From: an uncultured Bacteriovoracaceae bacterium
GTDB lineage: Bacteria; Bdellovibrionota; Bacteriovoracia; Bacteriovoracales; Bacteriovoracaceae
DNA: 64,000 nucleotides
Reading direction: 5' to 3'
NCBI GenBank assembly: GCA_964012805.1
Contig: CAXGUD010000001.1
Location: 208,731-272,730, forward strand
Shown here: positions 1-64,000 of the stretch, piece after piece
Numbering within the stretch: position 1 is the stretch's first letter
How the letters are laid out: every line of letters starts with the position of its first letter
Made by a program: the position numbers and the translations under genes
The notes under the pieces: model-generated
Told to the model about the DNA's origin: nothing
Database searches by the model: none
Seen by the model: only the letters and a program-made list of their open reading frames with translations

Positions 1-851
1 GCAAGGACAACACCAAGAATTGAAAGAAATACTGCCTTGAAAGCTCCAAGACCCATTAAAAGAATGATCGTTATAGAAAATAAGCTAATCGTACCTGTGA
101 GGACCATGTCCTTTTTGAATTGATCCGTATCATTAATAACCTCAACAAAACGCCCGGAAAGCTCATAAGGCACATTCTTCTCACCTAGAAAACTATTTAA
201 GCGGGCCTTGATTTCATTGGCCATCTTTTTGGATTTGCCCAGGTCCATTGAATGAAATAGAGGCTTTACCAGCAACATTGCATACTTTTCATTTTTTGAA
301 AGAAAGTATCTAGAAAAATCTTTTTTAATTTTTAAATTTTTAAAATAATCTAGGGCCTTTTCTTCTTTCTCCCTTTTAATTTCTTCATCCTCAAGGCCTA
401 AGTCAATAAGGCCACCGTGTCCAAAAAGAGACTTCACATGCTTAATAAGTTTTTTGAACTCACCTCTTTCCATCAGGTAAAGACTTTTATCCTTTAGAGA
501 ATATTCTTCCCTTTCAAAATAAATATACCTGACTCCTTCGATACCATTTAGTGTCTTTTTTATACCAGGTAGATATTGCTCAGGTTTTTCTGTAGGTCCA
601 ACTAAAATGAGAAGATGACCTCCTCCTCCAACTTCATCTGTTACTGATTCCATGTCCGAAACACTTTTGGAATGCTCTGGTAAAAGGTCAGTTAAAGAAA
701 GTGATACAGGAAGATTAAGACCTTGTGAGATCCCCCATAAAAAAGGAATAAGGACGAGAAAAACCCCAAAGTACTTGTGCTTCAAGTTGTAGTGCAAGAA
801 ACTCTCAATCTTCAGAGACTTTATGATTCGGTAAAAAGAAAATGGTTTCAT
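1..851 (-). CDS. MMPL/RND-family (HpnN-like) transporter, N-terminal part; runs off the window's left edge
   Basis: Not in ORF track. My translation from ATG 851: MKPFSFYRIIKSLKIESFLHYNLKHKYFGVFLVLIPFLWGISQGLNLPVSLSLTDLLPEHSKSV...GGGGHLLILV...MLLVKP...YELSGRFVEVINDTDQFKKDMVLTGTISLFSITIILLMGLG. This is TM1, an 'LxDLLP' motif, a large periplasmic domain and TM2-3, as in MMPL proteins. Confidence 0.75.
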   Translation of the reverse strand, partial: MKPFSFYRIIKSLKIESFLHYNLKHKYFGVFLVLIPFLWGISQGLNLPVSLSLTDLLPEHSKSVSDMESVTDEVGGGGHLLILVGPTEKPEQYLPGIKKTLNGIEGVRYIYFEREEYSLKDKSLYLMERGEFKKLIKHVKSLFGHGGLIDLGLEDEEIKREKEEKALDYFKNLKIKKDFSRYFLSKNEKYAMLLVKPLFHSMDLGKSKKMANEIKARLNSFLGEKNVPYELSGRFVEVINDTDQFKKDMVLTGTISLFSITIILLMGLGAFKAVFLSILGVVL

Positions 852-877
852 TTCTTACATGATACCATGACCTATGA

Positions 878-906
878 TTGACAAGAAAAAGAAATTTTAG
901 GATGAT
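878..906 (+). promoter_or_regulatory. putative sigma70 promoter for mlaC-tolC
   Basis: TTGACA (878-883), 17 nt spacer, GATGAT (901-906). Implies the ORF-track start at 878 is not the real start. Confidence 0.5.
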
Positions 907-955
907 ATTTTTGCTACGCACTAAAGAACCGAATATAGAAACCGAGGAAAATGGA

Positions 956-1546
956 TTGGAATACTTCAAACAACCTGCGTCATCAACTCTGATTAAAATT
1001 CTTATTGCTTTTCTTTTAGTCTCAAAAGGCCAAGCCTCTTTAAGTGTTGAACCAGAGGAAATTGTAAAAAAAATATTTCAATTGGCCAAGGATAAAGAAT
1101 TAAAAAGCAGTAAAAAACAACAATTAAAGATTGAAGAAATGTTCAATTTTAAGGTTATGAGTAATGATATCTTAGGTAAAAACTCCCTGAAACAAAGTCC
1201 TAAGGAAGTCGACTGGTTTCATCAAACCATAAAAGGAATCATAACTAAAACAATTTACCCTAAAGCACCAAACTTCTTAAATGAGGTAAAAATAGAATAC
1301 AAAAACATAGAAAAAAATAATTACCGTGCGACAGTCTATTCTATTGTAAAAAGTAAAGGTGAAGAAACAGAGGTCGATTACAACTTGAAACTTATAAACA
1401 ATAACTGGAAGGTCGTTAATGTGATTATCGACGATGAAAGTTGGGTGGAAAATATATCTGAAAAGGTTGAAACAGTCATAAAGAAAAAAAAGTGGAAAGG
1501 TCTTAAAAAGCTACTAACAAAGAAATTAAAAGAACTTAAAAAGTAA
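956..1546 (+). CDS. MlaC/Ttg2D/HpnM-family periplasmic lipid-binding protein
   Basis: Signal-like N-terminus, 'FNFKVMSNDILG', and C-terminal 'VDYNL..NNWKVVNVIIDDESWVEN' typical of MlaC. Start moved to TTG 956 behind GAGGA (ORF track: 878). Confidence 0.75.
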   Translation: MEYFKQPASSTLIKILIAFLLVSKGQASLSVEPEEIVKKIFQLAKDKELKSSKKQQLKIEEMFNFKVMSNDILGKNSLKQSPKEVDWFHQTIKGIITKTIYPKAPNFLNEVKIEYKNIEKNNYRATVYSIVKSKGEETEVDYNLKLINNNWKVVNVIIDDESWVENISEKVETVIKKKKWKGLKKLLTKKLKELKK

Positions 1547-1555
1547 AAAATAGTA

Positions 1556-2893
1556 ATGGACTTAAAAATATTAATTTTTTTACTCTCACTTACTTTAAAC
1601 TTTCCACATATTGCATGGACTTCTGATAATATACAGACAATAACCATAGAAAAAGCAATAGGCCTCTCGCTAAAAAATAGTGAACTTCTTAAAGAAAAAA
1701 AATCTATTGTAAATAACTTCTCAAACCTTAAAAAGAGAATAAAAGGTGAATTTAACCCCAAGGTTAATATCACTTTTGGTGCTGGGCCAGTTAATAAAGA
1801 AACTGGTAATTCAGTCACTAGTCAAAAAGAAAGCTCTTTAGGCCCTTTATTCCTCGGAAGTTTAAAATTAACTTATCCTATTTGGACTTGGGGAAAAAAG
1901 TCAGATCTTATTAGAGCGGCTTCTTATGGAAAAGATGTTGAAAAAGAAAATGTTGCAATCCAAAAACTTGATATCATCTACAATGTCAAAAAGTTTTATT
2001 ATGGTAATCTGCTAGCAAAAACACTTCTTAGGTTTGCAGAAGAAACAGAAACTGATGTCTTAGATATCATAAAAACGATGAAAGAGAAAAAAGCCTCTAA
2101 AGAGGATCGTTACCGAATTGAAATTTTAGCATCTGAAATAAAAACAAAAGTTATAGAGATTAAAAAGCAAGAAAAACTAACAATTAAAGCATTAAATTTT
2201 TTTGTGGGTAGAAACGACAACGAGCTCACTCTAAAAACAGATAAAAACTGGCTTGAATTTCAGAAAAGGCCACTTAAAAAGGATCAATATTACCTCAATC
2301 TGGCGAAAAATCACCTCCCACAGCTAAAACAAATAAAGTCAGGAATAAAAGCGAAATCAAGCCTTCTATCAGCAGAAAAAAAGAATAAATACCCTTTATT
2401 TGTTTTTCTTGCTGAAGGAAAATACGGTAAGACATCTCAAATGACAGATCAGAAAAGCTCCTTCAGTTACGATCCATACAACCAAAAAGTATTGTCAGCT
2501 GGGTTTGGACTTACCCTAGATATCGATTGGGGAGTTACAAGTTCTAAGATTGAAACTATCAAATCAGAGTTAACCCAACTTCGTTTAAAAAAGTCTTTTG
2601 CTAAAAGAGGAATGTCTTTAAAAGTTATGCAAGCACTTGAAGACCTAAAATCCTCCATTGAGAAGGTAAAATATCAAAAAAGATCAAAAAAATATGCAAA
2701 GAAATGGCTTAGCAGAGTCGTTATGGCCGTAAGTATGGGACTTTTGGATAGTAAAAAAATTTCTGATGTATACTCCGCAAGGGCCATGACATTTAAAAAT
2801 TACCTTGAAGCTGTTTATGAAAATTATATGGCCTGGGCGAACTTGAGTAAACTTATAGGAAAAGAGGTAGACCCCCTATTATCAGAAAAATAG
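1556..2893 (+). CDS. TolC-family outer membrane efflux protein
   Basis: Signal peptide, 'ITIEKAIGLSLKNS', two OEP-like repeats ('LTYPIWTWGK', 'KYPLFVF'), 445 aa. Confidence 0.8.
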   Translation: MDLKILIFLLSLTLNFPHIAWTSDNIQTITIEKAIGLSLKNSELLKEKKSIVNNFSNLKKRIKGEFNPKVNITFGAGPVNKETGNSVTSQKESSLGPLFLGSLKLTYPIWTWGKKSDLIRAASYGKDVEKENVAIQKLDIIYNVKKFYYGNLLAKTLLRFAEETETDVLDIIKTMKEKKASKEDRYRIEILASEIKTKVIEIKKQEKLTIKALNFFVGRNDNELTLKTDKNWLEFQKRPLKKDQYYLNLAKNHLPQLKQIKSGIKAKSSLLSAEKKNKYPLFVFLAEGKYGKTSQMTDQKSSFSYDPYNQKVLSAGFGLTLDIDWGVTSSKIETIKSELTQLRLKKSFAKRGMSLKVMQALEDLKSSIEKVKYQKRSKKYAKKWLSRVVMAVSMGLLDSKKISDVYSARAMTFKNYLEAVYENYMAWANLSKLIGKEVDPLLSEK

Positions 2894-2998
2894 CAGTTTT
2901 TTACTCCCCCCTTAAACCGTGATTTTAGATCTGTTTTTATCCAAAAAAAATATTTCAAAAATATTTAACTTAAATACTGATTGTCCGTTGAGTGGATT

Positions 2999-3805
2999 AT
3001 GAATAAACGAAGTGTAATAGCCAGTACCATTCTTATTCCAATATGCTCTACGTCTCTAGGAAGCACAAAGGCCATTGGAGATTTTTATATTGTAAAGGAA
3101 GGTGAGTCATTTTCTAAAATTGCTGAAAAAATGCGTTTTACTTACAGAGGATGGAGTTTCAGAAAAAGGTTTGAATCCCTCTTAAAAGAAAACCCCCAAA
3201 TATCTGACGTAAATAAGGTTTTTCCTGGAGATAAACTCTCGCTTCCTTCAAAAGACGAGGAATCTATTAAAATACAAAACCTAAGCTCTAATGAAGATAT
3301 AAATCCAAAGATAGTTATAACAAATTCATCAAGAGTACCGCAAGAAAAGGTTGAAAAGATTGAAAAAGAATTAGTGAGTAATGATAAAAAAAGTTTGGAT
3401 AAAAACTATAAATTATACTATGTAAAAAAAGGTGAAACACTCTCTCAGATTGCTCAAAAAACTATTGGTAAGCCCGTTTTTGACAATAAAATTGGATCTC
3501 TTCAACTTCTTCTAAGATACAATATGCAAATTAAAAGTCCGGATAATATTGAAGTGGGAGATAAAATATTTATTCCTTCTTTAGAGGAAATAGAGCTATA
3601 CAAATTTTTAAAAACAAGAGAAGCAAAAGCTAAGAAAAAAAACCCCAGCCTAGGTAATAATAAGCTATTTTCCAAGCCAAAAATTATTGACTACTTACCG
3701 GAAAAAAAAGAAGTTATAAAAACAAACGAAAAAGTCTGGGTAAAAAAATTACTTCAAGGTGACGAGCACTTAAATTTTTTGTGGTGCTCTCCAAACTGCA
3801 AATAA
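2999..3805 (+). CDS. LysM peptidoglycan-binding protein (two LysM domains)
   Basis: 'YIVKEGESFSKIA...NPQISDVNKVFPGDKLSLP' and 'YYVKKGETLSQIA...NIEVGDKIFIP'. Likely ATG 2999 (ORF track: 2981). Confidence 0.8.
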   Translation: MNKRSVIASTILIPICSTSLGSTKAIGDFYIVKEGESFSKIAEKMRFTYRGWSFRKRFESLLKENPQISDVNKVFPGDKLSLPSKDEESIKIQNLSSNEDINPKIVITNSSRVPQEKVEKIEKELVSNDKKSLDKNYKLYYVKKGETLSQIAQKTIGKPVFDNKIGSLQLLLRYNMQIKSPDNIEVGDKIFIPSLEEIELYKFLKTREAKAKKKNPSLGNNKLFSKPKIIDYLPEKKEVIKTNEKVWVKKLLQGDEHLNFLWCSPNCK

Positions 3806-3810
3806 AGATT

Positions 3811-5544
3811 TCATATTTTATTTCCAATGATAAATGAAAATTCTTTGGTACTTAAATTTCCAACACGGTCTTTTGCAAAGATCTTAATCGTATATTGACC
3901 TTTTTTCCATAATTCAAGTGGCCCTTTGTATTTTTTTAAAACTCCACCCAGTTTATAAGAAATTGTACGAGTTCCAGACTTTTTATCACTTGCAGCTAAA
4001 AATAAGCGGCTACCAGGGAAATAGACCGTTAGATTTTTGTCTTCAGATGCTCTTTTTCCTAGTCCTGTATTACTAAAATGATGAAAAATTTCAGGTGGAG
4101 TATTATCAACAACAACCTTTGAACTATTTGGAGTTTGAGAATTATTAACATTATCAATTGAGAAGTAAGTGAAGTTATAAACTCCTTCATTTGTTAAATT
4201 AAAGGAAGACTTAAAAACTCTTTCATTTGAGTCATTTATTTTATACCTAATTTCCTGAACACCACTCCCAATATCTCTGGCATCAAAATTAATTTTTGTA
4301 CTTTTGGAAATAAATACTTTTTCAAAAACCGGTATGTAGGGTCCTTCAAATTTTTGTTCGACAAAGGGCGGTAGTAAATCTAATATAAGCTTAATCTTTT
4401 TAGAACCAGACCAGTTATTTAATTCATCCACGGCTTTGTAAGTAATTTCATGTTTCCCTAGAACCTTTGGTAAAGAAAAACTTCCTCCGAAATTTCTATA
4501 CTTTCCATTTTTGTATTTCCATATAATTTTTTTAACAGCAACTTGTTCATCACGAGCAGTAATATTTACCTTTGACCTTTGACTTACATAAATTCTCTCT
4601 CCTCTTACATGTTGATCACCGATAATATCGGCATCAAAAGCAGGAGGGGTTCTATCAAGGTAAAATTCAACTTTTTTTGTTTCTTCTTTATTTTCCACAT
4701 TATCAATCGCATAATAGGATAAAGTATAAGGGCCATCAGGAAGCTTCTTCATGGAAAGCCTTGAAGATCTATAGACACCGCTTCGCTCGTAATCCGGTGA
4801 AGAGAAATCAAAATATAGTTTTTTTACCTTGGAACTTGCATCCTGACTTTGCAAACCAATTGTCACATTTCTTGAAAATACATTTTTTATTCTCAAACCT
4901 TTAATCATATAAGATGTTTCAGGTGGAGTAAGGTCTACAATAAAGTTTATATTTTTGTCATGAGACCTATTACCAACATTATCCATACTATAAGCGACTA
5001 AATCGTATTTCTTCTCTTTATTAAAGGTAAAGGGACCGTTATATGGCTGAAATGGTCTATCGTTTATGGAAATAAATGTTTTTTTAACACCTGATAGTCC
5101 ATCTTTAGACATTAGAGTTAACTCTACAGGCTCTCCCATATATAAGTCTTTTCCATTAAAATACCTCGGAACTTTATTGTATTTATAGTTAAGCTTTGGT
5201 CCCTTGCTATCCAGATAAAGCCTAAATGTTGTAGATGGATCAACCGTCTTACCAAGATGAAAGTGAGCTATCTTATGCATACCTGGGTTTTTAAAATTCA
5301 TTGGAACTGGAGGTTTTGATCTATCTTTGGATCCTTCATTAAACCAAAGAACAGTTGGACTATCGTCATCTGGAGAAGTCGAGAGTTTTAAATATAGTGG
5401 CGCTTTATAATTTAGATAAACATTTTTGTTTTTATCTACATGGATTTTAGTTTCAAGGCTTTTACCATCATCTATTTTTTCCAGTCCAAATATTGATAAG
5501 CTAACTAGAAAGCTTAGAGAAACTAACAAACTTTTTTTTCCCAT
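3811..5544 (-). CDS. secreted OmpL47-type/Ig-like beta-sandwich repeat protein
   Basis: Signal peptide; about 5 repeats of 'D..SGV...Y...DNVxN...D.TPP'. Confidence 0.7.
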   Translation of the reverse strand: MGKKSLLVSLSFLVSLSIFGLEKIDDGKSLETKIHVDKNKNVYLNYKAPLYLKLSTSPDDDSPTVLWFNEGSKDRSKPPVPMNFKNPGMHKIAHFHLGKTVDPSTTFRLYLDSKGPKLNYKYNKVPRYFNGKDLYMGEPVELTLMSKDGLSGVKKTFISINDRPFQPYNGPFTFNKEKKYDLVAYSMDNVGNRSHDKNINFIVDLTPPETSYMIKGLRIKNVFSRNVTIGLQSQDASSKVKKLYFDFSSPDYERSGVYRSSRLSMKKLPDGPYTLSYYAIDNVENKEETKKVEFYLDRTPPAFDADIIGDQHVRGERIYVSQRSKVNITARDEQVAVKKIIWKYKNGKYRNFGGSFSLPKVLGKHEITYKAVDELNNWSGSKKIKLILDLLPPFVEQKFEGPYIPVFEKVFISKSTKINFDARDIGSGVQEIRYKINDSNERVFKSSFNLTNEGVYNFTYFSIDNVNNSQTPNSSKVVVDNTPPEIFHHFSNTGLGKRASEDKNLTVYFPGSRLFLAASDKKSGTRTISYKLGGVLKKYKGPLELWKKGQYTIKIFAKDRVGNLSTKEFSFIIGNKI

Positions 5545-5580
5545 AATAAAACCTCTTAAAAGACCATAACCCTACTTTTT

Positions 5581-5607
5581 TTATCGGCTATTTCCCTAAA
5601 AAGGTTA
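5581..5607 (-). promoter_or_regulatory. putative sigma28 (FliA) promoter
   Basis: Minus strand TAAC-N15-GCCGATAA: perfect -10 and 3/4 -35 versus consensus TAAA-N15-GCCGATAA, 36 nt upstream of the 5544 start. Confidence 0.7.
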
Positions 5608-5671
5608 ACATCTAAATTCATTTAAACCATAGTAATTGATGAGGAAAAAAATGATTATTAGCAAGATCTAA

Positions 5672-7402
5672 TTATTTATATTTAGATATAATAAAAGATA
5701 TTGTCATTCTGCTATCATTACCAACATGATCGTAACAAACAATTTCTAATTCATGTTTACCCTGGCGCCAGTATTGTAGTGGTTCTTTATACCTCTTTGC
5801 AATACCACCTACTTTATAAAAAATTGACTTTGTCCCTGATAACGAATCTGAAGAACCTAAATAGACTCTACTACCTGGAAGTAAAACTGGAAACATCCTC
5901 CCTTTAACCTCTCTTTCTCCTATTTTTGTGTTACTAAAATGATAGTTTATTTCAGGAGGTGAACTATCAACAACAAAAGTTGATTTTTGCTTAATCATAG
6001 TATTTCCAACTCTATCCCTAGCAAAGTAATGGAGGTTATATGTCCCTTCCTCCTTCAAATGAAAAGGCCTTTTATAGCCCTTCTCAGGTCCTTTTTCATT
6101 ACCTCTATCGGCCCTATAAATAATTTCTCTTATACCAGAACCTGAATCAAAGGCTTTCAGTACAATCTGACTTTTTGGGGAAATAAAACTCTTTTCAAAA
6201 ATTGAAATTTTTTTGCCAATAACTTTAAACTCCATCACAGGTGGCAATAAGTCCAATATAACACTTAGTTTTTTCATTTTACCCCAATTTCCTAGAGAGT
6301 CAGTAGCATTATAAAAAATATCTTGAACTCCTCTATTTGGTGGAAGAGAAAAAGGTTCCTTAAATATTATTGCCTTTGACTTTTTAAACTTCCATATAAC
6401 TTTCTTTACATCAACTTTATTATCTGAAGACTTAATATTAACTTTTGATCGCCCTGAAACAAATATTTTTCCATTAAATTTAAACTGATCACCAATAATA
6501 CTTGCTTTAAATTTTGGAGGCTTTTTATCCAAATGAAACTCTATCTTTTTTTCTTTCTCTCTGTTTTCTACGTTATCTATACCATAAAAACGAAGTGTAT
6601 AATCGCCGCCTGGAAAACTACTTATAGAGATATTCTTACCTCTAAAAAGTCCCCTCTTTCGAAATAGGCCAGTATTATTTTGAAAAACATAAATTATGTT
6701 TTTTAAACCAGATAACACATCTTTACCCTGAAAAGAGAACAATGCTTTTTTAGACAAAATGTTTTCCTTCCTTAGTCCCCTGATTTTATATGAGCTTGAC
6801 GGTGGGGTCAGGTCCAGCTTGAAAGAAATTTTTTGATATTTACTCTTATTAGATACATTATCCACACTGTAAAATTTCAATTCGTAATAGTTTTCATCTT
6901 TCACTATTATTGGTTTAACAAACTTTTGTTCTTCAGAATCATTAATTTTAAAGTGAATTCCTCTAACACCAGAAAGAGCATCTCTTGCCTTTAAGTTTAT
7001 TTTGAAAGGCTCTCCAAAGAATGTTCCCCCCACCCCTCTAAACTTAGGTGACTTTGTAAATATCCAGCTAACTTGTGGAGGAGTTTTATCTAAAATAACT
7101 TTAAAGTTATTCTTCCTATTCAACTTTCCTTTTCTTTTATGTTGATGCCCAATTAAATGTGCTCCTTGATTAAGAAGCTTTATTGACTCTTTTTTTCCAT
7201 CCAAGTTAAATAAGGGAATAGAGTTTGCATCATCGTCACTTGAATTCGAAATTCTCAAAAAGAAATTCGCCCCACCCTTTAAGTAAATCCTTTTGTATTT
7301 ATCTATATGAATTGTTTTTTCTGACAAATTGGCTGGAAAACCTTTTGAGTAAATAAAAGTTGATCCTAAAAGAAGAACAAATATGATACATTTCAACTTC
7401 AT
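5672..7402 (-). CDS. secreted OmpL47-type/Ig-like repeat protein, tandem paralog of 3811-5544
   Basis: Nearly the same length (576 vs 577 aa) with colinear motifs (DLTPP, IDNVEN, IIGDQ, LDLLPP, PPEI..HFSNT, PGSR). Confidence 0.7.
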   Translation of the reverse strand: MKLKCIIFVLLLGSTFIYSKGFPANLSEKTIHIDKYKRIYLKGGANFFLRISNSSDDDANSIPLFNLDGKKESIKLLNQGAHLIGHQHKRKGKLNRKNNFKVILDKTPPQVSWIFTKSPKFRGVGGTFFGEPFKINLKARDALSGVRGIHFKINDSEEQKFVKPIIVKDENYYELKFYSVDNVSNKSKYQKISFKLDLTPPSSSYKIRGLRKENILSKKALFSFQGKDVLSGLKNIIYVFQNNTGLFRKRGLFRGKNISISSFPGGDYTLRFYGIDNVENREKEKKIEFHLDKKPPKFKASIIGDQFKFNGKIFVSGRSKVNIKSSDNKVDVKKVIWKFKKSKAIIFKEPFSLPPNRGVQDIFYNATDSLGNWGKMKKLSVILDLLPPVMEFKVIGKKISIFEKSFISPKSQIVLKAFDSGSGIREIIYRADRGNEKGPEKGYKRPFHLKEEGTYNLHYFARDRVGNTMIKQKSTFVVDSSPPEINYHFSNTKIGEREVKGRMFPVLLPGSRVYLGSSDSLSGTKSIFYKVGGIAKRYKEPLQYWRQGKHELEIVCYDHVGNDSRMTISFIISKYK

Positions 7403-7436
7403 ATTACCTCAGAGCATATTTCTAACCTAATTAAAT

Positions 7437-8621
7437 TTAAGAAGACTCCTTAAAAACATACTTGACGAGTGGAGCCCCCTCTTTAACTTCCTCAACTTCC
7501 CTTCTTAATGAATGGGCTCCTCCTGCACTTCTTATTGAAATAATACCTTTTTTTCTGTCTTCGCTATGTTCATGCATATTATTTATAAGCGTTAAATCTT
7601 TCCCCGTATCTAAACTCAATTTGCAAAAAGAACGAGAGGTCTGATTATTTTCAGAAAACTCTCTTTTCTTTTTTCCACCAGTAGGCTTTGGATTTTGCTT
7701 AAACTCTAAGCTAGAGTTATTTAACTTAACATAAACAAGGAGGTTTAGAATTAATTTCAAAAGACTCCTTTTTTTGTAATCCCTAGAAGGAAGGAGGTCT
7801 ATATGACTTTGCCCTTCAATTATCTTGGCAGTAGGATCAGCAGTTAACTTTAAAGTTGTTAGCTGATTGTGTTTTCCAACATCATGATCCAAAATTTCTG
7901 AAAATCTCTCAAATAAAGATATTTCAATTGGAGAAAATGAAAAAATATTCAAGACGCCATCTTCACCTTGGCAGAAAGCCACTCCACTCAAGAATGTTTT
8001 CTCCTCCCTGAAGTAACTATCTATTTCTTTTTTGGTAGAGATAAAAACTGATTTTATTTTATTTTTAGTACCATATAAAAATGTGTCTTCTTTTAAAAAC
8101 TCGAAATAAAAGGTCTCCTCTTTCATTAAATGCTTTATTTCAATATCCCTGTCTCTATCTTCCAGGCACTCTTTTAAGTTGTCAGAAACAAGGAATATAT
8201 TTTCCTCTCTTTCTTTAAAACTAGAAAATTGAAAACAAATATTACTCATTGTTTGAGGGGAATTTTTAAAAAGCCAAGAAACAGGTGAAATCACGCCCTC
8301 CTCAAGAAGGCTTTTCGCAAAATCTATGCTATCCTGCCGACTCCCTGAAAAGTGCTGAGGATCAAACTCATTCCCTCCCCCGCCATTTTCCACAGCTTCT
8401 GAAAGTTTCATTATTTCTCTTTTGGAACTATAAAGGGCCCTTGAGTTTTTAAAAGCCTTCTTCAACCACTTATAGTTTTGATTCATTTTTTTTGATGCTT
8501 TCATGTCGCTCAACATATCCACAAAAAGCTTTTTAACCGGCCCATTCACATAATTTGGAGTTATCTCTACAATTTTACTAGGATCATTTTTACTTTTTGA
8601 CCTCGTTTTCTTATCACCCAT
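7437..8621 (-). CDS. hypothetical cytoplasmic protein
   Basis: Long ORF of about 394 aa; GGAGG upstream of ATG 8621; no recognised domain. Confidence 0.6.
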   Translation of the reverse strand: MGDKKTRSKSKNDPSKIVEITPNYVNGPVKKLFVDMLSDMKASKKMNQNYKWLKKAFKNSRALYSSKREIMKLSEAVENGGGGNEFDPQHFSGSRQDSIDFAKSLLEEGVISPVSWLFKNSPQTMSNICFQFSSFKEREENIFLVSDNLKECLEDRDRDIEIKHLMKEETFYFEFLKEDTFLYGTKNKIKSVFISTKKEIDSYFREEKTFLSGVAFCQGEDGVLNIFSFSPIEISLFERFSEILDHDVGKHNQLTTLKLTADPTAKIIEGQSHIDLLPSRDYKKRSLLKLILNLLVYVKLNNSSLEFKQNPKPTGGKKKREFSENNQTSRSFCKLSLDTGKDLTLINNMHEHSEDRKKGIISIRSAGGAHSLRREVEEVKEGAPLVKYVFKESS

Positions 8622-8898
8622 GAGACCTCCCAAATAGAATCAACCACCTGAGGATTTTCTCACAAAAACAATATTTTTTTTTCGTTTTTAATCATTTCTT
8701 AATATTTCAAGAAGTTTAGTATTATTTATTCTATTATTATTTAGAAAAAATGATTATTTAAAAGAGACAAAGGTGAACATATTAATGGCCATCAAGCATT
8801 TTCATTGTGCCCTATCAATAAAAAATGTTATAGTTTTGTTGGTCTAGAAGTGAGTTTTTTGAAATTTAAATTAACTAAAAAAGAAAAAGGCAAACATA

Positions 8899-9483
8899 AT
8901 GAAATTAAAGAAAATTTTCCTGCTATTTTTACTCCTTACAGTATTTACATCGTGCGGCATGCAAAGTATCCCAACCGCACTTAACGAAGTGGACGCCCAA
9001 TGGGCAGAGGTTCAAAACCAGTACAAAAGACGGTCTGACTTAATTCCTAACCTTGTCAATGTTGTCAAAGGTTATGCTTCACATGAAAAAGAAACATTAA
9101 GTGCTGTTATCAATGCAAGAGCGAAAGCAACCAAAATAAACCTACAAGTTGATCAACTTACACCAGAAACGATGAAACAATTTCAAAAAGCCCAAGCCGG
9201 CTTGTCTAGTGCTTTGTCTAAACTAATGGTCGTGTCAGAAAGATACCCAAACCTTAAGGCCAATCAAAACTTTAGAGACCTTCAAAACCAGCTTGAAGGA
9301 ACAGAAAACAGAATAACTGTTTCAAGAAATCGCTACATTCAATCCATTAAAAACTTTAACAACCTCATAACCGTACCTCCGACAAGCTGGTATAATGCCT
9401 TCTTCCTAAAGCACTCTAAGAAGCCCCAATTTGCTGTTCAAAATTTAGAAAAAGTACAAAATGCCCCTAAAGTGGAGTTCTAA
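8899..9483 (+). CDS. lemA: LemA family lipoprotein
   Basis: Lipobox 'FTSC'; 'QYKRRSDLIPNLVNVVKGYA', 'ERYPNLKANQNF', 'LEGTENRI'. Confidence 0.95.
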   Translation: MKLKKIFLLFLLLTVFTSCGMQSIPTALNEVDAQWAEVQNQYKRRSDLIPNLVNVVKGYASHEKETLSAVINARAKATKINLQVDQLTPETMKQFQKAQAGLSSALSKLMVVSERYPNLKANQNFRDLQNQLEGTENRITVSRNRYIQSIKNFNNLITVPPTSWYNAFFLKHSKKPQFAVQNLEKVQNAPKVEF

Positions 9484-10232
9484 TGAAATACTTTAAAACA
9501 GCTTTTCTTCACGCTCTTATAATTTTCCTTCTAGGAATACGATTCATAAATGCTAAGGAAGTACCTCCACTTACAGGGCCTGTGATTGATGAAGCTGGTA
9601 TTTTATCGGCTTCAACAAAAGCGTCCTTTGAAAGTATCCTTAGAAGTTTCCACAAAAAAAACGGTCCTCAAATCCAACTCTACATAGCGAAGTCCCTTGA
9701 AGGTGAGACTATTGAAGGTCATAGCATCAAAGTGGTCGATGAATGGAAATTAGGAGATGAAAAAAAAGACGATGGGGTTCTCTTTCTTATTGCCATGAAA
9801 GACAAAAAAATGAGGATTGAAGTGGGTCAAGGTCTCGAAGGAAGCTTAACTGACCTTAAAGCAGGTAGAATTGTAGATCATCTTAAAGTCTATTTTAAAA
9901 AAGGGGAGTATGAAAAAGGCATATATATTGGTCTCAGCCTAATTGTAAAAGTTTTAGGAGGAGATATAAAAGAAATTCCAAAAGTACGAAGAAGCAGAGG
10001 GTACCGAAAAACCGGTGAAATGCAATCTTTAGGAGACTTCCTTCCCTTGGTATTTATAATTTTATTTATTATTATTTCATCTTTTAGAAGAAACAGATTC
10101 TCATATTTTGGTAGTCATTACTCTGGAGGCTTTTCTGGCGGTGGTTTTTCCGGAGGAGGCTTTTCTAGTGGCGGAAGCTGGGGAGGTAGCGGTGGTGGAT
10201 TTTCTGGTGGTGGCGCCAGTGGTGGATGGTAA
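9483..10232 (+). CDS. TPM-domain (YgcG-like) membrane protein with Gly-rich tail
   Basis: 'GPVIDEAGIL', 'DDGVLFLIA', 'RIEVGQGLEG', C-terminal GGGFSGGGASGGW; coupled to lemA. Confidence 0.9.
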   Translation: MKYFKTAFLHALIIFLLGIRFINAKEVPPLTGPVIDEAGILSASTKASFESILRSFHKKNGPQIQLYIAKSLEGETIEGHSIKVVDEWKLGDEKKDDGVLFLIAMKDKKMRIEVGQGLEGSLTDLKAGRIVDHLKVYFKKGEYEKGIYIGLSLIVKVLGGDIKEIPKVRRSRGYRKTGEMQSLGDFLPLVFIILFIIISSFRRNRFSYFGSHYSGGFSGGGFSGGGFSSGGSWGGSGGGFSGGGASGGW

Positions 10233-10262
10233 AAAAAATAGATATGAAAAAGAGGTTCATTA

Positions 10263-10886
10263 ATGAATTTTAGTAAAGAAGATCAAATTAAAGTAGAAGA
10301 AGCAATTAAAACGATTGAATTAACGACATCAGGTGAAATTGTACCGGCCATATTTCGCCAAAGTGACTTTTACCCTGCTTCTCACTTTAGACTTTCCCTC
10401 TTTGTTGGACTTTTAATTCCTTCTCTTTTGCTTTTCTTTACTGACATAGCTCAAACACCAACAGAAGTCTTGTGGTACCAGATACCTGGTATTGTTATAG
10501 GCTATTATTTAGCTTACATTCCGCAGCTCAAACGGTTTTTCTCGACCAAAGCAGAAAAATTGGAAGAAGTCCATCAAAGGGCCCTTCAGGCTTTTTTCGA
10601 AAATAATCTTCATACGACCAAAGAGCGCACAGGTATTCTTATAATGATTTCTGTACTAGAGCATAGAGTTGAAATATTGGCGGATAAGGGTATTAACGAT
10701 AAAGTTCCAAAAGACACCTGGAACAAAATACTTGCTCCTCTTGTTTATAGTCTAAAAAATGACCGTTTGGGAGAAGGTCTTGTCCAAACAATCGTGGAGT
10801 GTGGAAAAGTTCTATCCATGCATTTTCCAATTCAAGAAGATGACAAAAATGAACTTTCAAATAAAATTGTTACAGATAATAATTAA
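10263..10886 (+). CDS. TPM-domain membrane protein (third gene of lemA operon)
   Basis: 'TSGEIV', 'TKERTGILI', 'EILADKGIN', 'NELSN'. Confidence 0.85.
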   Translation: MNFSKEDQIKVEEAIKTIELTTSGEIVPAIFRQSDFYPASHFRLSLFVGLLIPSLLLFFTDIAQTPTEVLWYQIPGIVIGYYLAYIPQLKRFFSTKAEKLEEVHQRALQAFFENNLHTTKERTGILIMISVLEHRVEILADKGINDKVPKDTWNKILAPLVYSLKNDRLGEGLVQTIVECGKVLSMHFPIQEDDKNELSNKIVTDNN

Positions 10887-10908
10887 ATTTTTTAAACTAG
10901 GTTATGTA

Positions 10909-11439
10909 ATGATGGTGGCTTCATTGAAAAAAGTTAATCGATTAATTTTTTTTTTCTTTTCACTTATGGCCTTTACTAACATCTATACCATAAGAGCTAA
11001 CGCAAACATCGAAATAAAAGAAAATGAAATTTTTACTCTCGCGAAAATTGATAGAACGCCACAAAAAGAAGTACAGAAAATAAAAAAGACTGAGAAGTAT
11101 CCATTAAGTTATAGTGAAGCGATCAACTTACTGGAATTTAAATTGCTTAATGATCAGTCTCCATCTTCACTATTTCACTATACATACCTATCAGAAGAAA
11201 GCAAAAGCAGCCGTGAGCTAACCCAGGAACAAATTCTCAAAACGATGATCAAATATTTAAAGAAATCTAGAGTAAAACTAAGCCAAAGCGAACTTGATGG
11301 GCAAGCCTGGCCGAAGCTAAAATCAGAAAGTCACCTTCTTTTTATCCTTAGTTACAATATGGATGGTTTCATAGCACTAGTTAAATTCATTATTGACCGA
11401 AAAAATGGAACAATTTCCCTAGAGGAAATTGCTGATTAG
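10909..11439 (+). CDS. hypothetical exported protein
   Basis: Hydrophobic signal-like segment after ATG 10909 (the ORF-track start 10759 overlaps the upstream gene). Confidence 0.5.
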   Translation: MMVASLKKVNRLIFFFFSLMAFTNIYTIRANANIEIKENEIFTLAKIDRTPQKEVQKIKKTEKYPLSYSEAINLLEFKLLNDQSPSSLFHYTYLSEESKSSRELTQEQILKTMIKYLKKSRVKLSQSELDGQAWPKLKSESHLLFILSYNMDGFIALVKFIIDRKNGTISLEEIAD

Positions 11440-12185
11440 TTCAAATCGAATTTTTTTATTACTTGAGGTAATTCACCCAAAGACTTAATTTCGATGTCAG
11501 CTCTAACTTCCTGTCTCTCCTCATTACCTTTTTGATTAAGCCAAACTGTCTTGAAGCCACTTCTTTGTCCGCCTAAAATATCATTATATATACGATCTCC
11601 AACATGAATGACCTCTTCTGATTTTAAATTTAAACCTCTAAGAGTATTCAAGAAAATGTCCTTATGTGGCTTAGAAACACCAACCTCATTAGAAAATGAA
11701 AAACACTCAAATAAATCCAACATTCCATTATCCTTTAAAATTGTACGGATTCCCTCTCCTGACGTATAAATAGCATCTGATGTTATGGCCAACTTATATT
11801 GTTTGCTTAGCTCCTTCAAAATATTCAGGCAGCCATCGAAAGGATCGGGTTGTACTTCAACTTCCATATTTTCAAGTTTTGAAACAAGCTCTAAAAGAGA
11901 CTCTCTACTAAGACTTACTTTTAGAGTTTCACAAATTTTTTCCACTCTCTCTTCAACAACTGGAGTTCTATGGAAAGTCTTCCATTCATTTTCAAACCAT
12001 TTTTTCTCATCATTAATTCCTCTTATTAAAAAAGATGATGAACCTCCTTTAAAAGAAAGATAACTATCCAACAAATGAAAACGCTCTTCGGCCTTGGGTC
12101 GGAGGCCTAAACCTGCTCTTTTCTTTTCATCGGAATCATCAACAAAAAGAGTGTCCCAAAAATCAAAAGAGATACCTTTAATCAT
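11436..12185 (-). CDS. HAD-superfamily hydrolase
   Basis: Motif I 'FDFWDTL', motif II 'ITSD', 'SKP', motif IV 'HVGD..YND'. Confidence 0.9.
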   Translation of the reverse strand: MIKGISFDFWDTLFVDDSDEKKRAGLGLRPKAEERFHLLDSYLSFKGGSSSFLIRGINDEKKWFENEWKTFHRTPVVEERVEKICETLKVSLSRESLLELVSKLENMEVEVQPDPFDGCLNILKELSKQYKLAITSDAIYTSGEGIRTILKDNGMLDLFECFSFSNEVGVSKPHKDIFLNTLRGLNLKSEEVIHVGDRIYNDILGGQRSGFKTVWLNQKGNEERQEVRADIEIKSLGELPQVIKKFDLN

Positions 12186-12479
12186 AAACAACTCTCCATT
12201 AAGTATTCATAAGCTGTTTTTAAGTATTCAATAAAATCTATTTGGTTGTTTACTACATATTAGCACGATTGAAAAAAAGAACCTAAATTTAAGGTGTCTA
12301 TATTATTATAAGGAATTGAAATTAAATAAAACCTTCTTATTCATAAAATTTATTTACTCCATTAAAATGACAATTTTTTACCTAATGTTAAAAAGCGATC
12401 AAAAAAACCTTTTCATCCAATAATCTTTTGCTATATTGCACCAGATTTTTTAAACGCACAGATCTTGGAAAACTAAATT

Positions 12480-13046
12480 ATGAAGCTATTTACGTTAACT
12501 ATATTAATGATGTCATTTCTTACCTGCCTCTCAGCACCTGTAAATGCCAAAGTACGCTCTAAGTACAAACCAAGCAGAGTAAAACATCCTATTTACCACT
12601 TTATTCTAACTTTAAGGCCGAAAATGAATAGAAGATTGGCCATGAAGTACTCAAATAGTTTTTATAGATATAGCAGAAAATATGAATTAGACCCATACTT
12701 ACTTGTATCAATAGCGATGCAGGAAAGTGGTATTAGCCCTAGTAAGATTAGAGTCGTAAAAGGTTATGTTGCTGTTGATGGCAAGTATGTTCCTATGGAA
12801 ATAGAGACTGACTTTTGCATGATGCAAATCCACTACAGAAATGTTGAAATTATGAACCTTGATTTAAAAAAGCTCCAAACAGACTACGACTACTGTATTT
12901 CTATAGGGGCCAAGATTTTGGCATCCTTTAAAAGGCTTGAAAAAGATGGCCAGGAACATTGGTGGTCTAGGTATAATGCAAGAAGCCCTTATAAAAGAAG
13001 AATTTACGAAAGCCTTGTAAACCGTTATTATGATCTACGCCCATAG
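12480..13046 (+). CDS. secreted lytic transglycosylase (SLT domain)
   Basis: Signal peptide; 'LDPYLLVSIAMQESG' (catalytic Glu), 'MMQI', 'RYN'. Confidence 0.75.
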   Translation: MKLFTLTILMMSFLTCLSAPVNAKVRSKYKPSRVKHPIYHFILTLRPKMNRRLAMKYSNSFYRYSRKYELDPYLLVSIAMQESGISPSKIRVVKGYVAVDGKYVPMEIETDFCMMQIHYRNVEIMNLDLKKLQTDYDYCISIGAKILASFKRLEKDGQEHWWSRYNARSPYKRRIYESLVNRYYDLRP

Positions 13047-13161
13047 GTGAGATTTATTAGGTTATTATTTATATAATAAACTTCTAAGAAGTAGGCCAAG
13101 AACAAAACTGTTCAAACCATTCTCTAGCTTTCTCATAACCCATTTCAAAGGATTTATTGAG

Positions 13162-13524
13162 ATGAAAAAGCAATTAGATCTTGAAGCTATTTTTAAATAT
13201 CAAAGGAAATTTGCATCAGACCGAGAATGGGAACAATTTCATACACCAAAAAACCTAGCTATGGCGCTTTCGGTAGAAGCAAGCGAGCTTCTTGAAATCT
13301 TTCAATGGCTCACACCAGAGCAGTCTAAAAATATCGAAAAAAACACTGATTTAATGAAGTCTGTTAAAGACGAAGTTTCAGATACTCTTTATTACCTTTT
13401 GCGAATGACTGATCTTTTGAATATAGACCTTGAAAAGGCGCTATCAAATAAAATGGCCGAAAACGAAAAAAAATATCCGGTTGAAAAATCAAAAGGTATC
13501 GCTAAAAAGTATAATCAACTTTAA
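13162..13524 (+). CDS. MazG-like nucleotide pyrophosphohydrolase (RS21-C6/DCTPP1 type)
   Basis: 'REWEQFHTPKNLAMALSVEASELLEIFQW', 'DEVSD', 'NEKKYP'. Confidence 0.92.
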   Translation: MKKQLDLEAIFKYQRKFASDREWEQFHTPKNLAMALSVEASELLEIFQWLTPEQSKNIEKNTDLMKSVKDEVSDTLYYLLRMTDLLNIDLEKALSNKMAENEKKYPVEKSKGIAKKYNQL

Positions 13525-13862
13525 AAGCCTTTTCCATAAGTCAAAATTAACTCATCTTTATCTAGAGTTAAACGAAAGTCCTTGTAATTTACTTTTACCT
13601 CTTTGGTAATTAGCATGACAGCCGCCCCTGATAACTTTTTGGCCATATCATGCGATAAAACATTTCCAACTGCATTTTTAACCTTGTTTTCAAATTTACT
13701 TTTAAACCTCTTTTGCATATTTTTGACTTCACTCACTGTTCTTAAGGCTTTAAGCCCTGTCTTTAATGGTGAGAATTCTTTTTTTTCTAATTTAGAATGT
13801 GCCGGAAAAACTATGATTAAAAGTGAAATAGATGTTAATAGCATAATGGCAAGACGGATCAC
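13521..13862 (-). CDS. small hypothetical exported protein
   Basis: GTG start behind GGAAGG; signal peptide ending AHS; C-terminal aromatic residue. Confidence 0.55.
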   Translation of the reverse strand: MIRLAIMLLTSISLLIIVFPAHSKLEKKEFSPLKTGLKALRTVSEVKNMQKRFKSKFENKVKNAVGNVLSHDMAKKLSGAAVMLITKEVKVNYKDFRLTLDKDELILTYGKGF

Positions 13863-14002
13863 TAAACCTTCCTTAGATTAAAAGTCACCAACAAAAGACT
13901 AATTTTCATCGGGTTATTGCCAACTTTTTTTTACTAATATCCACCATAATCTCATAATTTTTATTTTAAGCTAAGGCGTTAAATTTTTCTTAGAAAGAAG
14001 AA

Positions 14003-14034
14003 AGGGCACTTTTTAAAAAAAGTAAAAATGCCCT
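14003..14034 (-). terminator. putative intrinsic terminator
   Basis: AGGGCA...TGCCCT inverted repeat followed by a T-rich tract on the minus strand, downstream of 14055. Confidence 0.45.
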
Positions 14035-14054
14035 ATAAAGTACTAAATTTTTAT

Positions 14055-14315
14055 CTACTTTTTTTCTGAGTAATTTTCTCTAAATTCATTGAAATATTTA
14101 AAGTCACTTAAAATAAGAGGTAACCCTTTTTCATCTTTAACAATCATTCCATACTCTGTAACTCCTTCTTCATATTCTTGGAGAATCAAGAAGTCTGTAT
14201 TTATGTCATCCATTGGCAACTCATCCTTAGTATCACTTCTCTTTTCTCTTACATAAGATTTTTCCCAGGGGACAATAATAATTTTGTCCACTTCATTTTT
14301 TTTTTCTCCTCTCAT
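14055..14315 (-). CDS. hypothetical protein
   Basis: GGAGG upstream of ATG 14315 (MRGEKK...); 86 aa. Confidence 0.55.
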   Translation of the reverse strand: MRGEKKNEVDKIIIVPWEKSYVREKRSDTKDELPMDDINTDFLILQEYEEGVTEYGMIVKDEKGLPLILSDFKYFNEFRENYSEKK

Positions 14316-14448
14316 ATTTTTAAACCTCCAAAAATTTATATACAGACTATTATAATTCCTTAAAAAAAATAAATGATACCTTTTATTTGATAACATTAAT
14401 ATTTTTTATAAAATATAAAAACTATTTGCTCAACTATAACTGCTAATT

Positions 14449-15264
14449 TTAGATTTTTTTAAAAGCAAGATTCTTATACCTAATCATTTTACTTTTTTGA
14501 GTCCACTCAGCCACCTGAGTTAAAAGATAACCCATCTTACTTTTTGAAAAAACTTTTTTAACAATTGGGTAAGTTGGTAAAGTGCTTTCATTAATATCTT
14601 CAATTTCTTCAATTTCAAAATAATTTTCTTTGGCAAATGACTCATAAGCTTCACAGGTGCACAATTGTATATTTCCATAAAAGGGAATACCTGATTTTTT
14701 TAGAGACATATTAAATAAGTTTGGAAAATCAAAAGAAAGAACAAAATCTGATAAAACCAATTGCCCTCCACCTTTTAAAACTCTGTAGGCTTCACTAAAA
14801 AAATGGTTTCGGTCTGGGAAGTGAAAAATACATTCCACTGCCAAAACAATATCAAAAGAATTGTCATTAAAAGGCAATTTGCAAGCATCCCCTTGAATAA
14901 AAGAGATGTCATTACCGTTTTTTTGAAATACCTTTTGTTTGGCCCGATCAATCTGTCTTTGATCAATATTAACGCCAACAATTTTAAGATCATGAAACTC
15001 CTCATTTATAAGAGAAATCGTTCCACCAAAACCGCACCCTACTTCCAGAACTGCTTGTCCATCAACAATATTTGCTAATGCCAAAAGTTTTTTAGAGAGG
15101 GCCTTAGAAGCATTTTGAAAATCTTCTATCGATCCATTAGCTGAATTAGGATTTTCCCAATAACCCCAGTGAATATGTTCACCAAATACCTGTTCCATTT
15201 CCTTATTTTGTTTTTCAATCTCTGACAAAATAAGATCAAAATAGGGAAGGTTAAACCTTTTAAT
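14449..15264 (-). CDS. class I SAM-dependent methyltransferase (sterol/tocopherol MT-like, HWGYW type)
   Basis: 'HIHWGYW', 'VLEVGCGFGG', 'GDACKLPF', 'AVECIFHF'. Proposed ATT start at 15264 behind AAGGAGG (ORF track: TTG 15228). Confidence 0.85.
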   Translation of the reverse strand: MKRFNLPYFDLILSEIEKQNKEMEQVFGEHIHWGYWENPNSANGSIEDFQNASKALSKKLLALANIVDGQAVLEVGCGFGGTISLINEEFHDLKIVGVNIDQRQIDRAKQKVFQKNGNDISFIQGDACKLPFNDNSFDIVLAVECIFHFPDRNHFFSEAYRVLKGGGQLVLSDFVLSFDFPNLFNMSLKKSGIPFYGNIQLCTCEAYESFAKENYFEIEEIEDINESTLPTYPIVKKVFSKSKMGYLLTQVAEWTQKSKMIRYKNLAFKKI

Positions 15265-15431
15265 ATTTGCCTCCTTAAAAATTATTTAGCTTTTATTATC
15301 CTACAACCTTAACGACAAAGCTTTAAATTTTAAAAAAAGCCCTACTAAATAGTTCAAAGAAACTCCTTAACATTTAATAGTTAAATTATATTTCCGATAT
15401 TAAGAGGAAGTAATTTTGATAACGAGGACAT

Positions 15432-16511
15432 ATGGCCCTTAAAAAGAAACCTGCACCTCAAGGTAAATCCCCGGTTCCAACAAAGCCTGGGCTAAAAAGG
15501 TACTCTCAAGGGGATCTTCTATTTAGGGAAGGAGAATCAGCTAATGCTCTTTATATAATTAAGGAAGGGCAAATCCGTCTCTTTAGACCTAAAGGAAAAG
15601 GATTTATTGAAATAGCTATTTTAAGAAAAGGTGAAGTGATTGGCGAAATGGCCTATTTTGATACCGCTAATAAAAGAAGAAGTTGTTCGGCTTCTGCTCT
15701 TACAACACTTCAAATTATAGAAATACCCTTCGATTCACTAGACAAGGCCCTCAAAGGCTTGAATCCCTGGTTTAAAACGATTGTTATTACTTTGGCAGAC
15801 AGGCTCAGAAAAACAAATAATCAATTAAAAGAGCTCGAGTCAAACTCAGTTGGTTATGCAACCAAGGGAAAAGCTGCTCAATACACCTTTTTTACTAATA
15901 CAGATATCGTTAAAGGTTTAAGTCTTCTTTTTACAACGTTTAAGACTTTCGGAAACTTTAATAAGGGTGAATATAAATTAAATAAAAGCACCCTTAAAAT
16001 TCAAATGAATGAAATGAATTCATACCCTGAAATTAAGTTAGAAGAACTTGTGAGAGTTCTTAAGGAGCTTAAATATGTGGATGAAAAAAAAGCAGAAAAT
16101 GGAGAGGCAATTCTCCTGGCCTATAAGATGACTCAAATACATGAAGCAGTTGTCTTCTTTAACAAAGAAAGAAGAACTGAAGACAGCAAAAAATTAAAGA
16201 TACCAGAAAAAACTGAACAACTCCTTTCTGCTGTTATGGCACAACTTAAAACTGTTGCTATTAACGCAAAAGGAAAAGCAGAAGTTAACCTATCTAAAAT
16301 TCTAGACAAGTTTAAACAAAAGAAAATTCCAGTATTCGTTGAAGACTTTGCACCAGCAGTCGAGCAAGGCTTCGCAGAGGAAATTTACTTCGACAACTCT
16401 AGTCAAATGATTTCAATCATTAATGTCAAATACCTTGAAAGCGCAATGCCTGCCATTCAAATGAGAAACTTTTTTGATAAAGTAAACCGTGAAAAAGCTG
16501 ATAACAGCTAA
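15432..16511 (+). CDS. cyclic nucleotide-binding (Crp/Fnr-like) domain protein
   Basis: 'LFREGESANALYIIKEGQI', 'GEVIGEMAYF', 'RRSCSASA'. Confidence 0.85.
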   Translation: MALKKKPAPQGKSPVPTKPGLKRYSQGDLLFREGESANALYIIKEGQIRLFRPKGKGFIEIAILRKGEVIGEMAYFDTANKRRSCSASALTTLQIIEIPFDSLDKALKGLNPWFKTIVITLADRLRKTNNQLKELESNSVGYATKGKAAQYTFFTNTDIVKGLSLLFTTFKTFGNFNKGEYKLNKSTLKIQMNEMNSYPEIKLEELVRVLKELKYVDEKKAENGEAILLAYKMTQIHEAVVFFNKERRTEDSKKLKIPEKTEQLLSAVMAQLKTVAINAKGKAEVNLSKILDKFKQKKIPVFVEDFAPAVEQGFAEEIYFDNSSQMISIINVKYLESAMPAIQMRNFFDKVNREKADNS

Positions 16512-16568
16512 TTGTCCAATCCTCTAAAATTCGATAATATCCCGTTTCAACAATGAAAGGGGTCTAGA

Positions 16569-18458
16569 GTGATGGCACGAATTGAAGAACTTCAAACACT
16601 CATTTTGAAACACAAAGCGTTATACTACCAGGGTATTCCAACTATTTCAGATACCGAATATGATGCCCTTGAAGAAGAACTAAAAAAACTAGATCCAGAT
16701 AATTTTACTCTTAAACTTGTTGGGACAAGTCTAAAATCTGGAAAAAAAATAAAGCATGCAACAAAGATGCTCTCTTTAGATAAAACTTATAGCTCTGATG
16801 ATCTACAAAAGTGGATCCAAGAAAGAAAAGTCATTAGCACCCCAAAAATAGATGGAATGTCAGGCTCGCTTATTTACGATAATGGACAACTCACAATAGC
16901 CAAAACAAGAGGCGATGGACAATTTGGAGAAGACATCTTTGATAAAGTTTCTTGGATGAATTCTGTACCAAAAACTATAAATGATAAGAGGACCCTCGAA
17001 ATTAGAGGAGAAATATTTTGCTACGAAAAAGATTTTTCCATTCTTAAAGACAAAATGACTCTTTTAGGACTTGATGCTCCAACCTCTCAAAGAAATATAG
17101 TCGCTGGATTAATTTCAAGGAAAGAAAACATCCCTTTATGCCAACACTTATCCTTTAAGGCCTTCGAACTTTTAGGAAAAGAGATTGACTTAAGCTCAGA
17201 GTCTGAGAAAGTAGATTACCTAAGGAAGCTTGGTTTTGATCTCCCCCCCTTTATTCTTCACAAATCCTTTGAAACAGTCTCAGAAGAAATTGACAGAATA
17301 AAAGTGTTTATGAATGAAGGTGATTATCTTATTGATGGTCTTGTTTTTTCTTACGACAATCTAGAGCTTCATAAAACTCTTGGAGAAACCTCACATCACC
17401 CTCGTTATAAAATGGCCTTTAAGTTTCAAGGAGAAGTAAAAACAGCGACAATTCAAGAAGTAAAATGGAATGTCTCAAGAAATGGTATTCTTACTCCTGT
17501 AGCAAGAATAAACCCAACCGAACTTTCGGGTGCACAGATTACAAATGTCACACTTCATAATTATGGAGTTGTCAGAGACTCTAACCTTAAAGAAGGGGAT
17601 CAAATAAAAATTACCCGAAGTGGTGAAGTTATTCCAAAGTTTTTATCTGTTATCAAATCCACTGATGGCAAAATGAAGCTTCCAGACTCATGTCCAAGTT
17701 GTAAAGGTTCTGTTGACATTGTAGATATTAGAATTCTTTGTAAAAGCTCCCAATGTCCTGCTCAAATCAAAGAAAGTATTCTTAACTTCATCCAAAAAAT
17801 CAGTATTGATGACCTAAGCTCTAAAAGGCTTGAAGAGATGATGAAGATTGGATTGGTTAAAACGATACCAGATCTTTACCGCTTAAGTTTTGATGACCTA
17901 ATGAAACTAGACAAAACGAAAGAAAAGATGGCCAATAAACTTCTGGAAAATATTTCAAAAACAAAAAGTGAAACAGACCTTACAACTTTTCTTTCTTCCT
18001 TAGGACTTAATGGTGGTGCTTATAATAAATGTGAGAAAATCGTCAAAGCTGGTTATGACTCTATACCTAAGTTAAAAAAAATGACTCTAGATAATTTATG
18101 TTCCATTGATGGCTTTGCAGAAAAGTCGTCTAAAGACCTCCTCACATCCTTAAAAAACAAGTTTACTATAATTGATGAGCTTACTACCCTTGGCCTAAAA
18201 CCAATTTTACCCACTGAACAGACATCAACACTAAGCGGAAAGGCCATTTGTATTACTGGTACTTTATCTGAAAAAAGAAGCGTTATAGAAGATAAATTAA
18301 GGCAAAGTGGGATGAAAATTGTAAAATCAGTTTCTAAGAATACAGATTATCTTCTAACTAATGACCCCAATTCCTCTTCAAGTAAATGCAAAAAGGCAAT
18401 TGAGTTAGGCCTTTCTATAATAAGCGAAACTGAACTAGAAAAGTTACTTAAAAGCTAA
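16569..18458 (+). CDS. ligA: NAD-dependent DNA ligase
   Basis: 'ISDTEYD', 'MLSLDK', 'KIDG', 'TRGDG', 'EIRGE', 'HHPRYKMAFKF', 'RSGEVIP', Zn finger CPSC..C..C, C-terminal BRCT. Confidence 0.97.
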   Translation: MMARIEELQTLILKHKALYYQGIPTISDTEYDALEEELKKLDPDNFTLKLVGTSLKSGKKIKHATKMLSLDKTYSSDDLQKWIQERKVISTPKIDGMSGSLIYDNGQLTIAKTRGDGQFGEDIFDKVSWMNSVPKTINDKRTLEIRGEIFCYEKDFSILKDKMTLLGLDAPTSQRNIVAGLISRKENIPLCQHLSFKAFELLGKEIDLSSESEKVDYLRKLGFDLPPFILHKSFETVSEEIDRIKVFMNEGDYLIDGLVFSYDNLELHKTLGETSHHPRYKMAFKFQGEVKTATIQEVKWNVSRNGILTPVARINPTELSGAQITNVTLHNYGVVRDSNLKEGDQIKITRSGEVIPKFLSVIKSTDGKMKLPDSCPSCKGSVDIVDIRILCKSSQCPAQIKESILNFIQKISIDDLSSKRLEEMMKIGLVKTIPDLYRLSFDDLMKLDKTKEKMANKLLENISKTKSETDLTTFLSSLGLNGGAYNKCEKIVKAGYDSIPKLKKMTLDNLCSIDGFAEKSSKDLLTSLKNKFTIIDELTTLGLKPILPTEQTSTLSGKAICITGTLSEKRSVIEDKLRQSGMKIVKSVSKNTDYLLTNDPNSSSSKCKKAIELGLSIISETELEKLLKS

Positions 18459-18506
18459 TAAGCCTTTTTTTCCTCTTTCATTATAGAGAGCCTAATTGGA
18501 TAAAAA

Positions 18507-19208
18507 ATGTTTAAACATTTTCTTAAAAAATTTTTCCAACAGTTTGTTTATCTTTTCATTAGACTTGTCTACAGCACTTACGAGTTGAAATTTACAGGGT
18601 TGGATAACCTTAAAAAGGCAGAGGCAGCTTCTCCAAAGACTGGAGTAATCTTTGTTTTATGGCATGAGCACCTTATATCAGGAATAATTGGGTTAAGAAA
18701 CTTCCAACCGATAGCAATTGTCAGCTCATCTAAAGATGGAGACCTTATCGCCCACACAATGGAAAGAATGGGCTTTGGTATGGCCAGGGGAAGCTCAACT
18801 CGTGGAGGGGCACAAGCTCTTTTAAAAGCTGTAAAAGGGCTAAAAAATAAGCGCCCAATTGTTCTAACTGTTGATGGGCCAAAAGGCCCTAGGAATATTT
18901 CAAAACCTGGTGCTCTTTCTTTATCCAAAAAAACACAAGCCCCCATAATTCCTCTTACTCCTATTACAAAAGAACCATTCATTTTTAAAAATTCCTGGGA
19001 TCAATGTAAGCTTCCCCTTCCCTTTTCTAAAATCATTGTAAGGCTGGGTGATATTATTGAACCTCCCCAGACATCTAATTCAGAAGAAGCTCAAAGCTAT
19101 CAGAATCAACTCGACCACTTTCTTTTCATAAATGAAGAAAAGGCAAAAAATGATCTAAAAACGTGGAAAAAGTTAAAAAATTTTAAGGTCCCCGTGAAAC
19201 ATCTTTAA
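18507..19208 (+). CDS. DUF374/lysophospholipid acyltransferase-family protein
   Basis: 'LWHE', 'SKDGD', 'RGSSTRGG', 'TVDGPKGP', 'SWD...LPLPF'. Confidence 0.88.
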   Translation: MFKHFLKKFFQQFVYLFIRLVYSTYELKFTGLDNLKKAEAASPKTGVIFVLWHEHLISGIIGLRNFQPIAIVSSSKDGDLIAHTMERMGFGMARGSSTRGGAQALLKAVKGLKNKRPIVLTVDGPKGPRNISKPGALSLSKKTQAPIIPLTPITKEPFIFKNSWDQCKLPLPFSKIIVRLGDIIEPPQTSNSEEAQSYQNQLDHFLFINEEKAKNDLKTWKKLKNFKVPVKHL

Positions 19209-19360
19209 AAAATATGAAAAGGCCTTCACATAAATTTAGATTTTTCACTTTTTACATCAAGTTAACTTTAAGGTTCAAAAATTGACATAAACATAACTTT
19301 ACTAAATTTTACGAGAGACCTACCATTTTCCTAAATAAAATCTTTTTAACCGGAGGAAAC

Positions 19361-20041
19361 ATGAAAAATCTTAAGAAAGTAATATTATTGATCTGTGTTC
19401 TTGGAATGAGCAATGCTTATTCAATTGGTAAGAAAAACAAAATCCAGGATGCTAGAAACATGATGCAAGAAGGAACTTTAAGCGCTGATGAGACGTGCTT
19501 AGATGAATACCTAACTGCACAAAGCCAATACAAAAGAATGCTAACGCTTGGCGTTGTTGGAAGAGGTGCTGTCGGTGCAGCTTCAGGAACTGTAGCTGCT
19601 GGTAGCATTGTAGGAGGGGCTGCCCTTTCTTATGGTGCTGGTGCTGCCGCTGCTGCTAGTGCAGCTGCTTCAGTAGCTGCTGCTGGTGCCGTCACAGGTG
19701 CAGTTGTTGTTGCTCCTGCAGTTGTTGTTTACGGAACTGTCTCTGCCACCAAGCTTATTCAGACAAATTATATGATTAAAGTTTTAAGAGATGCTTACAA
19801 AGGAAGAGGCTCTTCTCTCAATAAGTTCACCAAGAAATTCTTGAGAAGAAATAAAGAAGCCAGAGGTTATATGACAAGAGAGGAAATGAGACAAATCGTT
19901 TTAGACCTAGATCAAGCTGGTGCTTTGTGTGACGGTTCAATGAAAAAGCAAAGAAGAATTCATAAGCTTCGTGTTCCTAGACAAAGACAAAAATTGGCTT
20001 TGAAAAAAGACATTTACAAGTACATCAAGAATACGCTCTAG
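19361..20041 (+). CDS. secreted hypothetical protein with long Gly/Ala/Val hydrophobic segment
   Basis: GGAGG RBS, signal peptide, about 65-aa G/A/V stretch, basic C-terminus, two Cys in the mature region. Confidence 0.7.
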   Translation: MKNLKKVILLICVLGMSNAYSIGKKNKIQDARNMMQEGTLSADETCLDEYLTAQSQYKRMLTLGVVGRGAVGAASGTVAAGSIVGGAALSYGAGAAAAASAAASVAAAGAVTGAVVVAPAVVVYGTVSATKLIQTNYMIKVLRDAYKGRGSSLNKFTKKFLRRNKEARGYMTREEMRQIVLDLDQAGALCDGSMKKQRRIHKLRVPRQRQKLALKKDIYKYIKNTL

Positions 20042-20066
20042 AATAATCCTTTATATTTAGAGTACT

Positions 20067-20094
20067 GAGGGGGGAGGTATCCCCCCTTTTTTTT
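20067..20094 (+). terminator. intrinsic terminator
   Basis: GAGGGGGGA-GGTA-TCCCCCC followed by T8. Confidence 0.85.
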
Positions 20095-20234
20095 AAAAAA
20101 GACACATCGCATAAACACCCCCATAGGCTAAATATTTTTCAAAGGTCATTTAAACCTTTGAAAAAAGCAGAAAAACATGGTCTATCTCAGATAATGCTGT
20201 TACCTAAGACTCTTTTCAATAAAAATAAATTTTA

Positions 20235-21914
20235 TTGAGTCAGCAATTGCTTCCAAGGAGCCCCTTTTTGAAATTTTCAGACCTCCCCCTCGACAAAAAT
20301 ATTATAAAAGCTTTAGACGAAAAGAACTTTTCTGAACTCTTTGAAATCCAGGAAAAATCAATTCCTGTGCTCTTGGAAAATGAAACTGACTTCGTTGGAC
20401 AGGCCCAGACTGGTACTGGAAAAACAGCAGCTTTTGGCCTTCCCCTCTTATCTAAAATCGGCGAAAGCTTCAACCATATTCAAGGGCTTATCTTAGCACC
20501 GACTAGGGAGTTAGCAACACAAATCCAAGATGAACTGAAGGAATTTTCTAAATACACAAAAATTAGAACTTCAGTTGTCTACGGTGGAACTCCTATTAGA
20601 GACCAAATAAAAGACTTAAAAAGAAAAAAGCCTCAAATACTGGTTGGAACACCTGGAAGGGTCCTAGACCTCATTGACAGAGGCTTTATTAACCTTGGAA
20701 AAACACAATACGCGGTTTGTGACGAATGTGATGAAATGCTTAACAGAGGTTTCATTGAAGATGTTCAGGAAATTTTGGACCTCTTATCCGGAAATAGAAA
20801 TATTTGGATGTTTTCTGCAACAATGCCAAAACCAGTCCTTAAAGTTGTTCAAGAGTTTTTGAATACACCTCACATGGTTTCCGTTCAAAGAAAATCTGTA
20901 AGTTCACAAAATATTGATCAAGGGTACTATTTAGTTCCTAGAAATAATAAAGTGAAGGCCATTTGTAGCCTATTTGACTCCATGGAAGATTTTTATGGAA
21001 TGATTTTCTGCAGAACAAAAATTGAAGCAAAAATAGTTTCAGAAGAGCTGACTGCTTGGGGCATTCCTTGTAGTTCTCTCCACGGTGATATGGCCCAAGA
21101 CCAGAGAACTCATACCATGAAAAGGTTTAAAAAGAAGGATATCATTCTTTTAGTCTGCACTGATGTTGCGGCAAGAGGAATTGACGTTAACGACCTTACC
21201 CATGTTATCAACTTTGGTCTCCCTCAAGACTTTGAATCCTACGTTCATAGAATTGGAAGAACCGGGCGGGCTGGAAATACAGGAACAGCTTTGACCTTTA
21301 TTTCCCCCGATGAAAAAGGGCGCCTCTCAAGATTAGAAAAGTTTATTAAAGCACCCATTAAGAGAAAGAGGTTGCCTAAAGTTAGCGACATTAAAAAAGT
21401 TCTTTTAAGAAGAGAATTAATGAAGTTATATGAAAAGAACCAAACGGGGAAAAGCTTCAAAGACAATGAGCTTTATGACTTTTTTAAAGAGGAAACTCAA
21501 AACGAAAAAATGGAAACACTTGTCCAGAAAATGTTTGACTATATTTCTAATAATATTTTTTCAAATTATAATAGTGAAGAAACCCTAGACCTTGCTGACC
21601 ACAAAGTCTCCATGAGAGGGCCTCAAACACGCGGCCAAAGCGAGAGACGACCCATTAATACCAGTGAGGACCATGTTAGGTTTTTCGTGAACTTAGGTAA
21701 GAATGATGGGGTTAATATACAATCTTTTCTAGAGAATATTGCCGGCAGTGCCTCCGTTAAAAGAAAAGAGCTTAAAAATGTCGTCCTAAAGGATGATTTT
21801 TCTTTCCTTGAAGTTCATAAGAGTCATAAAAATAGATTCCTAAAAGGAAAAAAACTCTTTTTTAAAAAGAAGGCCTTAAGGTTTGAAGTGGCCAGAACTC
21901 CTGGCAAAAGATAA
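20235..21914 (+). CDS. DEAD-box RNA helicase (DeaD/CshA-like, DbpA RNA-binding C-terminus)
   Basis: Q motif, 'AQTGTGKT', 'PTRELA', 'TPGR', 'DECD', 'SAT', 'ARGID', 'HRIGRTGR'. Confidence 0.93.
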   Translation: MSQQLLPRSPFLKFSDLPLDKNIIKALDEKNFSELFEIQEKSIPVLLENETDFVGQAQTGTGKTAAFGLPLLSKIGESFNHIQGLILAPTRELATQIQDELKEFSKYTKIRTSVVYGGTPIRDQIKDLKRKKPQILVGTPGRVLDLIDRGFINLGKTQYAVCDECDEMLNRGFIEDVQEILDLLSGNRNIWMFSATMPKPVLKVVQEFLNTPHMVSVQRKSVSSQNIDQGYYLVPRNNKVKAICSLFDSMEDFYGMIFCRTKIEAKIVSEELTAWGIPCSSLHGDMAQDQRTHTMKRFKKKDIILLVCTDVAARGIDVNDLTHVINFGLPQDFESYVHRIGRTGRAGNTGTALTFISPDEKGRLSRLEKFIKAPIKRKRLPKVSDIKKVLLRRELMKLYEKNQTGKSFKDNELYDFFKEETQNEKMETLVQKMFDYISNNIFSNYNSEETLDLADHKVSMRGPQTRGQSERRPINTSEDHVRFFVNLGKNDGVNIQSFLENIAGSASVKRKELKNVVLKDDFSFLEVHKSHKNRFLKGKKLFFKKKALRFEVARTPGKR

Positions 21915-21915
21915 T

Positions 21916-22593
21916 TCAAAATCTATAAAGTAAGTTTGTAAAGAGAGTTGTTTCTTCGTTAAAGAAGTAACGACTCTCTAAAAGACGGTTTGAAATAAAA
22001 GTAAAGTGTTTCTTTAATAACTTCTGATAGAAAACACGGGACCTTCTTCTCGCATAATAATCCTTAAACTCATGATCCCTTATTTGAAAATCCAACTCTG
22101 TATCAGTCGGCACAGTTAAGTAGAGGAACTTCACTCGCATAGAAAGCAAGGGGATGGCCTGCTCTAATTCCTTTGTCGTTAAATATTGCAAAACAGAGTT
22201 GCATAAACCCAAATCATAGCGCCCTTTAGTTTTCTCCAACCATTCCATCATCCCCATGTTTTTTAAAGTTAAGTTTTTTATTCCGTACTTTTTTTTCCAC
22301 GTTGCCATAGTTTCAAAAGCATAGGGAGATGGCTCAACACCACAAACCTTCTTCAAAGCAAGCTTTTTTCTCCCTTCCTTTATCATAGACCCCAATCCAA
22401 AACCTAGATCAACCATAGAGCGGATTTCAATCATTTCTAAGTTAAAAAGAGAGGTTAAATAAGCAAAGTGTTCTTTTACGTTCCCAATACAGTCCATACT
22501 TTCTGGGTCACTATAATTACTGGCCCAATAATCCTTAGGAAAGCCATCTTCTCCAGAAGCTGTTTCACCTTCCCTTGTTCCTACTTTACTCAT
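21916..22593 (-). CDS. class I SAM-dependent methyltransferase
   Basis: 'VDLGFGLG', 'GVEPS', 'CNSVLQY'. Likely ATG 22593 (ORF track: 22719). Confidence 0.75.
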   Translation of the reverse strand: MSKVGTREGETASGEDGFPKDYWASNYSDPESMDCIGNVKEHFAYLTSLFNLEMIEIRSMVDLGFGLGSMIKEGRKKLALKKVCGVEPSPYAFETMATWKKKYGIKNLTLKNMGMMEWLEKTKGRYDLGLCNSVLQYLTTKELEQAIPLLSMRVKFLYLTVPTDTELDFQIRDHEFKDYYARRRSRVFYQKLLKKHFTFISNRLLESRYFFNEETTLFTNLLYRF

Positions 22594-22672
22594 AAAAGAC
22601 CCTTCATGAAAAAATAAGCAGATTTGCTTTTTTGTTTTTACTTTTTCTAGATAGCTTGTTATTGCACCGTAT

Positions 22673-23284
22673 ATGAAATATAAACTTAGAACCCCATCTA
22701 TAATAAGGCTTTTGGCCATTTTTTCAATCCTTCTCTTCTCTTTTCTTCTAACTGAAGGGCTAAAGTCCGAGCTTTCTGAGATTTCTGAGCATCCTAAGAA
22801 TGCTTCGCTTTCCTTTCAAAAAGAGTCCTGTGAAGTTGAACAAATCGGTCATGAAATCATCGTTTATTGCAAACTAAAAGTGCTTTTTAGGGAATCTTCA
22901 AATGGGCCTCTAGAAGAAGAGCTCTACTTAAAAGAAGGTGAAATTGAGGGAAGCGCCACTGGAGATTTTGTTGCGCAAACCATTAGCCCTTTAAGTAACA
23001 AGCCTAACCTTTACCACAATCCCTTTCCTCTACCCCTTAAATTAAAAAATTTAACTGACCAGGTTATGACAATGATCAACTTACAAAGGCCTCACCAAAG
23101 TGGCAGACTAAAATGGGCCATACCAACTACAATACAAGATGAACTTGGGGAGGTTGTTGAGGAAGTTTCAGTCATTCAAGAATTTATTTTGGAAGAAAGC
23201 ATTTTGACCTTAAAAAAGGGAGGGCTTAAACTTATCGAAGTCGACCTAAATAATGTTTCACATCCTATAAATAACCTTCCCTAA
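22673..23284 (+). CDS. hypothetical exported protein
   Basis: 203-aa ORF with N-terminal hydrophobic segment. Confidence 0.55.
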   Translation: MKYKLRTPSIIRLLAIFSILLFSFLLTEGLKSELSEISEHPKNASLSFQKESCEVEQIGHEIIVYCKLKVLFRESSNGPLEEELYLKEGEIEGSATGDFVAQTISPLSNKPNLYHNPFPLPLKLKNLTDQVMTMINLQRPHQSGRLKWAIPTTIQDELGEVVEEVSVIQEFILEESILTLKKGGLKLIEVDLNNVSHPINNLP

Positions 23285-23860
23285 AAAAAATAAAAGAGAA
23301 GAAAAAAGAAATAAGTTACAAATACCTGTGACTTTAACTATAAACTGAAACTTTGCATTATCAGCAGGAGCGTACCAGACGCCTTCATCACCCTTTGTTT
23401 TAGTTCCAACAATTTTATAAAACCCATGAGCATAATAGGTTTCTAAAATGACAGAGCCGATTAAAGTTAGATGAAAAATACCATAAGGCCAATTAAAATT
23501 AGTTTTAAGACCACTGAACCAATAAATACTAAGTCCAAAAAATAGAATAACACAACTTAAGTCATGAATAATTCCAATAGGAGGAACCCAGTTTTTCGTT
23601 ACAAATAACATAAATATTTCAACAATGCCTCTTACCCACATCCATAAAGAAAAAATAATCCATATGCTTGTATAAGGGCTTAGCTCAAAATTAAAATAGC
23701 AATAAGGTAAAAGAAAAAACCAAACGTAGATCGTAAAAAAGAGCCAAAAAGCCTTGGCCTTTGAAATCGCCCCTCCCATTTTAGCACGGTTATTTTGCCT
23801 CCAAAAAAAATAAAAGGAGAGAAGGACAGACAAAAGAGAGCAAATTGTAAAAATCACCAT
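23258..23860 (-). CDS. hypothetical multi-pass membrane protein
   Basis: About 6 hydrophobic segments; start overlaps the stop of the upstream SBP gene. Confidence 0.65.
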   Translation of the reverse strand: MVIFTICSLLSVLLSFYFFWRQNNRAKMGGAISKAKAFWLFFTIYVWFFLLPYCYFNFELSPYTSIWIIFSLWMWVRGIVEIFMLFVTKNWVPPIGIIHDLSCVILFFGLSIYWFSGLKTNFNWPYGIFHLTLIGSVILETYYAHGFYKIVGTKTKGDEGVWYAPADNAKFQFIVKVTGICNLFLFSSLLFFLGKVIYRM

Positions 23861-24645
23861 CGACCCTTTTCCAAATACTTTGATTTAATTTTCTGATAAT
23901 GGTCTGAAGTCCTTATTTTTCCAAGAGTGCTCCATATTTTTTGAGATAGTCCACGGTTACCTCGATGAAACTGATGAGATATCAAAAGATAATAATTTTT
24001 CTTTTTTAAAGGAACACTACTTTTCCTCAAGTTCTCAAAACCACTCTTTTTAAGCCACGTATCGCCTTCACTGTCATGTAATGCCACAGACTTCACATAA
24101 CTCTTTTTTAACATAGAAAGTAACTGTTCTATCCCTTTCATTTCTTTTACTTTTATATTCGATTCTCTTAGATCTTTTACAATTGAGTAACCTTCCTTTG
24201 CTCCCACTATACCTCTTATACTCTTCAAAGTTTTATTATCCCAAACAGTGCCTTTATTTTTCAATGAGTATAGATAATAGGCCCCTTCACCAATTCTTTG
24301 TTGAGCTAAGATTTTATTCTTATTCGTCGGATAAACTCCAAATTCTTTTCTAGATTTTTTATAACTAACCGACGCCATAATATCGACCCTTCCACTTTTT
24401 AATGTCAAAAGACAACGCTTAAAGGGCCTCCTTTTAAATTTAAACTTCACTTTCATTTTTTCTTCTAGTAGTTTAAACATCTCAAAATAAAGACCTGGTA
24501 GTTCTCTCCCCTCTTTTCCTTTTTCTACATAAATTGGAAAGGCTCCTTTTGGTTCCATGCAAACCTTTAAAACTCTTGCAAAGGAGGTGTTTAGAAAAAA
24601 AGTTGATATTGTTAAAATAAAAAACCTGCGTCCATTGAATAACAT
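23854..24645 (-). CDS. family-3-like periplasmic substrate-binding protein
   Basis: Signal peptide; 'RPFKRCLLTLKSGRVD', 'GYSIV', 'YYLLISH'. Likely ATG 24645. Confidence 0.75.
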   Translation of the reverse strand: MLFNGRRFFILTISTFFLNTSFARVLKVCMEPKGAFPIYVEKGKEGRELPGLYFEMFKLLEEKMKVKFKFKRRPFKRCLLTLKSGRVDIMASVSYKKSRKEFGVYPTNKNKILAQQRIGEGAYYLYSLKNKGTVWDNKTLKSIRGIVGAKEGYSIVKDLRESNIKVKEMKGIEQLLSMLKKSYVKSVALHDSEGDTWLKKSGFENLRKSSVPLKKKNYYLLISHQFHRGNRGLSQKIWSTLGKIRTSDHYQKIKSKYLEKGRW

Positions 24646-24675
24646 TTCGCCCCCTCTAACATAAATATAAAACAT

Positions 24676-25359
24676 TTAATTTTTTAAATAAGATAGAAAT
24701 CTTTTTTCTAGCAAACGAAAAGCCCAAACAATAATAAATGTTAAAATTAAATATAATACTGCAGCAGTTATAAAAGCTTCTGCAGGACTGAAGTAACGAG
24801 CATAAATAATTCTAGCGGCTCCCGTTATATCTACCAATGTAATAAGTCCTGCAATAGAACTCCCGTGCAACATAAAAATGACCTCATTGCCATATGCTGG
24901 GATTGAGTTTCTTAGCGCAATTGGAAAAATAATTCGTTTGAGCATAACCCATTGGCTCATACCACAAGACTTGGCTGCTTCGATTTGACCAGCAGGTAAC
25001 CTCTCAATAGCACCTCGAAAAATTTCTGTCGTATAGGCAGCAGTATTTAGAGAAAATGACAAAAGGGCAACCTTGTAAGGCTCCTTAAAAAAGCCCCATA
25101 AAAATGTATCTCGAATAAATGAAAATTGAGAGAGCCCGTAATAAAATAAAAACATTTGAACAAGTAAAGGTGTTCCTCTAAAAAAATAAGTAAACCAGTA
25201 CACCGGTAAATTTATAACTTTATTTTTAGAAACTCTCATTACAGAGAGAGGAAGAGCGAGAGAAAAACCAACAAGTAGAGAAAGTGGAACTAATTGAAGA
25301 GTTAGAATAACTCCCTCTAGATACAGTTTCCAATTATCAAAGATGATTGAAAAGTTCAA
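24676..25359 (-). CDS. polar amino-acid ABC permease (HisM/ArtM/AotM-like)
   Basis: 'FRGTPLLVQ', 'LNTAAYTTEIFRG', EAA motif 'GQIEAAKSCGM'. Confidence 0.9.
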   Translation of the reverse strand: MNFSIIFDNWKLYLEGVILTLQLVPLSLLVGFSLALPLSVMRVSKNKVINLPVYWFTYFFRGTPLLVQMFLFYYGLSQFSFIRDTFLWGFFKEPYKVALLSFSLNTAAYTTEIFRGAIERLPAGQIEAAKSCGMSQWVMLKRIIFPIALRNSIPAYGNEVIFMLHGSSIAGLITLVDITGAARIIYARYFSPAEAFITAAVLYLILTFIIVWAFRLLEKRFLSYLKN

Positions 25360-26054
25360 GCATCACTCTCCTGAAAGCCAATATTATAGCGCTTTTCTAA
25401 GGCCCTTTGAATCCGATTTGAAACACTTGTAATTAATAAATAAATCAAAGCACACGCAATCCAAAAATTAAAAGGCTTATGAGTGGATCCACCTGCCAAA
25501 TCGGCTTTTCTAACAACGTCTTCCAGGCCTATAACAGATACCAAAGCCGTCGCTTTCACTAAAACAAGCCAATTATTTCCAAAACTTGGTAAGGCATGCC
25601 TTGTCATTTGAGGGAATAGGATTCTTGTAAAAAGCTTCCAGTTATTCATTCCACAAGACCTCGCTGCCTCAATTTGCCCCACAGGAATAGCTAAATAGGC
25701 ACCACGAAAGGTTTCTCCCATATAGGCGCCAAAAATGAGGCCAATTGTCATAGACCCTGAAAAGAAAGGGTTAATATCTATATAAACATCAAAGCCTAAA
25801 GACTGAACCATCTTATTTATTAAAACCTGTCCGCCAAAAAAGATTAAAAGCATCATAACAAGTTCAGGTATTCCCCTGATTATGGTCGTATACAAAAGCC
25901 CGATGATTTCTAAAAAGCGTATTTTCGACAGCCTCATAAATGCTGTTATTAATCCTAAAACTGAAGCTACAAAGAGCGAAACAATGGAGAGAATTATGGT
26001 TATCAAGGCCCCCTCGAGAAGAGAAGGGCCATAACCATAAAGGAAATCAAACAT
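25356..26054 (-). CDS. polar amino-acid ABC permease (HisQ/ArtQ/AotQ-like)
   Basis: 'YTTIIRGIPEL', 'GAYMGETFRGA', 'NNWLVLVKATALVS'. Confidence 0.9.
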   Translation of the reverse strand: MFDFLYGYGPSLLEGALITIILSIVSLFVASVLGLITAFMRLSKIRFLEIIGLLYTTIIRGIPELVMMLLIFFGGQVLINKMVQSLGFDVYIDINPFFSGSMTIGLIFGAYMGETFRGAYLAIPVGQIEAARSCGMNNWKLFTRILFPQMTRHALPSFGNNWLVLVKATALVSVIGLEDVVRKADLAGGSTHKPFNFWIACALIYLLITSVSNRIQRALEKRYNIGFQESDA

Positions 26055-26059
26055 AATGT

Positions 26060-26854
26060 TTATTTTCCATATATATCAAAGTCAAAATACTTCTTTCTGA
26101 TCGTATCGTAAGTTCCGTTACTCCTTATTGCATCAATGGCCTTATTAAATTTTTCAACTAAAGCAGTATCCTCTTTCCTGATCGCAATTCCTATACCTTT
26201 CCCAAGGTATTTTTGATCCGTTAAATCTGGACCAACAAACTCGTAAGCATCTCCACCTGCTTTTTTCAAAAAGCCATCAGAAAGGGCCAAACTATCTGCC
26301 ATAAGAAGGTCTATTCTTCCAGCTTTCATATCCAGATAAGCTTCATCTTGCTTACCGTACCTTTTGATTGTTACATCATTCCCATAAACGGCGGTTAAAT
26401 ACTTGTCGTGAATTGTTCCTCTTTGGATTCCAACAGTTTTCCCCTTTAGACTGGCCTTATTAATTTCAATTCCAGAACCTTTTTTTCTTACAAACTTAGC
26501 AGGAGTTGCATAATACTTCTTAGTAAAGGAAACTTTTTTTTCTCTTTCTGCAGTAATACTCATAGAAGCAACAATAGCGTCATACTTTTTCGCCAGGAGT
26601 GCAGGGATAATTCCATCCCAATCCTGCTTAACCAATTCACACTCTGACCCCATTTCCTTACAAAGTGCATAGGAAATATCAATATCAAAACCCTTCATGT
26701 TGCCATCTTTATCAACCTCGCTAAAAGGAGGATAAGCACCTTCTACCCCAATTCTTAATTTTTCTGCTGACTTTTTTGAACCAGCAAAAGAGGTCGATAC
26801 AAGTCCTGAAAAAACCACGAGCGATAACAATAGAGAGATAAGGTTCTTTTTCAT
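26060..26854 (-). CDS. Arg/Lys/Orn/His ABC substrate-binding protein (ArgT/AotJ-like)
   Basis: 'EGAYPPFS', 'GFDID', 'WDGIIPAL', 'SMSITAER', 'KKYFDFDIYG'. Confidence 0.92.
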   Translation of the reverse strand: MKKNLISLLLSLVVFSGLVSTSFAGSKKSAEKLRIGVEGAYPPFSEVDKDGNMKGFDIDISYALCKEMGSECELVKQDWDGIIPALLAKKYDAIVASMSITAEREKKVSFTKKYYATPAKFVRKKGSGIEINKASLKGKTVGIQRGTIHDKYLTAVYGNDVTIKRYGKQDEAYLDMKAGRIDLLMADSLALSDGFLKKAGGDAYEFVGPDLTDQKYLGKGIGIAIRKEDTALVEKFNKAIDAIRSNGTYDTIRKKYFDFDIYGK

Positions 26855-26904
26855 TTTTACTCCTATAAAAGTTATTAATATAAAGGGAAGCTCCCAAAAA
26901 TAAT

Positions 26905-27681
26905 TTACATAATCGTGGATAAAAAGTTTTTCAAAATTTCACTTCTTGGATCCTTTAAGACATCATTAGGTTTCCCCTGCTCTTCAATAACCCCTTGGTG
27001 AAAAAAGGCAACACTGCTTGAAGCCTCTCTGGCAAAACCAATTTCATGGGTCACAACAAGCATCGTCCTTCCTTCTTCAGCTAAGTTCCTCATTACTTTC
27101 AACACTTCTCCAACTAACTCAGGATCTAAAGCGGAAGTTGGTTCATCAAATAAAATAACATCAGGGTCCATGGCCAAGGCCCTGGCAATGGCAACTCTCT
27201 GTTGCTGTCCTCCACTAAGCTGAGAAGGGAAGAAATCTTTCCTCTCAAAAACCCCTACTTTTTCAAGAAGGGAACAAGACTTTTCATGGGCCTCTTTTTT
27301 TGATCTATTTAGTACTTGAACCTGGGCTTCCATAACGTTATCTAAAGCAGTCATATGAGACCAAAGGTTAAAGTTTTGAAATACCATCCCCATATGCGAT
27401 CTAAATTTTTCCAATTGTTTTTTGTTTTGGGGAACAAGCTCACCATTTCTTTTTAGTTCTGTTTGTAAAAGCTCTCCGTTAAGTTGTATTTCACCCTTAT
27501 TTGGCGATTCCAAAAAGTTAAGACACCGTAAAAAAGTACTCTTTCCGGATCCCGATGAACCAATAATCGAGACAACCTCTCCTTGCTTCGCCTCTAGAGA
27601 GATATTTTTCAAAACTTCTAAGCTTCCGAAACTTTTTGAAAGAGAGTTGACAGCCAAAACCGGGGTATCTTTATCGGACAA
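26905..27681 (-). CDS. polar amino-acid ABC ATP-binding protein (HisP/AotP-like)
   Basis: 'GSSGSGKST', 'LSGGQQQRVAIARAL', 'DEPTSALDPELVGEVL'. Confidence 0.92.
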   Translation of the reverse strand: MSDKDTPVLAVNSLSKSFGSLEVLKNISLEAKQGEVVSIIGSSGSGKSTFLRCLNFLESPNKGEIQLNGELLQTELKRNGELVPQNKKQLEKFRSHMGMVFQNFNLWSHMTALDNVMEAQVQVLNRSKKEAHEKSCSLLEKVGVFERKDFFPSQLSGGQQQRVAIARALAMDPDVILFDEPTSALDPELVGEVLKVMRNLAEEGRTMLVVTHEIGFAREASSSVAFFHQGVIEEQGKPNDVLKDPRSEILKNFLSTIM

Positions 27682-27930
27682 TTAATTGATCCTGATTATA
27701 AAATTATAAAATAAATCTTATTTACTCATTTTAAATGTAATGTATTAAATGAAAAGTGGGAAGGCTTTTAAAACTTGCTAAACAATTCTTTATTAAACCG
27801 GCCATAAAAATTTTATTCTAACTATAAAAATTATTTCTTACTCAAAAGCTTCTTTTTTTTGAGCTTTTCAATCAACTTTTTTTTATCAAAGTCTGGCTAC
27901 CTCTATAATATTCACATGGAGGAAATCATA

Positions 27931-28626
27931 ATGGATGAAAAGCTTCTTGCCTCTATGATTGATCACACTTTACTTTCCTCAACCGCTTCAGAGGATGATA
28001 TCAGGTCTCTTTGTAAAGAAGCTATTGAATTAGGTTTTAAAAGTGTCTGCATTAACCCAAGTAATATAAAATTTGCGAAATCTATTCTTAGCTCTACAAA
28101 AATAGATATATGTACTGTTATTGGCTTTCCACTAGGAGCAACAACAACAAAAATGAAAGCTTTTGAAGCCAAAGATGCTATCGATTGTGGGGCCACAGAA
28201 ATAGATATGGTTATTAACATCGGTAAACTAAAATCCAAAGATTATGATTATGTTCTCAATGACATAAAGGAGGTAGTTCAGGCTTCATCTCCCCATATTG
28301 TAAAAGTAATAATTGAAACATCCTTACTAAGCCAAGACGAAAAAGTCATTGCCTGCTCTTTATCAAAAATAGCCAAGGCCCATTTTGTAAAAACCTCAAC
28401 GGGCTTTTCGGGAGGTGGAGCTAACATAAAAGATGTCGAGCTTATGAAAAGAGTTGTTGGTGAAGAAATCGAAGTGAAGGCTTCTGGAGGTATAAAAACA
28501 AAGGAAGATGCCATCAAAATGATTCAAGCTGGTGCTACCCGATTGGGAACGTCTAAAGGACCGCTCCTTCTTGGTAAAGAAAGTGCCAACAAAAATAATC
28601 AAAATCAATCTAAGTCAACTTATTAA
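27931..28626 (+). CDS. deoC: deoxyribose-phosphate aldolase
   Basis: 'IDHTLL', 'VIGFPLG', 'EIDMVINIG', 'FVKTSTG', 'VKASGG', 'RLGTS'; GGAGG before ATG 27931. Confidence 0.96.
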   Translation: MDEKLLASMIDHTLLSSTASEDDIRSLCKEAIELGFKSVCINPSNIKFAKSILSSTKIDICTVIGFPLGATTTKMKAFEAKDAIDCGATEIDMVINIGKLKSKDYDYVLNDIKEVVQASSPHIVKVIIETSLLSQDEKVIACSLSKIAKAHFVKTSTGFSGGGANIKDVELMKRVVGEEIEVKASGGIKTKEDAIKMIQAGATRLGTSKGPLLLGKESANKNNQNQSKSTY

Positions 28627-28797
28627 GTTGAACATGTTTTTATAACTTAAGATTAATTATTTAAAACCTTAAAATTATTAGCTATTTAATTCTATGGGTG
28701 ATTTATATGGAAAAAATATTTGTTTCTCAAAATTACCGATATTATAAATTTGTCTGGTGAAAATTGGGTTTAGCTATTTTAATGGTGGTGGAGAATA

Positions 28798-29403
28798 ATG
28801 AGTAATCTGGCCGTACTTGATGATTTGGAAAACAATAACGCCAAAGACTTCCTAAAAAATCTTTTTAGAGATCTTAGCCTCAAAAGGTTAAAAAAACATT
28901 CTTTTATAGACTTTATTACACAAAACGATGTTCAAAGAATAATTGAAAATAATCAAGAATGCCAGTGGGTGTCTGTGATTTTTGTAAAAGGAGAAAATGT
29001 TCAATTTATTTTTAAGGCTCAATTTGTTACTGAAGATGCAAAACATTTTGCTGCCAAAGCTTATGGAAAACCAAATGAAAGTAAGGATATCAATAAACAC
29101 CAAGCCGATGAATTTATAAAAGAGTTCTGTAACCTAATGGGTGGTGGGATTAAAGAGCAATTAGAAAAAAATGGGGTTAAAACTATAATGAGCCTTCCCC
29201 TCCTTACTAGAGGTCAAGATGATGTTTTCTTCTCTCCAAATAGCTCTGAGACCTATGAAGATCTCTTTTTAGATAAGTGGGAGTTACAACTTGAAGGAAA
29301 AAGCCTTATTTGTGAAGCTTTTGCCGAGATTTACGATAAAGAAACTCTACCCATAATATGCAATGAAGTTGAATTTGCTGAGGATGAAGTGGAATTCTTT
29401 TAG
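28798..29403 (+). CDS. CheX-like chemotaxis phosphatase domain protein
   Basis: ExxN motif in 'KEFCNLMGG' followed by 'SLP...G'. Confidence 0.7.
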   Translation: MSNLAVLDDLENNNAKDFLKNLFRDLSLKRLKKHSFIDFITQNDVQRIIENNQECQWVSVIFVKGENVQFIFKAQFVTEDAKHFAAKAYGKPNESKDINKHQADEFIKEFCNLMGGGIKEQLEKNGVKTIMSLPLLTRGQDDVFFSPNSSETYEDLFLDKWELQLEGKSLICEAFAEIYDKETLPIICNEVEFAEDEVEFF

Positions 29404-29422
29404 GACATCCTATATTTTTTTA

Positions 29423-29614
29423 TTATTCACATGCCCTCTCTGCTTGAAAACCTACCACCATATTGTCCTCTACACTATAAGATATTTCGATAGGTCTACA
29501 GCAAACTTCACAATCTTCAATGTATTTTTGTCCTCCATAATAAACCTCTATAACCATAGATATCCTTGAGAAACAAAAAGGACATTGAAAAAAATATTCT
29601 GTCTCACCTTCCAT
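29423..29614 (-). CDS. CPXCG-motif cysteine-rich small protein
   Basis: 'QCPFC...YIEDCEVCCRPI'. Confidence 0.85.
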   Translation of the reverse strand: MEGETEYFFQCPFCFSRISMVIEVYYGGQKYIEDCEVCCRPIEISYSVEDNMVVGFQAERACE

Positions 29615-29656
29615 TGAGTACCTTCTTCTTATTAGTTTTAAAAATTAAAAATCAAC

Positions 29657-30658
29657 TTATAGATCGTGAAATAACTTCCAAGTCATAAACTTTGGTATCT
29701 CTCCATGACCATTCTCATTTAAAATATAAGGAGAAAACCGGGAGTATTTTTTTAACATATTTTTCATTTTTTTTGGAGCTAAAGGACATGTTTTAAGTTC
29801 TCCATTTTTATGCTTAACTCCCCTAACCCTTTCCATAACTGACTTTGCCATACTACCTTTTCTAAAGCGGCTACAATTTATTGCTTCGTCAAAAGAATCA
29901 TCAACGTATTGGCTCCAATCAACTTCCTTATTTACAACCCATTTTCCTCTTCTACACTTCACATAAGGCCCCAAGCTCTGTTTTAAAATATCATTTCGTT
30001 TTGCCAAGATATGGTTCCAAAACCTCATCCCATTAAAGTTTGCGGCCAAGTCTCCGTAGGACATGACGCCTGTTTTGTAGGCACCCAAATTAAAGTACTC
30101 CATAAAAAGACCAAATTTTAAAGCTTTTTTAACCTCTTTTTTACCAAGGTAATGTAGGTTAAAATAATAATATCCATATCCAAAAAAGTGCTCAAATTTA
30201 TCAACCCCTAACCTTATCCCGTTAACTTTAATAACCTCACCAAAAACTGAAGGAATTACCAAATTAATTCCTCTTATAGCAGGAGAATCCATAAGGTTCC
30301 AATCTCTATAAACTGAATCTCTTACATCCGTTTTTAATTTAAAAATCCCTTTCTCTTTTCCAAGGGCCAGAAGAAAAGGAGCATCCTTCAATAAAACATT
30401 AAAGTCTTTTTTCAGGCCGCTATATAGAAAATCTTCTTTGCATTTATGGTTTTTCTTATTAATTTTTTTGATTCTATTTTTAATAAATCGATTTGTAATT
30501 TCATTTAATTTCGAAGTACTATCCTTTAAAAATTCAGTTCTTCTTGTGAAGTTATCAACTTCTCTTGAAGATAGATCTTCGCTTATTATTAACAACCAAA
30601 AAATCATTATTAGAGGGAAACTGAATATTAAGAACCTCATTCGACTTGAAAAGACCAA
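29657..30658 (-). CDS. exported hypothetical protein (DKxxHF...DLAAN motifs)
   Basis: N-terminal hydrophobic segment; 'EVDNFT', 'GVDKFEHFF', 'SYGDLAANFNG'. Confidence 0.6.
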   Translation of the reverse strand: MVFSSRMRFLIFSFPLIMIFWLLIISEDLSSREVDNFTRRTEFLKDSTSKLNEITNRFIKNRIKKINKKNHKCKEDFLYSGLKKDFNVLLKDAPFLLALGKEKGIFKLKTDVRDSVYRDWNLMDSPAIRGINLVIPSVFGEVIKVNGIRLGVDKFEHFFGYGYYYFNLHYLGKKEVKKALKFGLFMEYFNLGAYKTGVMSYGDLAANFNGMRFWNHILAKRNDILKQSLGPYVKCRRGKWVVNKEVDWSQYVDDSFDEAINCSRFRKGSMAKSVMERVRGVKHKNGELKTCPLAPKKMKNMLKKYSRFSPYILNENGHGEIPKFMTWKLFHDL

Positions 30659-30871
30659 AACCGCTACCTTTTTATGAGGAGATTTCCTCTCATTTTTAAT
30701 AACAATGCTTTAAACTTTAATAAGCGCTTCGGAAAAAATTGAGATTGCCTGACCTTTTTTTGGTGCTGGAAGTTTTTTCTCAAAAAAAATAAGATTCTTA
30801 TTATCACTTACCTGACATAAAGGTTTAACAAGTGAGGAGGGAAATTGATGGTCGTGTCTAGGCAGTTAAGC

Positions 30872-30897
30872 AGGGACACTTTTTTAAAAGAGTCCCT
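30872..30897 (-). terminator. hairpin downstream of typA (possible terminator)
   Basis: AGGGAC...GTCCCT inverted repeat; U-tract weak. Confidence 0.4.
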
Positions 30898-30909
30898 ACC
30901 CTTATTTTG

Positions 30910-32736
30910 CTAGGTTCTGATAACACTTCTGGTATTCTTACTTAAGCTTCTTTTTCTAATTCTTATATTTTTTGGAGTGACTTCAACCCATTCGTCATTA
31001 TCAATCCAATCCATTGCCCATTCTAGAGTTCTTCTTTGAATTGGAGGAAGCACGATATTTTGATCTTTTCCAGCTGTTCTCACACTACTTAGGTGCTTTT
31101 CACGAACACAATTAACATTAACATCGTTCGTTTTTGAATGTTCGCCAACTACCTGACCTTCATAAACAGCTTCACCAGGCTCAATAAATTGTTTCCCAGA
31201 GCTTAAAAGGTTAAATAAAGCATAAGGAGTCGATTTTCCCTGGCGGTCTGAAATAATGGCCCCGTTTTGCCTCGCTAGTAAGTCTCCAGCATAAGGACTG
31301 TGTCCTATAAAACGTGATGACATAAGACCATCGCCTCTTGTATCTGTTAAAAATTTTGACCGGTAACCAATAAGCCCCCTAGAAGGAACCTCAAACTCTA
31401 ACCTGGTTCTAGTTTCTCCAAGTGGGTTTAATCCGACCATTTTCCCCTTTCTTTCAGATAGTGCCTCTGTAACAGTCCCAACATCTTCATTTGGGACATC
31501 AAGGACGACACTTTCGAAAGGCTCGTGCTTTTTACCTTCAATCTCCTTAAAAAGGACCTCAGGTCTTGCAACCATAAGCTCAAAACCTGCCCTTCTAACT
31601 TCTTCAAAAACAATCGCCAATTGAAGTTCGCCTCGCCCTTTTAACTCAAATTCTTTTGGGTCACTTGTAGGATTAAACTTAAGGGCCACATTATGTCGGC
31701 AAGCATTTTCAAGAAATTCTTCTAATTTTCTACTTGTTAAGTACTCTCCTTCCCTTCCGGAACCTGGAGAAGTATTTACTGAAACAGTTACAGAAACTGT
31801 TGGAGGGTCAATTTCAATTCTTTCTAAAGCCTGAACGTCCTCTCTGGATGTAACTGTGTCTCCAATCATACCGTTATCGATACCTGAAAGAATAACAATT
31901 TCACCAGCTTTGGCCTCTTGAACTTCCCGAGTACCTAAAGCATCAAATATTTGAATATTACTTATTTTTTGGTTTTTATTCTGACCACTTTTATCACATA
32001 AAATTACTGACTGGTGTTTTTTAATAACTCCTCTATGAATTCGACCAATAACTTGAGGTCCTAAATAATTTGAGTAGCTTAAGTTCGTGACAAGGAGTTG
32101 GAAATTTTCACCCTTTTCAACTTTAGGCTCAGGAAAAAAGTCACTAACCATAAAATCCAATAAGGGGTGAAGGTTATCATTTTGATCTGAGAGGGATTTT
32201 TTAGCATAGCCCTCTTTTGCGGAAGCATAGTAAAAAGGAATATCTAAGTCATAATCCTCTTTACCTAAAAGAGTTGCTAACTCCAAAAAGAGGTCCTCAA
32301 CCTCGCCAATAACTTCTTCAATTCTCTCATCTGGTCTATCTATTTTGTTAATCACAACTGCAATTTTTAGGTTTTGCTCCATCGCCTTCCCAAGAACAAA
32401 CCTGGTTTGCGGCAATGGTCCCTCAGAAGCATCAACAAGAAGAAGAATTCCATCAACCATCATCAAAGATCTTTCAACCTCGCCTCCAAAGTCGGCGTGA
32501 CCTGGGGTATCTAGAAGGTTGATTTTGGCTCCTTTCCATGAAAAAGCGCAATTTTTTGCAGTAATTGTAATTCCTCTTTCTTTTTCTAGTTCTCCAGAGT
32601 CCATGACTCTTTCTTCTAGTTCCTCTCGAGAATCAAATGTTTCGGATTGCTTTAAAATTGCATCAACTAGAGTTGTCTTACCGTGGTCAACATGGGCCAC
32701 GATGGCCAAGTTCTTTAACTTTAGGTCTTGAGTCAT
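30910..32736 (-). CDS. typA: translational GTPase TypA/BipA
   Basis: 'AHVDHGKTTLVD', 'ERGITITAKN', 'DTPGHADFGGEVER', 'NKID', 'GRGELQL', 'VEVTPKNIRIRK'. Confidence 0.97.
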   Translation of the reverse strand: MTQDLKLKNLAIVAHVDHGKTTLVDAILKQSETFDSREELEERVMDSGELEKERGITITAKNCAFSWKGAKINLLDTPGHADFGGEVERSLMMVDGILLLVDASEGPLPQTRFVLGKAMEQNLKIAVVINKIDRPDERIEEVIGEVEDLFLELATLLGKEDYDLDIPFYYASAKEGYAKKSLSDQNDNLHPLLDFMVSDFFPEPKVEKGENFQLLVTNLSYSNYLGPQVIGRIHRGVIKKHQSVILCDKSGQNKNQKISNIQIFDALGTREVQEAKAGEIVILSGIDNGMIGDTVTSREDVQALERIEIDPPTVSVTVSVNTSPGSGREGEYLTSRKLEEFLENACRHNVALKFNPTSDPKEFELKGRGELQLAIVFEEVRRAGFELMVARPEVLFKEIEGKKHEPFESVVLDVPNEDVGTVTEALSERKGKMVGLNPLGETRTRLEFEVPSRGLIGYRSKFLTDTRGDGLMSSRFIGHSPYAGDLLARQNGAIISDRQGKSTPYALFNLLSSGKQFIEPGEAVYEGQVVGEHSKTNDVNVNCVREKHLSSVRTAGKDQNIVLPPIQRRTLEWAMDWIDNDEWVEVTPKNIRIRKRSLSKNTRSVIRT

Positions 32737-32854
32737 GATTAGTTTCCATTGGTGAGTAGATCTTTGAGACCAATGTAGCCAACCTAGGCAAAAAGGCCAG
32801 TAATTTATGGGAAGTTGAAATATTTACAGTAAAAAACATAATAATTACAAACAC

Positions 32855-33118
32855 TTACCTTTTTTTATAATCTACATCGTTACAACCCAGCCTCATTTCA
32901 AGCTCGCATTTCTTGATTTTTAACAAGGCCTCTAAAAGCTCTTCCTTGCTCCGTTTGGACCAACTCTCTCTAAAAGCCTCAAGCTCTCTTTTTAGGACCT
33001 CCTGGTTATGAAGCGACCCATCCACTGACTTAGCCCTTTTTTGTCCCTTTATCGTCTTAAAGAGGTCGTTTTCGTTCATATTTATAGAGGTGTTAGGGCT
33101 TAAAAACTCTGTATCCAT
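32855..33118 (-). CDS. hypothetical protein
   Basis: AAGGAG before ATG 33118; helical, charged. Confidence 0.5.
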   Translation of the reverse strand: MDTEFLSPNTSINMNENDLFKTIKGQKRAKSVDGSLHNQEVLKRELEAFRESWSKRSKEELLEALLKIKKCELEMRLGCNDVDYKKR

Positions 33119-33282
33119 AAAATCAAACTCCTTTTGAAATTGCACCACAAGCTTTACTTGTTATATTGTCAAAAAGTCTAAAAGGCATCAAGCCACAAAT
33201 TAGTTTTGTTATACTGGCTAAATTAAAATATTCCTTTAAAATGTGAGATGTTTACCTAAACTTTCAAAAAGGGTTTAAAAAA

Positions 33283-33666
33283 TTGAGCAAAAAACGGCCA
33301 CTAATTCTTATTACTGACGACGAAGAAATGATTACCAGAATTTTTGAAGACGGTCTTTACCTTGAGATGAAAGATAAAGTAGAAATCGAGGTGACAGAAG
33401 TCCCCAATGAAGCCATTAGGCTCACAAGCACAATTAAATATGACGTTCTTCTCTTAGATCATAGAATGCCTTCCATGAAGGGAAGTGACGTTGCTCATAA
33501 AATTAGAAAGAGAAGTGGTCCTAATCAAAAAACACCTATCATTTTTATTTCTGGGTATATCAGGGAAACTAAGCTCGAAACAGAAGGTCTTGAAGATATT
33601 TATTACCTCCCAAAGCCTCTTATATTTAAAGACCTTTCAGAAATAATAAAAAAAATTATGAACTGA
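33283..33666 (+). CDS. single-domain response regulator (receiver)
   Basis: 'ITDDE', 'LLDHRMP', 'IFISG', 'LPKP'. Confidence 0.88.
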   Translation: MSKKRPLILITDDEEMITRIFEDGLYLEMKDKVEIEVTEVPNEAIRLTSTIKYDVLLLDHRMPSMKGSDVAHKIRKRSGPNQKTPIIFISGYIRETKLETEGLEDIYYLPKPLIFKDLSEIIKKIMN

Positions 33667-33701
33667 AAAAGCCACCTCTTCTCAAACTGGAGAATAGAAA
33701 A

Positions 33702-34469
33702 TTGATTGAGCTTAAAAGTGTAACCAAAGTCTACGAAGATCTTACTGTTGTAAATTCTATAGATCTTTTTATTCCTAAGGGAGAGCTCCTTGTCTTGCTA
33801 GGCGAGTCAGGTTGCGGAAAAACAACAACGCTCAAAATGATTAACAGGTTAATCCATCCAACAGGTGGTGAAGTCAAAATTGATGGAAAAAATAATACGG
33901 ATATGCCTCCTTATGAACTGAGAAGAGAAATTGGCTATTGTTTTCAAAAAATTGGCCTTTTTCCCCACATGACTGTTGCAAACAATATTGCCATTACATT
34001 GGGCCTCTTGGGGTGGGAAAAAGCTAAAATAAGGGAGCGTGTCATTGAGCTTTTGGAGTTAACAGAGCTAGACCCGAAAATATTCTACCACCGGTACCCT
34101 AAAGAACTCTCCGGAGGCCAGGCCCAGAGAGTAGCAGTTGCCAGGGCACTCTCAGCTCACCCAAAAGTCATCCTCTTTGATGAACCTTTTGGAAAATTGG
34201 ACCCTCTAAACAGAAGCCATCTTCAAAAAGAAATTCAAAAAATAAAGAACAGGATTCCTTTTACAGGAGCTTTCGTGACTCACGATATGATGGAAGCACT
34301 CCTTTTGGGAGATAGGATCGCTATTATGAAAAGGGGATCCATTGTTCAAATAGATACTCCAAAAAATATTTTCAATAACCCAATAGATGATTACGTCGCT
34401 TCTTTAATTAGGGCCCCAAAAGAACAAATGAAGCAACTTGAAGCCACACTTGAAAGAGGAGATGGTTAA
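33702..34469 (+). CDS. osmoprotectant-type (OpuBA/OsmV-like) ABC ATP-binding protein
   Basis: 'GESGCGKTTTLKMINRL', 'LFPHMTV', 'LSGGQAQR', 'VTHD'; no CBS tail. Confidence 0.9.
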   Translation: MIELKSVTKVYEDLTVVNSIDLFIPKGELLVLLGESGCGKTTTLKMINRLIHPTGGEVKIDGKNNTDMPPYELRREIGYCFQKIGLFPHMTVANNIAITLGLLGWEKAKIRERVIELLELTELDPKIFYHRYPKELSGGQAQRVAVARALSAHPKVILFDEPFGKLDPLNRSHLQKEIQKIKNRIPFTGAFVTHDMMEALLLGDRIAIMKRGSIVQIDTPKNIFNNPIDDYVASLIRAPKEQMKQLEATLERGDG

Positions 34470-34471
34470 TA

Positions 34472-36028
34472 ATGAAAGAACAACTCCTTATTTTGGGCTC
34501 CCTTTTTTATTCACACCTCTCTTTAAGCCTTGTGGCCCTTTTAGTAGGTATTCTAATAAGCATCCCTCTTGGTGTCTGGGTATCGCACCAAAAACGATGG
34601 CAAAACCTGGTTTTAGGATTTTCAGGAGTCATTCAAACGATTCCTGGGCTCGCTCTTCTGGCAATCATGGTCCCCATATTAGGGACCGTCTCAGATTGGT
34701 CTGAAACAAACTTTAATTACAAATTCTCTAGTATTGGAACACTCCCTGCTCTTCTTGCCCTTATCCTTTATTCACTTCTTCCTATTCTTAGAAATACGGT
34801 CACGGGGATTGCGGGCATTGACGAAGACCTTATAGAAGCTGCTGATGCCGTCGGTATGACACCTAAACAGAAGCTCTTTAAAGTTGAGCTTATCATGGCC
34901 ATGCCAGTTATATTTGCAGGAATCAGAACGGCCACTATCTGGGTAATAGGCCTTGCCACTTTAGCAACCCCTGTCGGTGCTCCAAGCCTTGGAAATATTA
35001 TTTTTTCAGGACTTCAAACTAAAAACTATCCTCTTGTTTTCGCGGGCTGTATAGCCGCGGCTCTTTTAGCAATCTTCTTTGATAGTCTTATGGGACTTTT
35101 AGAAAAAGCATGGCAAAAAAGGAAGTGGAATACACTTAAAGTAATCCTTTGTTTCTTCATTCTTCTTTACAGCTTTATTTTTTATAAAGGTTCCAAAGAT
35201 ATATTTTTTAAAGATGAAAACAAGATTATTGTGGGCACTAAGGCCTTTACTGAACAATACATCCTTGGCGATATTATAAAAATGATCGTCCAAGAGAAAA
35301 CTCCCTACAAAGTCGATATTAGAAAGTCTCTTGGATCAAACCTTCTTTTCGATGCCTTAAGAAATGATCAGATTGATATTTATGTAACCTATTCAGGTAC
35401 CATTTGGTCAACAGTCATGAAAGAAAAGGGTCTCCCCCCTTCTTCAAAAGCTCTTCTTTCCAAAGTAACAGACTATGTTGAGAAAAAGCATAACCTCAAA
35501 GTTGCCGCTCGCCTTGGTTTTGAAAATAAGTACGCTTTTGCCATGACTAGAAAAAAGGCTTCCGAATTAGGCATTAAGACTATTGATGATCTTAAAAAGT
35601 TTGCTGGAGACCTCAAACTTGGGACTGATTATGTTTTTTTAGACCGGTTAGAATGGAAAAATATAAGAGGCCTTTACAAAATTGATTTCCAAAAAAAAAT
35701 TGTCATGGACCCAACCCTCATGTACGAATCAGTTCATGATAATCAAGTCGATGTTATCACTGCCTACACAAGTGACGGCCGAATAAAAAAATATGACCTG
35801 CTTATTTTGAAAGACAAAAAAAAGGCAATCCCCTCATACCATACCATGCTCCTTCTTTCACAAAGGGCCGTTACAAAAAGGCCACTCCTTTTAAAGGAAT
35901 TAAAGAAACTTGATCAATCAATCACACTTGAAATAATGCAGGATCTAAATTTTCTGGTCGATGAAAAAGGGAAAAGTACAAAAGAGGCGGCCAAAACCTT
36001 TCTTTCAATTTTAAAAAAAAGGCCCTGA
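34472..36028 (+). CDS. fused permease/substrate-binding protein of quaternary-amine ABC transporter (OpuBC/BilEB/EgtU-like)
   Basis: Permease 'QTIPGLALL...LPILRNT...EAADAVGMT' followed by SBP 'KAFTEQYIL', 'YSGT', 'GFENKYA', 'AYTSDGRI'. Confidence 0.88.
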   Translation: MKEQLLILGSLFYSHLSLSLVALLVGILISIPLGVWVSHQKRWQNLVLGFSGVIQTIPGLALLAIMVPILGTVSDWSETNFNYKFSSIGTLPALLALILYSLLPILRNTVTGIAGIDEDLIEAADAVGMTPKQKLFKVELIMAMPVIFAGIRTATIWVIGLATLATPVGAPSLGNIIFSGLQTKNYPLVFAGCIAAALLAIFFDSLMGLLEKAWQKRKWNTLKVILCFFILLYSFIFYKGSKDIFFKDENKIIVGTKAFTEQYILGDIIKMIVQEKTPYKVDIRKSLGSNLLFDALRNDQIDIYVTYSGTIWSTVMKEKGLPPSSKALLSKVTDYVEKKHNLKVAARLGFENKYAFAMTRKKASELGIKTIDDLKKFAGDLKLGTDYVFLDRLEWKNIRGLYKIDFQKKIVMDPTLMYESVHDNQVDVITAYTSDGRIKKYDLLILKDKKKAIPSYHTMLLLSQRAVTKRPLLLKELKKLDQSITLEIMQDLNFLVDEKGKSTKEAAKTFLSILKKRP

Positions 36029-36044
36029 CCTTAAAAACTAAGAA

Positions 36045-37211
36045 TCAGAGGCAACCTTTCGAAGACCAAAGGCATTGTTTTCTACCGAACCTTTTAAGAC
36101 AATCATTTTCATTACAAATGGCGGCTCCTAGTGTCCAACTCGCTCCCGCCCTTTTGCTTTTATAATCTAAGCCCAGTGCTTCTATATATCTTTTATAATA
36201 AACGGCCCTGAAACAAGAAGTTTCTTTTTCAAAACACTTGCCTCTGTTCCGACAACACTTATCAATAGTTTTTTCATTAACAAACTTGAAGGCCCCGGTG
36301 AAAACCCACTCAATACCTCCTGCTTTTTGAAAAGGAAGCCTTTTATAAATGCCTCTCTTCCCATTTCTAAAATTGTAAGGGTCATAGATCCCTCGAGGTG
36401 TACTTACCTTCATACTGTCAGCGCACTTTTTACTATTCCAGCCTGAAGACCCTACGCCAGCACCGTACTTACAAGAAGAAGCCAGTCCAAAAACCTTTGA
36501 AGCTTCATCACCACCTAAACCTAAAAATGAATAGCTAAAAATCTTTAAATTTTTCCCGCCAATCCAAATATTTTTACTATCAACACATTTTGGGCAAGGA
36601 AAAGTGATTTGAGATGAAGCTCCTCCCATTTCGACGATTCCAAAACGGTCACTTCCTTTCTTTTCTCTTACCGAAAGCCATGCAAAAAGACCTTCTTCAT
36701 AGCCAGGTAAGGTTCGAGTCAAAACTTTCACTTTAGATCCAAGCTTCTTTTGGAGTGCCAGCTTTAGGTCCCTCCAAAGCGTTTGACTTCTTTTTCTATT
36801 AACATGTTCAGCAATCCTCATACCAGCCGTCGCAAAGATACTGGCAATCCTTACATCACAGACCTTTTTCCAATCAAAAGCTTTCCAGGCAAGCCCCCCA
36901 CTAGAATACTTTGGGCCATCTTGTAAAATTGTATCTAGAAGGCTCATAATTTCGTTGATAAGTTCCTTCCTCTGACTCCACTTTGCTCCTCTGATTTCTC
37001 TTACTGGGTCGGCCAGGGCAGAGCCTTTTGGTCCCTCATGCTCAATCCAAGTGTTATTTTTTTTCTCATATACGTAAAGCCGTGTACCGCTACTACCTGC
37101 ATCATAAACAATTTGGCACTGGCTTTTAGAAAAAGCGTCACTGGCCCCTAAAATCCAAGTTAAGGTGAAAAAAACAGTTAGAAAGAACTTTCTTAATAAA
37201 GCAAAGTACAT
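36045..37211 (-). CDS. secreted GDA1/CD39-family NTPDase (apyrase)
   Basis: ACR1 'DAGSSGTR', ACR2 'ATAGMR', ACR3 'GYEEGLFAW', ACR4 'EMGGASSQ', ACR5 'SWTLG'; signal peptide; GAGGAG RBS. Confidence 0.9.
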   Translation of the reverse strand: MYFALLRKFFLTVFFTLTWILGASDAFSKSQCQIVYDAGSSGTRLYVYEKKNNTWIEHEGPKGSALADPVREIRGAKWSQRKELINEIMSLLDTILQDGPKYSSGGLAWKAFDWKKVCDVRIASIFATAGMRIAEHVNRKRSQTLWRDLKLALQKKLGSKVKVLTRTLPGYEEGLFAWLSVREKKGSDRFGIVEMGGASSQITFPCPKCVDSKNIWIGGKNLKIFSYSFLGLGGDEASKVFGLASSCKYGAGVGSSGWNSKKCADSMKVSTPRGIYDPYNFRNGKRGIYKRLPFQKAGGIEWVFTGAFKFVNEKTIDKCCRNRGKCFEKETSCFRAVYYKRYIEALGLDYKSKRAGASWTLGAAICNENDCLKRFGRKQCLWSSKGCL

Positions 37212-37452
37212 AAAAGCTCCTCATTGAATATTGATAGTGATTAACTGAGTGCATGCCTGTACTCACTTCACTGTCCATGTAACTTAATAAAGATTATTAC
37301 ATTCTGCAGCGTTTCAATACAAACAGGAAGAGTAACTAAATTACCACCTCGTTTGCAAGACCTTTTCGCTCAAGATTCTATTTTTAAGTACATTTATAAA
37401 TTTTCCACCCGATTAGTAAGCCAATCTACTTCTAGATGAACGGAGTAAAATT

Positions 37453-37917
37453 GTGAAAGTAGTAAAAAAGAAAGATGATCGTAAGAACTATCTTATAAAC
37501 CCAAGCTTCCAATTAACTATTGTAGGCATTTTTATAGGCATTAGCCTCGTTGTTAACATCATTTATTTTATTTCAATGAATTTTTCTTTTGAGGAGTTTT
37601 TTGCTTTAGGCAAAGAACTTGGACTCCCACAAAATAGCCAATTTTTTAAATTTATTAGTCATCAAAAAGATAAGTTTACCAATATATTTCTGGCCACCTC
37701 TTTATTATCATCTGTTGTTTTAATTATCTTTGGAATTCTTCTCTCCCATAAAATTGCAGGACCAGTTTATAGAATGACAGAAGATCTAAAGGCAATGATT
37801 GAAAGTAAAACCACAAAAGAAGTTCATTTCAGAAAAGGGGATTTTTTTATAGAATTAACAAAAACATTTAATGAGTTCTTAAACTCTAGTAATAAGGATA
37901 AAGGTAAGGAGGACTGA
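37453..37917 (+). CDS. small two-TM protein with HAMP-like segment
   Basis: 'RKNYLINPSFQL', 2 TMs, 'SHKIAGPVYR...FRKGDFFIEL'. Confidence 0.7.
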   Translation: MKVVKKKDDRKNYLINPSFQLTIVGIFIGISLVVNIIYFISMNFSFEEFFALGKELGLPQNSQFFKFISHQKDKFTNIFLATSLLSSVVLIIFGILLSHKIAGPVYRMTEDLKAMIESKTTKEVHFRKGDFFIELTKTFNEFLNSSNKDKGKED

Positions 37918-37944
37918 GTCCTCCTTACTCCAAAGCTTAGACTA

Positions 37945-38448
37945 TTACTTAATTATAATTTTTTTGATCCCAATAATCTTTCCAAAAAACTTTTTGCTCT
38001 TTAAAACTAGTTTTTTTACCCTTTTTCCATCTCTGGTTTCTAAAGACCAGTCATCACTGTTTCTTTTGAGGTAAATCTCTAGGTCTTTATAACGCTTACT
38101 AATACCATCTACTAAATACGTTAAAAGAACATCACCACCCATAATCCGGTCCATTGTATTCGAGCTCAGCTTGAATACATCAAGACCCTCAGCCCTATAT
38201 AAAACAACCCCTCCTTCATTCAAATCATTTATTGAAAAAGTCTGAATTGAACCCTTGCTCTTTCTGCTTACCTTGAGGATATCCCCTTCCTTATCTAGAG
38301 CAAGAGTTAAGAAATGCTTCTTATTTCCCTCGGGCTCGCTAATAATTTCTAGAATATTAACTTCTCTGGCAGACAGGCAAACTGAAGTGAATAAAGAGGT
38401 AAATGTTATAAAAAGAACAAAATATTTACTTATGGATTTCATATTCAT
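37945..38448 (-). CDS. hypothetical exported protein
   Basis: Signal peptide; C-terminal 'FFGKIIGIKKI'. Confidence 0.6.
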   Translation of the reverse strand: MNMKSISKYFVLFITFTSLFTSVCLSAREVNILEIISEPEGNKKHFLTLALDKEGDILKVSRKSKGSIQTFSINDLNEGGVVLYRAEGLDVFKLSSNTMDRIMGGDVLLTYLVDGISKRYKDLEIYLKRNSDDWSLETRDGKRVKKLVLKSKKFFGKIIGIKKIIIK

Positions 38449-38583
38449 TAATTTCTCCAAGTTTAAGTTGGAAAAATTATGAGAAGTCCTTTTAACTTTG
38501 GCAAGACCTTGACTTTTAATTTAAAAGGTATTTAAGAAGGTAAAAGTGTTGATTTTTTCTCTAAATTAAGACCTATTTTCCTC

Positions 38584-39822
38584 TTATTTCATCAACTTAC
38601 TTATGAAAAACTCCCTTAACCTATCTCTTTTCAATAAATCCTTAACAATGGCGATTAAGTGTTGATCCTTTTCCCATCTTACATTACCTTTCTCGCAACT
38701 TGCATTGAAGGCTTGGGTTAAATCCCACTGATTTTTGCTTGGAACTAAAGTATCTCCAAATGAAGCAACAAAATAAACATGACTTTCTTTCCTTCTATGG
38801 GCCAAGCTCATTGGCTCATAAGGTAGTGCCCTTTCTAAGGCCTTAAAATAATCCATCCTTGTTCTTAAATTCTCTTTCCTCATTCTGTATGATCGATACA
38901 ATTTGGCCATTGCCTGTTCTGAGTTCGTGAAGAGCTCAGGAAAATTAGCCCCTCCCATTGCCGAAGCTAAAACCTTGATATCATCGTTCAAAACATAAAC
39001 CATTGAGGAAAGGAGACCTCCCAAACTAAAACCAAAAATGCCAATATTGTCCTTGTCAATATCTCTGTATTTTTTTAAATACTGGATCATTCTATGAGTA
39101 TCACCAATAACTCCCGCCATAGATTCTTTAAGCTTTCCAATCTGGTTAAAAGGACTTACGAATTTAACGCCTCCTAACTCCAAAACGGCGACTTGAAAAC
39201 CAAAAGAGGCATACTCGATGGCCATACCAATATCAAAAGGAGAGATCCCGTAAACAGGGGGCATGATGATTAAGACAGGCCTTGGCTTCGTACTCTTTTT
39301 CTTTAATTGATAAAGATAAAACTTGGTAGTTCCCTTTTGACCTTTAGGTTTTTTATAACTTAATCGTACTCTTAGTTTTTTAACACCTTTTATTTCTTTC
39401 ATAACTTTTTTCGTGTTTTCACTTCCGTACCATGAGTCTAATGCCATTTTTTCTGAAACTTTAAAAGACGTTTCAGCAAAACGTTCTGATATATTTTTTG
39501 TGACCTCATATTTTTTCATTTCTTGTTTTATATTTTTCATGGCATTTTTAAAAAGCCTATCTAGCCTACTCATACTTTCAAATGTTTTTGTTTCAATAGT
39601 AAAGTCGCTTTCAGATTTAACCGACCATGGAAGATCAAGTTGTGTCTTTTTAAGATCCTTAATGAGATTTTCAAGATTCCTTCCCTTTATTTTTATTGGT
39701 CTTTTACAAATTGCTTTTTTGGGACACAGTCTGAAGTTCAATTCAGGACAATTTTGGGCAAAGGCCTTTGATGAGAAAAAAATGAACAAAAATACTAGGA
39801 AATATAGGGACAAATTCCTCAT
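38584..39822 (-). CDS. secreted alpha/beta hydrolase
   Basis: Signal peptide; nucleophile elbow 'GFSLGG'; 'DTLVP' Asp and C-terminal 'DQHL' His. Confidence 0.8.
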   Translation of the reverse strand: MRNLSLYFLVFLFIFFSSKAFAQNCPELNFRLCPKKAICKRPIKIKGRNLENLIKDLKKTQLDLPWSVKSESDFTIETKTFESMSRLDRLFKNAMKNIKQEMKKYEVTKNISERFAETSFKVSEKMALDSWYGSENTKKVMKEIKGVKKLRVRLSYKKPKGQKGTTKFYLYQLKKKSTKPRPVLIIMPPVYGISPFDIGMAIEYASFGFQVAVLELGGVKFVSPFNQIGKLKESMAGVIGDTHRMIQYLKKYRDIDKDNIGIFGFSLGGLLSSMVYVLNDDIKVLASAMGGANFPELFTNSEQAMAKLYRSYRMRKENLRTRMDYFKALERALPYEPMSLAHRRKESHVYFVASFGDTLVPSKNQWDLTQAFNASCEKGNVRWEKDQHLIAIVKDLLKRDRLREFFISKLMK

Positions 39823-39989
39823 TTTGATGCTCCTCTAAGAGTAAATCAACCTCTCTATCGGGCCATTTTGGCCAATCCTGAGCCTTCTTTTGAAAGTTTT
39901 TAAAATATTTACCAATGGTGCTAAATTTCCTTGCTAAAAAACAACCTCTATGGTCCTTTACACGCTCTATAAACAACCAAGGGAATAAA

Positions 39990-40253
39990 ATGGATCAAGA
40001 TACAAAAGCACAAGAGCAATATGACCACCTTTCAGATGAGGTAACGGACTTTATCTTAAAAAAAATGGAAGAAGTTCAAACCAGCAATCGTTTTAAAAAT
40101 ATCGATGAAACTGACTTTATGCACAGCCTAATCAGCACAATTGGAATGACACTTTCGTATCATATGGAAGAAGAAGAGATTGCTGATTTTGTTTCTTCTG
40201 TGGCGCTAGAGGGTGCTAGAGAACAGAAAGCCTTCGACTCAGAAGAGTCTTAA
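39990..40253 (+). CDS. small acidic hypothetical protein
   Basis: AAGGGA before ATG 39990. Confidence 0.55.
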   Translation: MDQDTKAQEQYDHLSDEVTDFILKKMEEVQTSNRFKNIDETDFMHSLISTIGMTLSYHMEEEEIADFVSSVALEGAREQKAFDSEES

Positions 40254-40270
40254 TCACTTAATATATAAGC

Positions 40271-41014
40271 TCAGGAGGTGCAGGACCTTAATGGAACAAG
40301 AGTTAAAATATGGTCTTCAATAGACGTACAAAAATAACCTTCAAAAAGGTCTCCCTCCTTAAACACCCCGCCAAGCCCCCTTTTTAACCTAAGAGTAAAG
40401 CTTCTTGTATCGAGGTTTAATTTCACCATCTCAGCATCATAGAAGTAGAAAAAAGTTTTTGCTAAAGGGTACAAGCATTTAAAAAGGGATTCTTTTGCTG
40501 AAAAAACAAGTCCAATAAGATCAGTTTCTTCAAAGCCTTTTGGCAATTCTTTATAGAGTAGGTTATCTGCCCCCGTAAATACCTTATTCTTTATTTTATT
40601 TAAAGAATTTGATCTATTAAGGCATTCTAAATCCAATCCCAAACTAAGAAAATCTTCAACTTTACCGGTACAAGCCATGACCCCTATAGGGCTATGAGTG
40701 ATAGACCCAACAGCTCCTTTTGGCCAAGAAGGCGACCTATCATCATTCATACCAATTCCTGTTTCTTTAAAAATTGGCCGCCTTTCTTCTGGACCGTTCA
40801 TTTTATCTAAGGCCTCTTTTGCACATATTCGGCCTATAACAAACTCGATCTTCCTTTGCTCAGAAAAGTTAGAAAAGCGCTTAGGTTGGAATTTCAAAGG
40901 AACAGACTTCAAATAGCTTGATACCAGATGCCCACTTTTTCCAAAATCGCTTTTTAATTCAAAAGAAGAGAAGGCCAAAGATTTTAAATCAAATAAGTCA
41001 GAGAATAATTCCAT
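40271..41014 (-). CDS. 4'-phosphopantetheinyl transferase (EntD/Sfp type)
   Basis: 'EFVIGRICA', 'WP...GSITHS', 'GLDLE', 'FSAKESLFK'. Confidence 0.9.
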   Translation of the reverse strand: MELFSDLFDLKSLAFSSFELKSDFGKSGHLVSSYLKSVPLKFQPKRFSNFSEQRKIEFVIGRICAKEALDKMNGPEERRPIFKETGIGMNDDRSPSWPKGAVGSITHSPIGVMACTGKVEDFLSLGLDLECLNRSNSLNKIKNKVFTGADNLLYKELPKGFEETDLIGLVFSAKESLFKCLYPLAKTFFYFYDAEMVKLNLDTRSFTLRLKRGLGGVFKEGDLFEGYFCTSIEDHILTLVPLRSCTS

Positions 41015-41216
41015 TTCCTGACAATATTCTAAACGTCAAAAACCGTCTAGCCTTTCATATATAGGAAAGTAATTTTCCCTTTAAGCTATATCGTTTCAAA
41101 CGCCCCAAATGCCTCACAGAACAATATTTGCAAAAAGAACGAAGGTCATAAAATAAAATTTATTGATACCCAAAATAAGAATTTATTTATGATTATTAAA
41201 ATCCGATGAAGTTCTC

Positions 41217-42098
41217 ATGAGAAAATGTATTGATGTTCAAAACCTTTCTTTTAGTTATCTTTCACAAAAAATTCTACACGATTGCTCTTTGACCTTAGAT
41301 AAAGGGAGGTTTTGTGCTTTTATTGGTGAAAATGGTGCTGGAAAATCGACCTTCTTAAAAAATATCGCAGGACTTGAAATCCCGGATCAAGGAAATATTC
41401 AATTTCTAGAAGAAAAACTATCAAACGACTCAATCACTCAAAAGTCAAAGCTGATTTTTATAACTGAAAATCTATCATTCTCTTCACCTCTCACTATAAA
41501 AAAGTTTATTAAGAGTTTTAAAAAGCTCTACCCATCTTGGAATCAGGAAATGTTTGATTCCATCATAAAACAAAGAAGTATTGATCTTGAAAAACGCTTT
41601 AACGATTACTCTAGAGGCCAAAAAATGCAAATACTTTTGGCAAGTTATCTTTCAACAGGACCTAAACTTATTTTAATCGATGAAGTAACAAGCGTCCTTG
41701 ATATTCACGCACAAAAAGACTTTATGAAGATTTTTAACAATCTCGTAAAGGAAGGAAGTACAGTTATTTTAGCAACAAATATTCTATCAGAAGTCGCTCC
41801 CTATGCAACCGACCTCTGCTTTATAGATAGCGGTCAGATTAAGTTCAATGTTCCAGTCAGCGAACTTAAAACAAAATACGTTACTTTAAAAGCTGACCGA
41901 AAAATTGATCTCGACAAAGCAAAGGGAATTGAGCTTATTGAGGAGCGAGAAGACAAATTTTATTATATTGCACTTAAAAAAGACCTTTCTTCTTCCCTCC
42001 AAAATGCTTCCTCTATTGAAACTTATCCTCCATCATTTGAAGATTTGTTCCTTTTCTTTTCAAAAAAAGAAACAAAATCTGGAGGGCTCCATGCTTGA
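41217..42098 (+). CDS. ABC-2 type ATP-binding protein
   Basis: 'GENGAGKST', degenerate signature 'YSRGQ', 'ILIDE'; H-loop appears as 'ATN'. Confidence 0.85.
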   Translation: MRKCIDVQNLSFSYLSQKILHDCSLTLDKGRFCAFIGENGAGKSTFLKNIAGLEIPDQGNIQFLEEKLSNDSITQKSKLIFITENLSFSSPLTIKKFIKSFKKLYPSWNQEMFDSIIKQRSIDLEKRFNDYSRGQKMQILLASYLSTGPKLILIDEVTSVLDIHAQKDFMKIFNNLVKEGSTVILATNILSEVAPYATDLCFIDSGQIKFNVPVSELKTKYVTLKADRKIDLDKAKGIELIEEREDKFYYIALKKDLSSSLQNASSIETYPPSFEDLFLFFSKKETKSGGLHA

Positions 42099-43428
42099 AC
42101 TCCTAAAAATTTATTCTAGAAAATACTTCAAAGATGCTCTTTACGTTAACATCTGTGCTTGGTTTCTCGTATTTTTAACGGCTTACGTAAATCCCAAGAT
42201 TGACAAGAATGAAGTCTCCCTCACTTATTTTTTTTCACTCAATATAATTTTGTTTCTTTTTAGCTACCCTCTTGAGGAGTGCCTTAAGTGGGTTCTCGTT
42301 AGCCCTTTTAAAAAATTAGAAATTTTCTTTTTTAACATCATTTTTCAATTTTTTAAGTTAAGTTTAGGTGGGATCTATTTCTCTTTAAACCTCTTCTTTT
42401 TTGGATTACCCCTATCTGTTGAAAAAAAGAAGGCGACTTTTCAAGAGGATTACTTTTTTAATCAAGCTGTGGATCAAATAATGGACAGCCGGTTCTTTTT
42501 TGGGATTGTCCTTTTTATAATCTTTGTTATTGTTACCTTATTTTCACCTTCACCAAAACTGATTCTGGCCCAGCCTGGTTTTTTAAAATTAAAGTGGAAG
42601 GACTTTATTTTTTACTTAAAAAAGTACCGCTATTTCGTCTTTATTTTTATTTTTGCTTTGCCTGGAATAAAAATGTTAAAAAATTATTGGAATTCTCCAA
42701 TAATTATTTACACACTTGGCTTTACATATTTAACTTTTAATTTCTTTCACTCATATTTTAAAAAGCTTAAATTTTCGTTTATTAAAAAAAAGAAATATTA
42801 CTTTTCTATCATTTTTATTTTTATTGTCCTATTCACATCTTTAAAAATATACTCCAATAATAGAATAGAAAAAGGCTTTATAAATGGTGAGAATTTAGCT
42901 TCTGAAGTTTTATTTCAAAGAAGTTTTTATAGAGGTGACTCTCTTTCACTTCTAAATGAAACACTAGAAGGTGACATCAAATTTAGTACATTTAAAAAGT
43001 TTAAAAATTATCTTATAGAAACTTCTCAAACAACCTCTTTCAAAGTAGAAGAAAAAATAAAAAAAATTTCACTATTAGATTTTTTAAATAAAAAAGAAGA
43101 CCCTCTTTGGGCACTTTACCTGGCAAAAAAATATCAGAAAAATAAAAGCGACAATCAATATTATGAAACACTTAAGGAGTATTTCTTTAAAAATGTTTCA
43201 GCCCACCCCCTTCAATTAAGGTTAACAAAAAAGTTCGCAAAACTTACTTTAAACAAAGTAAACTCAACTAAAGAACTTGAAGAGCATTTAAAGTCTGGAA
43301 ATAAAATAGAGGTCATCTATACTTTTCATATTTTGCGTTTAAAGAAAGATAAAAGTTTTAAAATATTCCTTAAGAAAAATATGCATTATTTTGAAAACTT
43401 TATCCGAGTTAAAAGCTCTATCCTCTAA
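42091..43428 (+). CDS. multi-pass membrane protein, probable permease partner of the ABC ATPase
   Basis: GGAGG before ATG 42091, overlapping the ATPase stop; about 7 TMs followed by a soluble C-terminus. Confidence 0.6.
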   Translation: MLELLKIYSRKYFKDALYVNICAWFLVFLTAYVNPKIDKNEVSLTYFFSLNIILFLFSYPLEECLKWVLVSPFKKLEIFFFNIIFQFFKLSLGGIYFSLNLFFFGLPLSVEKKKATFQEDYFFNQAVDQIMDSRFFFGIVLFIIFVIVTLFSPSPKLILAQPGFLKLKWKDFIFYLKKYRYFVFIFIFALPGIKMLKNYWNSPIIIYTLGFTYLTFNFFHSYFKKLKFSFIKKKKYYFSIIFIFIVLFTSLKIYSNNRIEKGFINGENLASEVLFQRSFYRGDSLSLLNETLEGDIKFSTFKKFKNYLIETSQTTSFKVEEKIKKISLLDFLNKKEDPLWALYLAKKYQKNKSDNQYYETLKEYFFKNVSAHPLQLRLTKKFAKLTLNKVNSTKELEEHLKSGNKIEVIYTFHILRLKKDKSFKIFLKKNMHYFENFIRVKSSIL

Positions 43429-43507
43429 AATTATTAGCCATAATAGATTAAATATTTATAATGGGATGTGGATAATTATATTAATCATCAAAACTCAGGC
43501 GTGACCC

Positions 43508-43759
43508 ATGACCCTTCTTGACCGAAAAGAACTTGTCTATAGACATATAAAGGAAACCGGACAGGATATTGATAAGGAAGATATTGTGGAAACATCACCT
43601 TTATCTTGGTTTTATAATGGCAAGACGTACATTCTTGTCCCCATGGTTCCCAAAGCTGAAGAAGAAAAGATGGACCCCAGAGACTGCCTAATTTCTGAAG
43701 TTGCTGGAAAGGCTCAGGTTAAAAAAGGGAAATCCGGAATTATCATACAGCGTTTATAG
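43508..43759 (+). CDS. hypothetical protein
   Basis: 83-aa ORF filling an intergenic gap. Confidence 0.55.
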   Translation: MTLLDRKELVYRHIKETGQDIDKEDIVETSPLSWFYNGKTYILVPMVPKAEEEKMDPRDCLISEVAGKAQVKKGKSGIIIQRL

Positions 43760-43781
43760 TTTAGAGAAAAAAAGCCCCTAA

Positions 43782-44105
43782 CTAAGACTGACACACTGAA
43801 CAAAATGGTGACTCTGGCTTGGCCATGAGTCTTTTCTCAGAAATTTCCTCTTCGCACTTTAAACAAACCCCGTAGCTATCATCTTTAAATCTTCCTAAAG
43901 CTGCGTCGATTTGTTTTAAGGTTAATAGAGCACGGTTCTTAGACTCCAAAGACATCTGTTGTTGTTGAATAGCATCCATCCTGGATAGCCTTCCTATAGG
44001 ATCGTTTAAATCGACTGGCTTTGAAGACTCTTTGAGACGCTCAAGAAAAGCCTCTGTCTCGCGTCTTTTTTTTATCAATAAACCTTCGTACTTTTTAATG
44101 TCCAA
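43782..44105 (-). CDS. TraR/DksA C4 zinc-finger protein
   Basis: 'IGRLSRMDAIQQQ', 'YGVCLKCEEEISEKRL..KP...CSVC'. Confidence 0.9.
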   Translation of the reverse strand: MDIKKYEGLLIKKRRETEAFLERLKESSKPVDLNDPIGRLSRMDAIQQQQMSLESKNRALLTLKQIDAALGRFKDDSYGVCLKCEEEISEKRLMAKPESPFCSVCQS

Positions 44106-44967
44106 AAGGTACTCCCCGACTTTCTGACAACATTTTATTTTTCAAATAAAAACGGTCAACAATCCATTTTTGAATATCCTTTTCTTCTTCACCCAATCTG
44201 TCCAAAGGAAACCTTTCAACATGAAGCTTCACTCGCTTCACTTTTCCCCTAAAAAGGTCCAAGAAAGAAGGTGCGGCACCCTCGTAAAAAATCGTGACAT
44301 CATAAACAGCTTGGCAATGGCCTTTTAAACCTTGAACTGATGCTGAGAAACCCTTGACTCGAGGTAGGAGGACATGTTGGAGAGGCGGAAGCTTTTTCTT
44401 TTCCGTTATTTTTTTGGTTTTCTTTAATTTATCCTCTCGGAACCTTGTTCCCTCCGGGAACAACATCAACCATATTGGAATATCATGATCGAAGAACTTT
44501 TTAAAAGTGGCCTCAATTTTTTTTTGATCTTTTTGCCAATTTCGCTTGACGAACAGACAATCTAAAAAGGACATCCCCCACCCTATGGCAGGAAGATACT
44601 TAAGGCCATCTTTTACAAACCACTTCATATTTCCTATCCTCTTTGCCTCTTTCGCCAACTTAAACAAAATTGGAATATCACCCCAGCCTTGATGATTAGA
44701 AATTAAAATAACATTTTCCTCTTTAGGCAGGTCATCACCTGTCTGAATTATTTCAACCCCTCCAGCATTTCTCACAAACCACTCGCATCCCCCCCACCAG
44801 AAACCGGCCAAAGCGGTGTTGAGCTGTCTGAACAATTTTTGTGAAAAAGGGTAAAGAAATAAAAAGGCTAAAACCTGAAGACCATTAATTAGAAGAAGAG
44901 GGGTAAAAATAGCAAAAAATATGATAATGGCCTTAAAAAAACTCATAATATCCTTTATCCAATTCAT
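44095..44967 (-). CDS. 1-acylglycerol-3-phosphate acyltransferase family (PlsC/YihG-like)
   Basis: 'NHQGWGD' (HxxxxD), 'FPEGTR', 'VLLPRVKG', 'YDVTI'. Confidence 0.9.
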   Translation of the reverse strand: MNWIKDIMSFFKAIIIFFAIFTPLLLINGLQVLAFLFLYPFSQKLFRQLNTALAGFWWGGCEWFVRNAGGVEIIQTGDDLPKEENVILISNHQGWGDIPILFKLAKEAKRIGNMKWFVKDGLKYLPAIGWGMSFLDCLFVKRNWQKDQKKIEATFKKFFDHDIPIWLMLFPEGTRFREDKLKKTKKITEKKKLPPLQHVLLPRVKGFSASVQGLKGHCQAVYDVTIFYEGAAPSFLDLFRGKVKRVKLHVERFPLDRLGEEEKDIQKWIVDRFYLKNKMLSESRGVPFGH

Positions 44968-45057
44968 TCTCTTCCTCCTTACAAAAATCCCAAGCCATTA
45001 ATTTAATTTTTTTTAAATTTATATAAAAACAAAAAATTTTAAACCTTTATATATGAC

Positions 45058-46908
45058 TTATTGAAGACTTACCGACTCTGAAAGAAAGTCGACAAATAGT
45101 TTGCCATAACGCCTTAATTTAAAATTCCCTACCCCATGAAGGTTTCTCAGATCCTTCATAGTTTGAGGTCTCTTATCTGCCATTTCCATTAATGTTCTAT
45201 CAATGAAAATGTGGTAGGGAGCGACCCCTCTTTCCCTAGAAAGTTTTAGGCGGAAGGCCCTTAGATCATCAAAGAGCTTTTTCTGAAAATCATCTTTAAA
45301 ATCGACCTTTTTCTTATGGGGATCACCATCTATGAATTCTGACCTCTTCTGATCATTTTTGGAATGGCACTTATTTTTTAAAAATACTTTTTGACCTTCT
45401 TTAAGAATTTGAGCACTTTTAGGTGAAAGTGAAAGTGCACCAAAACCTTCACTATCAACCCTTAAATAATTTTCAGCTATCAATTTTCGGAAAAGGGTCT
45501 TCCAGAGAAAAGGACTATTCATTTTTCCTATTCCAAAAACTGATAAGTTCTCATGATTGAACTGCCTTATTTTTTCGTTATTCTCACCTCTTAGCAGAGA
45601 AACAAGGTGATGCACACCAAAAGACTCTCCTGTACGAAAAACAGCACTCAGGGCCATCTTTGACCAGAGGGTCGCATCCACTGACTCTTGAGTTGTCCAG
45701 CAATTATCACAATTTTTACAAGGTCCTTTATAAGGCTCATCAAAGTACTCTAAAAGACTTTGTCTTCTGCACTGGATACTCTCACAGTAAGAAATAAGCT
45801 GATCACACTTTTTTTTCTCAACCAATTTTCTCTCATTATCAGCTTCAGAGTTCTCCATTAACTTCTTAAGGTAAACGACACTATCCAGGCCATAAGTCAT
45901 CCAGGCCTTCGATGGAAGACCATCCCTGCCCGCCCTACCTGTCTCCTGGTAGTAAGCCTCTAAGCTTTTTGGTAAATCCATATGAGCGACGAACCGGACG
46001 TTTGGTTTATCAATTCCCATTCCAAAAGCAACTGTGGCCACCATTATAATTTCTTCTTCTTTTATAAATGTATTTTGGTTTCTTTCTCTTAACTTTTCAT
46101 CTAATCCAGCGTGGTAGGGAAGTGCCTTTAGACCTTTCTCTGTTAACCATAAGGCCAAGTCTTCCACTTTTTTCCGGGACATACAATAGACAATCCCCGA
46201 CTCCCCCTTATTTTCTTTTAAAAAGGCAAGGAGCTGCTCCTTAGGCCTCTTTTTTTCAATGATTTCGTAACTGATATTAGGCCTGTCAAAGCTAGATAAA
46301 AATAGATTCTCTTCAGGTATTTTTAATTTCTCTAAGATTTCCACCCGCGTTTGTTTATCGGCAGTTGCCGTCAGAGCAATCAAAGGGACCTGAGGAAAAT
46401 ACTTCTTAAGAAACCCTAATTGAAGATAGGAAGGTCTAAAGTCATGGCCCCATTCTGAAATACAGTGAGCCTCATCAATTGCAAATAAAGCAATATTAAG
46501 AGTTTTTAAAAAGGAGAAAAAGGGTTTATTTGCCAGTTTTTCAGGAGCCAAATAAAGGAGGTCCAAACGACCTTCCCTCAAAAGCTTCTGAACCTCTAGA
46601 ACTTCATTAAAAGATAACGAGGAATTGAGTGCCCTTGCTCGGACCCCCATTTCATTGAGGTTATCTACCTGGTCTTTCATAAGGGCTATGAGAGGGGAAA
46701 TAATGACTCCAACCCCATCCCTCATAAGAGCAGGAATTTGATAACAGAGGCTTTTTCCAGCACTTGTAGGCATTAAAACGAGGCAATCTTTACCACTGCA
46801 CAAATGAAGAACAATTTTCTCCTGCTGACCACGAAAGGTCTTATGCCCAAAGATGGAATTAAGTAAATGAAGATGGTTAACTTGGCTCATAAGATGGAAA
46901 AATACCAC
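45058..46908 (-). CDS. recQ: ATP-dependent DNA helicase RecQ
   Basis: '[11 protein letters not shown]', '[15 protein letters not shown]', '[10 protein letters not shown]', '[10 protein letters not shown]', RQC Zn site, HRDC; start GTG 46908 or ATG 46890. Confidence 0.96.
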
Positions 46909-46933
46909 CTCACCTCTTCATTGGCCAAAAAAC

Positions 46934-47044
46934 CTATTTTGAAAAAAGAAGGGTCAAGTCATTAGACCAAGATCCCAAATCACCAAAGGCGAGGTTGAAA
47001 AATATAGTCAAAGCAATCAATAAAATAAGGTTCTTCAAAATCAT
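46934..47044 (-). CDS. candidate 36-aa single-TM/secreted small protein
   Basis: MILKNLILLIALTIFFNLAFGDLGSWSNDLTLLFSK; AGG upstream; below the ORF-track cutoff. Confidence 0.35.
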   Translation of the reverse strand: MILKNLILLIALTIFFNLAFGDLGSWSNDLTLLFSK

Positions 47045-47226
47045 TAACCTATAGATAAGTTTTTTAAGGAAAATGATTTAAACAATGAGAAGCACTCTTT
47101 CAAGGGAAAAAGGTAAAAATGCAACAACTTTCAACATAAAATTTAGCTGAAAAATAAGTTACTTCCGACACCATAAAAGAAAGTTGTTAAAGATTTCAAT
47201 GACTTAAGGGCTATTTGCCTTTATCA

Positions 47227-47433
47227 TCACTGATCAATGGAGATAGAAGGAGCTTTATTAAGAAAATCGCAATGGCTTGAGATAAATCTTTTTAGAGCAA
47301 TCACAGCTATGTCGTCTATGCTGTAGTCTGTATTTCTGGCCATTTCCTCAATTTTCTTAACAACATTAGATTCTATTTTAAGTTCAAGAGAAGAAAGCTC
47401 GCCCTGATTATGAATTTGACCTTTGATAAGCAC
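47227..47433 (-). CDS. small protein, possibly ribbon-helix-helix-like
   Basis: 'LELKIESNVVKKIEEMARNTDYSIDDIAVIALKRF' strand-helix-helix pattern. Confidence 0.55.
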   Translation of the reverse strand: MLIKGQIHNQGELSSLELKIESNVVKKIEEMARNTDYSIDDIAVIALKRFISSHCDFLNKAPSISIDQ

Positions 47434-47518
47434 CTCACTTTTTGACTTAAACCAAACTTTATGAATACAATAATTTTCATTTTTTGTCTAATGCTTGCTC
47501 AAATAATGGAGCTCAACT

Positions 47519-48058
47519 ATAAACACGACACAAAATTTAAGCGCCGAAACAATCATAGCAAAACTAAACTTAATACCTCATCCTGAAGGTGGTTGGTACC
47601 GAAGAACTTACCAGTCTGAAGAAGAAATAGGCCTGCCTTATATTGATCGAGGTCAAAACCAAAAGCGTTTTCTCAAAACAGCTATTTATTACCTTCTCTC
47701 AGGAAAAGAAAGGTCTCTTCTTCATAGAATAAAATCAGACGAAATGTGGCATTTTTACTTGGGAGACCCTCTAACAATTGTTGAAATAACTCCTAATGAC
47801 CCCTTAAAAGCTGACGAAGACCACAAGCTTTCTAAGACCATTCTCGGTCACAATCTATTAAATAACGAGACCCCACAATATACGGTCAAAAAGGGCTCTT
47901 GGTTTGGAGGATATTTAAATAATGATTCTGGTTTTTGCCTTGTAGGCTGCACCGTTTCGCCAGGCTTTGACTTTGAGGACTTTGAGATGGCTTCACCTTC
48001 AAAACAGTTCTCAGAGTTCAAAAATCACCCTGTTGTGCAAAGGCTACTCCCTTCCTGA
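47519..48058 (+). CDS. cupin DUF985 (Cupin_5) family protein
   Basis: In-frame upstream extension contains 'LNLIPHPEGGWYRRTY', 'TAIYYLL', 'HRIKSDEMWHFY'; C-terminal 'CTVSPGFDFEDF'. Proposed ATA start at 47519 (ORF track: 47744). Confidence 0.88.
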   Translation: MNTTQNLSAETIIAKLNLIPHPEGGWYRRTYQSEEEIGLPYIDRGQNQKRFLKTAIYYLLSGKERSLLHRIKSDEMWHFYLGDPLTIVEITPNDPLKADEDHKLSKTILGHNLLNNETPQYTVKKGSWFGGYLNNDSGFCLVGCTVSPGFDFEDFEMASPSKQFSEFKNHPVVQRLLPS

Positions 48059-48256
48059 GTAAAAACCTTGAAGTGTTGAAATGTTGAATGGTTTTTTTAC
48101 TTCTTTACTACCTCTGGTAACCCCTTTTACTTGAGTATTGAGGTTCCTCTGCTATGAAGTTGGCCTACTTCAAGAGTGATAAAAATGAAGGGTTTCTTTT
48201 AGAAAAAGCTTCCATTAAAGTTAAAGAGGCTTCTAAAGAAAAAGGGATGGAGCTAA

Positions 48257-48589
48257 ATGCCATACGTCTTCTTGTTTATCGCTATTATTTTTGAAGTTAT
48301 TGCGACCCTTAACTTAAAGGCCTCAAATCAATTTACAAAAATTATTCCAACTCTTATTATAGCAATTGGATATATAAGCTCTTTTTATTTCCTCTCCTTA
48401 TCTCTTAAAACCATACCAATAGGCATATCTTATGCGATTTGGTCTGGCCTAGGAACTGTGCTTGTCGCAATAGGGGCCCATTTTATTTACAAACAAAATC
48501 TAAGCCCCTTCGAAATTCTGGGAATAGCATTTGTCGTTATTGGTGTCATTCTCATGAACCTCTTTTCTAAAGGAAACACTCAACCTTAA
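48257..48589 (+). CDS. SMR-family multidrug efflux protein (EmrE/Qac type)
   Basis: 110 aa, 4 TMs, membrane Glu in 'IFEVIAT', 'PIGISYAIWSGLG'. Confidence 0.92.
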   Translation: MPYVFLFIAIIFEVIATLNLKASNQFTKIIPTLIIAIGYISSFYFLSLSLKTIPIGISYAIWSGLGTVLVAIGAHFIYKQNLSPFEILGIAFVVIGVILMNLFSKGNTQP

Positions 48590-48609
48590 ATAAATTTTGG
48601 AAATTAAAC

Positions 48610-49443
48610 ATGACTTTAAATTTTATTAAGCTTTTTAATCCAGCTAAAATTATGATTTCAATCTCTTTGTTTTTTCTATTAGGCTTGCCTCACCTTAGTA
48701 GTAAAACTATAAAAACTCAACCACTCCCAAAAACAATGAAAACAGTCTATTTATACCATATTGTTTTCGGTGGTTTTTTAAACCTTGGCCAAGCAACCCT
48801 AAGCTTTTTTAAAGAGCAAGAAAACTTCAAAGTCATTTTGAAAGTTACCCCTTCAGGAATTGCTGGTTTTTTAAGCGGCTACAAAGAAGAGTACTTTGAA
48901 GCAAATGGAAAGATAAAAAATAACCGAATTTTAACAAAATCTTTTGTAAGAAAAAGAAAAAAAGAAAATAAGACTCTAAAGTCACTCCATTTCTTCAATC
49001 ATACCCAAAAGAAAATCCAACTTACTGAATGGGAGGAATTAGGGAAAGAAGAAAAAAGGACCAAAGAACCAAAGTGGCTCGATTTTTACGTCCAAAAAGA
49101 TGTTGTCGCCTCGTTTTTTGATTTGAGCCTAAAGCTTTACCAGGGAACTTTAAAAGAAAACTCTTTCTCATTTGAAACCTTAACTTTAGGTGAAGACAAA
49201 AATAAAATGTCTATTTATAAGGAAAAGAAAGGAAAAGATAATCAGACATTTAAAATTGACCTCTACGAGTTTGATAAAAAAAATAAAAAGCATTACGGGA
49301 AAAAGACGTTTATTTTAAAAACGGGAAAAAGTGGGCAATTCAAATCTATAATCGTAGAAAATCTCTTTTGGTTGGGAGATCTTGTTGGTACGCTTGTAAA
49401 TGATGAAGAAACACTAAAAGTTACAGAACAACCGAAGGACTAA
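48610..49443 (+). CDS. DUF3108-like exported beta-rich protein
   Basis: Signal-like N-terminus, 'Y.I.FG.FLNLGQATL', 'D...F...'. Confidence 0.5.
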   Translation: MTLNFIKLFNPAKIMISISLFFLLGLPHLSSKTIKTQPLPKTMKTVYLYHIVFGGFLNLGQATLSFFKEQENFKVILKVTPSGIAGFLSGYKEEYFEANGKIKNNRILTKSFVRKRKKENKTLKSLHFFNHTQKKIQLTEWEELGKEEKRTKEPKWLDFYVQKDVVASFFDLSLKLYQGTLKENSFSFETLTLGEDKNKMSIYKEKKGKDNQTFKIDLYEFDKKNKKHYGKKTFILKTGKSGQFKSIIVENLFWLGDLVGTLVNDEETLKVTEQPKD

Positions 49444-49450
49444 AATAGAC

Positions 49451-50527
49451 GTGAAGACAAAACTTAAAGGTCTCATTTTTTTAATAGGTTACATTTGTTT
49501 ATTATTTCCTTTAGATTCTATGTCTCAAATATCATCTAAAGGAGAAAATTATAAACAGCTTATTATAAACAAGGACCACTCTGAAATTTTTTTTGAGATT
49601 GACTATCTTCTCATTTCTAAAGTCAAAGGCCGTTTTACCCAGTTTGAAGGGCAACTTGACTATAACCCAAGAAACAAAGAACTTAAGAATATTTCCGTAA
49701 AAATTAAAGCAGGTTCCATTTATACAGGCAACAAAATGAGAGACTCTCATTTAAAAAAAAATGATTTTCTTTTTGCTTCAAAGTTTCCTGATATTACTTT
49801 CAAATCCACAGAAACTAAATGGATAAAAGATAATACTTTTTCAGTGACGGGTATTCTCAAATTAAGAGGAAAATTACAAAAGGTTTCTCTTAGGACAAAC
49901 ATTTTAGGCCCTATAAAAGACCCGTGGAAAAAGGAAAGCTTTTTTGCTCGCTATTCATTCAATCTTCAAAGAAAGGATTTTTCTCTTCTCTGGAATAAAT
50001 CATTGGACAATAATAATATCCTCTTAGGAGAAACAGTTAAAATAAGCGGCGTATTCCAATTACAAACGTTAGGAAAAAAAACAGAGTCATCAACTCATAT
50101 GGTTCCAGATTCAAAGATTTTGAGACTTCGCCAAAAGGCCAATAAAAAACAAAAACTCACCACCGAAGAAGCCAAGCTTCTTAATAGGTATCAAAAATCT
50201 TTCAATGAAAAAGCAGTAACTCTCGAAAAAGAAAGCCGCAGCAACGCTACGCAAAAACATACACGGGAGCAGCTTAACAAAAGCGAAACTAAGTTTATCA
50301 AAAAGAAAATTGACTGGAAAAGAGGTACCAGCCTTCTAACTCTTTGTATTCTAGCTTTTATAGGCGCAGTTTTTTCCGCTATTTCTTTAAAAAGGTTTTT
50401 TATGATCAAAATTCTTGGGGACAATTACGATGACTCAAAGCCCTTATCTGTCATTAGCGACCTTATGGCGACAATTGTTATCGTCATTTATGCCCTCTCA
50501 GTTTATAACCTAATGAAGCCTATATGA
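49451..50527 (+). CDS. YceI-family lipid/polyisoprenoid-binding protein with C-terminal TM pair
   Basis: 'HSEIFFEIDYLLISKVKGRF', 'SIYTGNKMRDSHL...FPDITFKS', 'RKDF...WN'. Confidence 0.85.
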   Translation: MKTKLKGLIFLIGYICLLFPLDSMSQISSKGENYKQLIINKDHSEIFFEIDYLLISKVKGRFTQFEGQLDYNPRNKELKNISVKIKAGSIYTGNKMRDSHLKKNDFLFASKFPDITFKSTETKWIKDNTFSVTGILKLRGKLQKVSLRTNILGPIKDPWKKESFFARYSFNLQRKDFSLLWNKSLDNNNILLGETVKISGVFQLQTLGKKTESSTHMVPDSKILRLRQKANKKQKLTTEEAKLLNRYQKSFNEKAVTLEKESRSNATQKHTREQLNKSETKFIKKKIDWKRGTSLLTLCILAFIGAVFSAISLKRFFMIKILGDNYDDSKPLSVISDLMATIVIVIYALSVYNLMKPI

Positions 50528-50637
50528 GCTCTTGGAAAGTCATAAAAAATATGAAGACTATTAATAATTTACCTTAACTTAAAGAGATTTATTATCTAGT
50601 ATAGATGCCAGTTCTTATCATTTTTAAAGAGGTGTCA

Positions 50638-51297
50638 ATGGAAAACTCACATAAAAGAGAGCATACAAAAGCAAGAATCATTAACAAAAGCCTCGAATTT
50701 GTGAAGTCCAGAAGTCTTGAAGACTTTTCGGTGCGAGAAGTCTCCAAAGAGCTAGGTATTAATATTGCCTCAATTAATTATTATTTTTCAAACAAGGAAA
50801 ACCTTCTGGGTGAAGTTGTAAAGGCTGTATGGAAAACTTCTTCAGATAAAATAGAAAGCCTTTACCTAGAAGAACTTGAGAAAGAAAAGTGGTCATTTGT
50901 TGATTTCTTTGAAAAACTTTTCGATTACACTCATGAAATTAGCGACCTTTTAGCTTTCGTTATTAAGCACACGCTTAACTCTAATTTAAATGTCGATAGA
51001 AACTTCGTGTCTATTTATGATTCAGAATACCCAACTCCTCCAGGCACTAAGACTTATAGAAAAGTATTTATTAAAGAACTTGGTTCACATGTTCCAGAAA
51101 CTGAAATTCAAAAATGTATCCATACTTTTGCCACCTTTTTGACATTTGACAGTGCTCTTCAATACTCAAATATCATGGATAAAGACAGACATGACTTGGA
51201 TGACCACCCCATTCTAGGAAGGAAAGCAAGAAAAGAGCAATTTATAAAAATGATTAAATATCAAATTAATGGACTTAGAAAAGAGTTTCCAGCCTAA
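50638..51297 (+). CDS. TetR/AcrR-family transcriptional regulator
   Basis: HTH 'SVREVSKELGINIASINYYFSNKENL'; GAGGTG before ATG 50638. Confidence 0.9.
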   Translation: MENSHKREHTKARIINKSLEFVKSRSLEDFSVREVSKELGINIASINYYFSNKENLLGEVVKAVWKTSSDKIESLYLEELEKEKWSFVDFFEKLFDYTHEISDLLAFVIKHTLNSNLNVDRNFVSIYDSEYPTPPGTKTYRKVFIKELGSHVPETEIQKCIHTFATFLTFDSALQYSNIMDKDRHDLDDHPILGRKARKEQFIKMIKYQINGLRKEFPA

Positions 51298-51310
51298 TTT
51301 GTTTTCACTT

Positions 51311-51349
51311 AAGTTATTTGAAGAAGGAAGCCCCTCCTCCAAATAACTT
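51311..51349. terminator. bidirectional hairpin terminator between convergent genes
   Basis: AAGTTATTTG...CAAATAACTT inverted repeat with an inner stem that pairs via G-U on the minus strand. Confidence 0.6.
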
Positions 51350-51360
51350 TTTAAGTTTTT

Positions 51361-52878
51361 CTACAATTTTTTACATCTTAATTTAAAGTTTTCAATGTTT
51401 CCGGCACGCGTTCTGGGGGGAGGAAAATCGATAGACATTTTTTCAATGCTACCCTTATCTAAATTAACTTTTCCGCCATCTATGCCAAAGAAACCTTTGT
51501 TAAAAGAACCAAAGCTAACTTTTACTTGATTATTTTCGGCCTTAATAATGAGGTCGTTACGGTTTTGAAAGACTTTTATATCTTGCCTCTTATTAGAAAC
51601 CATATCAGGATATTCCATTCTAAAAGTATCTTTTTTCATTCCTTTCATTTCAACCGTACACTGGATGGGTTTTTCGATTCCAGGGTAGAGATAAGTCATA
51701 CTCATTAAGTTTTTAAAGAGTGCACCTTCTTCAACCCAAATTCCCATTCCCTCACCTTTACCAATTGTTTCACACTTCCAATCATATTTACTGCAGTCTT
51801 TCCCCCAAGTATTTCTGATAAGGTAATGGCAACGACCACCTATTTTTTTCTGCCCAATGATAATACTCGCATGCCCGCCACAAGTTTTTGGGTCCCTCGT
51901 CACCATCTGACCAGCATAACTAGGTTGGCCATGAGGCTTGGTTCCCACATACCTTTTGTTCTTTAAAAACTCACTACAATAACCTACACCAACAGGCTGA
52001 GCATCTTTTCTATTTAAAAGAGTTCTAAGGTGCTTTTTCATTGATTCTACGTTGTCCTTTCTGATCATAATATTTTTTGGATCTGGTATATTTTTACTAA
52101 GCTTATAGATATTCTTTTCATCGAGACAGTCTTTAAAAATATAATGCATAAAATTAGTTAAATTTCCATTTCTTAAATTGGCGCCAATGGTTCTGAAAAT
52201 TTTAGCGATATTCCCATCATCTCCAATTTTTCGACCAACATAATTAAACTTTCCATAGAATAATTTATCTTTGATTTGTTTATCACTCATCTTACGAAGT
52301 TGATCTGGGTTTGTTGGGAAGTTAAGAAAAAGAAGGTGAACAAGCTCTGTAAACTCTCCCTGATCAATTGAGTTTTTACCGGCATACTGATTAATCGCCT
52401 TTTGAATAACATCCTCCCTACACATCCCCATTTTCTTTATCATCTTCAAAGCGAGGTTAATATTTCCAGCATCTAAGTTCGTTTTGTTTTGGTAGGGGTT
52501 TCCCTTCTCTTGAACAATTCTTGTTAAAAGGGCGGCATAAACAGGACTCGAAACGCCCATTTTCTTGTAAGAATACTTTTTACCGGCAAACGTTTTTCCA
52601 AAAGTGTGTTGCTTTGTTTCTCTCCAGTGATCTAATAATTGGATTGCAGAATAAGCGTAGCAAATTCCAACTTGTCCCTGATCATAAAGAGGCATTTGCT
52701 TTATGTAATGATCCCACTTTCCTTTGCTAACCATTGTTTTTAAAGCAGCTGTTTTCCACTTTGAATTCTTGCTTAGATTGACATTTTTAAAGTTCAAATT
52801 TACATTGCGGCAGCTATCGTCACCAATTGCATTTAAAGAAACTAAAACCATTAAAAGCAGGATTATGCCTTTTTTCAT
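51361..52878 (-). CDS. secreted papain-like (C1) cysteine peptidase
   Basis: Signal peptide; 'DQGQVGICYAYSA' (Q..C), 'GHASIIIG' (His), 'IRNTWG' (Asn). Confidence 0.85.
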   Translation of the reverse strand: MKKGIILLLMVLVSLNAIGDDSCRNVNLNFKNVNLSKNSKWKTAALKTMVSKGKWDHYIKQMPLYDQGQVGICYAYSAIQLLDHWRETKQHTFGKTFAGKKYSYKKMGVSSPVYAALLTRIVQEKGNPYQNKTNLDAGNINLALKMIKKMGMCREDVIQKAINQYAGKNSIDQGEFTELVHLLFLNFPTNPDQLRKMSDKQIKDKLFYGKFNYVGRKIGDDGNIAKIFRTIGANLRNGNLTNFMHYIFKDCLDEKNIYKLSKNIPDPKNIMIRKDNVESMKKHLRTLLNRKDAQPVGVGYCSEFLKNKRYVGTKPHGQPSYAGQMVTRDPKTCGGHASIIIGQKKIGGRCHYLIRNTWGKDCSKYDWKCETIGKGEGMGIWVEEGALFKNLMSMTYLYPGIEKPIQCTVEMKGMKKDTFRMEYPDMVSNKRQDIKVFQNRNDLIIKAENNQVKVSFGSFNKGFFGIDGGKVNLDKGSIEKMSIDFPPPRTRAGNIENFKLRCKKL

Positions 52879-53061
52879 AAGAATTCCTCCCAAGTAAAAT
52901 ATCCTCCACTATTCTACCAAAATAAAAAAATATTACAGAATAACTTTGGAAATAAAATTTGGGATAACTTAAACAAAGTTTGACATAACCAAACAGGTAA
53001 AGATTATTTTGTTCAAGAATATTTGATTGCCTTAAAAAGGACCAAAGGTCGGACTTAGTAT

Positions 53062-54231
53062 TTAATTAAGAGAAATGAGTTTCCTCTCATAAAGATCTTC
53101 TAACAAGTCTCTTTCACTTTCTAAAAGTTCGCTATTAAACTCAACTATTTTACCCTTTGTTAAACTTTGAACAAAAGATAGGCTTGAATCATTGAGGAGG
53201 TAATCCTCTCCATTAGCAAAAAGAAGGAGTTCTTCCTTCGTATTTATATAAGCTCCACGAAATTTAGGATTTATGGAGACTTTTTGGCCATCAACCAGCT
53301 CTTCATACGGGTCATCCATCTCACCATATTCCTCCTCTTCTTCAAAATCAAAGGAATCTCTTTTATTTTCTGTTAGAACTTTTCCAAAGCTTTTAACAAA
53401 AACATCTTCATTGATAACAAGCTCTCTTAATTGCTTGAGAGCATTTTGGATCGTTTCTGGGTCTATTTCTGCGGAGTTCTCTTCCTTAGGTCTCAAGTCT
53501 GGATCTCTTAAAACATGGTCTTTACTGCCTGCCGCCTGAGAAAGGTCTGAAAGATACATCATGCTTAGCTCTTCTAATTTAGGGGCCGTTAAGCCTATTG
53601 AAAGAGTCATACACTCATCATCGATTGCCACCCCTTCGTGAACACGACCTGGCGGTAAATAAAGGATATCCCCGGGGTTTAAAATATATTCATCAAAGTC
53701 CTTTAACTTATCAACGAGCTTAAGACCTTTTTCCGTTTCAATAGTGTCGCCATCAAAATCTTCCTTACCAATCCTCCACCTCTTTTGGCCTTGGGCCTGA
53801 AAAAGAAAAACATCGTAGGAATCAACGTGGGTTCCAACGCTCCCACCTTTAGAAGAGTGGCTCACCATAATGTCATCAATCCGCCAGTGTGGTAAAAAAG
53901 AAAACGATTTAAGAAGTTCCTGTATATCAGGGTTCAAGGTGTTCATTTCGTTAATAAGAAGGGTCCAAGGCGCCTTCGATTTTTTTCTTTCATCAATAAA
54001 TTCACTATCAAAAGGGCCAAAACAACACTCCATTTCTTCATCATCTTGACCAACTTCTTCTTTAAAAACGAGCCTGGAGTGGACACCTTCCTCCTGGATT
54101 AGTTCAAAAAGATCATCAGAAGACAGAGGGTTTTGAAAATCAGGGAAAGCTTTCTCAAAAAGAGCTGGTCTTTTTTGCCAAAATGTTTGAAAAAACTCCT
54201 CTTTTGACACTTTACGAAAAATATTTTGCAA
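53062..54231 (-). CDS. JmjC/cupin-4 2OG oxygenase (RoxA/YcfD-like ribosomal protein hydroxylase)
   Basis: 'WRIDDIMVS', 'GTHVDSYDVFLFQ..G.KRWRI', 'PGDILYLPP..HEG'. Confidence 0.88.
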   Translation of the reverse strand: MQNIFRKVSKEEFFQTFWQKRPALFEKAFPDFQNPLSSDDLFELIQEEGVHSRLVFKEEVGQDDEEMECCFGPFDSEFIDERKKSKAPWTLLINEMNTLNPDIQELLKSFSFLPHWRIDDIMVSHSSKGGSVGTHVDSYDVFLFQAQGQKRWRIGKEDFDGDTIETEKGLKLVDKLKDFDEYILNPGDILYLPPGRVHEGVAIDDECMTLSIGLTAPKLEELSMMYLSDLSQAAGSKDHVLRDPDLRPKEENSAEIDPETIQNALKQLRELVINEDVFVKSFGKVLTENKRDSFDFEEEEEYGEMDDPYEELVDGQKVSINPKFRGAYINTKEELLLFANGEDYLLNDSSLSFVQSLTKGKIVEFNSELLESERDLLEDLYERKLISLN

Positions 54232-54319
54232 TTTTTCCTCCCTCTTGGTAAGTTCCGCTTGAGCTCGTATTTTAGGAGCATACCTTTCAGTTAAATAGGA
54301 TCAAAGTCAAGGGCCAAGC

Positions 54320-54862
54320 GTGGGTAAAAAATACATTGCTTTATATAAGCCATACGGTTTTGTTTCCCAGTTTACGGGAGATAAACCGGAAGAAACCTTG
54401 AGTCATTTTGACCTTCCTCCTCATGTTTATGCCGTGGGAAGACTCGATAAAGATAGCGAAGGACTCCTTCTTCTCACAGATGATGGACCTTTTAAACACA
54501 GGCTTTCTAATCCTGACTCAAAATGCCCAAAAGTATATTTGGCACAGGTTGAAGGTCTTCCGAATAAAGAGGCCTTACAAAAGATGGAAAAAGGCCTTCT
54601 TATAAAAAATTACAAAACAAAACCATGCAAAGTAAAAATCATTTCCGAACCCAACTTACCACCCAGGAACCCTCCTATCCGCTTTAGAAAGACCGTCCCC
54701 ACCACTTGGTTACAAATAACGCTTTTTGAGGGAAAAAATAGGCAGATAAGACGGATGACAGCGGCCATCGGTTACCCTACACTAAGGCTTGTCCGCCATA
54801 GCATTGATTCCTACTCTCTAGGCGAGCTAAACCCCGGTGAGTGGAAAGAAATTAAACTATAA
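54320..54862 (+). CDS. rluE: 23S rRNA pseudouridine synthase RluE-like
   Basis: 'KPYGFVSQFT', 'GRLDKDSEGLLLLT', 'PPIRFRK', 'EGKNRQIRRMTAAIGYPTLRL'; no S4 domain. Confidence 0.85.
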   Translation: MGKKYIALYKPYGFVSQFTGDKPEETLSHFDLPPHVYAVGRLDKDSEGLLLLTDDGPFKHRLSNPDSKCPKVYLAQVEGLPNKEALQKMEKGLLIKNYKTKPCKVKIISEPNLPPRNPPIRFRKTVPTTWLQITLFEGKNRQIRRMTAAIGYPTLRLVRHSIDSYSLGELNPGEWKEIKL

Positions 54863-54905
54863 ATAGATTTACGCAAGACAGATTCTAGCGAAAAGGTAAT
54901 TTTCA

Positions 54906-55787
54906 ATGCCACTAACGCTGACTGATGACAAAAAAGGTGTCTCATTTGCCATATTGGCCTACCTCACTTGGGGCCTTTCCCCCCTTTATTGGAAGTATTT
55001 GACCCACCTCCCTTTTACTGAAGTCTTTGCACATAGAGTGATATGGTCTGCCCTTTTTTGCTTTTTCCTGCTAGTCCTTAATCATAAATTCTCTCTTTTA
55101 AAAGAACTCAAACAAAAAAAATTCCTGCCTCTTTTGGCAACAACTATTCTCATCACCATTAACTGGGCCACTTACCTTTACGCAATTAATACTGAACGGC
55201 TCCTAGAAGCGAGCCTTGGTTATTTTATTAACCCCGTCTTAAATATCTTTCTAGGCTTTCTTTTATTAAAAGAAAAATTGGGAAAGCTTCAATGGATTGC
55301 GGTAATTTTGGCCTTAATGGCCGTTTTGAATGAGGTCGTCACTTTTGGGGCCCTTCCTTGGATTTCTCTTTCACTTGCTATTTCCTTTGGGCTTTATGGC
55401 CTCATTAGAAAGATTTCTCCATTAGACTCTCTTGTTTCTTTAACAATGGAATGCTTTATATTAACCCTCCCTCTCCTTATGCTTGTGGGAACCCAGTTTA
55501 TAAAAAATGAAAATACTTTTCTTGGATCCTGGACTTCATCTCTGCTTTTAATTGGAGGAGGACTTTTGACGGCCCTTCCCCTTATTTTTTTTGGACCTGC
55601 CACAAAGCTCATTAATTATTCAACCATTGGTATGATTCAATACTTGGCACCCACCCTTCATTTCTCGTTGGCGGTTTTTCTCTATAACGAGCCTTTTTCA
55701 AAGGGAAAGTTTTTGACCTTTATTCCTATTTGGCTGGCCTGTTTTCTTTATAGCTATGAGGGAATTAAAAAAAGAAAGAAAAACTAG
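54906..55787 (+). CDS. rarD: EamA-family transporter RarD
   Basis: 'WGLSPLYWK', 'AHRVIWS', 'EASLGYFINP', 'SFGLYGLIRK', 'QYLAPT'. Confidence 0.92.
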   Translation: MPLTLTDDKKGVSFAILAYLTWGLSPLYWKYLTHLPFTEVFAHRVIWSALFCFFLLVLNHKFSLLKELKQKKFLPLLATTILITINWATYLYAINTERLLEASLGYFINPVLNIFLGFLLLKEKLGKLQWIAVILALMAVLNEVVTFGALPWISLSLAISFGLYGLIRKISPLDSLVSLTMECFILTLPLLMLVGTQFIKNENTFLGSWTSSLLLIGGGLLTALPLIFFGPATKLINYSTIGMIQYLAPTLHFSLAVFLYNEPFSKGKFLTFIPIWLACFLYSYEGIKKRKKN

Positions 55788-56848
55788 TTAACCTTTTCCA
55801 ATAAGTTAATCTCTTCAAGGTCTTTCATATGCTTATGCATAATTTTAAACCATAAAGAAGGAAAGCAAGCAATGAGTATCATTGCTGGATAACCATAAGG
55901 CATTTGAGGCGAATTATCAAAGTGTCTCAAAACTTGATATTTCCTATGGGCCTGATAATGATGATCTGAATGTCTTGAAACTTCAAACAATAAAACTCTT
56001 CCAATAGGGTGATCAGAGTTCCATGAATGATGAGGTAAAACTTTTGAATAGCCTGTTTTTGTTTTTTGCCTTCGAAGACCGTAGTGTTCAATGTAATTAA
56101 CTGTTTCAAGTAATAGAATTCCAATGAAAGCCGAAACGGAAAAACATATAACGGCCTTTAACCCGTAAAAGAAAAAGATAATGCCTAAAAGGGATAGCTC
56201 CAATAGATGAAAGATAAGCATCAGGTTTGAAAAGGATAAAAAAGAACTCCTTTGCCTTTTAAGATCTACCCTCTGAATATGCCAAGCGTGAAGGTAACTT
56301 CCTGTAATACTTTTATACCAGAAATGGTAAACGTTTTCTCCCTTTTCGGCCGAAGCTGGGTCTTTGGGGGACGCTACATGCTTGTGATGACCCTTGTTAT
56401 GCTCAATGAAAAAGTGCATATAAAGACTGCTCCCAAGTAAAATTAAAGCAAAAACCCTTTCATACCACTTATTACGATGACCTAATTCATGACCGACATT
56501 TATTCCGAGGACACCGCATCCAATTCCGAAAGAAGCCGTTAAACCAACTAGCTCATATGTCGTTAAAGTACTCGCTGCTATTGTTTCTAAAAAAAAGTAT
56601 GTACAATAAATTTGAAAGGGAACAATGAGGTAAAGAAGAAGGTCAAATAAAAAATGGTCTTCGAATTTCTTTTCACTTTTTAGGGCCAAATTAATTTTAT
56701 CTGGCTTCATAACTATTTCAAGAAGGGGAATGATCCCAAAAACATAGATAACGGGAACAAAGGAATAATATCCTTTGAAGGTTAGGCACACAATGATAAT
56801 GAATGGAGTACTTAGCGCCAAAAAGTACTTAAAAAAAAGAGAGACCAT
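55784..56848 (-). CDS. alkB: alkane 1-monooxygenase (AlkB-type membrane di-iron enzyme)
   Basis: His boxes 'HELGH', 'EHNKGHH', 'NYIEHYGL', 'RHSDHH'; 'DPASA', 'HSWN', 'PQMPYGYP'. Confidence 0.88.
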   Translation of the reverse strand: MVSLFFKYFLALSTPFIIIVCLTFKGYYSFVPVIYVFGIIPLLEIVMKPDKINLALKSEKKFEDHFLFDLLLYLIVPFQIYCTYFFLETIAASTLTTYELVGLTASFGIGCGVLGINVGHELGHRNKWYERVFALILLGSSLYMHFFIEHNKGHHKHVASPKDPASAEKGENVYHFWYKSITGSYLHAWHIQRVDLKRQRSSFLSFSNLMLIFHLLELSLLGIIFFFYGLKAVICFSVSAFIGILLLETVNYIEHYGLRRQKTKTGYSKVLPHHSWNSDHPIGRVLLFEVSRHSDHHYQAHRKYQVLRHFDNSPQMPYGYPAMILIACFPSLWFKIMHKHMKDLEEINLLEKVN

Positions 56849-57031
56849 AAAAATATAATATCACTGAAGGTCAACTTCATGATCTTTGTTTAAGAAGTGT
56901 CTAATTAAGCTGCTAGAAGCTTATTCCTTGTTTGCTAGCTTTTTCCAATGAATTGTGATTCTTAATTGAGATTCAAAAGTTCTTGGATTTTTTTAAAATA
57001 AAAGGCCAAACTTTGTTAAGAAATATTAACA

Positions 57032-58099
57032 TTACGAAGCCTTCTTTGTTTCGTCCTCTCTGCCACTAAGCATAGAGTTATTTACAATTCTTTCAATATT
57101 TGAATCCATAATCTTAGATGTTAATTCCCTGGCAAGAGGAAGATTTGAAAAAATAAATCCCACTCTTGTGTAATTCTCACCACCGATTGGCCCATAATTG
57201 ATTGCGTACTTAATCTTTCCATCAAGCTTTATAACCTTCCTAGATATCCGGTCAAACAAATCGATCTCATACTTCTCCACCCTCGTAATGTCATCTTTTA
57301 AGGAGCTGGGGATTAAAAAAGAAACCCCCTCGTGAGAAAGGTCTAATGTCAAAACATCATATGTCTTATCGTTTTCAGAAATAATGGATAAAGACCTGAA
57401 TTCTTTTCTAATTCCTCTTCTAAAACGATAAATCTGAAGAGCGTAACCGAAAGACGCATAGGTGCACATTACAAAAAATATCATTTCCGGGTCGTGGACG
57501 GCATGAGGTGAAAGGTGTTTAACCTCAGAAATTCCCAAAAAACTAAGTAGAAAAAATAAAATCATTCCCACAAAAAAGTATTTTTTTTCCAAGCTTAAAT
57601 TCTTACCATATTTAAAAGGCCTTGCCGTCATAAAAGAAAAAGGAATCTTTTTGTTTAAAAGAGAATCAACTCCCAACAAGGCTCCTGTGTCCATCAAAAG
57701 AAGTTCAACTTGAATAATAATATAAAAGGCAGAAGGTAATGTTTTTTCCATAAGGATAAAATTTAAATTCATGAATATAGCAATCAAGAGGCTAATATTA
57801 GTTAATGTCCCGGTAAAAATTGAAACACCAACCAGAAACTGCCCGAAGGAAACTAAGTTTGCAAAAATAGCTGCTTGAGGAATAAATAAATTATCAATTA
57901 AAACATTATATATTGGAGAAAATGTTTCATTAGCATTAAGGAATTTAATGAGGGTCTCTCCTGATGACCATTTGGGATCTAAAAACTTTTCAACCCCGGC
58001 CCTCACCCAACCAATCCCCATAAAAAGTCTTAAGGGAACTAGTAGAAAGCCAATTTTAGCGAAATCATCAAAAAACCTTCTTTTAAAATAAAAAAACAT
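57032..58099 (-). CDS. DoxX/DoxD-like membrane protein fused to a C-terminal PilZ domain
   Basis: N-terminal 'LRLFMGIGWVRAGVEK...GQFLVG...FMNLNF...GVD'; C-terminal 'RKEFR' (RxxxR) and 'DLSHEG' (DxSxxG). Confidence 0.75.
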   Translation of the reverse strand: MFFYFKRRFFDDFAKIGFLLVPLRLFMGIGWVRAGVEKFLDPKWSSGETLIKFLNANETFSPIYNVLIDNLFIPQAAIFANLVSFGQFLVGVSIFTGTLTNISLLIAIFMNLNFILMEKTLPSAFYIIIQVELLLMDTGALLGVDSLLNKKIPFSFMTARPFKYGKNLSLEKKYFFVGMILFFLLSFLGISEVKHLSPHAVHDPEMIFFVMCTYASFGYALQIYRFRRGIRKEFRSLSIISENDKTYDVLTLDLSHEGVSFLIPSSLKDDITRVEKYEIDLFDRISRKVIKLDGKIKYAINYGPIGGENYTRVGFIFSNLPLARELTSKIMDSNIERIVNNSMLSGREDETKKAS

Positions 58100-58369
58100 T
58101 TTTACCTCGCATAGAGTATAAAGCCTTTTTTAATTTCTTTTTTTTAAAATTATGTTTTTGTATAATTTTTTTTACGATTGGGGTTCTCATTACATTAAAT
58201 TTTAGTTAATTATGATGTATTTTAAGGAATCAAATAATTTATATTTTTTTACTAAAGTCTTTTTTTTTATCTTTTATTTTGATATTTGTTTTTAATCGGC
58301 AAAACGTTTTTTTCCGCCTATTGCTCGGTGATAAGGCTTATAATAAACCAGTCATTTGAGAGAAAAGTT

Positions 58370-61300
58370 ATGGGAATTGTTCGATATTTTGTTAAAAAAC
58401 CTCTAGTTGCCATTTTAGCGAGTATCCTTCTTGCATTTGCTGGCATTACATCCGTCATTCAACTAAAAAGAAGCACTTTCCCTGCCGTAGAATTTTTAGT
58501 TTTTACGTTGAATACTCCTTACTATGGCGCTTCGCCTGATGAAATTGAAATAAATGTCACAAATAAAATTGAAGAGAAGCTTAAGAGTATTGAAGGAATT
58601 GATAGAACCATTTCCTGGTCCTCAGAAAACCACTCTGGAGTGGTTGTTTGGGTAGACCTCGATTATCCAGACCCTGACGAAGTGCAAAAAAATATTTTAT
58701 CGGCCGTTGAAAGGATTTCGGATTTCCCTGAGGGGGTTGGAAAAACCTTTATTGATGAATTTAAAACATCCAACCTACCCGTCATTGGTGTTGGTGTAAC
58801 AGGTGGCGATGAAGGTGATAGAAGAAGAATTGCCAAGGTCATCGAAGATAAAATTAGAAATATAAAAGGTGTTTCAAATGTAACTATGGAGGGTGACAGA
58901 GAGAGAGAAATAAAAATAGAAGTCGATTTAAAAAAGCTAAAGCAAAAAAAGATTTCCGTTATAGAAATAGCTGATGCACTAAAAAGAAGAAATATTAAAA
59001 TATCAAGCGGGGATTATAATAAAGGAGGAAAAACCAAAAAGATCGTTACTTTTTCAGAGTTTAGAAGCCTGGAAGAAATCAAGAATTTGGCCATAAGGTC
59101 AAACTTTACTGGAAGAAGGACTCTTCTCAAGGATGTGGCAAAAGTCACAGATGATTATGAAGACCCAAAAATCCTGGTAAGAAGTGAAGATAAACCAGGC
59201 ATTGAAATCAAAGTAAGAAGCCACGGTAGGGCAGATATTATAGATGTCAGCCATAGCATTCAAAAAATGATCAAAGACTTTAATAAGCAAAAAAATTCAA
59301 GTGGTGTCAAGCTAAGCATCACGATGGAAACTTCTCAATATACAGAAAGAATGCTTAAAATTACAAAAAATAACGGTTACCTTGGTCTTGGGCTTGTTTT
59401 TATTACGCTACTCATTTTCCTCACGACAAGGGTAGCCGTATGGACAACTATTGGGCTTCCCGTGGCGATCTTTGGGGCCATGTCCCTGTTTAAGTTTTTT
59501 GGCATCAATATCAATATTATGACTCTCATTAGTATGATTTTAGTTTTGGGTCTTTTGGTTGATGATGCCTTGGTTGTAGCAGAAAATATTACACGTCATC
59601 GAGAAATGGGAAAAAATAGATTAAACGCTTCTTTAGATGGCGTAAGAGAAATGTTTTGGCCTGTCACGACAACTGTTATCACAACAATCCTAAGCTTTAC
59701 TCCTATGTTTTATCTTTCTGGGGACCTTGGAGAAATGGTAAAGGTCGTGCCAATGGTCGTCATCTTAACCCTCGCCTTTTCTCTTTTTGAGTGTACGTGC
59801 CTTTTACCGGCCCATATTGGAAGAAGAAATGCAACGAGCGAAAAGGAAGACCCGGGGGTTAAAGAGCCAAAGTGGTGGACCAAAATAAAAAACTCTTATC
59901 AAAAAATTTTGGTGAAATTTTTAAGTCATAAATTTTTAACCCTCCTTTTCTTTATTGGACTCTTAAGTTCCTCCCTTTTTCTTTTTCAAAAAAAGATGAA
60001 GATTGTCCTTTTTCCGACACAAGATGCGAATCAGATCACTGTCGTTGGACATTTTCCAAGAGGCACGACGATTGAAACAACAATGGAGAAAATGCATACT
60101 GTTGAAAAAAAATTAAAGGAAGTAACGGGAAAGGCACTTCAAACCTCCTATAGTCTAGCAGGACATGCTAATTGGAATATCTACAGTGGAGTAAGTGAGG
60201 GTGGTAATGATCATGATGGAATGGTTATACTAAATCTTAAACACTCTTCCCAAAGGAAAAAGACAAGTGAAGCCGTCTTAGAGGAAATTAGGAACCTCCT
60301 TAAAGAATTGAAGAAAATACATGGCTTTAACCACCTTTACGCTTTCATTAATACAGGGGCCCCAGGCTCAGGAAGGGCCATTAACATAAGCCTTATAAGT
60401 AAAAATGATGAGCTTAGAAATAAAATGGCCCAAGAAGTTTATGACTTCTTTGACGACATGAAAGGAATTAAAAACCTCGATAAAGACTTTAGGGAGGGAA
60501 AAACTAAAGTCCGGGTTATTCCCGACTATGAAAAGATTTACAGGCTAGGTATCTCTCCCGACACTATCGCTAGTGGGCTTGGCATCGTTTTTGGGGGTCT
60601 CAACACAACTAAAATTCACAGGGACGGAGAAGACATTGATTTAAAACTAACTGTTAATAAAAAAGACTTTCAAGATGAAAAAGACATCTTCTCTTATATT
60701 CAAATTCCCAATAAAAGAGGCTCACTATTAGACTTGAATACCTTCATTAAGACAGAAAACGTGAAAGGTTACGATTATATTATTCATTTCAAAGGAAGCC
60801 GAGCAACAACGATAACAGCTGATACGGATAATAAAATTATAACCTCTCTTGAGGCGAATAACCTTTTTAGAGAAAGGTTTAAAAAGATTATTGAAGAAAA
60901 CCCCGAAATCAGTATGGAAATAGGAGGCGAAGATAAGGCAACCCAAAGAAGCATTGAGGATTTTCAAACAGCGATACCCTTTGCCATTTTGTGTGTGTAT
61001 TTTGTATTAGTCCTCCTCTTTGATTCTGTGGTTCAACCCCTCATTATATTGGCAGCGATTCCTTTCGCCATCGCTGGCGTTATTTATACTTTCTTTTTCT
61101 GGGGCATGAATATTAGCTTCTTTGCTGGCATTGGGCTTTTGGGACTTATTGGAATTGTTGTGAACGACTCCCTCATTATGGTGTCACACTTAAATAACCT
61201 CTCCAAAGATAAGGAGATAACCTTAGACATAATTGTTCAAGGCTCAACCGATAGATTAAGGGCCGTTCTCTTAACGACAATTACAACAGTTGCGGGCATG

Positions 61301-61450
61301 ACTCCTACTATTTTTGGTTTTGGGGGGAGTGAACCTTACCTAGTTCCTTTGGTTCTTGCCGTTGCGGGAGGACTTGTTTTTGCAACCACGATTACTTTGA
61401 TTTTAGTACCCGCTCTCTATTCATTTCGGATAAAAAAGGCCAAAACTTAG
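58370..61450 (+). CDS. AcrB/AcrD/AcrF-family RND transporter
   Basis: 'GASPDEIE..VT..IEE', 'LGLLVDDALVVAENI', 'GIVVNDSL', 'RLRAVLLTTITT..G..P'. Likely ATG 58370. Confidence 0.93.
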   Translation: MGIVRYFVKKPLVAILASILLAFAGITSVIQLKRSTFPAVEFLVFTLNTPYYGASPDEIEINVTNKIEEKLKSIEGIDRTISWSSENHSGVVVWVDLDYPDPDEVQKNILSAVERISDFPEGVGKTFIDEFKTSNLPVIGVGVTGGDEGDRRRIAKVIEDKIRNIKGVSNVTMEGDREREIKIEVDLKKLKQKKISVIEIADALKRRNIKISSGDYNKGGKTKKIVTFSEFRSLEEIKNLAIRSNFTGRRTLLKDVAKVTDDYEDPKILVRSEDKPGIEIKVRSHGRADIIDVSHSIQKMIKDFNKQKNSSGVKLSITMETSQYTERMLKITKNNGYLGLGLVFITLLIFLTTRVAVWTTIGLPVAIFGAMSLFKFFGININIMTLISMILVLGLLVDDALVVAENITRHREMGKNRLNASLDGVREMFWPVTTTVITTILSFTPMFYLSGDLGEMVKVVPMVVILTLAFSLFECTCLLPAHIGRRNATSEKEDPGVKEPKWWTKIKNSYQKILVKFLSHKFLTLLFFIGLLSSSLFLFQKKMKIVLFPTQDANQITVVGHFPRGTTIETTMEKMHTVEKKLKEVTGKALQTSYSLAGHANWNIYSGVSEGGNDHDGMVILNLKHSSQRKKTSEAVLEEIRNLLKELKKIHGFNHLYAFINTGAPGSGRAINISLISKNDELRNKMAQEVYDFFDDMKGIKNLDKDFREGKTKVRVIPDYEKIYRLGISPDTIASGLGIVFGGLNTTKIHRDGEDIDLKLTVNKKDFQDEKDIFSYIQIPNKRGSLLDLNTFIKTENVKGYDYIIHFKGSRATTITADTDNKIITSLEANNLFRERFKKIIEENPEISMEIGGEDKATQRSIEDFQTAIPFAILCVYFVLVLLFDSVVQPLIILAAIPFAIAGVIYTFFFWGMNISFFAGIGLLGLIGIVVNDSLIMVSHLNNLSKDKEITLDIIVQGSTDRLRAVLLTTITTVAGMTPTIFGFGGSEPYLVPLVLAVAGGLVFATTITLILVPALYSFRIKKAKT

Positions 61451-61459
61451 AAGAAATGA

Positions 61460-62257
61460 CTAGGAGCTCGCTTCCAAAAAGATCTCGTCTAAATTTAGGC
61501 CCTTTTCATTTTCTTTGAGGCATAGATAGAGGCTTGTTAAGCAAAGGCCAAGAATAATAAAATTAGAATCGAGCTTTATCTTGTACTTTATGATGAAGGA
61601 GGTCATCTTTTCCATAGTTAAAGCCAGGTGGCTTAAAGTAAATTTATAGTCCTTTGTGTTCATACCAAAATGCTTATCTACAATACTAAAAAGTTCTTCA
61701 TGCTTTTTTATCTCTCTGTCCCTTTCTTCTTGCTGAGAAATATCTGCCAATTCATTCAAAAGCCCCATCTTAATAAGACCTTTTGTAGAAAGTGATTGAT
61801 TCTCTTCATAAAGACCTGTGTAAAGTTCAACAAGTCCTTTTCTAAATCTCTCATCTAGTACAACACCACTTTCAAAACCCTTTAAGGGCTTCCAAAAAAA
61901 TAAATCAGATGAATCGGAAGTGTAAAAAAAACTTTCTAAAAAGTGAAAATAAAGAGGTCCACCCTTAAAGAACTGAGTAAAATAGAGTTTCACAAGTTTA
62001 CGATAAAAGAGTTCACGCTCTTCTCGACTTAGTGCCTCTAAATTCAAAGGCTCCAGGTCATTCTTTTTATTGATCAAAAACAAAAAGTCTTCAGTTTTAA
62101 AATTATTTTCAAAAGTTAAATAGCGGGTCTTTTCAAAAGCTCTTTTTCCAATTTTAAAAAAAGAAAACAATAATTCCTGCCAATTAAGACAAAATAAAAG
62201 TTTTGGAGAAAAGCTTTTCAAAATTTCTCGGATGAACTTTATTTCATCATTAGACAT
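61460..62257 (-). CDS. hypothetical protein (possible degenerate ABC1/UbiB-like C-terminal fold)
   Basis: 'LYFTQFF.GG', 'YKIKLDSNFIILG..L..LY'; AAGGA RBS. Confidence 0.5.
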   Translation of the reverse strand: MSNDEIKFIREILKSFSPKLLFCLNWQELLFSFFKIGKRAFEKTRYLTFENNFKTEDFLFLINKKNDLEPLNLEALSREERELFYRKLVKLYFTQFFKGGPLYFHFLESFFYTSDSSDLFFWKPLKGFESGVVLDERFRKGLVELYTGLYEENQSLSTKGLIKMGLLNELADISQQEERDREIKKHEELFSIVDKHFGMNTKDYKFTLSHLALTMEKMTSFIIKYKIKLDSNFIILGLCLTSLYLCLKENEKGLNLDEIFLEASS

Positions 62258-62337
62258 TTCTTGTTCCTTCTTATTTCTTGTTCTAATCGCCTTTTAGTTT
62301 TTTTGATTTTATCATAATATGTCGCAAAGGAGAGAGT

Positions 62338-63042
62338 ATGAAAAACTTTATTTTTATAGGTGGAAGCTACGGCATAGGTTTATCTTCAATTAATCACATA
62401 ATGTCTAAGAAAGATCAATCAGATATCAAGATTCATGTTTACTCAAGATCATCGGATAATCTAAATTCATTAGAAGGAAACGTTATTCACACTCCTTTTG
62501 ATATTTCAAAAGATGAATTTGACACAACTCATTTACCAGAAACTGTAGATGGATTTGTTTACCTTCCAGGTTCCATTAAGCTTAAGCCCTTTCACACACT
62601 TAAACCCGAAGACTTCATGGAAGATTACAAAATCAACTTTTTAAATATGGTCTCGATTTTAAAAAAACTCATTCCCTCACTCAAAAAATCACCCAACTTA
62701 CCATGCGTTGTTCTTTTTAGCAGTGTCGTGATTAAAAAGGGTATGCCTTTTCATTCCCTTGTTGCTGCATCCAAAGGGGCGATTGAAGGCTTTGTCAAAA
62801 ATATGGCAGTGGAATACGCCCCAAAGATTAGATTCAATTGTATTGCTCCTTCTCTGACAAACACCCCTCTTGCGAAGTCCATTACATCAAATCCCAAAAT
62901 GCTTGAAACATCTATAAGCAAACACCCACTAAAAAGAATCGGAGAACCCGAAGATATTGGTAAACTCGTTTCTTACTTGCTTCTAGAGGACTCTTTTATG
63001 ACCGGTCAGATTTTTCACACTGACGGAGGAATGTCCGTTTAA
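62338..63042 (+). CDS. short-chain dehydrogenase/reductase (atypical)
   Basis: 'GGSYGIG', 'NCIAPSLTNTPL', 'HPLKRIGEPEDI', 'TGQ...DGG'. Confidence 0.9.
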   Translation: MKNFIFIGGSYGIGLSSINHIMSKKDQSDIKIHVYSRSSDNLNSLEGNVIHTPFDISKDEFDTTHLPETVDGFVYLPGSIKLKPFHTLKPEDFMEDYKINFLNMVSILKKLIPSLKKSPNLPCVVLFSSVVIKKGMPFHSLVAASKGAIEGFVKNMAVEYAPKIRFNCIAPSLTNTPLAKSITSNPKMLETSISKHPLKRIGEPEDIGKLVSYLLLEDSFMTGQIFHTDGGMSV

Positions 63043-63194
63043 GTTTTTAAGAAACACCGGCATAACTAAATTAAAAAAGAATCATTTACACGCTAAGCGC
63101 ATTATTTTTTTATATTTGCTTCTAGATTCCCTTTGAAGTTTTTGTTAAGCAGTAAAAAAACTTAACTCAATGCCAATTTTATATGGGAGCAAAA

Positions 63195-64000
63195 ATGAAA
63201 AAAGCGATAGCTACGCTTTGCGCAATAATAAATTTAATCACAGGGTGTAACAACAGTGATGATAATAACGATGTTTGGAAGCAAGCTTACGAAGAAAAGA
63301 AATTTGAAACAGAAATGACTAACAAAGCCAAGGACTTCATAGAGTGGTTCTATGAAGTTGGTAAAAAGTCGGCCGAGGAGCAAGACGAAGATAGTACATT
63401 TTTTGACAGGTTCAAATTAGATTTTGTCCGCCTTGGAAATGAAAACAAAAATTATGGCGTTTTTAGCTCAAAGGTTTTGGATGAAGAAGGAGATACAAAA
63501 GACCATACATTTATGGCCATTAACTTAACTGAATGGGACCCTTCAATGCCATTCCAACCAGATTCAGAAAGTGGCCCTTTTAAAGACGTTACTATATTTG
63601 GGGATTTAACAAGAACAAAAGATGGCATGGGGTTTATTTGCGGTGAAGACTGTTATGCATTAGGCCCTAATGCTGAACTTCACAACGGACTTATTTTTGA
63701 AGAAGCCACTCCTACAAGTAAAGACCTTGAAAAACTTGCTGCCATTAAAGAATCTTTAAAAGCTAACCGTGCCTCAAAGGCGATTTCTTCTTTTTACGGC
63801 CTAAGTGAGGAAAGATCTTTTCAACTTTCTAAAACTATTTTGTCATGGAAAAAAGTCTCTAATCAAAGGGCCATGACAAAAAGAGACCTTGATCACCTCA
63901 CAGTTGAGTTTGCGGGTATTAAGGCCTCTGAAATTGTTGAGTCTTTTAAAGACTTGGCAAAAGGTGATGAAGCTCGTTTTAATAACCTTATTGAAAGAGC
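63195..64000 (+). CDS. lipoprotein, N-terminal part; runs off the window's right edge
   Basis: Not in ORF track. GGAG then ATG 63195: MKKAIATLCAIINLITGCNNSDD... (lipobox ITGC); open to the end, containing 'LIFEE...SKDLEKLAA', 'YGLSEERS'. Confidence 0.75.
   Translation, partial: MKKAIATLCAIINLITGCNNSDDNNDVWKQAYEEKKFETEMTNKAKDFIEWFYEVGKKSAEEQDEDSTFFDRFKLDFVRLGNENKNYGVFSSKVLDEEGDTKDHTFMAINLTEWDPSMPFQPDSESGPFKDVTIFGDLTRTKDGMGFICGEDCYALGPNAELHNGLIFEEATPTSKDLEKLAAIKESLKANRASKAISSFYGLSEERSFQLSKTILSWKKVSNQRAMTKRDLDHLTVEFAGIKASEIVESFKDLAKGDEARFNNLIER

Follow-up and report, generated by a model that had tools for sequence, protein, structure and literature searches.

Probable AUH start sites in the window

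The window is a stretch of 64,000 nucleotides (G000:C1:208731-272730) of the assembly G000, which is 4.47 Mb in size with a GC content of 35%. This stretch occurs in marine metagenome runs. The source organism was treated as a marine predator of the Bacteriovoracaceae type, a lifestyle that we presume from its family name. ATT, ATA, and ATC starts are termed AUH here, and ATG, GTG, and TTG starts are termed NTG. Three genes in the window have a Shine-Dalgarno (SD) motif in front of an in-frame AUH codon: a methyltransferase gene (site 1, 15264), a cupin gene (site 2, 47519), and a small gene that may encode a ribbon-helix-helix-like protein (site 3, 47427). The sites are as the original prediction described them and are conserved in G001, a genome of the same genus. 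G002, G005, G011, G015, and G021 are other genomes of the family.

Site 1 (14449..15264, minus strand) encodes a class I SAM-dependent methyltransferase of 271 aa (PF08241 and other matches) with an ATT start at 15264-15262. The layout is TAAGGAGG-CAAAT-ATT. The SD (15270..15277), identical in G001, ends 5 nt before the ATT, and an in-frame TAA (15286..15288), also present in G001, lies 8 codons upstream. The first NTG is a TTG 12 codons into the gene, and the first ATG is 22 codons in. Of 2296 homologs, the 120 best were examined, and 113 carried an LPYFD-like N-terminal motif, at a residue offset of 3–9 in 101 of these. The ATT start gives an offset of 5, and the conserved LPYFD N-terminus is located upstream of the first NTG. 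The start is ATA in G001 with the SD kept, and ATG in G002, one codon further upstream, so that AUH is not conserved there. In the public database, the products of site 1 and of five close relatives begin at a Met 22 residues in, which bears out the earlier statement that standard annotation truncates such genes. For the homolog P0002 (89%), the start was called at a Met that precedes the ATT column by six codons, so the exact start of site 1 could differ; G000 has a second ATT, without an SD, at the column of this Met.

Site 2 (47519..48058, plus strand) encodes a Cupin_5 (DUF985) protein of 179 aa with an ATA start at 47519-47521. Its layout is GGAG-CTCAACT-ATA, with the SD (47508..47511) 7 nt before the ATA and an in-frame TAA 5 codons upstream. 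The Pfam match (PF06172) covers residues 11-158, and the first NTG lies 75 codons in (47744). At sites 1 and 2, the motif or domain begins upstream of the first NTG, confirming that the conserved N-terminus cannot be reached from any NTG. Both the ATA and the SD are kept in G001. A C>T variant at 47512, which extends the SD to GGAGT, was seen in two runs and in G001. A sigma-70-like box, TTGACT-18-TACAAT (47442..47471, plus strand), was matched by consensus upstream of the cupin gene. One such box was found and 1.0 was expected in shuffles, so the box was not taken as evidence of function.

Site 3 (47227..47427, minus strand) encodes a protein of 66 aa with an ATC start at 47427-47425 and the layout GAGG-TGCTT-ATC (SD GAGG(TG), 47431..47436). 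The protein had no Pfam match. Its atlas neighbours at 0.92 were RHH_1 (28% of members) or HicB/Arc (18%/13%), a weak lead to a ribbon-helix-helix-like function. In the alignment with a paralog and relatives, the ATC column is ATG in the paralog on contig G000:C9, TTG in G005, and ATC in G001. Two codons before the ATC, the SD itself contains an in-frame GTG; this codon is GTA in G001, so the alternative start would apply to G000 only. Neither site 2 nor site 3 had a match in G002, which is 68% complete. Only 91 bp (47428-47518) separate the divergently oriented AUH genes of sites 2 and 3, and the RHH-like gene facing the cupin gene could form a small regulatory pair with it.

Elsewhere in the window, a non-coding leader (19246-19360) precedes an ATG gene at 19361 and is conserved in G001 and G002. 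It has a TTGACA-like box and is a possible promoter or regulator site.

Authenticity of the three sites

Contigs from four runs, not raw reads, were compared with the window; one of these runs shares its study with a possible source. No other letter or indel was found in the independent contigs at site 2 (bridged by 4/4 runs) or site 3 (bridged by 2/4 runs), where G001 has the same codons, and site 1 has AUH in two assemblies. An assembly error is therefore scarcely credible as the origin of the sites, and the same grade applies to a +1 frameshift at site 2 from an out-of-frame ATG at 47506. This ATG overlaps the SD of site 2 and is present in both G000 and G001, but no SD precedes it, and the short reading frame that it opens is not equally long in G000 and G001.

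The AUH codons could also mark decaying or N-terminally shortened genes, in which a dead ATG is followed by translation from the next NTG or by none. The NTG 12 codons into site 1 and the rejected candidate adh_short, which begins at model position 67, fit this explanation. However, the three frames are unbroken, with 80-89% identity to G001, where the SD and its spacing are kept, and the part that would be skipped contains a conserved motif or domain. In the Nramp transporter gene described below, the 33 codons before the first NTG carried 13 synonymous changes and 1 non-synonymous change. We consider decay very unlikely.

The SD and an AUH codon are kept in G001 at 3/3 sites, and the SD spacing falls within the peak for NTG starts. 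Folding of the 5′ regions was no better than in shuffles. The three sites are most likely real AUH starts, neither consensus errors nor pseudogenes; these two of the objections raised with the original prediction found no support in contigs and frames.

Frequency of predicted AUH starts in the genome

A total of 3628 genes were called in G000 with a ribosome-binding-site model trained on NTG starts. These starts were 74% ATG, 10% GTG, and 15% TTG, and TTG/GTG use was similar in relatives. Eight TTG or GTG starts had been quoted for the window; six were supported by the start model, whereas those at 20235 and 49451 were not.

AUH starts were sought with an orphan-SD test, which takes SD motifs that are unexplained by any NTG and precede the first NTG by 6 codons or more. 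For 5-nt SDs, ATT made up 12/77 in-frame triplets and 1/157 out of frame. With 4-nt SDs, 21 of the 59 orphan-SD genes had AUH, that is, 21/3628 genes. AUH occurred behind orphan SDs in 23/116 cases in frame versus 8/208 out of frame (p=5.5e-6). N-terminal codon use alone would predict 10.7 in-frame cases instead of 23 (p=7e-4), an enrichment that weakens to p=0.054 with looser filters. A method-matched rerun in 400-kb batches gave 19/3209 genes, with 21/89 in frame versus 4/158. Raw counts of SD-N(d)-AUH showed no peak of SD distance, whereas ATG showed one, so a pattern search across many genomes would be without power. An estimate of ~120 AUH genes from a prior-free EM over all codons and a fixed-model mixture was discarded as unreliable, since both ranked TTT, TTA, and TTC above AUH.

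About 10 AUH genes were supported by homology: infC, sites 1-3, recX, the Nramp transporter gene, an HTH_3 regulator gene, and three more, two of which have ATG-starting paralogs and one of which is conserved in G001. In recX, the HTH_3 regulator gene, and the Nramp gene, a domain or conserved segment precedes the first NTG. Five further genes are plausible, three with signal-peptide-like N-termini and two encoding CheR-domain proteins. The CheR-domain proteins (L223, G000:C18:57074; L224, G000:C2:139195) are ~1000 aa long and have an apparent ATT behind AAGGAGG. About a third of the 21 pipeline matches looked false (three) or doubtful (five, on C4, C24, C90, C3, and C71). Candidates rejected as AUH starts were scpB (L225), which starts at ATG in G002; a spurious ORF on C28; and adh_short (L231, G000:C64:10214-10738). 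The last is a short-chain dehydrogenase gene without the first 66 model positions and is probably broken or frameshifted.

The orphan-SD rule would catch 33% of starts overall and 57% of those led by an SD. The sensitivity-corrected number of AUH genes would therefore be about 25-55, or 0.6-1.5% of G000 genes. Homology projection gave AUH in 3/617 G000 genes and 1/177 in G001. The median SD strength was -8.0 for 14 AUH genes versus -5.9 for ATG genes, a biased comparison in that the AUH genes were selected by SD and an assumed anti-SD motif was used. Two further genes have a probable CTG start behind GAGG: a DUF309 gene (L232, G000:C36:30796-31323), whose CTG is also conserved in G001, and a gene for an ABHD18-like hydrolase (L226, G000:C1:41963-43084).

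The window held 2 pipeline matches versus 0.36 expected. The probability of this is 0.052 for a single window and ~0.98 for at least one among 70. No match fell in 21 of the 33 full 64-kb tiles and a single match in each of the other 12. Three AUH genes in one window are a local cluster, and the window, which suggested ~5%, overstates the ~1% rate.

Gene callers shorten AUH proteins. Site 1 loses 22 residues, and the N-termini of recX, the Nramp transporter, and several signal-peptide-like proteins would be lost likewise. About 0.05% of annotated starts in model genomes fall outside ATG, GTG, and TTG, according to 10.1101/063800. The present estimate adds to the evidence that AUH starts are several times commoner than this figure from 10.1101/063800.

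Comparison with relatives and outgroups

In sampled DNA, the orphan-SD test gave 6/907 in G001, 1/251 in G002, 1/352 in G005, 1/399 in G021, 0/185 in G011, and 0/172 in G015. The five family genomes other than G000 and G001 totalled 3/1359. The E. coli control gave 1/330, from a spurious-looking ORF, and had little power. The unrelated Ilyobacter megaplasmid (34.6% GC) gave 1/452, a credible case. In Ilyobacter polytropus pILYOP01, a sensor-kinase-like gene (L268:34953-36423) probably starts at an ATA that follows GAGAGGAG; this codon precedes the first NTG by 30 codons and also lies before the start given in the annotation.

The original prediction would require a higher AUH rate than in relatives, and the samples compared for this were small. 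The clade of G000 and G001 had 25/4116 versus 5/2141 in all others, an odds ratio of 2.6 (p=0.052) with groups drawn post hoc and kin that are not independent. G000 by itself gave p=0.11 against the other family genomes and p=0.41 against the outgroups. A clade excess would include recX, the methyltransferase, the Nramp transporter, the HTH regulator, and the two CheR-domain proteins.

The recX gene (L240, G000:C22:15731-16198) begins with ATT in G000 and with ATC in G001, and a stop closely precedes the codon. An in-frame Met was present in 20/20 other family genomes examined (19 of the 46 other matches plus G005). RecX inhibits RecA. In this clade alone, the RecA inhibitor thus seems to have changed to a weak start, which makes recX a clean gene-level test case for start-codon tuning.

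The main rival explanation is a modest relaxation of start discrimination, in the G000/G001 clade or the family, under which AUH would be cheaper and become fixed 2-3 times more often. The clade ratio and recX fit it, as do the ATG of site 1 in G002 and the AUH-to-AUH swaps kept at site 1 and recX. Other comparisons point away from it. Relatives had AUH where G000 had NTG in 3/463 ortholog pairs, and no clear reverse case was seen. Homology projection showed no G000 excess, with 1 credible AUH among 384 genes in five other genomes against the 3/617 in G000. Clean ATG-to-AUH swaps numbered 0 among 496 start pairs of G000 and G001; 30 of these pairs were non-NTG pairings, three of which involved AUH, but there the codon was internal or was followed by an ATG 1-2 codons later. 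We regard modest relaxation as unlikely, though it deserves serious weight. Relatives have AUH starts of their own where the G000 homologs have NTG: L142 (SDR) in G002, L134 and L122 in G005, and L166 (weak) in G021.

Initiation machinery

The IF3 of G000 (L048, G000:C7:75134-75751) aligns with E. coli IF3 over its full length and keeps R25, Q33, Y70, Y75, R99, K110, R131, and R133. R66K is common to 25/26 other phylum loci that cover the position. The C-terminal signature QFRGRE (R129Q) was found in 16/16 family loci (L039-L057), and positions 166 and 168 were altered in 16/16 as well (E166 to M/V/L/A; R168 to N/T/Y/P). The changes at R129, E166, and R168 could be the cause of a relaxed discrimination. 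However, they occur throughout the family and do not set the clade apart, and other families vary at position 129 too. A literature search returned no paper linking IF3 R129 or R168 to start-codon fidelity.

The initiator tRNA has its C1:A72 mismatch and three G-C pairs intact. KsgA, Fmt, IF1, and uS9 (tail QFSKR) are present and intact; KsgA and the uS9 tail act in initiation fidelity. 16S rRNA was not found in the G000 assembly. The infC gene has an SD and AUH in 15/15 family loci and starts at ATC in G000.

The proposal that IF3/initiator discrimination is relaxed in this lineage was not upheld: about 1% of genes start at AUH, the rate is not significantly above that of family relatives (p=0.11), 0/496 swaps were found, and the machinery is intact. 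Of the two components inspected for substitutions, IF3 keeps R25, Q33, Y75, R131, and R133, and the initiator tRNA is intact. AUH codons appear neither to be used by a large share of genes nor to be freely exchanged with ATG.

Proposed mechanism and comparison with known systems

The three sites are probably gene-specific weak starts of the infC/pcnB/ccpN type on a normal apparatus. SD pairing would anchor a normal 30S subunit and place AUU, AUA, or AUC in the P site, where fMet-tRNA would read the codon by third-position wobble. Intact IF3 would still disfavour the complex, so that little full-length protein would be produced. Starts of this kind would account for about 0.6-1.5% of G000 genes and for a few tenths of a percent in relatives. 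In an AT-rich genome, such codons may come about when ATG drifts by one base, and they may be retained in genes for which weak expression does no harm or brings a benefit. We infer from sequence initiation at the AUH codons, the low output, and any regulatory use; a tuning role is plausible.

In E. coli, initiation at AUH reaches 1-2% of the AUG level (10.1101/063800). The AUH of infC is described as a known target of IF3 autoregulation, and infC is well expressed, so low output from AUH is not guaranteed (PMC5499595). Non-AUG starts are hit hardest by ppGpp and poor nutrition, and context matters (PMC5499595). We speculate that a recent gene-by-gene excess of AUH (2-3-fold, ~1% of genes) would form, together with the family's altered IF3 C-terminal surface, an IF3- and ppGpp-sensitive set of genes that could be shut off jointly under starvation, for example in a prey-free attack phase. 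This idea is quite improbable.

A literature search found no paper on start codons in Bacteriovoracaceae. Unlike relaxed-initiation systems, G000 has a canonical initiator tRNA, and ~99% of its genes start at NTG. Mitochondria use AUA and AUU starts. As in the IF3 mutants R25A/Q33A/R66A described in PMC9723500, AUU and AUA appear to be used as starts in G000. In the account given there, joint loss of R25, Q33, and R66 raises AUU initiation ~5-fold (PMC9723500), whereas G000 keeps R25 and Q33 and its R66K is phylum-wide.

The G000 sites resemble the AUU starts of E. coli infC and pcnB (10.1101/063800; PMC5499595) in having an in-frame AUH behind an SD, and at sites 1 and 2 no canonical start gives the full protein. 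Two AUH genes are described as confirmed in E. coli, against ~10 homology-supported and ~25-55 estimated in G000, by different methods that do not allow a like-for-like comparison. Most of the G000 cases are ordinary genes whose conservation is limited to a small clade, unlike infC and pcnB as these sources present them. A further resemblance is to S. aureus infC, ccpN, cvfC1, and citZ (PMC13009471), where AUU or AUA starts with a strong SD in a low-GC genome are missed by annotation. The four S. aureus sites are reported with extended SDs, evidence from Ribo-Ret and reporters, and conservation across genera (PMC13009471). Those of G000 are deduced from sequence and more numerous, with SDs mostly of 4-8 nt and shallow conservation. 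The AUH sites in G000 show no new initiation mechanism and represent a known type of start.
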